DNA of 32,000 bases from positions 430,444 through 462,443 of the forward strand of contig PQXB01000001.1 of assembly GCA_003194425.1 (NCBI GenBank), written 5' to 3'. Source of the DNA: Candidatus Methanophagaceae archaeon (lineage in GTDB: Archaea; Halobacteriota; Syntropharchaeia; Alkanophagales; Methanospirareceae). The translations under genes were made by a program, and so were the position numbers. Below, piece after piece: positions 1 to 32,000 of the stretch; within the stretch, counting starts at the first letter, position 1; each line of letters starts with the position of its first letter. The notes beneath the pieces are model-generated. The model was not told the DNA's origin. It was given only the letters and a program-made list of their open reading frames with translations, and did not search any database.

Positions 1-732
1 GAGGTTTATTCCACGCCGTGCGAACTCGCCCAAAACCTCGTACAACGCTCCAGGTCGGTCTTTCAGGTAAATCAAGACAGAGGTCTTGTCCTTTCCTGTG
101 GGAGCTGTTTCGGTAGCCAAAGAAGAAGAGGAAAGCACGACGAACCTCGTGACGCTTTCTTTGTCCTGCACATTTTCCGCCACAATTTTCAGCCCGTACC
201 TCCGCGCCGCCTCTTCAGACGCCAACGCCGCCGTTCTTCCTTTCTCGTCTTTGGCTGCCAACTTCGCAGCGCTCGCAGTGCTGTCCACGGACTTTATTTT
301 CGCACCCCTCAACTGCTCCCTCAGGAACTGCTTGCACTGTGCCAACGCGTGCGGGTGCGAGACCACAGTTTTTATTTCTGCAAGATTTTTTGGTAAATTT
401 AGTAAAGTTCTTAAAGAAAGGTTTATTTTTATCGGCACCAGCACCTCACCTACAATCCGCAACTCCTCGCCCTCGCCTTCGGCAGTCTCGGCGTTCTCTC
501 TTTCACTCGAAAGCACATCTAAAGTCTCGCCCACCGACCCCTCCAACGAGTTCTCAATCGGGACAATTCCGCAATCCACCTCCCCCCTCAACACGCCCTC
601 GGAGACCCCAAAAATCGTTTCGTAATATTTTATCTCTTCGCCCTCTTCATTTTTTTCCGCTTTTGACAACAACCACAACTCCGCCGCCGCCTCCGAGAAT
701 GTCCCTGCAGGACCCAACACACCTATTTTCAT
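1..732 (-). CDS. pheA: prephenate dehydratase (partial; C-terminus runs off the window start)
   Basis: Open-ended, so absent from the ORF track. Reverse-strand translation from ATG (732..730) gives MKIGVLGPAGTFSEAAAELW. In the same frame are VVSHPHALAQCKQ (codon at 366) and an ACT-like segment TSVLIYLKDRPGALYEVLGEFARRGINL that reaches position 1. The + strand ORFs 86..625 and 339..746 are its shadows. Confidence 0.85.
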   Translation of the reverse strand, partial: MKIGVLGPAGTFSEAAAELWLLSKAEKNEEGEEIKYYETIFGVSEGVLRGEVDCGIVPIENSLEGSVGETLDVLSSERENAETAEGEGEELRIVGEVLVPIKINLSLRTLLNLPKNLAEIKTVVSHPHALAQCKQFLREQLRGAKIKSVDSTASAAKLAAKDEKGRTAALASEEAARRYGLKIVAENVQDKESVTRFVVLSSSSLATETAPTGKDKTSVLIYLKDRPGALYEVLGEFARRGINL

Positions 733-774
733 TTTTTTCTCTCTGACCTCAATTCACTTCCCCCTAACTTAAAC

Positions 775-3051
775 TCACCTCACAAACTTAACAACTCCCC
801 CCCCAGGAGCATAAAGCACCCCCTCCCGCTTCATAACTTCAATCATCTCCTCCGCCTTCTCGCGCTCCGTCCCTTCCTCCTCCGCAGCGTCAAGCACCGC
901 CTCAATCGGCACTTCTTCCCCGTACTCCTTCACCAACTCCTTTATTATTTCGCGAATTGACCTTGCACGGTCTCGGCGTGTCTTCGTCGTCCCGACATTC
1001 ACCCAGTCAGCGTCTAACTTACCTGTCTCGGGGTCGACAAAAACCCGCTTCAAGCAGTAGGTGACCAAATTAATCACGCGTTCGGCGTCCTCAGCCGTTA
1101 TTTTGTCGCTCAGCCGTGCCCTTGCCCTTGCCTCGCCCAGCCGAATCAGTGCCTCTAACTGCCGTGCCGTTACAGGGACAGGAGCGTCCTCGTCCTCGTA
1201 GCTCGGCTGCCGAAGCCCGATGTAAAAGTCCAGAAACTTCTGCTTCGCCTCCTCACTCATCACCGGAAAGACATTCCTCTTGCTCCACGCCACATATTTC
1301 CTTAACAACCCCCCAGCTATTTCAGGCTTCATTCTTTGCATCGCCACCTTGAAATGCTCCTCTCTCTCGGCTCTCTCAGCTCTCTCGGCTCTCTCAGCTC
1401 TCTCACTTCTTTCACCTCTCTCACCTTTCTCAGCTCTCTCACTTCTTTCACCTCTCTCACCTTTCTCAGCTCTCTCACTTCTTTCACCTCTCTCACCTTT
1501 CTCAGCTCTCTCAGCTCTTTCACCTCTTTCACCTCTCTCGCTGCCCGCTTCTCTTCTGCTCCCGCTGCTCCTGTCACCTGGCGTTGCGAGCAGTTCGCCA
1601 ACGTAGTGCGTCTCAATTATGTGCTTCGCAGTCCTCGTGTCAAGTTCTTCGTTCGGTCGGTCTAGCATCGTAAAAATGAGGTCGAACCGCGACAAAAGTG
1701 TGGGAGGCATATTTATCTGCTCTGAAATTGGGGTGTACCTGTCGAACCGCCCGCCTTTCGGGTTCGCCGCAGCCAGCAACGCACACCGCGAGTTTAACCT
1801 TGCCATCATTCCTGCCTTCGCGATGCTCACTGTTTGCTGCTCGATCGCCTCGTGAAGTGCGTCGCGGTCCCGCTTCTCCATCTTGTCGATTTCGTCGACG
1901 GCAGCAATGCCCTTGTCCGCGAGCACCAGCGCACCAGCCTCCAAAGTCCACCGCCCCTCACCGAACTCGTCTTTGACCGCGGCTGCGGTGAGTCCTGCTG
2001 AGGTGCTGCTCTTTCCGCCTGTGTAGAGACCCCGCGGTGCTAACTTCACGAGGTAGGTGAGAAGTTGTGACTTTGCCACTCCCGGGTCGCCGACGAGGAG
2101 CACGTGAATGTCGCCCCGCACTCGAGTTTCGTCAGGCAGTTCTTTAGGAATGCCCGCGAACAACTGCAGAACCATCGCCTCTTTTATCTCCTCGTAGCCG
2201 TAAATTGAAGGAGCGATGCTTTTAATGAGTTTTTCGTACAAGTCCGGCTGCTCCTTAAGCCCCAAAATCTCACGCTCGTCCGCCTCGGTAATCTCAATCT
2301 CCTCGAACTCTTCCTCCTTCACCTCCAACGAATTTCCGTCCAAATAAACCTCAAAGAACGGCATCTTCCCGTACTGCGTCTGCCGCTGGAAAGACCGCAG
2401 AATGCCTGTAACAGCAACGCGGTCGCCAGGTGCGACCACGCCAGAAATGTCGTCCTCCAAATTCACATCCAGCAGTTGCGGTAACTCGCCGCCTCGCAAC
2501 TCCTCAGGCGACTCCTGCAGCCTAATTTTCTGCGAATTCGCGAATTTACAGCGCTCCGTCAGCAGCAGGAAATGCTGCACTTTTCGGTCGCAGGACTCGC
2601 ACTCTGAAGGCTCTTTGAACTGCCTCCCTTTCTGCTCCACTAAAAACTGGTAGCCGCAAAAGGGGCACTCAAACAACGCCTCCGCCACCCGCGGTCGCAC
2701 CTCCGTCACCTTTGTCACCAGCCCCTCGAGGCTCGTCAGTCTGCCAATGTCGCTGCTCCGAACATCGCGAATCTTAAGTTTTCGCGGAAGTTTAATTATG
2801 CGGAGATTTGCCTCGTCGAGCGTAACGCCCGTAGGAATGTCGATTTCCTGCAAAGCCTGCGTTGCGGTGTCTAACGCTGCGTCCGGCTCTTCTAAAACCA
2901 TATTTGCAAGATCCGAGTCGTATTTGTCAATGTCAATGAATTTGACGAAGAGACTACGCTTTTCGGGGTAAGAATTCGAGAGTTCTACGAGCTCGTCCCA
3001 GTAGTACCGCTTCAGAAAGTCCTCCCATTTCTCTGCCAACGCGTCCTGCAT
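775..3051 (-). CDS. mcm: MCM replicative helicase carrying a low-complexity tandem-repeat insert
   Basis: 758 aa. It has a zinc-ribbon CPFCG...CESCD, Walker A GDPGVAKSQ, Walker B AAVDEIDKM and arginine finger SRFDLIF, followed by a C-terminal winged-helix-like tail. The insert (AEKGERGERSER x3 plus ERAE runs) lies between HIIETHY and LLRKYVAWSKRN. Confidence 0.95.
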   Translation of the reverse strand: MQDALAEKWEDFLKRYYWDELVELSNSYPEKRSLFVKFIDIDKYDSDLANMVLEEPDAALDTATQALQEIDIPTGVTLDEANLRIIKLPRKLKIRDVRSSDIGRLTSLEGLVTKVTEVRPRVAEALFECPFCGYQFLVEQKGRQFKEPSECESCDRKVQHFLLLTERCKFANSQKIRLQESPEELRGGELPQLLDVNLEDDISGVVAPGDRVAVTGILRSFQRQTQYGKMPFFEVYLDGNSLEVKEEEFEEIEITEADEREILGLKEQPDLYEKLIKSIAPSIYGYEEIKEAMVLQLFAGIPKELPDETRVRGDIHVLLVGDPGVAKSQLLTYLVKLAPRGLYTGGKSSTSAGLTAAAVKDEFGEGRWTLEAGALVLADKGIAAVDEIDKMEKRDRDALHEAIEQQTVSIAKAGMMARLNSRCALLAAANPKGGRFDRYTPISEQINMPPTLLSRFDLIFTMLDRPNEELDTRTAKHIIETHYVGELLATPGDRSSGSRREAGSERGERGERAERAEKGERGERSERAEKGERGERSERAEKGERGERSERAERAERAERAEREEHFKVAMQRMKPEIAGGLLRKYVAWSKRNVFPVMSEEAKQKFLDFYIGLRQPSYEDEDAPVPVTARQLEALIRLGEARARARLSDKITAEDAERVINLVTYCLKRVFVDPETGKLDADWVNVGTTKTRRDRARSIREIIKELVKEYGEEVPIEAVLDAAEEEGTEREKAEEMIEVMKREGVLYAPGGGVVKFVR
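1361..1540. repeat. in-frame tandem repeat inside mcm: 36-bp unit x3 perfect (1395..1502) flanked by degenerate 9/18-bp copies
   Basis: The unit cagctctctcacttctttcacctctctcacctttct occurs identically at 1395, 1431 and 1467. The tract is pyrimidine-rich on + and therefore purine-rich on the mcm sense strand. All frames are open across it, which explains track ORFs 1280..1606, 1329..1616 and 1336..1665. Confidence 0.95.
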
Positions 3052-3088
3052 CTTTTTTTAGTTCTTTAGAAGACTAAAAGAAGTGTAG

Positions 3089-3131
3089 AGAAAAAGTGCA
3101 TAAGAAAAAGTGCAAAAAAAGTGCAAAAAAA
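3089..3131. repeat. imperfect intergenic repeat (aaaaagtgca x3) directly upstream of the aroA start
   Basis: aaaaagtgca occurs at 3091 and 3105, and a variant aaaaaagtgca at 3115. The tract lies in the divergent mcm/aroA spacer and produces the spurious MHKKKCKKSAKK extension in the ORF track. Confidence 0.6.
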
Positions 3132-4523
3132 ATGAGAGTAAAGGTGCAGGGCGGGGTGAGGTTAAAAGGCGAGGTGAACGCACCGCCGTCCAAAAGCTAC
3201 ACGCACCGAGCGGTTGCAGTGGCGGCGCTGGCGGAGGGGAAGAGCGAAGTTCTTTTCCCGCTCGTCTCAGAGGACACGAAAGCCACATTTAACGCTGCAG
3301 AATGCTTGGGTGCTGTTGTTGAGTACGACGAGTCTGCGAGGCGGTTGAGAGTGAGAGGCGTCGCAGGGAAGCCAAGAGCACCCGAGGACGTGCTAAACGC
3401 CGAGAACTCGGGGACTACTCTGCGGTTCTTCACTGCAATTTCCGGGTTGTGCAGCGACCCAGCGACCGCTGTGGCTACGGTTCTGACTGGCGACGCGTCG
3501 TTGAGAACGCGACCAAACGCACCGCTGCTCAAGTCGCTGAACGAACTTGGTTCAGAGGCTTACAGCACGAAAGGGGACGGGACCGCGCCCTTAGTAGTAA
3601 AAGGCGGGCTGAAAGGCGGTGAAACGACCCTCGACGGCTCTGTCAGTTCGCAGTTCGTCTCTGCACTGCTTCTTGCGTGCCCGCTTGCAGAGAGGGACAC
3701 ACACATTCTCGCAAAGAACCTTGCCTCTGTGCCTTACACGAAAATGACGCTCGAGGTTTTGGAGCAGGCGGGGGTGGAGATTCCTTTCTCTCGCTCTCGC
3801 TCGTCAGGTTCCGGCGATTTTTCCTTTCAAGTCGCAGGAGGGCGAAAATATGAGTTGCGGAGGTTCGTGGTGCCTGGCGACTTCTCTTCCGCCTCTTACC
3901 TCCTGGCTGCTGCGGCAGTTACCGACTCTGAAGTGCGGGTGAGGAACTTGTTCCCGTCGGCGCAGGGCGACGCCAGAATCGTGGAGGTTTTGAAGGAAAT
4001 GGGAGTAGAGGTAAAATGGGAGAAGGAGCGGGGTGTTGTGAGTGTGCGAGGAAGGGTAGCGGAAAAGGGGAAATTAAAATTAAAAGGGCTGAAGGTGGAA
4101 CTGCGGGAGAACCCGGACTTGGTGCCGACGGTCGCGGTCCTGGGTGCTCTTGCCGAGGGCATGACTGAAATAACAGGGGTTGCTCACTTGCGGTACAAGG
4201 AGACGGACAGGTTGCGGCTTCTGACCGAGGAGTTGGGGAAAATGGGTGCGCGGGTGGAGGAGAGGCAGGACGGGCTGCTAGTTGCGGGGAAGGAAGGAGA
4301 GGCATTAAAACCCGCAAAAGTCAATTCGCACGGCGACCACAGGTTGGCGATGGCACTCTGCGTTGCAGGTCTTTCGGCTTCGGCTGGCAGTAGTGCGAGT
4401 GCGGGTGCGGAAGAGACGGTTGTAGAGGGCGCAGAATGTGCTAAAGTCTCTTACCCTTCGTTCTTTGAGGATTTGGTTAGTTTGGGGGTTAGTTTGGGTG
4501 CGGAGGTAAAGAGCGAGGAGTAG
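3132..4523 (+). CDS. aroA: 3-phosphoshikimate 1-carboxyvinyltransferase (EPSP synthase)
   Basis: ATG at 3132 gives MRVKVQGGVRLKGEVNAPPSKSYTHRAVAVAALAEG. LNAENSGTTLRF, VSSQFVSALLLA, ETDRL and HGDHRLAMA are typical EPSP synthase motifs. The GTG at 3096 used in the track lies inside an A-rich repeat and is unlikely to be the real start. Confidence 0.9.
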   Translation: MRVKVQGGVRLKGEVNAPPSKSYTHRAVAVAALAEGKSEVLFPLVSEDTKATFNAAECLGAVVEYDESARRLRVRGVAGKPRAPEDVLNAENSGTTLRFFTAISGLCSDPATAVATVLTGDASLRTRPNAPLLKSLNELGSEAYSTKGDGTAPLVVKGGLKGGETTLDGSVSSQFVSALLLACPLAERDTHILAKNLASVPYTKMTLEVLEQAGVEIPFSRSRSSGSGDFSFQVAGGRKYELRRFVVPGDFSSASYLLAAAAVTDSEVRVRNLFPSAQGDARIVEVLKEMGVEVKWEKERGVVSVRGRVAEKGKLKLKGLKVELRENPDLVPTVAVLGALAEGMTEITGVAHLRYKETDRLRLLTEELGKMGARVEERQDGLLVAGKEGEALKPAKVNSHGDHRLAMALCVAGLSASAGSSASAGAEETVVEGAECAKVSYPSFFEDLVSLGVSLGAEVKSEE

Positions 4524-4601
4524 TGAGGGGTAAAGAGCGAGGAGTAGTGAGGAGTAGAGTAGAAATAGCGAGGAGTAGAGTAGAAAAGGGGTAGAAAAGG
4601 G
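4505..4601. repeat. tandem duplication of the aroA 3-prime end including its stop codon (24 bp x2), followed by nested 21/17/11-bp repeats
   Basis: ggtaaagagcgaggagtagtgagg occurs at 4505..4528 and again at 4529..4552. The first copy holds the aroA TAG at 4521..4523. It is followed by agtagagtagaaatagcgagg, agtagagtagaaaaggg and gtagaaaaggg. The tract fills the aroA-helicase spacer. Confidence 0.9.
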
Positions 4602-4613
4602 GTGAAGCGAAAA

Positions 4614-6659
4614 ATGGACGAGAACGAGTACGTAAGGCATTTCACGGAACTCGTGGAGTTGGAGCGAGAGGAGGAGATGCGACTGCACGAGGAGGAGATG
4701 CAGCGGTTGAGCGGCAGGGAGCGGGAAGAGAAGGGCAGGGCGTTTCTGCGAATGCGTGGGAAGTCACAGGGCTTGGGGCTTGGCGGGAAGCACTTGGTGA
4801 AGTTTAGAAAACAGAACGCAGGGGGCGGTCCCACACACACGCAGGCACTGCCCGGACCCGCTGCACTACCCGAGAGCGAAATTGAGGTGGGGGACCTCGT
4901 TCTGGTGAGCAGGCCCGGAACGAAGCCGTGGGACGAGGGGAACCCGACGGGGACGGTTGCAGAGAAGACCGCTTACTCGGTCACTGTTGCCTTTGACGAC
5001 TTCCCGCCGGGGTTTGTTTTTCGTAAGGACCTCAGGATTGACCTCTTTGTGAACGACATCACTTTTCAGCGGATGCTTGAGGCGTTGAAGCGGTTTAAGA
5101 GACTGCCGAAGCGGAGGAAGGAGAAACTGCTGGGTAAGGCGACGCCTGATTTTGAGGAGGTTGGAGTTGGAGTTGGTGGAGGGGACGGGGAAGGGAAGGG
5201 AGAAGGGAAGTTGGAATTTCTTAACCCAAGACTGAACAAAAGCCAACAAGAAGCGGTTTCGAAGTGTTTGGCGGCACGAGACTTCTTCCTAATTCACGGT
5301 CCGCCGGGGACAGGGAAGACGATTACTTGCGTGGAGGTCGTGGTGCAACTTCTCGACCGAGGCTACAAGGGTCTGGCAGCCGCGGACTCGAATGTGGCGG
5401 TGGACAACTTGGTTGAGCGGCTGGACAAAATAGGCGTGCGGGTGGTGCGGGTTGGGCACCCAGCACGCGTAATTCCTTCCCTGCGGCGGCGGACCCTTGA
5501 CTACCTGGTTCAAGACGAGCCAGAGTACCAGCAGTCGCAGGAGCTCAGGAAGCGGGCGTTTGAGCTGAAGGAGAGCGTGAAATTCCCGGAAATGCGGTGG
5601 CGGCGGGGCTTGAGCGACGAGGAAATAATTCAGCTCGCGACCGAGGGCAGGACGACACGAGGAATCCCACTGCACAAAATAGAGGAAATGCAGGGCTGGG
5701 TTGGGCAGAAGCAGGAAATAGACAGCCTGTTCAGCGAGGCGAGGGAACTGGAGGAGCAGGCGGTGAGGAAGATTATTCAGAAGGCAGAGGTGGTCTGTGC
5801 AACGAACAGCACGGTGGGTTCAGAGATTCTCAAGGGTGTGAAGTTTGATTTCGCGGTCATCGACGAGGCGACGCAGTCCACTGAACCGTCTGCTTTAATT
5901 CCTGTGCTCAGGGCGAAGCGATTTGTTATGGCTGGCGACCACAAGCAGCTTCCTCCCACGGTCTTGAACGAGGACGCAGCGAGGCGGAACCTGAGCAAGA
6001 GCCTCTTTGAACGGCTCTTGGAAATGCACGGGGACAAGATTCGGGTTATGCTTGAGGTTCAGTACCGAATGAACGAGGAGATTGCCGCGTTTCCGAGTAG
6101 GGAGTTCTACGGCGGTCGGCTAAAGGCGGACGAGAGCGTAAAGAGACGGAGCCTGGCTCCGTGGGAGGCGGAGGCTGGAAGCCCGTTCTTGTTTCTTGAC
6201 ACAGGGGGCGGCGAGAAGTTCAAGGAGCGGACACGAAGAGGGTCTACGTCCAAGCAGAACCAAGGAGAGGCGGAATTGGTTAAGGAGCTCGCAGAACGGT
6301 TCTTGAGTTTGGGTGTGAAACCGGAGGAGATTGCAATTATTTCACCTTACGAGGACCAGGTCGCTCTTATTCGAAAACTGCTCAAAGTGGAAGGGCTGGA
6401 GATAAAAACGGTGGACGGGTTTCAGGGTCGCGAGAAAGAGGTCGTGCTTGTCTCGTTCGTGAGGAGTAACGAGAGAGGCGAGGTCGGATTTTTACGCGAC
6501 CTGCGGCGGCTGAATGTCTCGATAACGAGAGCGAAGAGGAAGTTGGTCTTGATTGGAGATTCCAGCACGCTTGAAAGTGAGGGCTGCTACCGGCGGCTTG
6601 TTGCGTCGGCGAAGGAGCAAGGGGCGTATAAAAAAGGCGAAATAATTTTTTGGGGGTAA
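4614..6659 (+). CDS. Superfamily 1 helicase, Upf1/IGHMBP2/DNA2-like
   Basis: Walker A HGPPGTGKT, Walker B VIDEATQS, plus GDHKQLPPTV, LEVQYRMNEEI, VDGFQGREKEVV and NVSITRAKRKLVLIGD. ATG 4614 is preferred over GTG 4602. A small GVGVGGGDGEGKGEGK insert is encoded by ttggag and gggaag repeats at about 5158..5212. Confidence 0.85.
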   Translation: MDENEYVRHFTELVELEREEEMRLHEEEMQRLSGREREEKGRAFLRMRGKSQGLGLGGKHLVKFRKQNAGGGPTHTQALPGPAALPESEIEVGDLVLVSRPGTKPWDEGNPTGTVAEKTAYSVTVAFDDFPPGFVFRKDLRIDLFVNDITFQRMLEALKRFKRLPKRRKEKLLGKATPDFEEVGVGVGGGDGEGKGEGKLEFLNPRLNKSQQEAVSKCLAARDFFLIHGPPGTGKTITCVEVVVQLLDRGYKGLAAADSNVAVDNLVERLDKIGVRVVRVGHPARVIPSLRRRTLDYLVQDEPEYQQSQELRKRAFELKESVKFPEMRWRRGLSDEEIIQLATEGRTTRGIPLHKIEEMQGWVGQKQEIDSLFSEARELEEQAVRKIIQKAEVVCATNSTVGSEILKGVKFDFAVIDEATQSTEPSALIPVLRAKRFVMAGDHKQLPPTVLNEDAARRNLSKSLFERLLEMHGDKIRVMLEVQYRMNEEIAAFPSREFYGGRLKADESVKRRSLAPWEAEAGSPFLFLDTGGGEKFKERTRRGSTSKQNQGEAELVKELAERFLSLGVKPEEIAIISPYEDQVALIRKLLKVEGLEIKTVDGFQGREKEVVLVSFVRSNERGEVGFLRDLRRLNVSITRAKRKLVLIGDSSTLESEGCYRRLVASAKEQGAYKKGEIIFWG

Positions 6660-7976
6660 CTAAATCTGCCGCAGTGCGTCCAGAGGGTTCAGCCTCGCCG
6701 CCCGTCTCGCAGGGTACAAGCCCGAGACGACCGAAAGGACGAGTGAAAACGCGAACCCCACCGCCAGGATCTCGGGTGTGACTGCAGTGATGCTGCCCGC
6801 CTGCAACCCCGCACCAAGCCCCAACTCGCCACCGCCTCCCGCTCCTCCGCCGCCACCCAAAGCACTTACCAGAAACGGCTTGCCCACGGCGTCAATCAGC
6901 CACGCGAAGCAGAGACCGAGCAGGTCGCCGAGAATCCCGCCCAGCACGCCGATGATCACGCACTCTGCAAGAAACATTTTTAAAATGTCAGAGTCTGACG
7001 CCCCGAGCGCCTTTGAAAGCCCGATTTCTTTCGTCCGCTCGTAGACCGAAATAATCATCGTATTCACGACCATTAACGCACCGACGACGAGCGAGATTCC
7101 GGAGAAGAAGCCCAAAACCACCGTAACCGCCAGCATCAGCCTGTTCACCTCGTCAATCACATCCTGCGCCGAGTGAGCGCTTAACCCCAGCCCCTCCACC
7201 CTCGCCCGCACCGAACCCGCGAAAGCAGGGTCGTCCACTTTCACAAAGACGCCGTCGTAAGCCTCTTTCTCGTCCAACTCCTTCGCCCTCGCGATTGCGA
7301 CGAAGACTTGGTTGTCGTGCTCGTCCGCAGACGACTTCAGTCTGCCCACGATTTTGAAGACCGCGGGTTTGTCCTTCGGGTGCCCCCCCCACCCCTGCCC
7401 CTCCTGTCCTTGCCCCTCTCCGCCCGTGCCTCCGCCGTACTCGTCGTACAGCCTGATTTTGACTGCGAACTCGTCGCCTACCTCCAAGCCCTCAACCAGT
7501 GCCAGCCGCTTCGCAACGCCGTAGCCCAACACAACTTCATTACTACCCTCTCCTTCTCCCTTGTCAAACCACCGCCCCTCCGCCAATTCCAGACCGTGCC
7601 CCTGAACGCGTCGGTAGTCTGGCGAGACGCCCGTAACCGCAAGGTAGGTGTTGTTCTGCGTAACGAAGGCGTCCTTCACGAACGGCGCCACGAACAAGAC
7701 GTGCTTCTCCGCTTCAATCGCTTTTAATTTGGAATCCGTGATTAGCGTAACGCTTCCCGTCCCCTGCTCTACGCCTGCCGAGACCGCTACAGTGGTCAAG
7801 TCGTGCGAAGCCTTAATCTGCTCAACCGCCTGAACGCGAATCCCTTCGCCCAACGAGGTCACGCCGATCACCGCTGCAACGCCGATTGCGATGCCCAGCA
7901 CGATGAGAAAGACACGCAATTTCTTCCGCCCCAACTGCCTGCACGCCAGCGCAAACAAGTCTTTCATCGCGGTCAC
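6660..7976 (-). CDS. ABC transporter permease, MacB/FtsX family
   Basis: 438 aa. An N-terminal TM helix is followed by a MacB-like extracytoplasmic domain and a C-terminal FtsX-type 3-TM bundle (YERTKEIGLSKALGAS). It overlaps the ATPase gene by 4 nt. There are G-rich low-complexity inserts GGGTGGEGQGQEGQGWGG and GGGGGAGGGGELGLGAGLQAG. Confidence 0.85.
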   Translation of the reverse strand: MTAMKDLFALACRQLGRKKLRVFLIVLGIAIGVAAVIGVTSLGEGIRVQAVEQIKASHDLTTVAVSAGVEQGTGSVTLITDSKLKAIEAEKHVLFVAPFVKDAFVTQNNTYLAVTGVSPDYRRVQGHGLELAEGRWFDKGEGEGSNEVVLGYGVAKRLALVEGLEVGDEFAVKIRLYDEYGGGTGGEGQGQEGQGWGGHPKDKPAVFKIVGRLKSSADEHDNQVFVAIARAKELDEKEAYDGVFVKVDDPAFAGSVRARVEGLGLSAHSAQDVIDEVNRLMLAVTVVLGFFSGISLVVGALMVVNTMIISVYERTKEIGLSKALGASDSDILKMFLAECVIIGVLGGILGDLLGLCFAWLIDAVGKPFLVSALGGGGGAGGGGELGLGAGLQAGSITAVTPEILAVGFAFSLVLSVVSGLYPARRAARLNPLDALRQI

Positions 7977-8755
7977 TGTAGCCTCCCGTCAAGCCTCCCG
8001 TCCGAAATTCTTCCGTCCAAAATTTCAACTACCTTGCCCGTTCTCTTCGCCGACTCCAAATCGTGCGTCACCATCACAACCGTCTTCCCCTCTTCGTCGT
8101 TCAGCCGCTTGAGCAACTCCAAAATCTTCGCCCCTGTCCGCGAATCGAGGTTCCCGGTAGGCTCGTCCGCCAGAATAATCTTTGGGTCGTTAGCGAGCGC
8201 CCTCGCAACTGCGATTCGTTGCTGCTCCCCTCCTGAGAGTTCAGACGGCAGGTGCTCGACGCGGCTCCCTAAACCTACCCGCTCCAACAACCGCCTCGCC
8301 TTCGCTCTCCTCTCACTTCTACTCTCACTTCTGCTCTCGCTTCTGCCCTCGCTTCTGCTCTCGCTTCTGCCCTCTCCCTTCCTCTTTCCTCTGCCCTCTC
8401 CCTTCTTCTTTTCCCTCGTGTTGAAAATCATCGGGTACACCACATTCTCGACCGCGTTCAACGTAGGCAGCAAATTAAAAGTCTGAAATACAAAGCCCAC
8501 AACTTTCCGACGCAACGCCACCAGCGACCTCTTATTCTTGTAGTCCACCTGCTCGCCGTCCAGAAAAACCGCTCCTCCGGTCGGTGCGTCCAGGCATCCG
8601 AGAACATTTAGAAGCGTTGATTTCCCAGAGCCCGAGGGTCCCACGATTGAAACGAACTCGCCCGCTTCTACCCCCAAATTTACACCGTCCAACGCAGCCA
8701 CTTTCTCCCTGCCCAACCAATAATATTTTCTCAACCCCCTCGTCTCAATAATCAT
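7973..8755 (-). CDS. ABC transporter ATP-binding protein, MacB/LolD-like, with a repeat insert
   Basis: ATG at 8755 gives MIIETRGLRKYY. Walker A GPSGSGKST, signature LSGGEQQRIAVARAL, Walker B ILADEPTGNLD and H-loop MVTHD are present. The insert KKKGEGRGKRKGEGRSESRSEGRSESRSESRSE sits before the RRLLERVGL helix. The track start (TTG 8803) lies in an intergenic repeat. Confidence 0.9.
   Translation of the reverse strand: MIIETRGLRKYYWLGREKVAALDGVNLGVEAGEFVSIVGPSGSGKSTLLNVLGCLDAPTGGAVFLDGEQVDYKNKRSLVALRRKVVGFVFQTFNLLPTLNAVENVVYPMIFNTREKKKGEGRGKRKGEGRSESRSEGRSESRSESRSERRAKARRLLERVGLGSRVEHLPSELSGGEQQRIAVARALANDPKIILADEPTGNLDSRTGAKILELLKRLNDEEGKTVVMVTHDLESAKRTGKVVEILDGRISDGRLDGRLQ
8310..8417. repeat. 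in-frame tandem repeat in the ABC ATPase gene: 12-bp unit x5, then a 24-bp unit x2
   Basis: Successive 12-mers sit at 8310, 8322, 8334, 8346 and 8358: ctctcacttcta, ctctcacttctg, ctctcgcttctg, ccctcgcttctg, ctctcgcttctg. They are followed by ccctctcccttcctctttcctctg and ccctctcccttcttcttttccctc. Confidence 0.9.
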
Positions 8756-8782
8756 TTCATTTATTTCTTCTCTCAAAAAAAT

Positions 8783-8828
8783 TTCTGACTTAAATGAAGT
8801 CAAACTTCTGACTTAAATGAAGTCAAAC
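8783..8828. promoter_or_regulatory. 23-bp unit x2, each containing the palindrome TGACTT-N5-AAGTCA; candidate operator in the divergent ABC/trpA spacer
   Basis: ttctgacttaaatgaagtcaaac occurs at 8783..8805 and identically at 8806..8828. The arms tgactt and aagtca are exact reverse complements. Confidence 0.45.
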
Positions 8829-8830
8829 AA

Positions 8831-8845
8831 TTTTAATATTAATAC
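8831..8845 (+). promoter_or_regulatory. candidate TATA box for trpA
   Basis: The AT-only stretch ttttaatattaatac lies about 40-55 nt upstream of the trpA ATG (8886). This is a positional argument only. Confidence 0.3.
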
Positions 8846-8855
8846 TGGAAAAGAT

Positions 8856-8878
8856 AATAAAGCAGAATAAAGCAGAAT
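8856..8878. repeat. intergenic 10-bp tandem repeat (aataaagcag x2 plus a partial copy)
   Basis: aataaagcag occurs at 8856..8865 and 8866..8875, followed by aat. Confidence 0.85.
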
Positions 8879-8885
8879 CAAAGAA

Positions 8886-9746
8886 ATGAACTTGGAAGAG
8901 AAATTCGGGGCGCTGAAGAGAAAAGGGGAGAAGGCGTTGGTGGGCTTTGTAACCGCGGGCTACCCCTCCGCAGAGGCGACCACAAAAATCGCTCTCGCAA
9001 TGCTCAAGGGCGGGGTGGACATTTTAGAGCTGGGCTTGCCCTTCTCTGACCCGATTGCAGACGGCGTTACGATTCAGCAGGCGAGTGAGAGGAGTTTGCG
9101 GGCAGGAATGAACCCGGACTTGTATTTTGAGGTCGCTGCGGGGATAAAAAAAGTAGAGAAGGTCTGCCTGACTTACTACAATTTGGTCTTGCAGCGGGGG
9201 TTGGAGAAGTTCGTGAGCGACTGCGAGGCAGCGGGGATAAAAGGGGTGGTAGTGCCTGACTTACCTGTTGAGGAGGCGAGACCGTTGCTGAAGGTCTGCG
9301 ACCGCTACGACGAGACCGATTTGATTTTTCTTGTTGCGCCGACGACGACTGAGAAGAGGCTGGCGAAGATTCTGGAGGCTGCATCGGGTTTTGTTTACGT
9401 TGTCTCGCTGCTCGGCGTGACAGGTGCGAGGGAGACGATTTCGAGTTCGGTGAGCCCGCTTATTCGGAGAATACGGGAGCAGGAGCGGGTAGGAGGCAGA
9501 GAAGTACCGTTGGCGGTCGGGTTCGGGATTTCAAAGCCAGAGCAGGTAAGAAAGGTTTGTGGGTCTGGGGCCGCGGACGCGGAGACAGACGCGAACGCAG
9601 ACGGTGCGATCGTGGGCAGTGCGTTCATAAAAATAATCGAGCAGGGGTTAGCGCGGGGTTCAGAAGGAGCAGGGGACGAGGAGAAGATGCTTCGCGAGAT
9701 TGAGGAGTTTGCGGGGAGTTTGAAGAGGGAGACTTTGGTCGCCTGA
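8886..9746 (+). CDS. trpA: tryptophan synthase alpha chain
   Basis: 286 aa. LVGFVTAGYP, ELGLPFSDPIADGVTIQ, YVVSLLGVTG and GFGISKPEQV match the TrpA TIM barrel. No trpB or other trp gene is adjacent. Confidence 0.9.
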   Translation: MNLEEKFGALKRKGEKALVGFVTAGYPSAEATTKIALAMLKGGVDILELGLPFSDPIADGVTIQQASERSLRAGMNPDLYFEVAAGIKKVEKVCLTYYNLVLQRGLEKFVSDCEAAGIKGVVVPDLPVEEARPLLKVCDRYDETDLIFLVAPTTTEKRLAKILEAASGFVYVVSLLGVTGARETISSSVSPLIRRIREQERVGGREVPLAVGFGISKPEQVRKVCGSGAADAETDANADGAIVGSAFIKIIEQGLARGSEGAGDEEKMLREIEEFAGSLKRETLVA

Positions 9747-9808
9747 CTCCTGACTTGACGAAAGTTTATTTAGATAAAATACATTTTTTACGCGGCAGGA
9801 GAAGAAAT

Positions 9809-9881
9809 AGCCCGGTAGTGTAGAGGTCAAGCATCCGAGGCCCTGGACCTCGTGACAGCGGTTCGAATCCGTTCCGGGCTA
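9809..9881 (+). tRNA. tRNA-Gln (anticodon CUG), no intron, no encoded CCA
   Basis: Manual fold: acceptor AGCCCGG/CCGGGCT plus discriminator A, D arm GTGT/GCAT, anticodon stem CGAGG/CCTCG, loop CCCTGGA (CTG at 9843..9845), T arm AGCGG-TTCGAAT-CCGTT. An oligo-T run follows (9882..9886). Position 33 reads C, not the usual U. Confidence 0.8.
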
Positions 9882-9910
9882 TTTTTATCAAGTTTTACCT
9901 AGGCAGGAAA

Positions 9911-10963
9911 ATGGGGTTAACGGGGAGACCACAAGAGAAATTAAGAGACGCTTACGGCAGGGAGGTGAGGAGTTTGAGGTTCTCTCTCACGCGGCGGTGT
10001 AACCTGAACTGCATTTACTGCCACAACGAAGGAGAGGCGAGAAGAGAGCAGGTGGGTGGAAAGGAGCGGGTGGGTGGAAAGGAGCGGGGAGAGAGAGGAG
10101 AGCGAGGAGAGAGGGGAGAAATAAGTGCTGAGCTTGTAGTGGCGGTGGCGAGGGTTGCGTCTCTTTGGTTCGGCGTGAGGCGAGTGAAAATCACGGGCGG
10201 CGAGCCGTTGCTGCGAAACGACCTTACAGAAATTGTTCAGGGCATTCGAGAGCACGAGGACGAAATCTCGCTGACTACGAACGGCACGCTCTTGAGTGGG
10301 CGTGCGGCTGACCTTGCAGACGCGGGGCTGGACAGGGTGAACGTGAGCCTTGACTCGCTCAAAGAGGAGCGGTACGACTTCGTTACCTCCTCGAGCGGCA
10401 ATCTTCCGAAGGTTGTTGAAGGCGTGTGGAGCGCGATCGACGCAGGGCTCACGCCGGTCAAACTGAACACGGTTCTGCTGCAAGGAATAAACGAGGACGA
10501 GGTCGCTGACCTGATAAATTTCGTGCGGGCGTGTAACAAGAGAGGCGGCGGGGGGGTCGCAATTTTGCAATTAATAGAATTAATGCCTTATTTCTCCCTC
10601 AACGCACAAATGCAAAATTACAAGACAGACTTCTCGGCAGTCGAAGCGGAACTCAAGTCGAGGGCGACGGCTGTTAAAACAAGACGGCTGCAGCGCAGGA
10701 AAAAATATTTTGTGGGCGGCGCGGAAGGAGTAGAAGGAGTAGAAGTGGAGGTCGTGCACCCGATTGACAACACCGAGTTCTGTGCAAACTGCTCGCGGTT
10801 GCGGGTCACTTCTGACGGGAAAATAAAGCCCTGTCTGCTGCGAGACGACAATCTCGTTCCCCTTGAGGGGGCGGGTGTGGACGAAGAGAGCGAGGAGGAA
10901 ATAGCGGAGAAGTTGAGGTTGGCGGTAAGGTACAGAGAGCCGTTTTTTTGTAAAAATGAATGA
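9911..10963 (+). CDS. moaA: GTP 3',8-cyclase (molybdenum cofactor biosynthesis protein A), radical SAM, with a repeat insert
   Basis: The CNLNCIYCH radical-SAM cluster motif, KITGGEPLLR, a C-terminal CANCSRLRVTSDGKIKPCL second cluster and LSLTTNG are present. The insert REQVGGKERVGGKERGERGERGERGE comes right after the CxxxCxxC motif. Confidence 0.9.
   Translation: MGLTGRPQEKLRDAYGREVRSLRFSLTRRCNLNCIYCHNEGEARREQVGGKERVGGKERGERGERGERGEISAELVVAVARVASLWFGVRRVKITGGEPLLRNDLTEIVQGIREHEDEISLTTNGTLLSGRAADLADAGLDRVNVSLDSLKEERYDFVTSSSGNLPKVVEGVWSAIDAGLTPVKLNTVLLQGINEDEVADLINFVRACNKRGGGGVAILQLIELMPYFSLNAQMQNYKTDFSAVEAELKSRATAVKTRRLQRRKKYFVGGAEGVEGVEVEVVHPIDNTEFCANCSRLRVTSDGKIKPCLLRDDNLVPLEGAGVDEESEEEIAEKLRLAVRYREPFFCKNE
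10052..10120. repeat. in-frame tandem repeats in moaA: 18 bp x2, then 9 bp x3-4
   Basis: gtgggtggaaaggagcgg occurs at 10052 and 10070 (identical), followed by ggagagaga, ggagagcga, ggagagagg and ggagaa. Confidence 0.9.
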
Positions 10964-11147
10964 AAAAATGGAAGTCAAAGTAGAAGTAGAGGTGGCGATT
11001 TTAGTGGACGGAGAGGAAGTGGAAGCGAACGAGTTCGTGCAAACTTTGATTGGAAGAGCGGTTGCGGGTGCGGTCTCGGCGCTGAAGGGTGTGAAAGAGG
11101 AGTGGGAAGAGTTGGAGGTAAGGGTAAAGAGGAGGACTTATTCATAA
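10956..11147 (+). CDS. hypothetical small acidic protein (63 aa) wedged between moaA and secD
   Basis: The ATG overlaps the moaA stop (10961..10963), and the stop (11145..11147) is 2 nt before the secD ATG. The sequence MNEKMEVKVEVEVAILVDGEEVEANEFVQTLIGRAVAGAVSALKGVKEEWEELEVRVKRRTYS is not low-complexity in its core. I recognise no family. Confidence 0.4.
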   Translation: MNEKMEVKVEVEVAILVDGEEVEANEFVQTLIGRAVAGAVSALKGVKEEWEELEVRVKRRTYS

Positions 11148-11149
11148 AG

Positions 11150-12715
11150 ATGAAAAAGAGCGAGAGAGGACTGCTGGGAGACATAAAAGTAACGGGGCTG
11201 CTGCTCTGCGTTTTAGCCTCTTTTGTGGTAATTTACGCGTTTCCGCCACCGCCTGCAGGTGCGGGGCTAAACGGCAACCTGAAGTACGGCTTGGACTTGG
11301 TTGGCGGGAGTTCGCTGCAGTTGAAGTTGGAGGGCAGGTTGGTCAGAATAAACGCGTCTGCTAACGCGTCAGAGGTCGCCTCTTTTCTCAGCGAGGCGCT
11401 GGACACCGAAGTAACTTATTTTAACACGACCGACGGCGGGACTTACGAGTACGAGATAAGGAAGAGCGTTACAAAAGAGCGGTTGTCAGAGGTTTTGGCG
11501 GAGATTAACGGCAGCATTGCGAAGAAGCCGAACGGAGAGGACTTCTTTGAGGAGGCGGTAACGCCTGCGACAAGGGACGAGACGCGGCGAATAATTGAAA
11601 CAAAGATAAATATGCTGGGCTTGGCGAGCACGACGATCCGAACCGTCGGGAACAACCTGATGATCATTGACTTAGCGGGAATTGACATTCAAACTGCGAA
11701 GAAAATCGTGGGCAAGCCCGGGAAGTTCGAGATTCGGATTCAGACGAACGGCACGGCAGGGGCGGTCAGAGAAGGGGCGAGGCTGGCGGAAATCGAGAAC
11801 TTCACCGCTCACGTCGTCTACGGCAGCGAGGGAATTGAGAGCCGAAGCGTAGCGACAATACCGACGCGAGAGGGCGCGGGCGCGGGCGCGAGCGAAGAGA
11901 CAGCACCGTGGGGTGCCTCGTTCAGACTGAAGGAGAAGGGTGCGGTTGCGTTGCAGGAAGCGGCGAAGAAATACAACCTGACGAGCAACCCGACTGAGGA
12001 GTTTTTACGAGAGCACGCGTTGGCGATGCTGCTCGACGATGTCGTGATTTACAACGGCACGCTAAGGCCCGAACTCGCAGCGGACTTGGGCGAGAAGCCG
12101 GTTTACAGTCTGGTTGCTCTGACTGGTACGGGGGACGAGGGCTTGAAGCGGGCGAGAGAGTTAATAATTCACTTAAAGGCGGGCGTGTTGCCCGTGAATG
12201 TGGAAATAATCGGCTCGGGCGAAGTCCCCGCCTACTTGGGTGCGAGGTTCAAGGTGGGGGCGTTGGCTGCGGGGCTGCTCGCTCTTCTCGCGGTTACGGG
12301 CGTTGTTTTCCTGCGGTACCGGGAGCGGAAAATCGTGCTGCCGATGTTTTTCACGCTGCTCAGCGAGGTGGTCTTGATTTTGGGCTTTGCTGCGGTGATT
12401 GGGTGGCAGTTGGACCTGCCGAGCATTGCGGGAATAATCGCGGTCATCGGCACGGGCGTTGACCAGCTTGTGATAATTACTGACGAGGTGCTCGCAGGAG
12501 GGCGTTCGTCTGCGCGAATGTACCGCAAGCGAATAGATTTTGCGTTCGGCATAATTTTCGCGTCTGCAACGACGACGATTGTGGCAATGCTCGCTCTTGC
12601 TTTTATGGCGCTCGGCACGCTGCGGGGTTTCGCGATCGTGACGATCGTTGGGCTGCTCTTCGGGATTTTTGTTACGCGACCAGCTTACGCGAGGGTGGTG
12701 GAGTGGATAATTTGA
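11150..12715 (+). CDS. secD: protein-export membrane protein SecD
   Basis: ATG 11150 gives MKKSERGLLGDIKVTGLLLCVLASF, an N-terminal TM helix. A large extracytoplasmic domain (GLDLVGGSSLQLKLE) follows, then a C-terminal 5-TM SecD/SecF-type bundle (IAGIIAVIGTGVDQLVIITDE). No secF is adjacent. Confidence 0.8.
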   Translation: MKKSERGLLGDIKVTGLLLCVLASFVVIYAFPPPPAGAGLNGNLKYGLDLVGGSSLQLKLEGRLVRINASANASEVASFLSEALDTEVTYFNTTDGGTYEYEIRKSVTKERLSEVLAEINGSIAKKPNGEDFFEEAVTPATRDETRRIIETKINMLGLASTTIRTVGNNLMIIDLAGIDIQTAKKIVGKPGKFEIRIQTNGTAGAVREGARLAEIENFTAHVVYGSEGIESRSVATIPTREGAGAGASEETAPWGASFRLKEKGAVALQEAAKKYNLTSNPTEEFLREHALAMLLDDVVIYNGTLRPELAADLGEKPVYSLVALTGTGDEGLKRARELIIHLKAGVLPVNVEIIGSGEVPAYLGARFKVGALAAGLLALLAVTGVVFLRYRERKIVLPMFFTLLSEVVLILGFAAVIGWQLDLPSIAGIIAVIGTGVDQLVIITDEVLAGGRSSARMYRKRIDFAFGIIFASATTTIVAMLALAFMALGTLRGFAIVTIVGLLFGIFVTRPAYARVVEWII

Positions 12716-12798
12716 AGCACGAGAAAAGCACGAGAAAATCACGAGAAAAAGAAGAGTACTACGGGCTTTTGGACGCGGTGTTTAGACGCGGTGTTTAG
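12716..12798. repeat. intergenic tandem repeats: 11 bp x3 (12716..12748) and 13 bp x2 (12773..12798)
   Basis: The 11-bp units are agcacgagaaa, agcacgagaaa and atcacgagaaa. acgcggtgtttag occurs at 12773 and 12786. The tract starts one base after the secD stop. Confidence 0.9.
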
Positions 12799-12832
12799 TC
12801 GGGTAAAAAAGAGGTTTGAAGAGTTGTGAGGT

Positions 12833-15136
12833 TTGGAAATTGTGAATGAGAAGCAGGAGTTGTTGAGGTTGCTGCGGGGGGGTATTTTGAGGAGTGTTCC
12901 GCGAGGGGAAGAGAAGGGGGAGGAGAAAGGAAAGAAGAAGTTTGGAGTGCTTTTTTCGGGGGGGTTGGATTCTACGCTCCTCGCTTGGCTGTGCAAGGAA
13001 GAGGGGCTTGATTTTGCCTGCTACACGGCGGCGGTAGAGGAAGCGGGGACGAGGGAGAGGGAGGGAGAGGAAGAGGGGGAGGGAGAAGAGGTAAGGAGGA
13101 AGGGGCTGAAAGAGGCGGAGGATTTGAGGTGGGCGAGGCGAGTTGCGGCGGATTTGGGGTTTGAGTTGCGGGTTAAGACGGTGGGGGTAGCGGAGGTGGA
13201 GGAGATTTTGAGGGAGGTGGTTCTGCTCTTTGGGGAGGAGGATGTGGTGAAGGTGAGCGTGGCGTTGCCTTTTCTCGTGGGCTGCAGGCAGGCAAGAGAG
13301 GACGGCGTAAAGACGCTCCTCTACGGGCTCGGGGCAGAGGAACTGTTCGCAGGCTACGCAAGGCACCGGCGAGTGAGGCGGGAGGACTTGAACAAGGAGT
13401 GTCGGGCGGGTTTGGCGGCGCTGCCCGAGCGGGACCTTTACAGGGACTGGCTGGTGGCGAAGGCGGCGGGAATTTCACTGCGGGCGCCGTTCTTGGCGGA
13501 GGAGTTCGTTGAGTTCGCGTTGCGGCTGCCTGCCTCGTGCAAACTCTCAACGCCAAACGGTGAGAACGGCGAGAACGAGAACAGCGAGGACAAGGTGATT
13601 TTAAGGGAAATTGCGAGGGACTTGGGGCTGGGAGAGGTCGCGGGCAGGAAAAAACGGGCGGTGCAGTACGGTTCGAATTTCCTGAAGGCGTTGGAGAAAC
13701 TGGCGAAGAGAAACGGTTTTAAGTACAAGAGGGACTACCTGCGGAGTTTTTTCCCGCCCCGAAATCTAAAGTTGGGCTGCCTCTTCAGTTCGGGCAAGGA
13801 CAGTGCCTTTGCACTCTGGCTAACGCGGAGGGCGGGCTGCAGAGTGGTGTGTTTGGTCACGTTAAAGAGCCGAAACCCCAACTCCTACCTCTTTCACACG
13901 CCCGCGGTGGAGTTGGCGGAGTTGCAGGCGGAGGCGGTTGGGCTGCCGTTGGTTCTGCAGGAGACCGCAGGCGAGAAGGAGGCGGAGTTGGAGGACTTGC
14001 GTGCTGCTCTGCGGACGGCGAAGGCGAGGCACGGGGTCGAGGGCGTCGTAACCGGTGCGTTGTGGAGCAGCTACCAGAAGGAGCGTTTTGAGAGGGTTGC
14101 GAGTGAAGAGAACCTCAAGGTCTTCTCGCCGTTGTGGCACTGCAACCAGGAGACCGAGTTGCGGCTCGCGGTCGCCAACTTTGAGGTGATTTTTACGAGC
14201 GTCGCCGCGCAGGGACTGGACAAGAGCTGGCTCGGCAGGCGAATAACTGCGGAGGATGTCGAGCGGTTGGCGGAGTTGAACAAAAAAATAGCGAAGCATT
14301 TTAATCAAACTTTTCTAAAGTTTGGTGGAATAAATGTTGCAGGAGAGGGCGGGGAGTTCGAGTCGCTGGTTCTCGACGGTCCGAAAGAGCTCTTCAAGAA
14401 ACGGCTGGTCGTGTTGGAGAGCGAGGTTGTGGAGGAGGACGAGAACACGGCGAGACTGGTAGTGAAGAAGGCGAGGCTGGAGGAGAAGGTAAAGGAGGAG
14501 GAGAAGGGGAAGGAGGAGGAGAAGAGGAAGGAGGAGGAGAAGGGGAAGGAGGAGGAGAAGGGGAAGGAGGAGGAGAAGGGGAAGGAAGAAGGAGAAATGT
14601 CAATTCCGGAGAAGCATAAAAAAGGGGCGAAGAAGAAGTTTAAATGTGCTGTGCTCACGGTAAGCACCTCTAAATTCTGGAGGCGAGAGAGGGGCGAGTC
14701 GGAAGAGGAGGTCGCGGATTTGTCAGGCAAAATAGCGAAGGAACTTGTAGCGAGAGCAGGGCACGAGGTGGTTTTCTACGACCTGCTGCCCGACGAGGAG
14801 GAGAAAATAAAAGAGGGCGTCTCAAGTGCGTTGAAGAGTGGGGCGGATTTTGTTGTTACCTCTGGCGGAACAGGCTTGACAAAGAGCGACCTCACGATTG
14901 AGGTTGTCTCGAGACTGCTGGAGAAGGAGATGCCGGGGTTTGGCGAAATCTTCAGGCTGAAGAGCTACGAGACTGCGGGGGTCGGCACCGCGGCGGTCTT
15001 GAGCCGTGCGGTTGCTGGCGTCGTGGGGCAGAAGGCGGTCTTCTGCCTGCCCGGGTCGCCAGACGCGGTTAGGCTGGCGTTGAGCGAGATAATTCTGCCG
15101 GAAATAGGGCATATTCTGAAGCACGCGAGGGAGTGA
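12833..15136 (+). CDS. uninterrupted triple-domain ORF: Asn-synthase-like PP-loop domain, Dph6/MJ0570-like ATP-binding domain and MoaB/MogA domain
   Basis: 767 aa with no in-frame stop. Domain 1 has FSGGLDSTLLAWL, LYGLGAEELFAGY and ISLRAPFL (AsnB synthetase domain, no glutaminase domain). Domain 2 has LFSSGKDSAFALW, FHTPAVELAELQAEAVGLP, GALWSSYQKERFERV and GEGGEFESLVLDGP (diphthine-ammonia ligase family). Domain 3 has CAVLTVSTSKF, SGGTGLTKSDLT and CLPGSPDAV (MoaB). The start is uncertain (TTG 12833 or GTG 12842; there is no early ATG). Inserts include GEEKGEEKGKKK, EREGEEEGEGEE and (EEEKGK)n. Confidence 0.75.
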   Translation: MEIVNEKQELLRLLRGGILRSVPRGEEKGEEKGKKKFGVLFSGGLDSTLLAWLCKEEGLDFACYTAAVEEAGTREREGEEEGEGEEVRRKGLKEAEDLRWARRVAADLGFELRVKTVGVAEVEEILREVVLLFGEEDVVKVSVALPFLVGCRQAREDGVKTLLYGLGAEELFAGYARHRRVRREDLNKECRAGLAALPERDLYRDWLVAKAAGISLRAPFLAEEFVEFALRLPASCKLSTPNGENGENENSEDKVILREIARDLGLGEVAGRKKRAVQYGSNFLKALEKLAKRNGFKYKRDYLRSFFPPRNLKLGCLFSSGKDSAFALWLTRRAGCRVVCLVTLKSRNPNSYLFHTPAVELAELQAEAVGLPLVLQETAGEKEAELEDLRAALRTAKARHGVEGVVTGALWSSYQKERFERVASEENLKVFSPLWHCNQETELRLAVANFEVIFTSVAAQGLDKSWLGRRITAEDVERLAELNKKIAKHFNQTFLKFGGINVAGEGGEFESLVLDGPKELFKKRLVVLESEVVEEDENTARLVVKKARLEEKVKEEEKGKEEEKRKEEEKGKEEEKGKEEEKGKEEGEMSIPEKHKKGAKKKFKCAVLTVSTSKFWRRERGESEEEVADLSGKIAKELVARAGHEVVFYDLLPDEEEKIKEGVSSALKSGADFVVTSGGTGLTKSDLTIEVVSRLLEKEMPGFGEIFRLKSYETAGVGTAAVLSRAVAGVVGQKAVFCLPGSPDAVRLALSEIILPEIGHILKHARE
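14492..14581. repeat. 18-bp tandem repeat x5 (aaggaggaggagaagggg) at the Dph6-like/MoaB junction, in frame
   Basis: Copies sit at 14492, 14510 (one substitution), 14528, 14546 and 14564. They encode KEEEKG repeats and end 15 nt before the internal ATG at 14597. Confidence 0.95.
14597..15136 (+). CDS. moaB: possible independently translated MoaB cistron nested in the fusion ORF
   Basis: The in-frame ATG at 14597 is preceded by gaaggagaa (Shine-Dalgarno-like). The 179-aa product MSIPEKHKKGAKKKFKCAVLTV... has the normal length and N-terminus of a stand-alone MoaB. Confidence 0.45.
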   Translation: MSIPEKHKKGAKKKFKCAVLTVSTSKFWRRERGESEEEVADLSGKIAKELVARAGHEVVFYDLLPDEEEKIKEGVSSALKSGADFVVTSGGTGLTKSDLTIEVVSRLLEKEMPGFGEIFRLKSYETAGVGTAAVLSRAVAGVVGQKAVFCLPGSPDAVRLALSEIILPEIGHILKHARE

Positions 15137-15152
15137 GTGCGAAGGCTAAAAG

Positions 15153-15226
15153 TGGGGTCGGTGCGATTTGAACGCACGATCGGCGAGTCTGGAGCCCGCT
15201 GCCCTTCCGAACTAGGCCACGACCCC
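15153..15226 (-). tRNA. tRNA-Trp (anticodon CCA), no intron
   Basis: The reverse complement folds as acceptor GGGGTCG/CGACCCC plus discriminator A, D arm GCCT/GGGC, anticodon stem GCGGG/CTCGC, loop CTCCAGA and T arm GTGCG-TTCAAAT-CGCAC. Confidence 0.9.
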
Positions 15227-15251
15227 TTCCTACATTTACAACATTTTATCC

Positions 15252-15260
15252 TTTTAAAAA
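15252..15260 (-). promoter_or_regulatory. candidate TATA box for tRNA-Trp
   Basis: tttttaaaa on the minus strand is centred about 30 nt upstream of the tRNA 5-prime end (15226), squeezed against the methyltransferase stop codon (15264..15266). Confidence 0.4.
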
Positions 15261-15263
15261 CCT

Positions 15264-16106
15264 TCAGCAACGCCACCTCAAAATCTCCGGCTCTGGCGAC
15301 AGAAACTTAAACCCCTCGGCAAACAATTTCTTCTGCCTCTCGCTCTCTCGAATTCTCTCCAAAGCCGTCTCGCAGTACTCCGGCGAGACCTCGACTCCTA
15401 CGAACCGCCTCCGCAGTTTAAACGCCACGAAAGTGGTCGTGCCTGCTCCGTTGAAAGGGTCAAGGACGAGGTCGCCCCTGTAGGAGAACAATTTCATCAC
15501 CCGCCTCGGCAGTTCCTCTGGAAACATCGCCGGATGCCCGAATTCCTTCATTCTCGTCTCTGGCGCAAACTTCCACCTCGCAAAGACCCACTCTTTGAAC
15601 TCCGCGTCCGTAATGTCCGCGTCCTCCCGCCTGCCTGCTTTCTTGTGCGTCGCCTTGTCGAAAATCTCGATGAACTCCCAAGTGTATTTCAGGTACGGCA
15701 TTGACGGCGACTTCCAACTGCCCCAAGCCGTGTATTTGGCGTTGTAGTTGCTCTTCTCCCACAGCACCTCCGCCTTCCACAGAAACCCAATTTTTAGCAG
15801 TTGGTTCGAGATTAGGTGGTGCGTGGGAATGTAGTCAGAGAAGAGCGGTTGGACGTTCACTGCGATTCTCCCGCCCGGTTTCAGCACCCTGTAGCACTCC
15901 TCCCAAACCGCGTTCAAACTCTTGAAGTAGTCGTTCCACTCTCGCGTGTCTCCACTCGGGTCGTTCGCGTAGCACTGCCCGAAGTTGTAAGGCGGTGAGG
16001 TTACGACAAGGTCAACGGAATTTGCAGGAATCGCAGGCAGCACCTCCTCTGACCTCCCGCAGATTATTTTGTTGACAAATTCCTCTACTCTTCTTCTCTC
16101 CTGCAC
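15264..16106 (-). CDS. DNA methyltransferase, beta-class N4-cytosine/N6-adenine (N6_N4_Mtase family), orphan
   Basis: 280 aa with a GTG start. The catalytic motif IV VVTSPPYNF precedes the AdoMet motif I VLDPFNGAGTT, which is the beta-class order. HPAMFPEELP is also present. No restriction endonuclease-like ORF is on either side. Confidence 0.85.
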   Translation of the reverse strand: MQERRRVEEFVNKIICGRSEEVLPAIPANSVDLVVTSPPYNFGQCYANDPSGDTREWNDYFKSLNAVWEECYRVLKPGGRIAVNVQPLFSDYIPTHHLISNQLLKIGFLWKAEVLWEKSNYNAKYTAWGSWKSPSMPYLKYTWEFIEIFDKATHKKAGRREDADITDAEFKEWVFARWKFAPETRMKEFGHPAMFPEELPRRVMKLFSYRGDLVLDPFNGAGTTTFVAFKLRRRFVGVEVSPEYCETALERIRESERQKKLFAEGFKFLSPEPEILRWRC

Positions 16107-16114
16107 GACGCCCG

Positions 16115-16143
16115 CACCTCAACACCTCAACACCTCACCTCAA
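16115..16143. repeat. intergenic 8-bp tandem repeat (cacctcaa x2, then shortened copies cacctca and cctcaa) running into the rpl15e stop codon
   Basis: cacctcaa occurs at 16115 and 16123, then cacctca at 16131 and cctcaa at 16138. The rpl15e stop (tca on +) is 16140..16142. Confidence 0.85.
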
Positions 16144-16748
16144 CGCCCGACTGCTCTCCCTCTGCCTTTTTGACCTGCGGAGGTCTTCCCGCGGAAAACC
16201 CGCCCTTTGTGCTTCCTGCTGCAAATCCAGTTAAGGCTCTTGTCAGATTTTATCGCGGGGTTCGCGGGCTCGAGGAAGATTATTTCGTACCACTTCCGCT
16301 TCCCGTCCTCCGCGACCCAGTAAGAGTTGAGGACCTCGAGGTTCGGGTATTTCCTCGCGGCACGCTCCTCCGCAATTCGCTGCAGGCTCTTGGAAGGGGT
16401 TATTTTGTGCACCCCCATTCTTTTCGGTCGTCTCCCGTGCTTCGGTCTCTGCTTCCTTCGCCCGCCGCGCCGCACCTTCACCCGCACCACGAGGACGCCC
16501 TGCTTCGCCTTGTAGCCCAACGAGCGTGCGCGGTCCAACCTCGTCGGTCGCTTTACCCTCACAACCGCCGGCTCTCTCCGCCACGCCACTAACCGCTTCT
16601 GCCTGAGTTCTCTTGCTGCTGCCCCTGCTCCCGCCCTTGTTCCTGTTCCTGCCCTTGTTCCTGCCCTTCCTCCTGCGTTTGTTCCTGCGTAGGACGTTTC
16701 TGGTCGCTTCCACGCGTCGCGTACGAAACCATAAAATGACTTTGCCAT
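16140..16748 (-). CDS. rpl15e: 50S ribosomal protein L15e with an N-proximal low-complexity insert
   Basis: [46 protein letters not shown] and [28 protein letters not shown] are present. The insert is [25 protein letters not shown]. Confidence 0.92.
16633..16686. repeat. in-frame 12-bp (and 6-bp half-unit) repeat inside rpl15e
   Basis: The + strand reads gcccttgttcct, gttcct, gcccttgttcct, gcccttcctcct, gcgtttgttcct. Confidence 0.8.
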
Positions 16749-16847
16749 TCTTTGTGTTCTCCTTAATTTTTCTTGATTTGAATTTAATGAGATGATTAAA
16801 TATAAGAGTAAAAAAACAAATTAGAGGAATACAAGTTAAGCAAGTAG

Positions 16848-17407
<560 letters not shown>

Positions 17408-17412
17408 ATCGA

Positions 17413-17498
17413 GCCGAGGTAGCTTAGCGGACAAAAGCGCCGGCCTTGAGAGCCGGTGTTCCTACAGGAACACAAGGGTTCAAATCCCTTCCTCGGCG
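17413..17498 (+). tRNA. tRNA-Ser (anticodon UGA), long variable arm
   Basis: Acceptor GCCGAGG/CCTCGGC plus discriminator G, anticodon stem CCGGC/GCCGG, loop CTTGAGA, variable arm TGTTCCTACAGGAACAC and T arm AAGGG-TTCAAAT-CCCTT. It starts 5 nt after the rpl37e stop. Confidence 0.9.
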
Positions 17499-17541
17499 TT
17501 CTCTCTGGGGTGAGGTGCGAGAAAAAAATAAGAATAAAAAA

Positions 17542-17994
17542 ATGAAAGAATACGAGTACGAGCAACTGTTAGACCGGGCGTTGAGGCAGCTGCCCGAGGG
17601 GAGCGGGACCGCTGCCGAGGGGGAGGCTGACTCACGCTTTGCTGTTCCAATGCTGCGGGTTTTTGTAGAGGGCAAGACCACGATTTTTGACAACTTTGAC
17701 GCGGTCTGCGACTACATAAATCGCGAGCAGGAGCACCTGATGAAATTCCTGCTGAACGAGTTGGGCACAGCGGGCAAGAAAGAGGGGAGCAGGGCGATTT
17801 TTCAGGGACAGTTCTCGAGAGAGGTGGTCGAGCAGCAGATTCAGCGCTACTTGGACGAGTTCGTGCTGTGCTGGGAGTGCAAGAAGCCGGACACTCATTT
17901 TGTGAAAATGGACCGTGTTTGGGTGCTGAAGTGTGATGCGTGCGGTGCGGTTCGCCCGATTATGAAACGGAAGGGCGTGAAGGCGAGGAAGTGA
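17542..17994 (+). CDS. eif2b: translation initiation factor aIF-2 beta subunit
   Basis: ATG 17542 gives MKEYEYEQLLDRALRQLPE. The C-terminal zinc ribbon is CWECKKPDTHFVKMDRVWVLKCDACG. The track start at 17446 reads through the tRNA-Ser gene and is rejected. Confidence 0.9.
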   Translation: MKEYEYEQLLDRALRQLPEGSGTAAEGEADSRFAVPMLRVFVEGKTTIFDNFDAVCDYINREQEHLMKFLLNELGTAGKKEGSRAIFQGQFSREVVEQQIQRYLDEFVLCWECKKPDTHFVKMDRVWVLKCDACGAVRPIMKRKGVKARK

Positions 17995-17995
17995 T

Positions 17996-18095
17996 TTTGA
18001 GGTTTAGTTTAGGGTTTAGGGGTTTGGAGACGCGGGGGGTTGGAGGCGCGGGGGTTTGGAGGTTTGGAGGTTTGGAGGCGCGGGGGTTTAGAGAG
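17996..18095. repeat. G-rich intergenic repeat tract (ggtttggagg and ggaggcgcgggggttt units)
   Basis: The tract reads ggtttagtttagggtttaggggtttggag..., with ggaggcgcgggggttt at 18043 and 18075 and ggaggtttggaggttt between them. G-runs sit at 18012-14, 18019-22, 18034-39, 18050-54 and 18082-86. Confidence 0.8.
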
Positions 18096-18099
18096 ACGA

Positions 18100-18705
18100 A
18101 TGGAGTTGTTGGAGAACGAGGTTGAGTTAGTGGGACGGCTCTGCGAGCGGATCGAGAGACGGGGGCGAGTGTTGGATCTTGGGTGCGGCACGGGAAAGTT
18201 GGGGATTTTTTTGAGTGAGGTTCTGGGCGGTGCTGTTGAGGTTACGGGAGTTGACACGGAGTTGGAGAAGGTAAAGAAGGCACGAGAGAACTCGCCCTCC
18301 ACGAATATTACGTTTGAGGTGCAGTCTGCGGAGGAGTTGGCTTTTGCAGACGAGACTTTCGACGCGGTCGTGTCGCTGAAGGCGTTGCACGAAATCGCTG
18401 AGCCTGGAAAGGCACTGCGGGAGGCGAGCCGGGTGCTGAAAGACGGCGGGCAGGTGTTTGTCGTTGACTGGGTTGGCGGAGGCGGTGCAGCCAGTGCCAC
18501 CACTCGTAAAACAAACACAAACACAAACACAAACACAAAAGCAAAAACAAAAACACAGACTCGCAGCGGACACGCGAGGAAGTATTTTACGAGGCAGCGT
18601 TTAGAAGAGCTTCTTTTGGACGCGGGCTTCCGCGGTCTGAAAATTGAAGTCAACAGAGAGGGCGAGTTAATGTTGGCGGAAGCGAGAAAAACAAAAATAA
18701 AATAA
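18100..18705 (+). CDS. class I SAM-dependent methyltransferase (small, Methyltransf_11-like) with a microsatellite insert
   Basis: ATG 18100 gives MELLENEVELVGRLCERIERRGRVLDLGCGTGKLG (motif I). FDAVVSLKALHE and LKDGGQVFVVDW (post-I/II) follow. The insert is GGGGAASATTRKTNTNTNTNTKAKTKTQTR. Confidence 0.7.
   Translation: MELLENEVELVGRLCERIERRGRVLDLGCGTGKLGIFLSEVLGGAVEVTGVDTELEKVKKARENSPSTNITFEVQSAEELAFADETFDAVVSLKALHEIAEPGKALREASRVLKDGGQVFVVDWVGGGGAASATTRKTNTNTNTNTKAKTKTQTRSGHARKYFTRQRLEELLLDAGFRGLKIEVNREGELMLAEARKTKIK
18511..18556. repeat. hexanucleotide microsatellite (acaaac)x4 perfect plus degenerate copies, in frame in the methyltransferase
   Basis: acaaac occurs at 18511, 18517, 18523 and 18529, followed by acaaaa, gcaaaa, acaaaa and acacag. 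Confidence 0.95.
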
Positions 18706-18737
18706 GGTAAAAGAGTTAAGAAGAGAGTGAAGGAAAA

Positions 18738-20345
18738 ATGAGCGGAAACGAGCCATTCATAAAAATCGCGGGCATTTGCAAGGAGTTTGAGGGCAAGGAA
18801 GTTCTGAAGAATGTGAGCGTGGAAATAAACGAAGGGGAGTCGTTGGGTCTGCTCGGCAGGAGCGGTTCAGGGAAGTCGGTCCTGCTTCATATGTTGCGAG
18901 GCACCGAGGAGTACGCACCAACGAGCGGCGAGATAATTTTCAGGGTCGCTGTCTGCCCCTCGCCCGCGTGCGGTAGGGTAGAACCGCCGAGCAAAGCCGG
19001 TGACCCGTGCTCCAAGTGTGGTGCGGAGTTGGAGTTTAGGGAGGTGAATTTTTGGAAGGACCGGGAAGCGAGGAAGCGGGTGAAGAAGGCTGTTGCAATT
19101 ATGCTGCAGCGAACCTTTGGTCTCTACGGGGACGACACTGTGATGTACAATGTCTTGCAGGCGTTGGAGAGCAGGAACTACCCCGCGGACAAGCGGTTCA
19201 GGCGGGCTTACGAACTGCTGAAGGCGGTAAAAATGATTCACCGAATTTCCTTCCCTGCAAGCGACCTCAGCGGCGGCGAGAAGCAGCGAGTAGTCCTGGC
19301 ACGGCAGTTGGCGTTAGACCCGATGCTGCTCCTCGCGGACGAGCCGACTGGGACGCTGGACTTTGAGACTGCGAAACTTGTTCACAAGGCACTGAAAGAC
19401 AGCGTAAAAGCTGGAATGACGATGATCACGACCTCGCACTGGCCTTATGTAATCGAGGAACTGACAGAGAAGACTTTGTGGCTGGACCACGGCGAGATCG
19501 TCGAGTACGGGGCGACGAAAGAGGTCGTAGAAGAATTTAAGAAGCAGGTCGGGGAAATCGAGCGGGAGGAGTACGCGAAACTCGGGAAGCCGAAGATAAA
19601 AATCGAGCACTGCAAGAAGTACTACTACTCGCTGTGGCGGGGAATGGTGAAGGCGGTGGACGATGTCTCGCTCACGATAAACGAGAACGAGATATTTGGG
19701 ATTGTGGGCAAGAGCGGGTCAGGAAAAACGAGTTTAGCGCGGATTATCTGCCAAATTGACGCTCTTACTGGTGGCTCGGTCAAGATAAGAAGCGGGGAAG
19801 AGAGGTGGATTGAGGTCGGAAGGGTAGCAGAGACAGGCGTTTGGATTGCTTGGGGTGCGAGAACGCCGGGTGTGGGCGAGCAGGCAGCGACGCACGTCGC
19901 GATGCTGCACCAAGAATATTCGCTCTACCCTGAGAACACGGTCTTGGAGAACCTGACGAGTTGCATCGGCTTGAAAATACCCGAGGAGTTGGCGAAGATG
20001 AAGGTGCTTTTTATTCTGCAGAGCATCGGCTTCAGCGAGGACGAGGCGCTGGAGATTCTGCCGAAGGACCACACACAACTGAGTGCGGGCGAGCGGCAGC
20101 GGATTGTTTTGGCGCAGGTCTTGATGAAGGAGCCTGCGGTTGCCATTCTCGACGAGCCGACTGGAACGATGGACCCGATAACAAAGAAGTTCGTCGCCGA
20201 ATCGATAAGGGCGGCGCGGGAGAACCTGGGAATTACTTTCCTGATCGTCTCGCACGACCTTGATTTTGTTAAAATGGTCTGCGACCGGGCGGCGCATATG
20301 AAAAACGGGAAGGTGACGGAGGTAGAGGACTTGAGGGGTGCGTGA
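18738..20345 (+). CDS. atwA: methyl-coenzyme M reductase system component A2 (double ABC ATPase)
   Basis: 535 aa with two ABC cassettes (GRSGSGKS ... [15 protein letters not shown] ... [11 protein letters not shown], then GKSGSGKT ... [15 protein letters not shown] ... [10 protein letters not shown]). The cysteine-containing insert [23 protein letters not shown] in cassette 1 is, as I recall, characteristic of the component A2 family. Confidence 0.85.
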
Positions 20346-20411
20346 AAAAGAGGCGTGAAAAAGAGGCGTAAAAAAGAAGCGTAAAAGAAGGGTGAAAAAG
20401 AAGTGTGAAAA
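20340..20411. repeat. 12-13-bp tandem repeat x5.5 occupying the whole atwA-mcrC spacer
   Basis: gcgtgaaaaagag occurs at 20340 (it contains the atwA TGA at 20343..20345) and at 20353. Degenerate copies follow: gcgtaaaaaagaa, gcgtaaaagaag, ggtgaaaaagaa and gtgtgaaaa, the last running into the mcrC ATG at 20412. Confidence 0.9.
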
Positions 20412-21011
20412 ATGGCAGTAGGAAGAGAGACGCAGGTTGTAGCGTGTAGAAAAGGGCAGGCACTCGGGTTGGGCGGCGGGATCGCACAGCGCGGGACTTT
20501 TGCAAAGGCGTGGCGGAACGATGTAATCGCGGTCGCGATGTCGCCGGGCTACAGGCACGTGCCGAAGCCGGTCTGCCAAATAACCACTGAATTGCGGGGC
20601 AGGGGAATAAACACGGGCGAGATAATTTTGAACGCCGGGGACGGAACGCCAGCGGACGCACCCTCAGGCGGCGGGCACGGCGTAGCCTTCGGTCTCGAGC
20701 CGCGGGAGATTGAGATCATTGGACAGCACAAACTCGCGATTTTGCACCACGGCAACGTAAAAGAGCATTTCATCTACAAGGTGCGGTTTGAGTTGCGGAA
20801 GGTCGCGGTGCCTGCGATCGTTCTCTGCCAGTCGCCGCTGACCTTTGAAGACTTCGAGGAAATCGGCGTGAGCACGCGGAACAAAGCCGGCGAGACGCCT
20901 GGCAAAGTCGTGGGAATTGTTACAGGCATCGTGCGAAACGCGGACGTCCCGCAAGCGAAACTCGACGAAATCGTGAGCAAGGTAAAAATGTGCCTCCGAG
21001 AACTCTCTTAA
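20412..21011 (+). CDS. mcrC: methyl-coenzyme M reductase operon protein C
   Basis: 199 aa. GGGIAQRGTFA, VIAVAMSPGYRHVPKPVCQIT, DAPSGG, LAILHHGNVKEHFIYKVRF, FEDFEEIGV and KLDEIVSKVK are collinear with McrC as I remember it from Methanothermobacter. No mcrA/B/G/D gene is in the window. Confidence 0.9.
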   Translation: MAVGRETQVVACRKGQALGLGGGIAQRGTFAKAWRNDVIAVAMSPGYRHVPKPVCQITTELRGRGINTGEIILNAGDGTPADAPSGGGHGVAFGLEPREIEIIGQHKLAILHHGNVKEHFIYKVRFELRKVAVPAIVLCQSPLTFEDFEEIGVSTRNKAGETPGKVVGIVTGIVRNADVPQAKLDEIVSKVKMCLRELS

Positions 21012-21067
21012 CCTTTTTATATTCTTTTATTTTCTTGTTTAGTGGAAGAAGAAGAGGAAAAGGCAGG

Positions 21068-21139
21068 GGGCTCGTAGCTCAGGGGAAGAGTGCCTCCTTC
21101 GCGAGGAGGATGCCACGGGTTCAAATCCCGTCGAGTCCA
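21068..21139 (+). tRNA. tRNA-Ala (anticodon CGC)
   Basis: Acceptor GGGCTCG/CGAGTCC with the G3:U70 alanine identity pair, discriminator A, anticodon stem CCTCC/GGAGG, loop TTCGCGA and T arm ACGGG-TTCAAAT-CCCGT. Confidence 0.9.
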
Positions 21140-21257
21140 TAAACAAACTTTTGGAAAAGTTTGACCAAAACGCTTCGCGGAGAAGATGGAAAAGAAAAGA
21201 AGGCTTTACTAAAAGAAAATCATTGTAGAAGAGAAGAAAAACGAAGAGGTGACAAAA

Positions 21258-22082
21258 ATGCAAATGATGCCACAGATGGGGTACGACAGGGCGATAACGG
21301 TCTTCAGCCCTGACGGAAGATTATTTCAGGTGGAGTACGCGCGGGAAGCAGTGAAGCGAGGGACTACCGCGGTCGGAATAAAGGCGAAGGACGGCGTTGT
21401 GCTGCTCGTAGACAAGAGGCTGACTTCTCGGCTGCTGGAAGGCGGCTCGGTAGAGAAGATTTTTCAAATCGACGACCACATCGGAGCCGCGACCTCGGGA
21501 CTGGTCGCGGACGCACGAATGCTAATCGACCGGGGCAGAGTAGAAGCCCAGATAAACAAAATCGTCTACGACGAGCCGATCGATGTTCAGACGCTCGCGA
21601 AGAAGATCTGCGACTTTAAGCAGGCTTACACTCAATTCGGCGGAACCAGACCGTTTGGCACGGCGCTGCTGCTTGCAGGCGTTTACAACGGGAACAATTA
21701 TCTCCTTGAGACCGACCCGAGCGGGGCGTTGCTCGAGTACAAAGCGACCGCGATCGGCTCTGGACGGAGCATCGTTACCGAGATATTTGAGGAAATGTAC
21801 GACGATGACATTCTGCTTGAAGACGCCCTCTTGCTCGGCTTGGAAGCGTTGTACAAAGTAACCGAGGGGCGAATTGACATAACTACCGTAGACGCAGGTC
21901 TCACAGAATCGGAGAAGAAGGGCTTTCGGATTTTGAGTGCCGACGAATTGGAGCCGTACCTCAAGAAAGTGCAGAGCAGGAAAGAGAAAGCAGGGGAAAA
22001 GGCAGAGGCAGGCGCAGAGGCAGGGGCAGAGGCAGGAGCAGGGGGCGAGAGAGAGGCGAAAAGAGGGAAGAGAAAAGCGTGA
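21258..22082 (+). CDS. psmA: proteasome subunit alpha with a repeat-bearing C-terminal tail
   Basis: ATG 21258 gives [42 protein letters not shown], a canonical archaeal PsmA N-terminus. The tail is [33 protein letters not shown]. Confidence 0.95.
22002..22037. repeat. in-frame 12-bp repeat x3 in the psmA tail (AEAG)
   Basis: gcagaggcaggc at 22002, gcagaggcaggg at 22014 and gcagaggcagga at 22026. Confidence 0.9.
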
Positions 22083-22111
22083 GGGAAAGGAACTAAAGCG
22101 TAAAGGGCAAA

Positions 22112-22816
22112 ATGGTAAGTCTTGAAAAGGCGGTGGTGGCGAGGTTCAAGCACGGTAAGAAGACTTTTGAGGTTCTTGTAGACCCGGAGAAGGCGGATTT
22201 GATTAGAAGCGGGGGCGAAGGAGAGGGAAAAATAGAAGTAGAAGAGGCGTTGGCGGCGGAAGAGATTTTTGAGGACGCGTCAAAGGGCAAGAAAGCGACA
22301 GAGAGCAATTTGACCGCGGTCTTCTCTACCACTGAGGTAGCAGAGGTGGCGAGGCGAATAATTAGAGAAGGCGAGGTGCAGCTTACCGCGGAGCAGCGGA
22401 AGCGGAAAGTGGAGGAGAAGAAGAGGGCGGTGGTAGAGCGGATTTCCCGCATCTCAATTAACCCGAAGACGAACACCCCGCACCCGCCGCAGCGGATAGA
22501 AATCGCAATGAAGGAGGCGAAGGTGCACATTGACCCTTTCAAGAGCGTTGACGAGTTGGTGGCTACGACGCTGAAGGCGATAAGGCCGAAAATCCCGATA
22601 AAAATCGAGGAGACGAAAATTGCGATAAAAATCCCCGCCGCCTACACCGCCAGGGTCTACGAGATAAAAAAGAATTACGAGGTGGCGAAGGAGGAGTGGC
22701 AGGCGGACGGCTCGTTCATCGCGCTGGTGAAAGTTCCTGCAGGAGTGCGGGACGAACTCTTCGATTTCTTGAACGCCCTGACAAAAGGCGAGGTGCAGAC
22801 GAAAATCGTGAAGTGA
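22112..22816 (+). CDS. SBDS-family ribosome maturation protein (Sdo1)
   Basis: 234 aa. MVSLEKAVVARFKHGKKTFEVLVDPEKA is a FYSH-domain N-terminus. The psmA-SBDS order is conserved in archaea, but the exosome genes that often follow are absent here. Confidence 0.9.
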   Translation: MVSLEKAVVARFKHGKKTFEVLVDPEKADLIRSGGEGEGKIEVEEALAAEEIFEDASKGKKATESNLTAVFSTTEVAEVARRIIREGEVQLTAEQRKRKVEEKKRAVVERISRISINPKTNTPHPPQRIEIAMKEAKVHIDPFKSVDELVATTLKAIRPKIPIKIEETKIAIKIPAAYTARVYEIKKNYEVAKEEWQADGSFIALVKVPAGVRDELFDFLNALTKGEVQTKIVK

Positions 22817-22818
22817 AT

Positions 22819-23127
22819 TCACACTGTTTCTTGCCGCCGCAAATGCTCGGCACGGACAAACAACTCCTTCGCCTTCTTCTTTCCCCGCCGACCGTCCGAA
22901 ATCTGCACGACAAACGCCCTACCCCGCTCTCCTTTTACCCTGCCGGTCAAGCCGTGAAATCGGTGGTGCGGCATTCCCTTGTGAACGCTAGGGTCAATTT
23001 TGATGTGCACTCGATCTCCCGGCTCAAACCTCTGAATCGCTCGGCTTATCGGGGACAGACCCCGCTCCCGCTTCCGCTTGCTCAACTTCCTCCTCGTCCT
23101 CTTTCTTTCACCCTGTGAACGTGCCAT
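22819..23127 (-). CDS. rpl21e: 50S ribosomal protein L21e
   Basis: 102 aa. FEPGDRVHIKIDPSVHKGMPHHRFHGLTGRV is the SH3-like L21e core. It converges on the SBDS gene with a 2-nt gap. Confidence 0.92.
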   Translation of the reverse strand: MARSQGERKRTRRKLSKRKRERGLSPISRAIQRFEPGDRVHIKIDPSVHKGMPHHRFHGLTGRVKGERGRAFVVQISDGRRGKKKAKELFVRAEHLRRQETV

Positions 23128-23172
23128 CTTCTTCGCTACCTCGGATTGAATTTGTTTTTATATTAAATATTA

Positions 23173-23206
23173 TTTTTAGTAAGTGTATTTTAGTAAATTT
23201 TAGTAA
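23173..23206. repeat. AT-rich repeat (attttagtaa x3) in the divergent rpl21e/mpgS promoter region, next to a TATA-like tttttatattaaatatt (23155..23171)
   Basis: ttttagtaa occurs at 23174, and attttagtaa at 23187 and 23197. The tract ends 8 nt before the mpgS ATG. Confidence 0.75.
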
Positions 23207-23214
23207 AAGAGAAA

Positions 23215-24645
23215 ATGCTGCTTGAAATGCCAAGGCACACGGAAATCTTCGGCTCGGTTAAGGTTCACGAGCTACAACGCGTGCTAAAATTAGACTCCGG
23301 CGGGTTTGAGAACCCACGTGCAAAGGACATTAGTTCTGAAGAGCTTAAAGGGGTTTTAAAGCGTTCTGCAATCGTGGTTCCGGTAAAGAACGAGAACCTG
23401 AACCTGCTGGACGGTGTTTTGCGGGCGATTCCGTTTGACTGCTCGATTATCGTGGTCTCGAACAGCGAGCGGGTCTCGCAGGACACCTACAAAATGGAGC
23501 GGGAGCTGGTAACTAACACCCACGACCTGACGCAGCAGGAGATTCTCATAATTCACCAGAAAGACCCCGGATTAGGCTCTGCTTTTCACGAAGTTGGTTA
23601 TGAGGAGATTCTTGAGAAGGAGAAGTTGGACGGAAAGGAGGCGGGAGAGGAGGCGGGAGAGGAGGCGGGAGAGGAGGCGGGAGAGGAGACAGGAAAGGAG
23701 AAGAAGAAATGGTTGGTCAGGGACGGGAAATCAGAGGGGATGATCATTGGGATGCTGCTTGCGAAGTCGCTGGGCAAGGATTTTATCGGGTTCGCAGACG
23801 CCGACAATTTTGTGCCTGGTGCGGTGCGGGAATATGTGATGGATTTTGCTGCTGGGTTCTGTATGTCTGAGTCGCCGTTCTCGATGGTGCGACTTCACTG
23901 GCGCTACAAGCCGAAGGTCGTGGAGGACAAACTCTACTTCAAGAAATGGGGACGGGTCAGCGAGACCACGAACAAGTACCTCAACCTCCTCATCTCTACC
24001 TGCACGGGCTTCGAGACCGGGGTCGTGATCACCGGGAACGCGGGCGAGCACGCACTGACGACGAGGCTCGCAGACTTGATGTGCTACTCTACCGGCTACA
24101 CAATCGAGCCCTACCACTTCGTTTTTCTCTTCGACAAGTTTGGACCAAGGGAGGCGGAGGAGTCTGCTGAGAAGGTGGGTGCTGAGAAGGTGGGTGCTGA
24201 GAAGGCGGGTACTGAGAAGGCGGGTACTGAGAAGGCGAGTTCAGAAGCTGCGAACGCGGGGATTGAGATCTTTCAGATCGAGACATTGAACCCGCACTTG
24301 CACGAAGAGAAGGGGGAGGCGCACATTAATGAAATGCTGACCGGCTCGCTGCGAATGGTCTACAACTGCAGGCTCTGTAACGATTATGTGAAGTCGAAGG
24401 TGCTTGCAGAGTTGGAGGGTTTGGAGGCGTTGCAGGAGGATTGGGAAGCCAGGTCAAGGTGGAAGGGCAAACCCAGCCACATAATGCCGCCTGTTGGAAG
24501 AATTGATGTGGGGAAATTTATGAAAGTGCTGAAGAGCAGTTCTGAGTCTCTACTAAGGTGCAAGCAAGGGGCTACAAAGTGTGAAGTGGTGGAGCGGGGG
24601 AGGGGAGAGAAGAAAAATGAAACGAGTTCTTTTTACAGACCTTGA
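23215..24645 (+). CDS. mpgS: mannosyl-3-phosphoglycerate synthase (GT55) with two repeat inserts and a C-terminal extension
   Basis: MLLEMPRHTEIFGSVKVHELQRV, VVPVKNENLNLLDGVL, IIHQKDPGLGSAF, GFADADNFVPGAVREYV, MVRLHWRYKPKV, YFKKWGRVSETTN, TGNAGEHALT and IEIFQIETLNPHLHEEKG are collinear with Pyrococcus MpgS as I recall it. The inserts are (EAGE)x4 and (AEKVG)x5. The last 28 or so residues extend past the usual ...SESLLR end and overlap mpgP by 29 nt. Confidence 0.92.
   Translation: MLLEMPRHTEIFGSVKVHELQRVLKLDSGGFENPRAKDISSEELKGVLKRSAIVVPVKNENLNLLDGVLRAIPFDCSIIVVSNSERVSQDTYKMERELVTNTHDLTQQEILIIHQKDPGLGSAFHEVGYEEILEKEKLDGKEAGEEAGEEAGEEAGEETGKEKKKWLVRDGKSEGMIIGMLLAKSLGKDFIGFADADNFVPGAVREYVMDFAAGFCMSESPFSMVRLHWRYKPKVVEDKLYFKKWGRVSETTNKYLNLLISTCTGFETGVVITGNAGEHALTTRLADLMCYSTGYTIEPYHFVFLFDKFGPREAEESAEKVGAEKVGAEKAGTEKAGTEKASSEAANAGIEIFQIETLNPHLHEEKGEAHINEMLTGSLRMVYNCRLCNDYVKSKVLAELEGLEALQEDWEARSRWKGKPSHIMPPVGRIDVGKFMKVLKSSSESLLRCKQGATKCEVVERGRGEKKNETSSFYRP
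23638..23697. repeat. in-frame 12-bp repeat x4 perfect plus one degenerate copy (gaggcgggagag) in mpgS
   Basis: Identical copies at 23638, 23650, 23662 and 23674, then gagacaggaaag. Confidence 0.95.
24166..24240. repeat. in-frame 15-bp repeat x5 (gctgagaaggtgggt and variants) in mpgS
   Basis: Copies at 24166, 24181, 24196, 24211 and 24226 show stepwise single-base drift (gtgggt to gcgggt, gctgag to actgag, gcgggt to gcgagt). Confidence 0.95.
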
Positions 24646-25456
24646 CGGGACGCTGCTCGACTTGTTTGACTACTCTTACGAGGCTGCGGTTCCGTGTTTG
24701 GAGGCGTTGAAGAAGCAGGGGGTGCCGGTCGTCTTCTGCACCGCGAAGACGCTCGCAGAGAACGAGTACTACCAGAGGGTGTTGGGAGTGAGCGACCCGT
24801 TCATCGTGGAGAACGGCGGTGCGGTCTTCGTTCCCGAGGGCTACTTCTCGTTCGGGTTTGAGGCGGACTGTAAAAAGCGGAGCGGGGAGAGGGGAAATTA
24901 CTGCGTTCTTGAACTCGGTGCTTCGTACGCGGAGCTGCGGCGTGCCTTAAAAGAAATCCGCGAGGAGACCGGGTTCAAAATAACGGGCTTCGGCGACCTG
25001 ACCGCGGAGGAGGTTGCGGCGGACGCGAACTTGAGCGTTGAAATGGCGAGGCTTGCGAAGGCGAAGCAGTACAACGAGAGTTTTATTTTTGACGAGCCCG
25101 AGGAGAAGGAGGCGGTTCTGTTTGCGAAAATCGCGGAGAAGGGGTTTGGTTTCACGCACGGCGGCAGGTACTACAACATTCACGGCAAGAAAGCGGACAA
25201 AGGGAGGGCAGTAAAAATACTCACAGACCTCTTCAAAAAGGAGTACGCAGCGGTCGGCGGCGGAGGAGTGCAGACAGTCGGCGTCGGGGACAGTCAGAAT
25301 GACATTTCAATGCTGAAAGCGGTGGAGCAGCCTGCGGTCGTGAGGAACAAGAAGGGCGGGTGGCTCGAAGTTTCGCTGCCAAACCTCTACAAAGCCGAGG
25401 GCGAGGGAACCGCGGGCTGGGTTGAGGTCGTGAAAAAGTTTTTTGAGGTTACATAA
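24617..25456 (+). CDS. mpgP: mannosyl-3-phosphoglycerate phosphatase (HAD-IIB)
   Basis: ATG 24617 gives MKRVLFTDLDGTLLD (HAD motif I). VVFCTAKT (motif II) and GVGDSQNDISML (motif IV) follow. It lies immediately downstream of mpgS. Confidence 0.85.
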   Translation: MKRVLFTDLDGTLLDLFDYSYEAAVPCLEALKKQGVPVVFCTAKTLAENEYYQRVLGVSDPFIVENGGAVFVPEGYFSFGFEADCKKRSGERGNYCVLELGASYAELRRALKEIREETGFKITGFGDLTAEEVAADANLSVEMARLAKAKQYNESFIFDEPEEKEAVLFAKIAEKGFGFTHGGRYYNIHGKKADKGRAVKILTDLFKKEYAAVGGGGVQTVGVGDSQNDISMLKAVEQPAVVRNKKGGWLEVSLPNLYKAEGEGTAGWVEVVKKFFEVT

Positions 25457-25466
25457 GGTTACATAA
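25447..25466. repeat. 10-bp tandem duplication (ggttacataa x2) containing the mpgP stop codon
   Basis: Copies at 25447..25456 and 25457..25466. The TAA at 25454..25456 is the mpgP stop, and the next gene's ATG is at 25468. Confidence 0.95.
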
Positions 25467-25467
25467 A

Positions 25468-26577
25468 ATGACGTGGAGAGAGGAGCTTAAAAAAGACATT
25501 AGCACTCTTGAGCAGCTCAAGGAGTTCGTAGACCTGACTCCAAAGGAGAAGAGGCAGTTACGAGAAATTACAGAAATCCACCCAATGCGAATTACTCGTT
25601 ATTATTTGTCGCTGATTGACTGGGACGACCCCGACGACCCGATTAGAAAGATGGCAGTTCCGTCAGAGGCGGAGTTGAACCTGTTGGGCAGCTACGACAC
25701 GAGCGGCGAACTGGAGAACACGAAGATGCCGGGGCTGCAGCACAAGTACAGCCAGACCGCCCTGATTTTAGCGACGAACCAATGCTCGACCTACTGCCGT
25801 CACTGCTTTAGGAAACGGCTGGTCGGTCTCTCGAGTGCAGAGATTTTGCAGCGGTTTAACGACGCGGTGAAATACATCGAAAAACACAGCGAGGTTAACA
25901 ACGTGCTCGTGAGCGGTGGCGACCCTTTTGTCCTGCCAACCGCGGTGCTTCGGGAATTTTTAGAGCAGCTCTCAGCAGTCCCGCATTTGAATTTTATAAG
26001 ATTTGGAACCCGCGTTCCCGTCACATTTCCAGAGCGGATTTTGGAGGACGAGGAGTTGTTGCGTCTGTTGGAGGAGAACTCGCGGGCGGAGCGAAGGATT
26101 TATGTGGTAACTCAATTCAACCACCCCCGAGAAATCACGGAGAAAGCCACTGCCGCCGTTGCTCGACTCATTAGCGCTGGCGTGATTCTGAACAACCAGA
26201 CCGTCTTGCTGAAGGGCGTGAACGACGACCCCGCGGTCTTGGCGGAATTGCAGAATAAACTCGTCAGCGTCGGTGTTAATCCTTATTACATTTTTCAATG
26301 CCGACCTGTAAAGCGTGTTAAGAACAATTTTCAAGTGCCGTTGCAGCGGGGCTACGAAATCGTTGAAGCGGCGAAGAAGCGGCTTAACGGGCACAGCAAA
26401 AGGTTTAAATATATTCTCTCGCATCAGAGCGGGAAAATTGAGATTGTGGGAGTTGAGGGAGAGTTTATTTATTTTAAGCACCACCAAGCGAAAGAGCCTG
26501 AAAATATAGGAAAATTGTTTAGACGGCGGTTGAACAAGACTGCTGGGTGGCTGGACGAGTTAGAAGAGGTTGAGTGA
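25468..26577 (+). CDS. KamA-family radical SAM aminomutase (lysine or glutamate 2,3-aminomutase-like)
   Basis: 369 aa. QCSTYCRHCFRKR (CxxxCxxC), VLVSGGDPF, FNHPREIT, NQTVLLKGVNDD and PYYIFQCRPV are present. It contains no repeat insert. Confidence 0.85.
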   Translation: MTWREELKKDISTLEQLKEFVDLTPKEKRQLREITEIHPMRITRYYLSLIDWDDPDDPIRKMAVPSEAELNLLGSYDTSGELENTKMPGLQHKYSQTALILATNQCSTYCRHCFRKRLVGLSSAEILQRFNDAVKYIEKHSEVNNVLVSGGDPFVLPTAVLREFLEQLSAVPHLNFIRFGTRVPVTFPERILEDEELLRLLEENSRAERRIYVVTQFNHPREITEKATAAVARLISAGVILNNQTVLLKGVNDDPAVLAELQNKLVSVGVNPYYIFQCRPVKRVKNNFQVPLQRGYEIVEAAKKRLNGHSKRFKYILSHQSGKIEIVGVEGEFIYFKHHQAKEPENIGKLFRRRLNKTAGWLDELEEVE

Positions 26578-26593
26578 GAGAGGGAAATCTAAA

Positions 26594-29500
26594 ATGAGAA
26601 ACGAAATGCGAGGGGGAGACAAAGAGGGAGGAGCGAAAGAGGGAGGAGCGAAAGAGGGAGGAGCGAAAGAGGGAGGGAAAGAAGGTGAAATGAGAGAAGA
26701 GGGCGAAGGAGGAGTAGAAGGAAAAGAGACGATTTACTTGGTTCCGCACACGCACTACGACGCGATTTGGGCGTTCACGAAGGAGGATTATTTTCACATA
26801 AATATGGTTTTGATTTTGCAGGAGGTGGTCGAGCTTGTAGAAAAGAAAGATTACAAGTTCCTGATTGAGCAGACATTTCTGCTGGAAGAGTTGGAGAGGC
26901 GGTACCCGGGGGTGTTTGCGAAGGTTGCGAAGGGGGTGAAGGAGGGAAAGATTGAGATTGCCGACGGCGAGTATTTGATGGCGGACACGATGCTGCCCGA
27001 GGGGGAGACGCTGATAAGGGAGATTTTTGAGGGGAAGAAATATGTAAAGGAGAAGTTTGGGAAGGAGGTGCCGGTAATGTGGCAGGCGGACAGCTTTGGT
27101 CTGAACGCGCAACTGCCGCAGATTTACAAGAAATCGGGCTACAAATATGTCGCTTTCCGGCGGGGGGTGACGAAGAGGAAACCGTCGGAGTTCTACTGGG
27201 CGGCTCTGGACGGGACGCGGATTTTGGCTCACTGGATGCCGCTGGGCTACCGGGCAGGGCTGGACTTGACGAAGTTGGAGGAGAGTTACGCGAAGTTGAA
27301 GGAGGTTGCGGCGACCTCGCAGATTTTAATGCCGTCTGGCAGTGGCGTTACGGTGCCGCAGCCAGAGACCGCAGAGGTCGTGCGGGCGTGGAACGAGGCG
27401 GCGAAGGGAGCAGGACTGGGAGCAGGACTGGGAGCAGGACTGGGAGCAGGAGCAGGGAAAGGAGCAGTGCAGGGAGCGGGACAGGGAGGAGGAGCAGGAC
27501 AGGGAGCAGGGAAAGGAGCAGTGCAGGTTGGGGGGGAGAGAGCGGAAATGAAAGTAGCGACGCCGAGCGAGTTCTTTGAAGCGCTGGAGAGGGAGGTGGC
27601 GGAGCGGAAGATTGAGTTGGAGGTCAGGCGGGGGGAAATGTATTCGGGGCGGTTTTCAGAGGTCTTTCCGAGTTGCTGCTCGAGCAGGATGTGGATAAAA
27701 CAGGAGCTCAGCGAGTACGAGTGTTGGCTGCTCTGCTGCGAGCGGTGGAGCACCGTAAACTACCTCCTGAACAACCCCTACGTCGAGGAAGAGGCGAGGA
27801 ACTGCTGGCGTAAGATTTTGTACATCGCTTTTCACGATGTCGCACCTGGAACCGGAATGGACGAGGGCTACGAGGAGGTGCGGCAGTTCCGTAACTTCTT
27901 AAACACCGAAATGACCACTCGCTGCCACCGCACGCAGAATCAGGTGATTGAAAGCGAGTCAGAGGACGGAGAGAGAAAGGGGGACGGAGAGAGAAAGGGG
28001 GACGGAGAGAGAAAGGGGGAGAAGGGAGTGAAGAAGGAGGACAAGGAAAAGGAACTCCGAAAGCAATTCTTGATGACGCACGGCTACGGTGACATAATGG
28101 TTTTTAACTCGCTCTCGTGCGAAATGCGGAACTGGGTGGAGATGGATTTGAACTTTGACCGCGGGCAGGTGGTCGCGATTGGCGGGCTAAAGAGTGGTGA
28201 AGAGGAAATCGGGGTGGAGGTGCTAAAATTTGCGAGGTACGCGGACGACTCGTTGCGGTCTGCGAGGATTGGGTTCGTGCCTACGGTTCCTGCGATGGGC
28301 TACAAGATTTATAAAATCCTTGAGCGAAAGCCTAAGCAGTCTCGTTTTGATCCTAATTTTCTGATGACTCGCGGGAACACGATTGAGAACCGTTTCTTTG
28401 GCGTGGAGGTGGACCCTGCCACGGGGTTGGTTGATATTTTTTTCGGGCGTGGGCAGAAGGGAGAGACGGAGCAGGAGCGGATTTGCACTGCGAACGAACT
28501 CGTGCTTGAGGAAGAGACCGGCGACCTTTACTACCACCGAGAGACCTTGCGCGGTCCGCTGAAGAGTGAGACTGGGGAAGGGGTGAAGTACGGCTCGTTC
28601 AGGGTGGAGGATTTCAAGATTGAGGAGAGCCCGCTGCGGCATGTTGTAAGTATTGAGACAGATTATTTTTCACTGCGTTGGCCGTACAGGCTGACCGAGA
28701 AGAAAGAGCCGCTTATTTGGCGGCACAAATTCTTGAAGTGCTCGAAGAAAATTATCGTTTACAAGGACCTTCCGAGAATTGATTTCGTTACAGAAGTAGA
28801 GGACAAGCACCCGCGGGCACGGCTCAGGGTCAAGTTCAGCACGGACATAAAATCGCTGACCTACACTTGCGGAGCGCAGTTTGGCGTTGTTTCACGACCG
28901 ACCGACCAGTGGGGCTTTGAGCCAAAAGAGGCGTGGGTGGAGAAGCCGTGCGGGACATTTCCGTCGCTGAAATGGCTTGATTTCTCTGACGGTCGGAAGG
29001 GCTTGACTGTGCTTCACAGGGGGCTGCCGGAGAACGAGGTGCGAGACGGGAATGTTTATTTGACGCTGCTACGAAGCGTTTCAATGCTCTCCTCGGACGG
29101 CAAGACCGGTCCTGCAATTCCAGTTCCAGACGCGCAGGAGTTGCGGAAGTACGTCTTTAGGTACTCGATTTACCCGCACAGGGGAGATTGGCGTGAAGCG
29201 GCGTCCTACAAGCACGCTCTCGAGTTCAACTACCATTTGGACGCAGTGCAGCTGCGTGAAGAGAAGAAACTTCCTCTAGAACGGTCTTTTCTGAAAATAG
29301 AACCGGAGAGCGTCGTTCTCTCAGCGCTGAAGAAAGCGGAGGCGGGAGACGAGGTGGTGCTGAGATTTTACGAGACGAAAGGCGAGGAGACGGACGCTGA
29401 AATAACTCTCTTCAAGGCGCCAAAATCGGTCAAGGTGGTGAATATGCTCGAAGAAGAGGTGGCAGGGAAAGGCGTGGCAGGGAAAGGCGTGGCAGGGAAA

Positions 29501-29638
29501 GGCGTGGCAGGGAAAGGCGTGGCAGGGAAGGGGAGAGAGGAGGAGGAGTGGATGAAAAAGGAGTTGAGAGTAGGGGGTAGAAAGATAGAATTGACGGTGA
29601 AGCCTTTTGAGATTGTTACTTTGAAGATGAAGTTTTGA
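26594..29638 (+). CDS. glycoside hydrolase family 38 alpha-mannosidase-like enzyme carrying four separate repeat arrays
   Basis: The GH38 catalytic N-domain has LVPHTHYDAIW and MWQADSFGLNAQLP, with central and C-terminal beta domains. Start candidates are ATG 26594 (includes the GGAKE repeats) or ATG 26690 (MREEGEGGVEGKETIYLVPHTHYD). The track start TTG 26570 overlaps the upstream stop. Confidence 0.85.
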   Translation: MRNEMRGGDKEGGAKEGGAKEGGAKEGGKEGEMREEGEGGVEGKETIYLVPHTHYDAIWAFTKEDYFHINMVLILQEVVELVEKKDYKFLIEQTFLLEELERRYPGVFAKVAKGVKEGKIEIADGEYLMADTMLPEGETLIREIFEGKKYVKEKFGKEVPVMWQADSFGLNAQLPQIYKKSGYKYVAFRRGVTKRKPSEFYWAALDGTRILAHWMPLGYRAGLDLTKLEESYAKLKEVAATSQILMPSGSGVTVPQPETAEVVRAWNEAAKGAGLGAGLGAGLGAGAGKGAVQGAGQGGGAGQGAGKGAVQVGGERAEMKVATPSEFFEALEREVAERKIELEVRRGEMYSGRFSEVFPSCCSSRMWIKQELSEYECWLLCCERWSTVNYLLNNPYVEEEARNCWRKILYIAFHDVAPGTGMDEGYEEVRQFRNFLNTEMTTRCHRTQNQVIESESEDGERKGDGERKGDGERKGEKGVKKEDKEKELRKQFLMTHGYGDIMVFNSLSCEMRNWVEMDLNFDRGQVVAIGGLKSGEEEIGVEVLKFARYADDSLRSARIGFVPTVPAMGYKIYKILERKPKQSRFDPNFLMTRGNTIENRFFGVEVDPATGLVDIFFGRGQKGETEQERICTANELVLEEETGDLYYHRETLRGPLKSETGEGVKYGSFRVEDFKIEESPLRHVVSIETDYFSLRWPYRLTEKKEPLIWRHKFLKCSKKIIVYKDLPRIDFVTEVEDKHPRARLRVKFSTDIKSLTYTCGAQFGVVSRPTDQWGFEPKEAWVEKPCGTFPSLKWLDFSDGRKGLTVLHRGLPENEVRDGNVYLTLLRSVSMLSSDGKTGPAIPVPDAQELRKYVFRYSIYPHRGDWREAASYKHALEFNYHLDAVQLREEKKLPLERSFLKIEPESVVLSALKKAEAGDEVVLRFYETKGEETDAEITLFKAPKSVKVVNMLEEEVAGKGVAGKGVAGKGVAGKGVAGKGREEEEWMKKELRVGGRKIELTVKPFEIVTLKMKF
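26626..26670. repeat. 15-bp repeat x3 perfect (gggaggagcgaaaga; GGAKE) at the GH38 5-prime end
   Basis: Identical copies at 26626, 26641 and 26656. The tract is either an N-terminal extension or 5-prime UTR, depending on the start used. Confidence 0.95.
27407..27530. repeat. in-frame repeats in GH38: 12 bp x3 perfect (ggagcaggactg; GAGL), then a 24-nt block repeated at a 54-bp spacing
   Basis: The 12-mers sit at 27407, 27419 and 27431. gagcagggaaaggagcagtgcagg occurs at 27450 and again at 27504. Confidence 0.9.
27964..28017. repeat. in-frame 18-bp repeat x3 perfect (ggacggagagagaaaggg; DGERKG) in GH38
   Basis: Identical copies at 27964, 27982 and 28000. Confidence 0.95.
29459..29533. repeat. 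in-frame 15-bp repeat x4 perfect plus one degenerate copy (gtggcagggaaaggc; VAGKG) in GH38
   Basis: Identical copies at 29459, 29474, 29489 and 29504, with a degenerate copy at 29519. Confidence 0.95.
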
Positions 29639-29657
29639 GGAGGCGAAAATATGAGAA

Positions 29658-29819
29658 ATGGTAAGCGGAAATGTAGCGTTTGCGTCCCACAAAGGAGGAA
29701 CAGGCAAGACAACCTCCTGCATAAACATCTCCGGATTCCTTGCACTCTGGGATAAAAAAAAGGAGAAGAAAGGAGAGAAAGAGGAGAAGGAGGGGGAGAA
29801 AGACGAGAAGGAGGGGTAG
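29658..29819 (+). pseudogene. remnant of a ParA/MinD-family P-loop ATPase gene (only the first 30 or so codons, then low-complexity sequence and a stop)
   Basis: Manual translation gives [53 protein letters not shown], then a stop at 29817..29819. KGGTGKTT is the deviant Walker A of ParA/MinD ATPases. Everything after about residue 31 is purine-repeat sequence. It is below the track size cutoff. Confidence 0.6.
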
Positions 29820-29847
29820 AGAGGAGTAGAGAGAAAGATGGGGAGGA
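29813..29847. repeat. first copy of a 35-bp dispersed direct repeat bracketing the first chemoreceptor gene
   Basis: ggggtagagaggagtagagagaaagatggggagga at 29813..29847 is identical to 31510..31544. Each copy ends with ATGGGGAGGA, i.e. a start codon plus two codons and the first two bases of a third. Confidence 0.95.
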
Positions 29848-29866
29848 AACGTACAGAGAGAGGCAG

Positions 29867-31516
29867 TTGAGAGGCTTGTTAGAAGCTTTGAACGCTTTTA
29901 GGAACGGCGACTTGACAACAAGACTGCCAAAAGAGCGGTACGATTTATACGGCGAGCTGGCAGACGCGTACAACAAAATGGCAGAGACAGTGGGCGGTGT
30001 TACGACAGAAATGAGCCGAGTGGCAAAGGTCGCAGGCACAGAGGGAAAACTGACCGAGCGGGCGTTAGTTCCCGGTGTCGCAGGCAGCTGGAAAGAGATT
30101 GTCGAGTCCTTAAACGGCTTAATTTACACCGTCGCAGAATTCACGCTCGAGATGAGGAGAATCCTCGACAACATCTCCAAGGGCAACTTGACCGAGAAAT
30201 TTGCAATGCCCGTAGCAGGCGACTTCAGAATAATGTCTGACACTGTCAATAAAACAGTCGACAGCTTCAATCTAATCGGCAGCGAAGTGTCACGGGTGAC
30301 GAGGGAAGTAGGAGTAGAAGGGAAGCTCGGTGCAAAAGGGGAAGTTCCGGGTGTCGCGGGTGCCTGGAAGGAGCTGACAAATAATGTGAACACTCTCTCT
30401 GCAAACCTAAAGATTCAGGTTGGAGACATTGCAAAGGTAGCCACCGCGTTAGCCAACGGCGACCTTACACAGAAAATCACTGCAGAAGCAAAAGGCGAGA
30501 TCCTGCAGCTCAAGGAGACGATCAACAGTATGGTCGACAGCCTCAACGTCCTCGTTGCTCGGGTTCGGGATTCCGCTACTACTGTCGCCTCCTCAGCTCA
30601 GGGCATTGCAGCCTCGGGCACCGAAATGAGCACCTCCACGATGCAGGTAGCAGCCTCAGTGCAGCAAATCGCAAAGGGCGCGCAGGATCAGGCAGAGAAG
30701 ACAGACGCGGTCTCCAAGTCCGCAGAGCAGATTTCAAAGGCTGCTACCGAGGTCGCCGAGCGGGCAGACGAAGTGAACAAGGCGGCATTTGCTGCTGATA
30801 AAAGTGCCCAGGCAGGTCTTAAAACCGTGGACGAGGTCGTTAAAAGTATGCAGGGAATTTCAGAGGTGGCAGAGGCGACCTCGACAACAGTCGAGACGAT
30901 GACGCAGCGTGGGGAGGAGATCGCAAAAATACTGGATGTTATCACAGACATCGCGTCGCAGACGAACCTGCTTGCACTGAACGCCGCGATTGAGGCTGCG
31001 AGGGCTGGCGAGGCTGGCAGGGGCTTCGCAGTAGTCGCAGAAGAAATCCGCAAACTCGCCGAGAACAGCAGAATCTCTGCAGGCGAGATCGCGGAACTTG
31101 TGAAGTCAATCCAGAAGGAGACCGTCTCTGCTTCAAAGGCTGCGAAGACAATGACAGAGAGCGTGACCGCGGGCAGGGAAGCGACGAACAAGTCCTCTGC
31201 GGCTCTCGATAACATCTTGTTTACAATGAAGCAGACCGCAAAGACAGCGAAAGCGATTTCAGAAGCAGCAGCACAACAGAGAACGAGCATTGAGTCGGTC
31301 GTGAAGCGAGTGGAAGAGGTCTCAACGATTGCAGAGGAGACGGCGGCGGGTTCTGAAGAATCTTCTGCCTCTGCACACGAACTGACCTCTGCGATGGGGG
31401 AGCTCACCGCCTCGGGTCAGGAGCTGGTAAAAATCGCCGCAGAACTCCTCGACGCCGTGGCAATCTTCAAACTCGCCGGTAAAACTGTGTGTAGAAGAGA
31501 GGGTAGAGAGGGGTAG
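29867..31516 (+). CDS. methyl-accepting chemotaxis protein, poly-HAMP, lacking any transmembrane or sensor N-terminus (start uncertain)
   Basis: The signalling domain has [41 protein letters not shown]. Upstream are several HAMP-like modules (NGDLTTRL..., [57 protein letters not shown]). The only start ahead of the first HAMP is TTG 29867, and the first in-frame ATG is codon 38. Confidence 0.8.
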
Positions 31517-31544
31517 AGAGGAGTAGAGAGAAAGATGGGGAGGA
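31501..31544. repeat. 10-bp repeat x3 (gggtagagag, gggtagagag, gagtagagag) overlapping the second copy of the 35-bp repeat
   Basis: It contains the stop of the first chemoreceptor gene (TAG 31514..31516) and the start of the second (ATG 31535). Confidence 0.9.
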
Positions 31545-32000
31545 GAGTAAGAAAAGGAGAACAGAAAGAGAAATACAAAATCGTACTAATCGCAGCCCTT
31601 TTAGGCGTTTGCTGCTTTCTTACTTATTATTTTTATGTGGTTCTCTCAACAGGCGTTGTCTTTACCCACTTCTTTTACATTCCAATCATTTTAGCAGCGC
31701 TGTGGTGGGGAAGAAAAGGAACAGTTGTAGCGATTTTTTTAGCCTTCTTGATAATTTTCAGTCACTTTTACTGCCACTTCTTTCTCAAAACAGGCGTGGA
31801 GACAATTTATGATTTGATTCGTGCTCCGATGTTTGTAATTATTTCTTTTATATTGGGTGTTTTAAGTGAGCGGATTGCGAAGATGGTTGAAAGCCTCAAC
31901 GCAATTGGCAGCGAAGTAGCAAGGGTAGCAAGAGAAGTAGGAGAAGAAGGAAATCTTGGCGTGCAGGGAGAGGTGCCGGGTGTCGAGGGAATTTGGAAGG
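31535..32000 (+). CDS. membrane-anchored chemoreceptor/HAMP-repeat transducer (partial; continues past the window end)
   Basis: Open-ended, so absent from the ORF track. Manual translation gives MGRRVRKGEQKEKYKIVLIAALLGVCCFLTYYFYVVLSTGVVFTHFFYIPIILAALWWGRKGTVVAIFLAFLIIFSHFYCHFF...MFVIISFILGVLSERIAKMVESLNAIGSEVARVAREVGEEGNLGVQGEVPGVEGIWK. It has 3-4 predicted TM helices, followed by the same GSEVxRVxREVGxEGxLG...VPGVxGxWK module seen in the upstream gene. Confidence 0.7.
   Translation, partial: MGRRVRKGEQKEKYKIVLIAALLGVCCFLTYYFYVVLSTGVVFTHFFYIPIILAALWWGRKGTVVAIFLAFLIIFSHFYCHFFLKTGVETIYDLIRAPMFVIISFILGVLSERIAKMVESLNAIGSEVARVAREVGEEGNLGVQGEVPGVEGIWK

Follow-up and report, generated by a model that had tools for sequence, protein, structure and literature searches.

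Archaea of the ex4572-4 lineage of ANME-1 probably form, expand and contract short tandem duplications at a greatly raised rate, through slippage whose products would be filtered by selection. In the window, the whole 32-kb stretch of DNA analysed here, tandem-repeat arrays are in excess, follow a modulo-3 rule and are polymorphic by whole units between strains, and the phenomenon is restricted to this lineage and present at an unlinked locus. The pattern has hitherto been described for Borg extrachromosomal elements only, whereas the DNA of the window is ordinary chromosomal core sequence from a thermophilic, methane-oxidising archaeon (ANME-1, ex4572-4 lineage), carrying the genes for MCM, eL15, L21e, L37e, LSm, aIF2-beta, PsmA, SBDS, SecD, AroA, TrpA and MoaA, and four tRNA genes. 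Contig NJEM01000006.1 of the MAG 'ANME-1 ex4572-4', which was obtained from a mat of the Guaymas Basin at 50-80 C, is 99.5% identical to it. The gene identities proposed in an earlier note on this DNA were upheld by Pfam. The ORF at 86-625 was rejected as a gene, being the shadow of minus-strand pheA.

Abundance, composition and lineage restriction

TRF gave 82 rows for the window, which merge into 50 arrays with a score of at least 30, 32 of at least 40 and 23 of at least 50. At the last threshold, 50 dinucleotide-preserving shuffles in 500-bp blocks set the chance level at a mean of 0.32 arrays (maximum 2), and the abundance claimed in the earlier note is thus real; all the arrays named there were also found by TRF in their place and with their unit. 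With over-long ORF starts corrected, unit length was divisible by 3 in 15 of the 17 genic arrays with a score of at least 40, in contrast to 3 of the 15 spacer arrays (Fisher p=2e-4). The predicted contrast between genes and spacers therefore stands, but not its extension to every genic array, since two weak ones, at 5178 and 13046, are exceptions, with alternative 6/12-bp periods. Spacer units comprise the expected 8, 10, 11, 13 and 23 bp, and also 14, 16, 17 and 21 bp, which had not been listed.

The sense strand of genic arrays is purine-rich, as had been noticed (67-100% purine; A 36%, G 50%, C 9%, T 4.5%), genes overall being 60% purine. The restricted peptide repertoire described earlier is also recognisable, G, E, A, K and R accounting for 84% of the residues encoded by these arrays. 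The eight purine-only codons encode just K, R, E and G, and no stop is possible in any sense frame; the E/K/G/R bias is largely due to this, and selection for a particular peptide need not be invoked. A local origin, also claimed before, is borne out by the locus-specific units, by the partial unit that ends 24 of 28 perfect arrays, and by the resemblance of the mcm and mpgS units to the ancestral residues at their insertion sites. It has to be noted that the rule of one unit per locus has exceptions: an exact 37-nt direct repeat contains the 10-bp arrays at 29811 and 31508, and the unit at 4539-4558 is nearly identical to theirs.

In the closest relatives by MCM (76-83% amino acid identity), arrays number 0-0.45 per 10 kb, compared with 6.8-7.3 here, which confirms the suspected lineage-specific excess, and 32 other ANME-1 loci have a mean of 1.1 arrays per 10 kb. 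Taking into account that sense-strand purine loading is equal in these array-poor MCM relatives, composition alone is insufficient to explain the arrays. The 10 kb that adjoin the window on its left are equally array-rich, and an unlinked ex4572_4 locus (PolD, L6, L13, S9, RpoN/K, CoaBC) contains 9.9 arrays per 10 kb, with periods divisible by 3 in 12/12 genic arrays vs 4/8 spacer arrays. The raised repeat rate is specific to the ex4572-4 lineage and extends beyond one region, as sampled in two unlinked stretches that total about 58 kb of this species' genome.

Strain polymorphism and arrays within genes

The strain set consisted of 19 contigs from independent assemblies (MEGAHIT, SPAdes, JGI, Logan and NCBI MAGs), 99.0-99.5% identical to the window. 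Among them, 74 of 90 indels fall in arrays (p=2e-55), which account for 10.9% of the sequence. Array length differs in 105 of 200 array-by-strain comparisons. Length varies in 22 of 28 arrays, mostly by whole units, in line with the claim of recent or ongoing change. Identical alleles recur across assemblies (-23 bp in six, -12 bp in five, +8 bp in five); short-read contigs may misstate the copy number of arrays too long for the k-mers or reads used in assembly (mcm, 178 bp; Dph6-like tail, 160 bp). Length alleles are multiples of 3 in 28/28 genic cases vs 6/24 in spacers and C-terminal tails (Fisher p=3e-9), the latter fraction being the chance expectation. The accumulation of strain indels in arrays and the restriction of genic length alleles to multiples of 3 therefore show that repeat gain and loss are ongoing, frame-blind and filtered by selection, as the earlier note had proposed.

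The mcm array (1362..1539, minus strand; TRF score 273), a 36-bp higher-order unit of 9-bp units, encodes aa 505-564 of MCM as (G/A/S)ER(A/G)E(K/R) repeats. These fall in the linker that joins the AAA+ alpha/beta domain to the lid domain; relatives have ...EEAER-EHF there, in contrast to the (G/A/S)ER repeats of the ex4572-4 lineage, and about 90 aa here align with about 6 aa of 8x7t_D. The array's strain alleles are -45, -81, -90 and -135 bp; MCM has 713-758 aa within the species, the rest of the protein being 99-100% identical, and 698-703 aa in ANME-1 orthologs, which lack the insert. Two plus-strand arrays lie in mpgS. The first (23632..23700, 12 bp, score 110) encodes EAGE repeats at MPGS aa 140-162, between residues 137 and 139 of 2zu7_A, lacks a counterpart in other ANME-1 orthologs and varies in unit number between strains; the second (24165..24237, 15 bp, score 118), with stepwise substitutions, encodes AEK(V/A)G(A/T) repeats at aa 317-341, between residues 290 and 295 of 2zu7_A, and has +15 and +30 bp alleles. 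MPGS has 468-482 aa here vs 407-413 aa in orthologs.

The rpl15e array (16619..16688, minus strand, 12/18/30 bp, score 79) encodes the A/G/T/R-rich aa 21-44 of eL15, an insert that maps between residues 21 and 22 in archaeal eL15 chains of known structure; with +12, +30 and +36 bp alleles, strain protein lengths are 202-214 aa. The psmA array (21990..22044, plus strand, 12/6 bp by TRF) encodes aa 248-266 of the PsmA C-terminal tail, the alignment to A. fulgidus PsmA stopping at aa 244; alleles of -12 and -30 bp accompany proteins of 264-277 aa. By alignment, nothing in solved eL15 or PsmA structures corresponds to the inserts, nor were inserts found in any other ANME-1 orthologs compared, which agrees with the view that they are lineage-specific additions to length-constant proteins (MCM and MPGS by ortholog alignment). 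The location in surface loops or disordered regions that had also been put forward is suggested by the alignment gaps against solved structures, the evidence that bears on it.

In the MacB-type ABC ATPase (minus strand), a 12-bp array of DGRL repeats in the C-terminal tail (7980..8002, TRF) has +12, +24 and +36 bp alleles, and a 12/24-bp array (8302..8409, score 97; aa 132-168, K/G/E/R/S) lies inside the ABC_tran domain, which spans 179 aa here vs a 137-position Pfam profile, with a -24 bp allele in three strains. In moaA (plus strand), an 18/9-bp array (10046..10119, aa 46-70, score 79) immediately C-terminal of the CxxxCxxC radical-SAM motif has +18 and +54 bp alleles, and a 9-bp array of EGV repeats in the C-terminal domain (10724..10745, 100% match by TRF) is 18 bp shorter in two strains. 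A SAM-dependent methyltransferase contains 7.5 copies by TRF of a 6-bp unit (ACAAAC; TN/TK repeats; 18511..18555, plus strand), with -12, -6 and +6 bp alleles.

Four plus-strand arrays occupy the GH38 alpha-mannosidase-like gene. The N-terminal one (26610..26676, 15 bp, aa 14-36, score 113) precedes the GH38N domain (from aa 54 by Pfam), and a +12 bp allele adjoins it in L034. A compound array (27403..27527, 12/18/24/54 bp by TRF, aa 278-320), located by Pfam limits between the N-terminal and middle domains, differs from L034 by a cluster of unit-shift substitutions. The perfect 18-bp array (27964..28033, aa 465-488, 100% match by TRF) is one unit (18 bp) shorter in L034, and the perfect 15-bp array of the C-terminal beta-sandwich domain (29459..29529, aa 964-987, score 142) has a -3 bp allele there; the C-terminal Pfam domain measures 104 aa vs a 72-position profile.

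Gene ends and spacers

The Asn-synthase/diphthamide-synthase-like (Dph6-like) gene carries two purine-only arrays in its N-terminal part (12905..13086, plus strand, TRF), of 12 bp at 12905-12927 and of 6/16 bp at 13046-13086, the latter with +27 and +54 bp alleles. Its C-terminal tail is an 18-bp array of KEEEKG repeats (14437..14596, plus strand, score 199) that stops at the moaB ATG (14597), and none of its alleles (-13, -14, -28, -32 and -50 bp) is divisible by 3. In the window's strain the tail is in frame with moaB, resulting in a 767-aa ORF (12833-15136); in eight other strains the gene extends 23 or 67 nt into moaB, in a different frame. This read-through is strain-specific because of the repeat length of the tail. 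Thus, the 'fusion ORF' of the earlier note does contain an 18-bp array at 14479-14596, but a stable fusion is rejected, because the tail array varies in length and the ORF represents just one of the three frames that result.

All the following arrays were delimited by TRF. The divergent mcm/aroA spacer holds an 11/14-bp array (3081..3132, unstranded), which precedes the real start of aroA (463-467 aa called in strains vs 475 aa for the longest ORF), has a -1 bp allele and coincides with an N-gap in one MAG. At the aroA 3' end and the aroA-helicase spacer (4475..4603, plus strand), 12-, 24-, 21-, 10- and 11-bp arrays are clustered, with -24, -12, -11, -4 and -1 bp alleles, and three MAG scaffolds have N-gaps there; the first 24-bp unit includes the stop codon of aroA (4521-4523). 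The divergent ABC ATPase/trpA spacer (8779..8883, unstranded) combines a 10-bp array with a 23-bp array, whose unit holds the palindrome GACTTAAATGAAGTC, forms a hairpin (z = -2.9) and is single-copy (-23 bp) in six strains. Three arrays of 11, 13 and 17 bp fill the secD/Dph6-like spacer (12715..12845, plus strand), with +19, +18, +12, +1 and -10 bp alleles, and a perfect 8-bp array lies between the rpl15e stop and the DNA methylase start (16115..16137, minus strand), with +8 and +16 bp alleles.

On the plus strand, G-rich 7-bp and 16/8-bp arrays (18007..18093, score 101) with -48, -32, -8 and +9 bp alleles precede the SAM methyltransferase, whose called length ranges from 199 to 223 aa across strains, and they are therefore upstream of its true start. 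A 13-bp array (20340..20412, score 97) that stretches from the ABC-F-like ATPase stop codon as far as the start of an mcrC-like gene has +7, +8 and +13 bp alleles. The perfect 10-bp duplication upstream of mpgS (23187..23207) shows no length change across the nine strains compared. Another perfect 10-bp duplication overlaps the mpgP stop codon (25446..25466) and a 10-bp array that of the MCP gene (31496..31530); both, like the 24-bp aroA duplication with its own stop, are present as previously noted. The 21/9/10-bp purine array at 29757..29833 is rejected as a spacer array (period 21/9), since it makes up the K/E-rich tail of a 53-aa ORF (29658-29819) with a truncated ParA/MinD Walker-A motif at its N-terminus. 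The exact 37-nt direct repeat (29811-29847 and 31508-31544) flanks a 1.7-kb MCP segment, and its right copy takes in part of the array at 31496..31530; in L034, 29847 is joined directly to 31508, without the 1.66-kb MCP segment.

Proposed mechanism and likeness to Borgs

It is proposed that a local duplication would start through out-of-register realignment at microhomologies of a few bases in low-complexity, purine-rich sequence. From two copies on, whole units would be gained or lost by slipped-strand mispairing in replication or repair, each array thus acting as a variable-number tandem repeat (VNTR). The process would be blind to reading frame, and selection would purge the variants that break proteins; in genic survivors, unit sizes and length changes would be multiples of three, stops would be absent, the encoded residues would be small or charged and flexible, and the arrays would lie at termini, inter-domain linkers or loops. 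Purine-only DNA would automatically satisfy these conditions, which would account for the purine and peptide biases of genic arrays. Spacers and extreme 3' gene ends would tolerate any unit length, with shifts in stop codons, tails and spacer lengths, and the two-gene fusion in the window's strain would be an outcome of this tolerance.

Slippage as the molecular step is plausible because archaeal PolB and PolD are reported to slip on repeats in vitro (PMC4134008). Hairpin-assisted slippage, the form studied in vitro, is not the model that applies, since hairpin potential is absent in most arrays (minimum free energy about 0 kcal/mol). Behind the high rate of slipped-strand mispairing, we infer a heritable peculiarity of the replisome or of repair, and the inserts are assumed to be neutral.

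No published report of chromosome-wide variable tandem repeats in ANME-1 was found. Here, variable and probably flexible inserts are added to essential proteins (MCM, eL15, proteasome) between near-identical strains. The Borg parallel drawn in the earlier note holds feature by feature, on a chromosome here and on extrachromosomal elements there, and repeat density in this lineage is at least that of Borgs by the Borg paper's own criterion.

Repeat arrays in the window and their length alleles

TRF returned 82 rows for the window, corresponding to 50 arrays of short tandem repeats (TRs) at a score of at least 30, 32 at a score of at least 40 and 23 at a score of at least 50. Shuffled versions of the window, with dinucleotides preserved in 500-bp blocks so that local composition was retained, gave a mean of 0.32 arrays at a score of at least 50, with a maximum of 2 (n = 50 shuffles). 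The arrays named in an earlier note, drawn up from the sequence alone, were all recovered by TRF at their place and with their unit. Arrays are spaced at roughly one per 1.5 kb through core genes, more than half of them are coding, and each holds 2-7 units.

Pfam searches confirm that the window encodes MCM, EPSP synthase, an SF1 helicase, a MacB-type permease and ATPase, TrpA, MoaA, SecD, an Asn-synthase/diphthamide-synthase-like protein followed by MoaB, a DNA methylase, eL15, LSm, aIF2-beta, a SAM methyltransferase, an ABC-F-type ATPase, an McrC-like protein, PsmA, SBDS, MPGS, MPGP, a radical-SAM protein, GH38 and MCP. Also present are L37e, L21e, four tRNA genes and, on the minus strand, the 5' part of pheA, of which the ORF at 86-625 is a shadow. 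The LSm gene (16884-17243) encodes a 40-residue low-complexity R/G/E/K C-terminal extension with no tandem repeat, and its final codons run into the beginning of the L37e gene (17237-17407). At 23215-29638, the mannosylglycerate synthesis genes mpgS and mpgP precede the radical-SAM gene and the GH38 alpha-mannosidase-like gene; together they form a cluster for compatible solutes of the kind usual in thermophiles, which includes a possible hydrolase. The arrays at 3081, 8779, 12811 and 18019 apparently overlap ORF starts; since longest-ORF starts are over-long, their true position is upstream of the real starts, and in related contigs the gene calls at these four arrays are shorter or depend on array length.

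Once the starts are corrected, the difference in unit length between genes and spacers claimed in the earlier note holds, the unit being divisible by three in 15 of 17 genic arrays versus 3 of 15 spacer arrays (Fisher p = 2e-4); the two genic exceptions are weak arrays with alternative 6/12-bp periods. On the sense strand, genic arrays are 36% A and 50% G, compared with 60% purine in the genes overall, and the composition of spacer arrays is more varied. The encoded peptides are strongly biased to G/E/A/K/R and lack C, F, W, Y, M, H, I and P. Taking into account that the eight purine-only codons specify K, R, E or G and never a stop, purine-rich units are the likeliest to survive within genes in any frame, and this bias needs no selection on the peptide.

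Contigs 99.0-99.5% identical to the window were recovered from many independent assemblies (n = 19). They comprise two JGI metagenome contigs, contigs from ENA, Logan, JGI and NCBI reached through MCM length variants, and ten of the 18 recorded contigs that carry the window's exact MoaB protein. Among them is NJEM01000006.1, belonging to the MAG 'ANME-1 ex4572-4', which was obtained from an orange microbial mat of the Guaymas Basin (50-80 C) and, with 1.02 Mb, is 71% complete on archaeal markers (Chadwick et al., PMC9012536). The key prediction of the earlier note, that repeat change is ongoing, is borne out by these near-identical contigs. Compared with the window they show 90 distinct indel events, 74 of which fall in TR arrays (binomial p = 2e-55), although arrays make up 10.9% of the sequence even with 12-bp margins included. 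An anchor-based table gives 22 of 28 arrays as polymorphic in length, and when each array is compared strain by strain, its length departs from that in the window in 105 of 200 cases, although the strains are only 0.5-1% divergent in aligned bases.

These changes are mostly of whole units, between flanks that are essentially identical. Relative to the window, the mpgS arrays differ by -12 and -24 or by +15 and +30 bp, the GH38 array by -18 bp, the tail array of the ABC ATPase by +12, +24 and +36 bp, the moaA arrays by +18 and +54 or by -18 bp, the eL15 array by +12, +30 and +36 bp, the psmA array by -12 and -30 bp and the SAM methyltransferase array by -12, -6 and +6 bp; in spacers, a 23-bp unit varies by -23 bp and an 8-bp unit by +8 and +16 bp. 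Identical alleles recur across assemblies made with different software. The MCM proteins of this cluster are 99-100% identical apart from the number of (G/A/S)ER tripeptides, and measure 713, 728, 731, 737, 743 and 746 aa, against 758 aa in the window, lengths to be read with the caution that short-read sizing is unreliable for arrays longer than k = 141 or about 140 bp, as those of mcm and the Dph6-like tail are.

When the alleles are sorted by location, each of the 28 distinct lengths found in genes differs from the window by a multiple of three (binomial p = 4e-14, with 1/3 expected), whereas in spacers and C-terminal tails only 6 of 24 are, which is the chance level (Fisher p = 3e-9 versus genic). 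The proposal that selection filters a frame-blind repeat process is thus upheld at the level of alleles. Across all the strain length alleles compared, no frame-breaking allele occurs inside any gene, and purifying selection is therefore clearly effective.

The consequences at gene ends are best seen in the 18-bp array at 14437-14596, which encodes the K/E/G-rich tail of the Dph6-like gene and reaches the moaB start codon. In other strains this array is shorter by 13, 14, 28, 32 or 50 bp, none of them a multiple of three, and there the upstream gene stops 23 or 67 nt into moaB, in the other two frames. In the window the Dph6-like and moaB frames coincide, giving the 767-aa 'fusion ORF' (12833-15136) described previously. 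The ORF is indeed present in the window, but it is not a conserved architecture: there are three frame outcomes among strains, and since the length changes place the upstream stop in other frames elsewhere, the fusion is a strain-specific by-product of repeat length. It could conceivably also be an assembly error in the 160-bp array. Similar frame-free length changes are found at the 3' ends of aroA and of the ABC-F gene.

Inserts in conserved proteins

The genic arrays enlarge proteins that are normally constant in length, and their lineage-specific character, advanced in the earlier note, is confirmed by ANME-1 orthologs of MCM and MPGS without inserts. The MCM insert is absent from more than 100 best MCM matches outside the species cluster; these orthologs measure 698-703 aa, intein-containing ones excepted. 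The insert takes the place of about 6 residues that, in 8x7t_D, link the AAA+ alpha/beta domain to the lid domain. No other ANME-1 ortholog of MPGS (407-413 aa, compared with 468-482 aa here) has either of the two arrays, which map between residues 137/139 and 290/295 of the P. horikoshii enzyme. The eL15 insert separates residues 21 and 22 of the solved archaeal protein, and in PsmA the array forms a C-terminal extension past the last residue aligned to A. fulgidus PsmA. According to Pfam coordinates, the other arrays are terminal, sit where domains meet or fall inside domain matches that are over-long. The hosts, which include MCM, eL15, PsmA, MoaA, MPGS, ABC ATPase domains, GH38, L13, HisD and a Cas4-like protein, are all cytoplasmic.

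From alignment gaps against solved structures, the inserts are predicted to be solvent-exposed and disordered. An AlphaFold2 model of MCM, built on a 44-sequence alignment that is too shallow and too similar, reached a mean pLDDT of 43 and a pTM of 0.29, too low for use. As a separate observation on this protein, several other ANME-1 MCM genes, encoding about 1180-1260 aa, carry intein/homing-endonuclease domains (PF14890, PF14528; matches P0010, P0013, P0014, P0015, P0018, P0029 and others), and the window's MCM is intein-free.

The abundance of arrays could be ascribed to positive or diversifying selection, with charged flexible peptides and regulatory spacer repeats being useful for solubility or protection at 50-80 C, for interactions or for tunable expression. 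Inserts at the same sites in all strains, tolerated by essential proteins, would suit this idea, as would some spacer units that look functional (a palindrome in a 23-bp unit, arrays between stop and start codons) and the functions that the authors of the Borg study propose for comparable amino-acid tandem repeats (aaTRs; PMC9879509). The strong G/E/A/K/R bias of the inserts could also be invoked, but it is accounted for by purine-only codons. Moreover, spacers are equally rich in arrays and their unit lengths are unconstrained, which points to a raised input rate; length varies freely between 99.5%-identical strains, which fits weak constraint better than an optimised function; and other thermophilic or high-GC ANME-1 lack arrays (L024 and L027, two other ANME-1 loci, and the ANME-1 papers). 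Adaptation is thus an unlikely explanation for the abundance of arrays, although it is compatible, as a secondary layer, with a raised rate of TR gain and loss.

Lineage specificity and chromosomal setting

At a score of at least 50, the window contains 7.2 arrays per 10 kb and the strain contigs 6.8-7.3, and the frequency is similar over the adjoining 10 kb on its left side. An unlinked ex4572_4 locus found through CoaBC (L078, 16.2 kb, with PolD DP2, L6, HisD, L18e, L13, S9, RpoN, RpoK and CoaBC) reaches 9.9, its units being divisible by three in 12 of 12 genic versus 4 of 8 spacer arrays; in total, about 58 kb of sequence of this species was examined. The relatives closest by MCM, with a GC of 43-44%, have 0-0.45 arrays per 10 kb, and 32 other ANME-1 loci around mpgS have a mean of 1.1. 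The excess over related archaea, which the earlier note had set as a check, is therefore present at the loci examined, with 6.8-9.9 against 0-0.45 per 10 kb in the nearest relatives. Within L078, a 15-bp array lies in L13 (8678-8707) and an 18-bp array in the L13/S9 overlap (8795-8829), and in-frame arrays also occur in HisD, the Cas4-like nuclease and a Mut7-C protein. In six of the other ANME-1 loci (L013, L015, L016, L019, L028 and L031) a TR with a 15-bp period directly follows the mpgS stop codon, and ANME-1 in general may have a low-level tendency to spacer repeats.

Composition was rejected as the sole cause, because the nearest relatives, although poor in TRs, do not differ in sense-strand purine loading and because L024 and L027, whose GC is similar to that of the window, contain zero arrays. 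On the composition of the species itself, its GC is 54-55%, versus 43-44% in the closest relatives (L074-L077), whose MCM is 76-83% identical in amino acids; this gap is a large compositional shift within ANME-1, accompanied by similar purine loading.

A different account would leave the mutational input ordinary and let slightly harmful insertions drift to fixation in a population of small effective size. Such relaxed selection would agree with the small genome, with the specialised, syntrophic, hydrothermal niche and with the background tendency in ANME-1 (1.1 arrays per 10 kb, and the recurrent array after mpgS). Nevertheless, arrays in spacers, which are little selected, are also far commoner here than in the nearest relatives; half of the array-by-strain comparisons differ at 0.5-1% divergence, implying a high rate of change per locus; and the genes, free of frame-breaking alleles, are under effective purifying selection. 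We consider relaxed selection alone quite improbable.

It is scarcely credible that short-read assemblers made or mis-sized the arrays and that the polymorphism is non-biological, since all 19 contigs, which come from many samples and at least five pipelines, contain the arrays, the majority of arrays are 20-110 bp and thus below read length, the same alleles appear in independent assemblies, relatives assembled from similar data are array-poor, and an artefact would ignore the reading frame that every genic change respects. What does speak for such artefacts is that runs of N lie exactly at the arrays at 3101, 4499 and 8351 in NCBI MAG scaffolds (L057, L068 and L071), that three partial MCM proteins (209, 272 and 520 aa) may stem from shortened contigs, and that the arrays exceeding k = 141 are unreliable in size. 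A fourth gap in the same scaffolds, at about 9743, is outside any array.

The DNA belongs to ANME-1. MPGS searches place it in this group (Methanophagales), with 56-69% identity to ANME-1 MAGs, all of other species, as do MCM searches (66-83% identity); the window's exact MPGS sequence has no database record, its repeat allele being unique among assemblies. Gene content, tRNAs and membership in a marker-rich MAG identify the window as core chromosome and not as a Borg-like element. The converse, a giant extrachromosomal ANME-1 element with captured host-like genes, is very improbable, even though pervasive TRs with genic units divisible by three are a diagnostic Borg feature, translation genes and even rRNA operons are possible on Borgs, one strand holds most of the window genes, and the GC is about 10 points off that of the nearest ANME-1 relatives. 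The window and L078 carry single-copy core genes expected in a cell (MCM, PolD DP2, PsmA, SecD, aIF2-beta, RpoN/K, eight ribosomal proteins, four tRNAs and genes for amino-acid and cofactor biosynthesis), and they belong to a MAG scored as 71% complete on archaeal markers with only 1.02 Mb. Furthermore, no candidate 'host' ANME-1 with near-identical genes is found among the search matches, the next-best MCM being 76-83% identical; the GC of Borgs is below that of their host, whereas here it is above that of the relatives; and an unsystematic look noticed neither terminal inverted repeats nor Borg marker genes.

Known repeat systems and the origin of the units

The closest likeness is that proposed in the earlier note, to the TRs and aaTRs of the Borgs of Methanoperedens (Schoelmerich et al. 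2023, PMC9879509), and it extends to all the sequence-level features; only two contextual ones, the Borg carrier and the enrichment in extracellular or membrane proteins, fail. Common to both are near-perfect short TRs with locus-unique units, about half of them in ORFs and with flanking partial units, as well as purine enrichment (A in Borgs), disorder-type residues, and the absence of Cys, bulky residues and stops. In Borgs all genic units and a minority of intergenic ones are divisible by three; in the window this is so for most genic and few spacer units. Unit-number variation and arrays missing in close relatives are also shared, the variation being observed within populations in Borgs and between near-identical contigs here. 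By the criterion of the Borg paper (perfect, at least 50 nt, at least 3 units), the window has 6 regions, which take up 1.31% of it (188 per Mb), and values at the other strain loci lie between 0 and 1.8%; the mean for Borgs is 0.62% (460 regions over ten genomes), and for Methanoperedens the figure is at most 0.01% (PMC9879509).

The differences concern the carrier, the hosts and the base bias. Here the repeats are borne by the cellular chromosome of a different ANME order (ANME-1), in contrast to a linear giant element, and core gene content with tRNAs, ANME-1 taxonomy and a GC above that of relatives set the window apart from a Borg (a giant, linear, extrachromosomal element of Methanoperedens with long terminal inverted repeats and low GC). 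The host proteins are conserved, cytoplasmic and housekeeping, while in Borgs they are mainly extracellular or membrane proteins, and the bias is to G+A (G 50%) at 54% GC, as opposed to A-rich at about 33% GC.

Other systems share some of these properties. Bacterial VNTRs and contingency loci (Haemophilus, Neisseria, Mycobacterium MIRU) also change by whole units from strain to strain, through slipped-strand mispairing, and repeats near gene ends or promoters can alter the product or its expression. However, contingency loci are few and act as on/off frameshift switches in surface or virulence genes, whereas the arrays of the window are in core genes. Phase variation of this type was rejected, since no frame-breaking allele exists in genes and frame changes are confined to tails (Dph6-like, aroA, ABC-F) and spacers. 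In Plasmodium falciparum and Dictyostelium, loops and linkers of housekeeping proteins contain hydrophilic, biased, length-polymorphic inserts, which are ascribed to slippage and composition and are largely neutral; these genomes have an extreme AT bias and mostly homopolymeric Asn, Lys or Gln tracts. Unlike them, the window comes from an archaeal thermophile, its units are discrete, multi-codon (6-36 bp) and G+A-rich, and it has as many spacer arrays. Eukaryotic minisatellites resemble the window in their 6-36 bp units, higher-order units, interspersed variant repeats and high allelic diversity, but they are non-coding and arise largely by meiotic recombination, while this lineage is asexual, with short arrays that are more than half coding.

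Regarding the origin of the units, the claim that each locus has its own holds nearly everywhere, the exceptions being a unit common to 29811 and 31508, where it falls within a 37-nt segmental repeat, and the unit at 4539, which is similar to it. Alignments of MCM and MPGS show that units look like the residues ancestrally present where the insert arose. Being locus-specific and similar to local ancestral sequence, they do not derive from a dispersed mobile element or an external template, and this origin was rejected, as was a CRISPR array, all arrays being head-to-tail without spacers. Rfam matches, limited to the four tRNAs, revealed neither structured RNA nor CRISPR at the spacer arrays. 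A partial unit ends 24 of the 28 perfect arrays, which is what duplication between short direct matches would produce. The 23-bp spacer unit is present in one copy in six strains and is duplicated in the window between AAAC/AAAT microhomologies. In mcm, a 36-bp higher-order unit is composed of diverged 9-bp units.

Whole-unit steps and partial end units point to slippage. The molecular step would be an out-of-register realignment (slipped-strand mispairing) during replication or repair, whose rate would be raised specifically in this lineage. It would not be assisted by hairpins, and hairpin-driven slippage was rejected for most arrays, which have no hairpin potential (minimum free energy of about 0 kcal/mol). 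Archaeal PolB and PolD are reported to slip on repeats in vitro (PMC4134008). As a tentative and still rather doubtful proposal, some heritable feature of the cells in a single thermophilic ANME-1 lineage, with a changed replisome or repair component as the most plausible candidate, might make the whole chromosome a field of hypermutable minisatellites that create and resize disordered segments in the ribosome, the MCM helicase, the proteasome and radical-SAM enzymes, all of them essential machines; Borg TRs might have this mechanism in common with the lineage, in which case pervasive TRs would be a property of certain archaeal replication systems and not a Borg signature.

Full-text searches and the main ANME-1 genome papers yielded no report of TR-rich ANME-1 chromosomes, and recent work on Borgs still uses TRs to separate Borg from host DNA. 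We rate as new the occurrence of Borg-like hypervariable TRs that are chromosome-borne and located in core genes of a thermophilic ANME-1. A cellular chromosome with a TR density equal to or above that of Borgs means that the phenomenon is not element-specific, and this lineage offers a second, independent system in which to seek the cause of Borg-type repeats. It also constitutes a natural insertion scan, in which dozens of essential length-constant proteins tolerate variable inserts of 5-60 residues at 50-80 C, and the contrast between genic and spacer or tail alleles gives an unusually clean population-level view of selection on frame-blind mutation. From a practical point of view, the repeats break MAG scaffolds and may add to the low MAG completeness in this lineage, shift predicted protein lengths and start or stop calls between strains and can mimic gene fusions; the arrays could act as high-resolution strain markers for Guaymas ANME-1.

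Some individual arrays have further features. The 23-bp spacer unit at 8779-8828 lies where the ABC ATPase and trpA genes diverge and includes a palindrome, GACTTAAATGAAGTC, with a DNA hairpin z of -2.9; the unit is double in the window and single in six strains, and the duplication may represent a duplicated operator site. The 'spacer' array at 29757-29833 owes its 21/9-bp period to the fact that it encodes the tail of a 53-aa ORF (29658-29819), in which an N-terminal ParA/MinD deviant Walker-A motif (KGGTGKTT) is followed by a TR-encoded K/E-rich tail and a stop, and which looks like a truncated ParA/MinD remnant. Finally, the exact 37-nt direct repeat at 29811-29847 and 31508-31544 flanks a 1.66-kb segment with the first MCP gene. 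In the strain contig L034, position 29847 is joined straight to 31508 and this gene is missing, so that strains are polymorphic for the presence of a whole gene, with direct repeats as the mediators. A paralogous MCP is encoded downstream of 31536 and shows 88% identity in the part that aligns.

Follow-up and report, generated by a model that had tools for sequence, protein, structure and literature searches.

A single 767-codon frame in a thermophilic ANME-1 archaeon very probably represents two genes, a glutaminase-less AsnB-like/Dph6 fusion and moaB

Archaeal proteins that join an asparagine synthetase-like (AsnS-like) domain to Dph6 have been described before. Specifically, fusions of GAT-II, Asn_Synthase_B_C, and DUF71 are found in Methanohalophilus mahii, Methanosalsum zhilinae, and 'Ca. 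Nanosalinarum' (de Crecy-Lagard et al. 2012, Biol Direct 7:32, PMC3541065), and the N-terminal GAT-II domain of this family is the proposed source of ammonia (PMC3541065). The same description left open what role the AsnS-like domain has without glutamine hydrolysis, a point brought up by its reviewer (PMC3541065). Here, we analyse a 32,000-nucleotide stretch of DNA (the window) from a thermophilic, methane-oxidising ANME-1 (Methanophagales) archaeon, in which an ORF of 767 aa with a TTG start runs stop-free on the plus strand at 12833..15136. The original prediction had read this ORF as one frame with three domains, and all three are found by Pfam, i.e. Asn_synthase (residues 35-188 and further, E 1.5e-31), Diphthami_syn_2 (residues 315-548, E 8.5e-58), and MoCF_biosynth (residues 606-760, E 6.5e-33, 113.9 bits vs a cut-off of 26.6); the domain names it gave agree with both the Pfam and the NCBIfam results. 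We find that the region very probably consists of two genes, a glutaminase-less AsnB-like/Dph6 fusion (gene 1) and a stand-alone moaB (gene 2), with the in-frame state being due either to a rare variant or to faulty assembly of a hypervariable coding repeat. The features of the locus are collected in Table 1.

Table 1. Features of the AsnS-like-Dph6/moaB locus, in window coordinates.
Feature	Position	Strand	Basis and remarks
Intergenic region between secD and the AsnS-like-Dph6 gene	12716..12832	+	Short tandem repeats; TRF 12715-12749, 12768-12798, 12811-12845
AsnB-type synthetase (PP-loop) domain, residues 1-305, without N-terminal GAT-II	12833..13747	+	Pfam, structure and sequence matches
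In-frame purine repeat insertion, REREGEEEGEGEEVRRKG loop, inside the AsnS-like domain	13046..13086	+	TRF; copy number varies among strains
Second in-frame repeat insertion, NGENGENE, in the AsnS-like domain	13556..13577	+	TRF, period 9
Dph6 (diphthine--ammonia ligase) domain, residues 306-553	13748..14491	+	Pfam, TIGR03679, fold; repeat-free fusion to the AsnS-like domain
Hypervariable 18-nt coding repeat, five units at 14492-14581	14479..14596	+	TRF 6.5 copies, score 199; (KEEEKG)n tail of the Dph6 gene
Invariant 18 nt GGGAAGGAAGAAGGAGAA, SD-like GGAG	14579..14596	+	Junction sequences of all assemblies; directly 5' of the moaB ATG
moaB (MogA/MoaB molybdopterin adenylyltransferase family), 179 codons and stop	14597..15136	+	Pfam; stand-alone in 14 other resolved assemblies
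TAA ending the Dph6 frame in ten +1 assemblies	14617..14619	+	22 nt inside moaB; tail ...EREGRRRNVNSGEA before the stop; out of frame in the window
TAA ending the Dph6 frame in four +2 assemblies	14661..14663	+	66 nt inside moaB; tail ...SLNVLCSR before the stop; out of frame in the window
tRNA-Trp (CCA)	15152..15226	-	ARAGORN; Rfam tRNA 59.2 bits; marks the downstream end of the unit

The AsnS-like/Dph6 junction had been proposed to be genuine and repeat-free, and it is indeed part of a conserved fusion present in hundreds of proteins in ANME-1, Methanosarcinales, and DPANN. The same proposal did not recognise the architecture, which is widespread and has been published since 2012 (PMC3541065). 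Among 855 family matches, the best 120 carry Asn_synthase and Diphthami_syn_2, and almost all of these also carry GATase. Identity to the window protein reaches 57-66% in the closest ANME-1 members and 46-51% in DPANN members among the matches listed. The window protein has the AsnS-like to Dph6 order, the repeat-free junction, and the two conserved PP-loops of the GAT-II + AsnB_C + DUF71 family, and it also has the same protein end if the repeat is left out. It differs in that it begins exactly at the GAT-II/synthetase boundary, lacks about 200 residues including the Cys1 nucleophile, and has two loop insertions and a C-terminal tail that derive from repeats. What is new in the AsnS-like/Dph6 pairing is only that this species has cleanly lost the glutaminase domain.

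That loss, also part of the original prediction, is supported by an ORF that begins at the synthetase domain and by the absence of GAT-like sequence from the window. Gene 1 has two candidate starts, TTG 12833 and GTG 12842, with gene callers choosing GTG in other strains. The GAT domains of three relatives, searched against the window with tblastn, give nothing below E = 1.7, and no remnant of a glutaminase domain is found in the intergenic region behind secD (which ends at 12715), where strains differ by indels of 11, 19, and 28 nt. GAT-II is likewise absent wherever a same-species assembly extends across the start of the gene; in these assemblies, gene 1 starts about 120 nt past secD and encodes products of 570-620 aa. 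A phmmer search with GAT against 1.84 billion representatives returns many short matches; those inspected resemble AT-rich DPANN fragments by composition, and none of them can be assigned to this organism. In relatives, the N-terminal GAT-II begins with MCGI or MCEI, and in some of them (P0068 and P0078) it is partly deleted internally.

The remaining synthetase domain matches residues 227-453 of E. coli AsnB (1CT9, E 4.2e-14), and its fold, compared using Foldseek, matches AsnB, human ASNS, beta-lactam synthetase, and carbapenam synthetase. Its PP-loop (SGGLDS, residues 42-47) is intact. GAT-II has been cleanly lost, yet 56/58 family-invariant residues are retained in the AsnS-like domain (72/78 in the Dph6 domain), which argues for a role of the former that is independent of glutamine hydrolysis. 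Judging from this sequence conservation, the AsnS-like PP-loop domain is under continuing selection, and the species offers a natural experiment on the fusion family, i.e. retention of the domain after removal of GAT-II. The scores for asparagine synthetase B equivalogs are missed by a wide range (TIGR01536, 97.4 bits vs 267.1; PRK09431, 95 vs 499). In addition, Leu166, within YGLGAEE, takes the position of E. coli AsnB E348 and human ASNS E364 in the SGEGSDE motif; leucine is found there in at least 90% of 54 homologues in a 55-sequence family alignment, and the human ASNS variants E364A and E364Q are inactive (PMC6748925). The domain is thus probably not an asparagine synthetase, because leucine replaces the glutamate needed for aspartate activation; it may serve as a scaffold or perform a different adenylation. 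Beta-lactam and carbapenam synthetases have lost glutaminase activity and are changed at the position of AsnB E348. These enzymes (1JGT/1MBZ and 1Q15/1Q19, respectively) have the synthetase-domain fold in common with the window domain and retain a degenerate GAT-like domain, whereas the window protein has none at all.

Both repeat insertions of the AsnS-like domain fall in loops modelled with low confidence. The first is longer by 27 or 54 nt in other strains, is missing in relatives, and has AF2 pLDDT values below 50 (residues 74-88); the second has a mean pLDDT of 57 (residues 241-250), and the loop is shorter in relatives.

The Dph6 assignment is supported by NCBIfam Dph6_archaeal (TIGR03679, 242.7 bits vs a cut-off of 197.3, residues 316-546) and by a match to PH1257 (2D13, E 8.7e-49) that ends at about window residue 551. 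The signature GEGGEFES (residues 504-511) corresponds to the Dph6-subfamily motif GEGGE-F/Y-E188-T/S, with Glu where the B12 subfamily has His (PMC3541065). The domain resembles the stand-alone archaeal Dph6 proteins PF0828 (3RK1) and PH1257 in sequence (35-40% identity), in the fold of its PP-loop HUP and C-terminal domains, and in structural alignment (Foldseek target-normalised TM 0.92-0.94, rmsd 1.5-2.2; TM 0.93 for PF0828). It differs from them in sitting behind a second PP-loop domain and in its own PP-loop sequence, SSGKDS in place of SGGKDS, which it has in common with the other members of the fused family. Gene 1 is predicted to adenylate, through this domain, the diphthine carboxylate on elongation factor 2, which would then be amidated to diphthamide; the nitrogen donor would most likely be free ammonia, since the GAT-II domain is gone.

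The downstream part of the frame has the properties of a complete MoaB. It scores above the cut-off for the molyb_syn domain (TIGR00177, 118.7 bits vs 85.35), and the size and N-terminus of a stand-alone MoaB that had been claimed for it agree with homologue lengths and N-terminal alignments. Specifically, the best 120 MoaB homologues listed are 157-235 aa long, almost all 170-197, have MoCF_biosynth as their sole Pfam domain, and for the most part cover 99-100% of the query from ATG 14597. Stand-alone archaeal and bacterial MoaB, which we take to be a molybdopterin adenylyltransferase in archaea as well, includes the S. tokodaii (3IWT, 178 aa) and B. cereus (1Y5E, 169 aa) proteins; residue 5 of the 179-aa window MoaB aligns with residue 6 of the former, and residue 3 with residue 3 of the latter. 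The GGTG motif is present in the window MoaB, and the C-terminal PGSP is common to it and 3IWT. The difference from stand-alone MoaB is confined to the window assembly, which alone has no in-frame stop 5' of the ATG. The predicted in-frame ATG with SD-like context is present at 14597, with GAAGGAGAA directly upstream and 179 codons downstream, and 18 contigs have a separate gene call for exactly this 179-aa product. From sequence conservation and homologue alignments we infer independent initiation at 14597. In the whole window, an Rfam scan finds four tRNAs and nothing else.

One alternative is that the 767-aa frame encodes a genuine, selected trifunctional enzyme with the E/K-rich repeat as a flexible linker. 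In its favour, the window has an open frame, moaA is found two genes upstream, and the repeat period is divisible by three, as in the repeats inside this genome's genes. Against it, MoCF_biosynth is present in none of the best 120 of the 855 family matches, the three-domain architecture is likewise absent among the listed MoaB homologues, and moaB does not neighbour the fusion gene in related genera (0/13 loci from other genomes have it within 6 kb). Diphthamide and molybdenum cofactor synthesis are also not known to be functionally linked. The same-species comparison set out below counts further against a trifunctional enzyme, and we consider it highly improbable.

At the Dph6/MoaB junction, the predicted 18-bp repeat in five copies is confirmed by a pattern search and TRF. 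Five copies of the unit AAGGAGGAGGAGAAGGGG fill 14492..14581, four of them exact and one with a single mismatch (0.02 matches expected by chance). The junction tract is about 99% purine, so a stop codon is hardly possible within it; because the tract hardly holds stops, continuity of the frame into moaB depends on tract length modulo 3 alone. An open frame into moaB is thus roughly a one-in-three event and unremarkable. In the window, the tract measures 117 nt from anchor to ATG, which places moaB in frame. Homologues of the upstream gene (114 sequences) end at window residues 547-560, mostly at 552, the start of the repeat. The proposal that a spacer repeat erased the gene boundary and created a fusion therefore stands in part: the upstream gene has lost its original end to the repeat, while the join of Dph6 to MoaB is not organism-wide, being in frame in 0/14 other resolved same-species assemblies. 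Nor is the repeat an untranslated spacer, as it is translated in every strain as the (KEEEKG)n tail of the Dph6 gene. The last 18 nt before the ATG are invariant and are likely, from their sequence, the translation-initiation region of moaB; their purine-rich context is similar to that of other gene starts in the window.

We compared the junction with 16 other same-species assemblies (97.8-99.5% nucleotide identity), 14 of which are resolved there, while the other two have N gaps exactly at the repeat. The loci were obtained by exact-protein look-ups and reached via MoaB and, free of that bias, via a neighbouring DNA methyltransferase; a scan of a genome collection gave other genera only, with 0 same-species loci. 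Tract lengths in the 14 assemblies are 49, 67 (three times), 85 (four times), 86 (twice), 89, 103, 104, and 118 nt, so that moaB is in the +1 frame relative to Dph6 in 10/14 and in +2 in 4/14. A stop codon within the repeat had been expected in relatives, and none is present in the same-species assemblies; reading frame is what separates the genes. In every other assembly, GGAAAGGG precedes the invariant 18 nt and the bases immediately before these are GGAAA, while the window alone lacks the former, has GAGAAG, and reads ...GAGAAGGGGAAGGAAGAAGGAGAAATG without GAAA. Indels within genes are multiples of 3 (27, 54, 12, 30, and 36 nt) and junction lengths are not, which means that no constraint ties the Dph6 and moaB frames, contrary to what a trifunctional enzyme would lead one to expect. 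An exact look-up of the fused three-domain product with six possible starts in a collection of 5.8 billion proteins finds none, and there is no sign of selection for a 767-aa product. Selection against in-frame alleles was also considered (0/14 assemblies with 8 distinct alleles, P ~0.04), and this claim was dropped given that the alleles are non-independent.

The window's missing GAAA could be purely an error of assembly or consensus, the true strain sequence having a GAAA-containing 22-nt last unit. The GAAA unit is present in 15/15 informative contigs, including one (L117) that differs from the window over 2.4 kb by one mismatch and the 4-nt GAAA indel only. Moreover, the tract is exactly where a contig of the same strain (L116, 99.98% identity to the window) breaks off, 18 nt short of the ATG, two scaffolds have N gaps there, and tandem repeats are reportedly a source of assembly error. 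On the other hand, a 4-nt difference is atypical of homopolymer error, and the number of units clearly does vary in the population; loss of GAAA through a genuine contraction is thus just as plausible. Taken together, an error is a serious possibility that stays short of probable. A real in-frame allele, i.e. a 4-nt contraction in a hypervariable 18/22-nt coding minisatellite by which Dph6 and MoaB have only now become fused in one strain of a natural ANME-1 population, a fusion at birth, is a tentative reading that we regard as somewhat doubtful.

The tract is hypervariable and the population includes all three frame relations, which would suit a phase-variation (contingency) locus where slippage toggles between separate and fused proteins, or between Dph6 C-terminal tails, as regulated diversity. 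Ordinary slippage of the 18-nt main unit is, however, frame-neutral (49, 67, 85, and 103 nt are all +1), and a change of frame requires foreign 12-nt units or the 22-nt unit, which is rarer. Elsewhere in the window, dozens of repeats of this kind vary alike without switch logic, and the invariant moaB start region is kept in all states; regulated switching is thus very unlikely. Alternatively, programmed ribosomal frameshifting in the repeat could yield the Dph6-MoaB fusion as the normal product in out-of-frame strains too. Its one point of support is the overlap of the two frames. Strains would require differing shifts (+1 or +2), no obvious slippery heptamer or downstream structure was seen by eye in the junction sequences, and the listed MoaB homologues are stand-alone, making frameshifting extremely improbable.

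In the two-gene reading that we prefer, the original stop of gene 1 would have been overwritten by the ~99%-purine 18-nt coding repeat and a 22-nt variant unit carrying GAAA; gene 1 would therefore read on through its (KEEEKG)n tail to the first in-frame stop. In the population, this stop lies 22 (or 66) nt inside moaB, so that the genes overlap out of frame, with gene 2 an ordinary moaB that would be translated from its own ATG. The 4-nt GAAA is missing from the window version, which brings moaB into frame; slippage or recombination may have produced this as a rare allele, or else assembly or consensus building went wrong in a hard-to-assemble tract. With a real allele, a 767-aa read-through protein would be made in this strain, together with free MoaB or in its place, and the fusion would be one outcome of genome-wide remodelling by sense-strand purine-rich repeats, which affects loops, tails, and gene boundaries. 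Such a product, if made, would be marked by a peptide spanning KGKEEGEMSIPEK.

For annotation, a 767-aa 'trifunctional' product should not be spread as a new enzyme architecture. The strain series suggests that a coding repeat of about 99% purine can erase a stop, after which one irregular indel joins the neighbours. Joining driven by repeats is as such a plausible route to new fusions, represented here by a singleton only. A literature search on short tandem repeats in ANME-1 returned nothing relevant, the one ANME-1 'hotspot' paper dealing with structural variants above 50 bp.

Among known systems, the junction can be compared with coding minisatellites at gene ends and with bacterial contingency loci. 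As in these, copy number varies between strains that are otherwise 98-99.5% identical, and changes in length shift the frame relation to the next gene. In contrast to these systems, the main unit here is divisible by three, the downstream gene has its own start, and there is no on/off logic.

The 767-codon frame opens with a TTG, with a GTG three codons later, and runs uninterrupted through an AsnB-type synthetase (AsnS-like, PP-loop) domain, a Dph6 (diphthine–ammonia ligase) domain, and MoaB. The original prediction of three domains in one stop-free frame, with a fivefold repeat at the last junction and an ATG behind it, was borne out by Pfam, NCBIfam, and TRF. Specifically, the junction holds five AAGGAGGAGGAGAAGGGG units (pattern search; 0.02 expected by chance) within a longer TRF array. 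Because the junction tract is ~99% purine, it can hardly hold a stop codon, and frame continuity from Dph6 into moaB is set only by tract length modulo 3. The region comprises two genes—i.e. a glutaminase-less member of the AsnB-like/Dph6 fusion family and an ordinary moaB—and the single 767-codon frame is peculiar to the window's assembly.

Positions of features in the window, with residues numbered along the 767-codon frame
Feature	Window position	Residues	Details
moaA	9911-10963		radical SAM + Mob_synth_C
Open frame	12833..15136 (+)		767 codons
Asn_synthase-like		from 35	Pfam E 1.5e-31
Diphthami_syn_2 (Dph6)		315-548	Pfam E 8.5e-58; NCBIfam Dph6_archaeal 242.7 bits vs cut-off 197.3
MoCF_biosynth (MoaB)		606-760	Pfam E 6.5e-33; NCBIfam molyb_syn 118.7 bits vs 85.35
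AsnS-like loop	13046-13086		+27 or +54 nt in other strains
Junction TRF array	14479-14596
AAGGAGGAGGAGAAGGGG x5	14492-14581
moaB ATG	14597		179 codons
Dph6 stop, moaB +1	14617-14619		TAA
Dph6 stop, moaB +2	14661-14663
Tandem array, MCM	1372-1539
Tandem array, ABC ATPase	8302-8374
Tandem array, L15e	16619-16675
Tandem arrays, MPG synthase	23632-23700 and 24165-24237
Tandem arrays, GH38	26610-29529
Intergenic arrays	12715-12798, 16115-16137, about 16780, 18019-18093		strain-variable
tRNA-Ser	17413-17498
eIF2-beta, longest ORF	17446-17994		TTG 17446
199-aa ORF 3' of atwA	20412-21011		PF04609, E 8e-7, profile 72-172 of 271
12-nt repeat in GH38	27406-27511		in frame

We surveyed 16 other assemblies of the species (97.8–99.5% nucleotide identity), found via near-identical proteins, exact MoaB look-up, and the neighbouring methyltransferase as a guard against ascertainment bias, and measured the tract from a fixed Dph6 anchor to the moaB ATG. 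The window's tract is 117 nt, with moaB in frame with Dph6, a state seen in 0/14 of the other assemblies with a readable tract; an N gap in the tract leaves the frame unreadable in 2 more. In 10 assemblies moaB is +1 relative to Dph6, at tracts of 49 (1 assembly), 67 (3), 85 (4), 103 (1), and 118 nt (1), and the Dph6 frame ends ...EREGRRRNVNSGEA followed by its stop. It is +2 in 4, at 86 (2), 89 (1), and 104 nt (1). Lengths of 49, 67, 85, and 103 nt follow 49 + 18n: ordinary slippage by whole units, with the frame preserved. The last unit is 22 nt (...GAGAAGGAAAGGG) in every assembly other than the window, and the contig L097 has two such units, with moaB +2. The window has no 22-nt unit, just ...GAGAAGGGG, the difference being a 4-nt GAAA. 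Junction length does not vary in steps of three, so neither frame, that of Dph6 or that of moaB, constrains the other; as read from these sequences, moaB has its own predicted start and normally overlaps the Dph6 gene out of frame.

Fusion of Dph6 to MoaB is not conserved, and a collection of 5.8 billion proteins holds no fused Dph6–MoaB product. Among the contigs nearest the window, L116 shares its L15e allele exactly and matches it at 99.98% identity across 5.1 kb, ending 18 nt 5' of the moaB ATG, short of the distinguishing GAAA site. L117, with one mismatch over 2.4 kb, extends to 51 nt 5' of that ATG and has the GAAA unit. The in-frame state may be a rare contraction allele, which we rate as having at best an even chance and perhaps appreciably less; if real, it exemplifies a stop-free purine repeat joining adjacent genes. 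It may instead be an assembly or consensus error, a possibility we place somewhat short of even, and the junction tract does break or gap other assemblies. Nothing points to selection for the joined product.

More than 20 tandem arrays occur in the window, purine-rich on the sense strand regardless of gene orientation. The period is divisible by three in 12 of 13 in-gene arrays, which encode E/K/G/R/A-rich insertions, housekeeping proteins included; in MCM, for example, a ~56-residue repeat array lies between the P-loop and lid domains. In-gene strain indels are multiples of three, as in the AsnS-like loop and in L15e (+12, +30, or +36 nt between strains; 198 to 214 aa), and the two repeat-derived AsnS-like insertions are low-confidence loops (AF2). 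At gene edges, most arrays have a period that is not a multiple of three, and stops are frequent in them, in agreement with the stop-bearing spacer repeats first noticed at aroA, atwA, and mpgP. Nearly all indels in 11574-18184, compared with L001, L015, L016, and L096-L105 (strains 98–99.5% identical), fall within tandem arrays, and intergenic arrays vary as well. With its period of 18, the junction array bears the signature of arrays inside genes, and it is translated as the Dph6 tail in every strain; it is a coding C-terminal repeat in place of the original stop, not an untranslated spacer. The proposal that a spacer repeat erased the gene boundary and created a fusion is thus right about the replaced stop, and wrong about the spacer, given translation everywhere, and about the fusion as a trait of the species, given 0/14 in frame. 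Separately, a 12-nt unit, GGGAGCAGGAC[T/A], forms the repeat within the GH38 alpha-mannosidase gene and also builds the Dph6–moaB junction of L015, L098, L107, and L111 (21/22 nt identical), so that unrelated loci share this motif.

The repeat begins exactly where Dph6 homologues end: 114 fusion homologues end at window residues 547-560 (commonest 552), and PH1257 at about 551. The best 120 MoaB homologues are 157–235 aa long (almost all 170–197) with MoCF_biosynth as sole Pfam domain, and query coverage from the moaB ATG is 99–100% in most of them; solved MoaB structures align to within one residue of it. At 13 loci of other genera, no moaB is found closer than 6 kb to the fusion gene (0/13). 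The 18 nt 5' of the ATG, GGGAAGGAAGAAGGAGAA, include an SD-like GGAG and are invariant across all assemblies, and the sequence just upstream is hypervariable; such invariance amid hypervariable surroundings fits a functional moaB initiation region. moaA lies two genes 5' of AsnS-like/Dph6, with secD between, so that in this species, unlike the 13 related loci examined, the Dph6 gene sits between the molybdenum cofactor genes moaA and moaB.

Gene order in the window is MCM, aroA, SF1 helicase, ftsX, ABC ATPase, trpA, tRNA-Gln, moaA, secD, [AsnS-like/Dph6, moaB], tRNA-Trp (-), DNA methyltransferase (-), L15e (-), LSM, eIF2-beta, methyltransferase, atwA, mcrC-like, psmA, SBDS, MPG synthase, mpgP, radical SAM, GH38, and MCP; an Rfam scan of the window returned nothing beyond four tRNAs. 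Proteins sharing at least 90% identity with the window's L15e, DNA methyltransferase, and MoaB bear the names 'ANME-1 cluster archaeon ex4572_4', 'Methanophagales archaeon', and 'Methanomicrobia archaeon', which speaks against Methanopyrus as the source; ex4572_4 is mentioned in work on hydrothermal sediments of the Guaymas Basin (PMC5569505). The longest eIF2-beta ORF overlaps tRNA-Ser; the protein is called as 150 aa in other strains, and the real start is therefore further downstream, near 17542. The ORF directly 3' of atwA has a weak partial McrC match and may encode a short McrC-like protein.

Fusion of the AsnS-like and Dph6 domains is real, old, and previously described, with 855 matches among 5.8 billion proteins. 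The best 120 carry Asn_synthase and Diphthami_syn_2, almost all with GATase too. These are mostly ~680–750 aa, drawn from ANME-1/Methanophagales, Methanosarcinales, Nanoarchaeota, and Woesearchaeota; in relatives, an N-terminal MCGI/MCEI class-II glutaminase domain (GAT-II) precedes the synthetase and Dph6 domains. The Dph6 domain has the Dph6-type motif GEGGEFES, not the B12-type ENGEFH, and matches PH1257 and PF0828 in sequence (E 8.7e-49) and fold (TM 0.93; AF2 model, mean pLDDT 87.5). In the Nanoarchaeota locus L010 (6001-8409), AsnS-like and Dph6 matches are separated by ~1 kb, possibly reflecting an insertion or a split, and L012, L013, and L014 have the AsnS-like part without a Dph6 match.

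The window protein's start coincides exactly with the GAT-II/synthetase boundary of relatives. Only a 117-nt, repeat-filled spacer separates it from secD, the 32-kb window holds no GAT-like sequence, and the gene is equally short (products 570–620 aa) in every same-species assembly covering its start. In P0068 and P0078, ~605-aa homologues from ANME-1 relatives, GAT-II keeps its MC... N-terminus without ~100 internal residues, which suggests repeated GAT-II erosion in the family. Compared with 114 homologues, the AsnS-like domain retains 56/58 and the Dph6 domain 72/78 of positions at least 95% conserved. The AsnS-like domain falls far under the cut-off of asparagine synthetase equivalog models (97 bits vs 267), and throughout the family Leu replaces the SGEGSDE glutamate of AsnB (E348 in E. 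coli, E364 in human); the human enzyme is inactive as E364A or E364Q (PMC6748925). We infer that the AsnS-like domain is something other than a canonical asparagine synthetase and has a role independent of GAT-II, and that Dph6 of this species probably uses free ammonia.

The original prediction held that this pairing looks like a genuine fusion, correctly, and did not recognise the architecture, which had in fact been described. GAT-II + AsnB_C + Dph6 was reported in 2012 from Methanohalophilus, Methanosalsum, and 'Ca. Nanosalinarum', with GAT-II proposed as ammonia supplier and the second PP-loop domain's role queried by a reviewer (de Crecy-Lagard 2012; PMC3541065). Modestly new here are the population series of junction lengths and the clean loss of GAT-II while the AsnS-like domain stays conserved.

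Follow-up and report, generated by a model that had tools for sequence, protein, structure and literature searches.

The window analysed here, a stretch of 32,000 nucleotides from an ANME-1 (Methanophagales) archaeon, carries four co-directional genes on the forward strand. The first two are mpgS (23215..24645), which codes for a mannosyl-3-phosphoglycerate synthase (GT55) of 476 aa with matches to TIGR02460 and PF09488, and mpgP (24617..25456, ATG at 24617), which codes for a mannosyl-3-phosphoglycerate phosphatase (HAD-IIB) of 279 aa. MpgS scores 474.5 bits against the TIGR02460 equivalog model (cut-off 351.2), and MpgP, encoded directly next to it, passes TIGR02461 marginally (246.1 bits, cut-off 244.35). 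A gene for a KamA-family radical-SAM/PLP aminomutase (25468..26577; 369 aa; subfamily model TIGR00238) follows after 11 nt and, after another 16 nt, a GH38 gene (26594..29638, ATG at 26594) whose 1014-aa product matches PF01074, PF09261, PF07748 and PF17677 and, by alignment, lacks an acid/base Asp. Gene calls and profile models agree with the initial annotation, which had described mpgS and mpgP followed by two co-directional genes with these spacers. An identical KamA protein and the same four-gene order recur in six other assemblies, in one of which the GH38 gene is split in two, and this recurrence excludes an assembly artefact. Upstream, rpl21e (22819..23127, reverse strand) diverges from mpgS, as it does in about 13 loci of relatives, and marks the inherited position of the mpg-GH38 genes in ANME-1.

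By the established chemistry of their families, MpgS would join GDP-mannose and 3-phosphoglycerate and MpgP would then take off the phosphate in the synthesis of mannosylglycerate (MG). No GDP-mannose supply genes adjoin mpgS, as had been pointed out before; a phosphomannomutase-type gene and a nucleotidyltransferase gene lie together elsewhere in the genome (C1:682.6-685.2 kb). The pair resembles the pathway of Pyrococcus horikoshii and Thermus (PMC1224877) in passing both equivalog cut-offs and in its usual order, and differs from it in the dedicated GH38 that follows and in the distant GDP-mannose genes. The presence of mpgS and mpgP in ANME-1 has already been reported (PMC4335971, citing Meyerdierks 2010). 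The C-terminal tail of MpgS and the 29-nt overlap of mpgS with mpgP, both singled out in the initial annotation, do exist, but they were rejected as a feature of special meaning: comparable variable, charged tails occur in the MpgS proteins of relatives, whose mpgS-mpgP gaps range from -4 to +63 nt. Tandem repeats that keep the reading frame and differ from strain to strain account for the extra length of MpgS (inserts at 23632-23700 and 24165-24237) and of the GH38 protein. Two metatranscriptome runs contain about 0.8 of the region's words; these matches were set aside as proof of expression or co-transcription, since the runs consist of contigs only and DNA carry-over is possible. The uncovered segment 24247-27414 is probably an effect of record filtering, since more of the words are shared than the cover accounts for.

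The KamA-family aminomutase

KamA had been counted among the genes of a possible compatible-solute locus. Its gene lies beside mpg or GH38 genes in none of the 80 surveyed loci, its orthologues never adjoin mpg genes, and the arrangement is confined to this species; it is a species-level insertion between mpgP and the GH38 gene and probably a passenger in the operon. The protein shares the CxxxCxxC motif, the equivalent of Arg134 and the PLP Lys motif with the lysine 2,3-aminomutases (Clostridium subterminale 2a5h, matched at E 1e-70, and methanogen AblA). It differs from these and from glutamate 2,3-aminomutase by its length of 369 aa, by Arg at the Asp293 site, by Ser or His at the Asp330 site and by scores below every substrate-specific cut-off. 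Only the TIGR00238 model is passed, the scores being 263 bits against AblA TIGR03820 (cut-off 525), 266 bits against glutamate 2,3-aminomutase TIGR04368 (cut-off 650) and, the weakest, 212 bits against EpmB TIGR03821 (cut-off 369). As a control, the true AblA-type protein of a relative passed the AblA model.

Inspection of the sites that we take to specify the substrate, to which the initial annotation had drawn attention, aligned Arg279 to the lysine-binding Asp293 of 2a5h. This Arg, the missed AblA cut-off and the failure to find ablB in the genome led to rejection of a lysine 2,3-aminomutase and leave the beta-lysine role considered earlier unsupported. All 119 close homologues that could be scored have Arg at this site, which points to an acidic side chain, and the substrate is probably acidic; by its model scores, KamA is a member of an uncharacterised subfamily. 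Tentatively, and narrowing an idea of the initial annotation to this species, KamA may have been recruited into the operon to make beta-glutamate, which would be a further anionic solute controlled by the same stress. This would fit the retained PLP Lys and alpha-carboxylate Arg115, the invariant Arg of the 119 homologues, the tight 11- and 16-nt spacers and the ATP-grasp ligase and gamma-glutamyltransferase genes that two orthologues precede, but the neighbourhoods of the orthologues are otherwise unrelated and the TIGR04368 score stays below its cut-off. It also counts against beta-glutamate that the methanogen glutamate aminomutase is presumably of a 600-aa type, a gene for which was seen separately in L149. 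Glutamate 2,3-aminomutases carry a basic residue, Lys, at the Asp293 site; KamA is also basic there, with Arg in place of Lys.

Linkage of a GH38 clade to mannosylglycerate synthesis

The conserved unit is mpgS-mpgP-GH38. Of 301 Halobacteriota genomes, 50 have mpgS, and the clade to which the GH38 enzyme belongs was found in 47 of these and in not one of the other 251. Within the family of Archaeoglobus relatives (f9) it is present in 15 of 16 mpgS genomes and in 0 of 36 others, genomes of one family being non-independent samples in all such counts. The survey of mpgS neighbourhoods that the initial annotation had proposed revealed that the linkage recurs in several phyla: 49 of 80 loci, including those of Archaeoglobales, Dehalococcoidia, WOR-3, Methanobacteriaceae and Aenigmarchaeota, have a clade member no more than 8 kb from mpgS or mpgP. 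The genes adjoin directly in 10 ANME-1 relatives, the cultured species Archaeoglobus veneficus has the order mpgS-mpgP-GH38-manC, and the deepest clade member likewise adjoins mpgP and mpgS; the nearest relative that keeps the Asp is located in a sugar-uptake locus. One protein (P0039) is an MpgP-GH38 fusion, and a glycerate kinase gene neighbours GH38 in 11 loci. Cross-phylum gene order, near-perfect co-occurrence, the fusion and the glycerate kinase neighbours uphold the proposed link between the GH38 and MG synthesis. Taken as a whole, the observations are best explained by an old make-and-recycle cassette for alpha-MG that has spread horizontally, with a probability of roughly three in four.

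The literature searched contained no description of this clade, a passing published remark on a neighbouring mannosidase being possible. Chemoreceptor genes were seen as neighbours of GH38 in several ANME-1.

The GH38 active site

Alignment to solved GH38s identifies a zinc motif that is invariant in the clade (His54, Asp56 and Trp59; 26747..26770), the third zinc ligand His414 (near 27833) and Asp166 (27089..27091), the predicted nucleophile and zinc ligand, which aligns to the Asp-to-Ala position of the nucleophile mutant 7ufu; these and the following features lie on the forward strand. The zinc ligands and the Asp nucleophile (His54, Asp56, Asp166, His414) are conserved. The GH38 nucleophile doubles as a zinc ligand (PMC2815779), so the retention of Asp166 is no proof of catalysis. 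In an alignment of 153 GH38 catalytic regions and the MngB motif, the acid/base loop reads MPSGSGV (27329..27349), and its Gly251 falls in the column that holds Asp in MngB and other GH38s (Asp232 of SpGH38, Asp341 of dGMII). The loop is devoid of Asp, Glu and His, and neither register of the sequence alignment offers an acidic residue; as judged from this alignment, the clade has lost the general acid/base Asp. Two paralogues nested in the clade regain acidic residues (SGDEV). Arg189, beside the invariant Arg190, and Arg220, beside Tyr219 (27152..27259), occur in 24 of 24 clade members and in at most 15% of sequences outside and are candidate anion-binding residues. The predicted model of an orthologue from A. 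veneficus (P0052; pLDDT 95.6) reaches a TM of 0.83-0.85 to 2wyi and 5kbp, and the fold-search matches are glycan-trimming GH38s with only 18-22% identity.

The enzyme had been likened to Escherichia coli MngB, with which it shares the GH38 fold, the zinc site, the nucleophile and, likely, a mannosyl-glycerate bond as substrate. Placement in a tree, another suggestion of the initial annotation (FastTree, SH-like support, midpoint-rooted, fragments excluded), put the GH38 clade and MngB into separate, well-supported clades. Identity to MngB is 22-25%, and the score against NF007331 is 255 bits (cut-off 1138). MngB retains its acid/base Asp and cleaves 6-phospho-MG after PTS uptake, whereas there is no PTS here and the gene accompanies synthesis, not uptake. 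The enzyme is not an orthologue of MngB, and the separate clade and the missing Asp leave the analogy unsupported.

Possible routes of mannosylglycerate turnover

From the sequence and its context, the GH38 clade is likely to cleave MG, and the enzyme would dispose of surplus solute. With the catalytic acid lost, recycling probably proceeds by a chemistry so far undescribed for GH38. Zinc would hold the mannose and Asp166 would form a mannosyl-enzyme, as in other GH38s; given the exchange of Asp for Gly and the two added Arg residues, an anion would have to take over the acid/base task. Phosphorolysis is preferred, with substrate-assisted hydrolysis close behind. Phosphate in the emptied pocket would aid the departure of glycerate and then accept the mannose, yielding mannose-1-phosphate with retention, a product that would return to GDP-mannose synthesis without a sugar kinase. 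This outcome is put forward tentatively, and so, with marginally more reserve, is the wider proposal that the clade may be a natural GH38 retaining phosphorylase (MG + phosphate to alpha-mannose-1-phosphate + glycerate), ATP-saving and possibly reversible.

GH3 phosphorylases are distinguished by a missing carboxylate acid/base, and GH84 hydrolases are converted when theirs is lost (PMC8950772), which counts for phosphorolysis here; the sequence pattern of the GH38 clade, with a nucleophile, no carboxylate acid/base and basic residues that might bind phosphate, would suit a retaining phosphorylase. The same review places retaining phosphorylases only in GH3, GH13_18, GT4 and GT35 and leaves GH38 unmentioned. 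The GH13_18 glucosylglycerate phosphorylase would be comparable in its retaining phosphorolysis of a sugar-glycerate solute, and the GH3 His-type and engineered GH84 enzymes in the admission of phosphate upon acid/base loss (PMC8950772); all belong to different families and act on different sugars, and the His catalyst retained by GH3 phosphorylases, which the GH38 loop lacks, counts against the analogy.

No ROK or PfkB kinase gene was found next to GH38 in the loci tested. Neither a ROK nor an ADP-dependent kinase was found in the host genome, and they occur in 1 of 17 ANME-1 carriers and in 0 of 50 carrier genomes, respectively. A mannose-1-phosphate guanylyltransferase-like gene lies beside GH38 in 8 loci. 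The missing sugar kinases and these neighbours argue for phosphorolysis, but the neighbours are equally explicable as supply for MpgS, and the missing kinases discriminate weakly because a class II glycerate kinase was likewise not found in the host genome or in 18 of 24 relatives. Two PfkB kinases in the host genome and the poor leaving-group quality of glycerate also weigh against phosphorolysis.

Somewhat less credence is given to a hydrolase acting on the same substrate, in which the glycerate carboxylate would serve as acid/base and release mannose and glycerate. The exchange of Asp for Gly makes room for this carboxylate in the alignment, and an enzyme whose lost Asp is replaced in this way would be specific for MG. 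In 1995, Wang and Withers reportedly rescued acid/base mutants with 2-carboxyphenyl glycosides. Hydrolysis would also suit the presence of ROK kinases in 21 of the 50 carriers, most of these 21 belonging to Archaeoglobaceae and Dehalococcoidia, but a known mannose kinase was not found in most ANME-1 carriers. The characterised MG-cleaving enzymes are all hydrolases (PMC6608630). On chemical grounds, a carboxylate adjoining the glycosidic carbon would be unfavourably placed, and its pKa would be low, the more so with Arg bound to it.

It is improbable that the enzyme is mainly a mannosyl transferase or alternative synthase, with mannose-1-phosphate or MG as donor and glycerate, 3-phosphoglycerate or another compound as acceptor of the mannose. 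A phosphate leaving group requires no acid catalyst, and in ten small genomes mpgP lies beside GH38 and no GT55, GT78-like or GT81-like synthase was found; these genomes are incomplete, however, and may scavenge host solute, mpgS is already present in almost all other carriers, and the glycerate kinase neighbours suggest release of glycerate. Even less probable is a catalytically dead MG-binding protein acting as store, sensor or scaffold: the acid/base is gone, the nucleophile is perhaps retained solely for zinc and chemoreceptor genes lie nearby in several ANME-1, but the protein has no signalling domain, glycerate kinase genes are neighbours and the acidic residues regained by the SGDEV paralogues indicate that these retained a workable active site. 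The least credible reading is that of an ordinary alpha-mannosidase acting on N-glycans or oligomannosides and located near mpgS by chance. It would accord with the glycan-trimming GH38s among the top sequence and fold matches, but their identity in the fold search is low, the clade is absent from all 251 mpgS-negative genomes and the acid/base is missing.

To our knowledge, no archaeal enzyme for the removal of MG has been characterised. The characterised MG hydrolases named in the literature consulted are bacterial or plant GH63 enzymes; the MgH of Thermus thermophilus and Selaginella (PMC6608630) share the proposed role in removing stored MG and are unrelated in fold and family, and their domain PF22422 has no match in the host genome (92% complete). 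The GH38 clade is a strong candidate for the archaeal MG-removing enzyme, with a member in the cultured A. veneficus, and its assignment corrects an 'alpha-mannosidase' label that implies glycan degradation in ANME-1 and Dehalococcoidia. Whichever chemistry holds, the clade-wide natural loss of the acid/base would represent a new mechanism for the family. If phosphorolysis is confirmed, it would add a new activity to GH38, may be reversible enough to make MG in genomes that have mpgP and GH38 and no known synthase, and would provide an ATP-saving turnover of solute in energy-limited archaea.

The locus and its surroundings

An ORF check confirmed the four plus-strand genes of the cluster, mpgS (23215-24645), mpgP (24617-25456), KamA (25468-26577) and GH38 (26594-29638), together with the 29-nt overlap of mpgS and mpgP and the spacers of 11 and 16 nt. 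In profile searches MpgS and MpgP passed equivalog models and the KamA protein only a broad subfamily model; a domain search found four GH38 domains in the last gene. The C-terminal tail of MpgS described in the initial annotation is a variable trait found throughout the family. Gene order is identical in six other assemblies. Relatives whose proteins are 60-80% identical carry the names Methanophagales, Methanospirareceae or ANME-1, which together with atwA and mcrC in the window marks the host as an ANME-1 archaeon; sequencing runs containing the window's DNA derive from hydrothermal-vent and marine-sediment samples. Mannosylglycerate (MG) genes have been described from ANME-1 before (PMC4335971). 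About 225 kb from the locus, a gene of the phosphomannomutase type sits together with one for a nucleotidyltransferase.

Many genes of the window carry in-frame, purine-rich tandem repeats with units of 6-18 nt and strain-dependent copy number (for example 23632-23700, 24165-24237, 26610-26676, 27403-27527, 27964-28020 and 29459-29529), four arrays being located in GH38 alone. A stub of a ParA/MinD-type ATPase follows GH38 (29658-29810); at the equivalent place in two relatives (L099, L105) the gene is intact (257-270 aa) and precedes a chemoreceptor. Positions 12833-15136 form a single 767-aa ORF comprising an asparagine-synthase-like part, a diphthine-ammonia ligase scoring above cut-off and a MoaB-like domain. 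AtwA and mcrC lie side by side (18738-21011), mcrABG being absent from the window, and tandem atwA copies directly follow mpgP in two relatives (L117, L124).

Association of GH38 with mannosylglycerate synthesis

The proposed tie between GH38 and the MG synthesis genes was borne out by synteny across phyla, co-occurrence and a gene fusion. Among 24 genomes of the same family, mpgS was matched in 22 (one a fragment only) and GH38 in 21, the same genus lacking both; mpgS, mpgP and GH38 are directly adjacent in 10 and one gene apart in one more. In the genome collection, mpgS or mpgP occurs within 8 kb of a GH38 gene of the MG-linked clade in 49 of 80 loci, among them loci of Archaeoglobales, of Dehalococcoidia (in convergent orientation, and in some cases with MgsD of the fused type) and of WOR-3, Methanobacteriaceae, Aenigmarchaeota and Woesearchaeota, and mpgS is encoded elsewhere in the genome for 25 of 29 loci without a nearby mpgS or mpgP. 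In 301 evenly drawn Halobacteriota genomes, mpgS was present in 50 and clade GH38 in 47, all 47 also carrying mpgS, and among Archaeoglobus relatives (family f9) GH38 occurred in 15 of 16 mpgS-positive versus 0 of 36 mpgS-negative genomes; these counts include kin and are hence non-independent, yet the link recurs across several phyla and gene orders. MpgP and GH38 are fused in one Methanophagales protein (P0039), and Archaeoglobus veneficus shows the order mpgS-mpgP-GH38-manC. A class II glycerate kinase adjoins or is near GH38 in 11 loci (Archaeoglobaceae, Dehalococcoidia), which suggests glycerate as a GH38 product.

In Dehalococcoidales (L215, L216, L219, L225) and at L168, L169, L187 and L195, a cassette of mpgS, mannose-1-phosphate guanylyltransferase, AsnB-like amidotransferase, mpgP and carbon-nitrogen hydrolase converges on GH38; these genes are candidates for mannosylglyceramide making and removal. 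Ten small, incomplete genomes of Aenigmarchaeota, Woesearchaeota and bacteria (L152, L154, L155, L158, L162, L164, L211, L213, L214, L223) keep mpgP and GH38, and no GT55, GT78-like or GT81-like synthase was found in them, pointing to either scavenging or synthesis through the reverse reaction. In a woesearchaeotal locus (L163:146-2321), a GpgS-like and an MGS_GT (PF21969) gene replace mpgS before mpgP-GH38 and may make glucosylglycerate instead.

KamA, initially counted as a member of a possible compatible-solute locus, was found within 8 kb of clade GH38 in none of the 80 loci. Its orthologues (66-75% identity), present in 8 of the 24 genomes of the family and also in two further families of the class, lie in unrelated surroundings and in no case next to mpg or GH38 genes; the position of KamA between mpgP and GH38 is a species-level insertion. 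At L130 and L131 two genes come directly after an orthologue, one for an ATP-grasp/peptidase fusion resembling D-Ala-D-Ala ligase and one resembling gamma-glutamyltransferase. The suggested lysine 2,3-aminomutase activity was likewise not upheld: the protein fails the model cut-off, Arg279 occupies the Asp293 position of the aminomutase structure 2a5h, with Ser or His near Asp330, and ablB was not found in the window's genome. EpmB was also ruled out by model cut-off. The KamA protein has the radical-SAM motif and the Lys motif for PLP, and its Arg115 corresponds to Arg134 of 2a5h. With Asp293 as the lysine-binding residue, an acidic substrate, e.g. glutamate, would be a plausible if tentative assignment.

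A GH38 clade without the general acid/base

The predicted model of the orthologue P0052 (Archaeoglobus veneficus) shows a complete GH38 fold. In the alignment of the window's GH38, zinc ligands are conserved, as is the nucleophile, Asp166, which matches the mutated Asp of the nucleophile variant 7ufu. The general acid/base of SpGH38 is Asp232 (PMC2815779). Asp is found at this position in MngB and almost all more distant relatives and Gly in the MG-linked proteins, the loop reading MPSGSGV in the window's GH38. The MG-linked proteins form one branch (SH-like support 100) apart from that of MngB, and the original analogy to the E. coli enzyme was abandoned on both grounds. The deepest clade member likewise adjoins mpgP and mpgS; the gene of the nearest relative that still has the Asp is part of a sugar ABC-uptake locus. 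No substitute catalyst stands out among clade-specific Asp, Glu and His residues. Arg189 and Arg220, flanking known active-site residues, do not vary within the clade and are seldom present in other GH38 proteins.

From the observed cassette, residues and neighbours, the clade is predicted to cleave MG (probability roughly 0.75), and an anion would take over the role of the lost Asp. If this anion were phosphate, which is conceivable though far from assured, GH38 would act as a retaining phosphorylase yielding mannose-1-phosphate; GH3 and engineered GH84 enzymes offer a precedent (PMC8950772). Phosphorolysis would agree with the kinase survey, in which no known mannose kinase turned up in the window's genome or in most ANME-1 carriers, and with the guanylyltransferase-like genes near GH38 in 8 loci, with no ROK or PfkB kinase beside GH38 in the loci surveyed. 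The glycerate carboxylate could instead serve as the anion, making GH38 an MG-specific hydrolase, a somewhat doubtful alternative; the genomic discriminators between the two are weak because most ANME-1, the window's genome included, also yielded no class II glycerate kinase.

Each protein family of the cassette is already known; searches of the available literature found no description of an MG-linked GH38 clade devoid of the acid/base. Two ANME-1 paralogues carrying SGDEV (P0049, L111:5947-8517, located away from mpgS, and P0042) are nested inside the clade and look like reversions, with acidic residues regained and the first zinc motif changed. These paralogues provide a natural reversion control for the clade.
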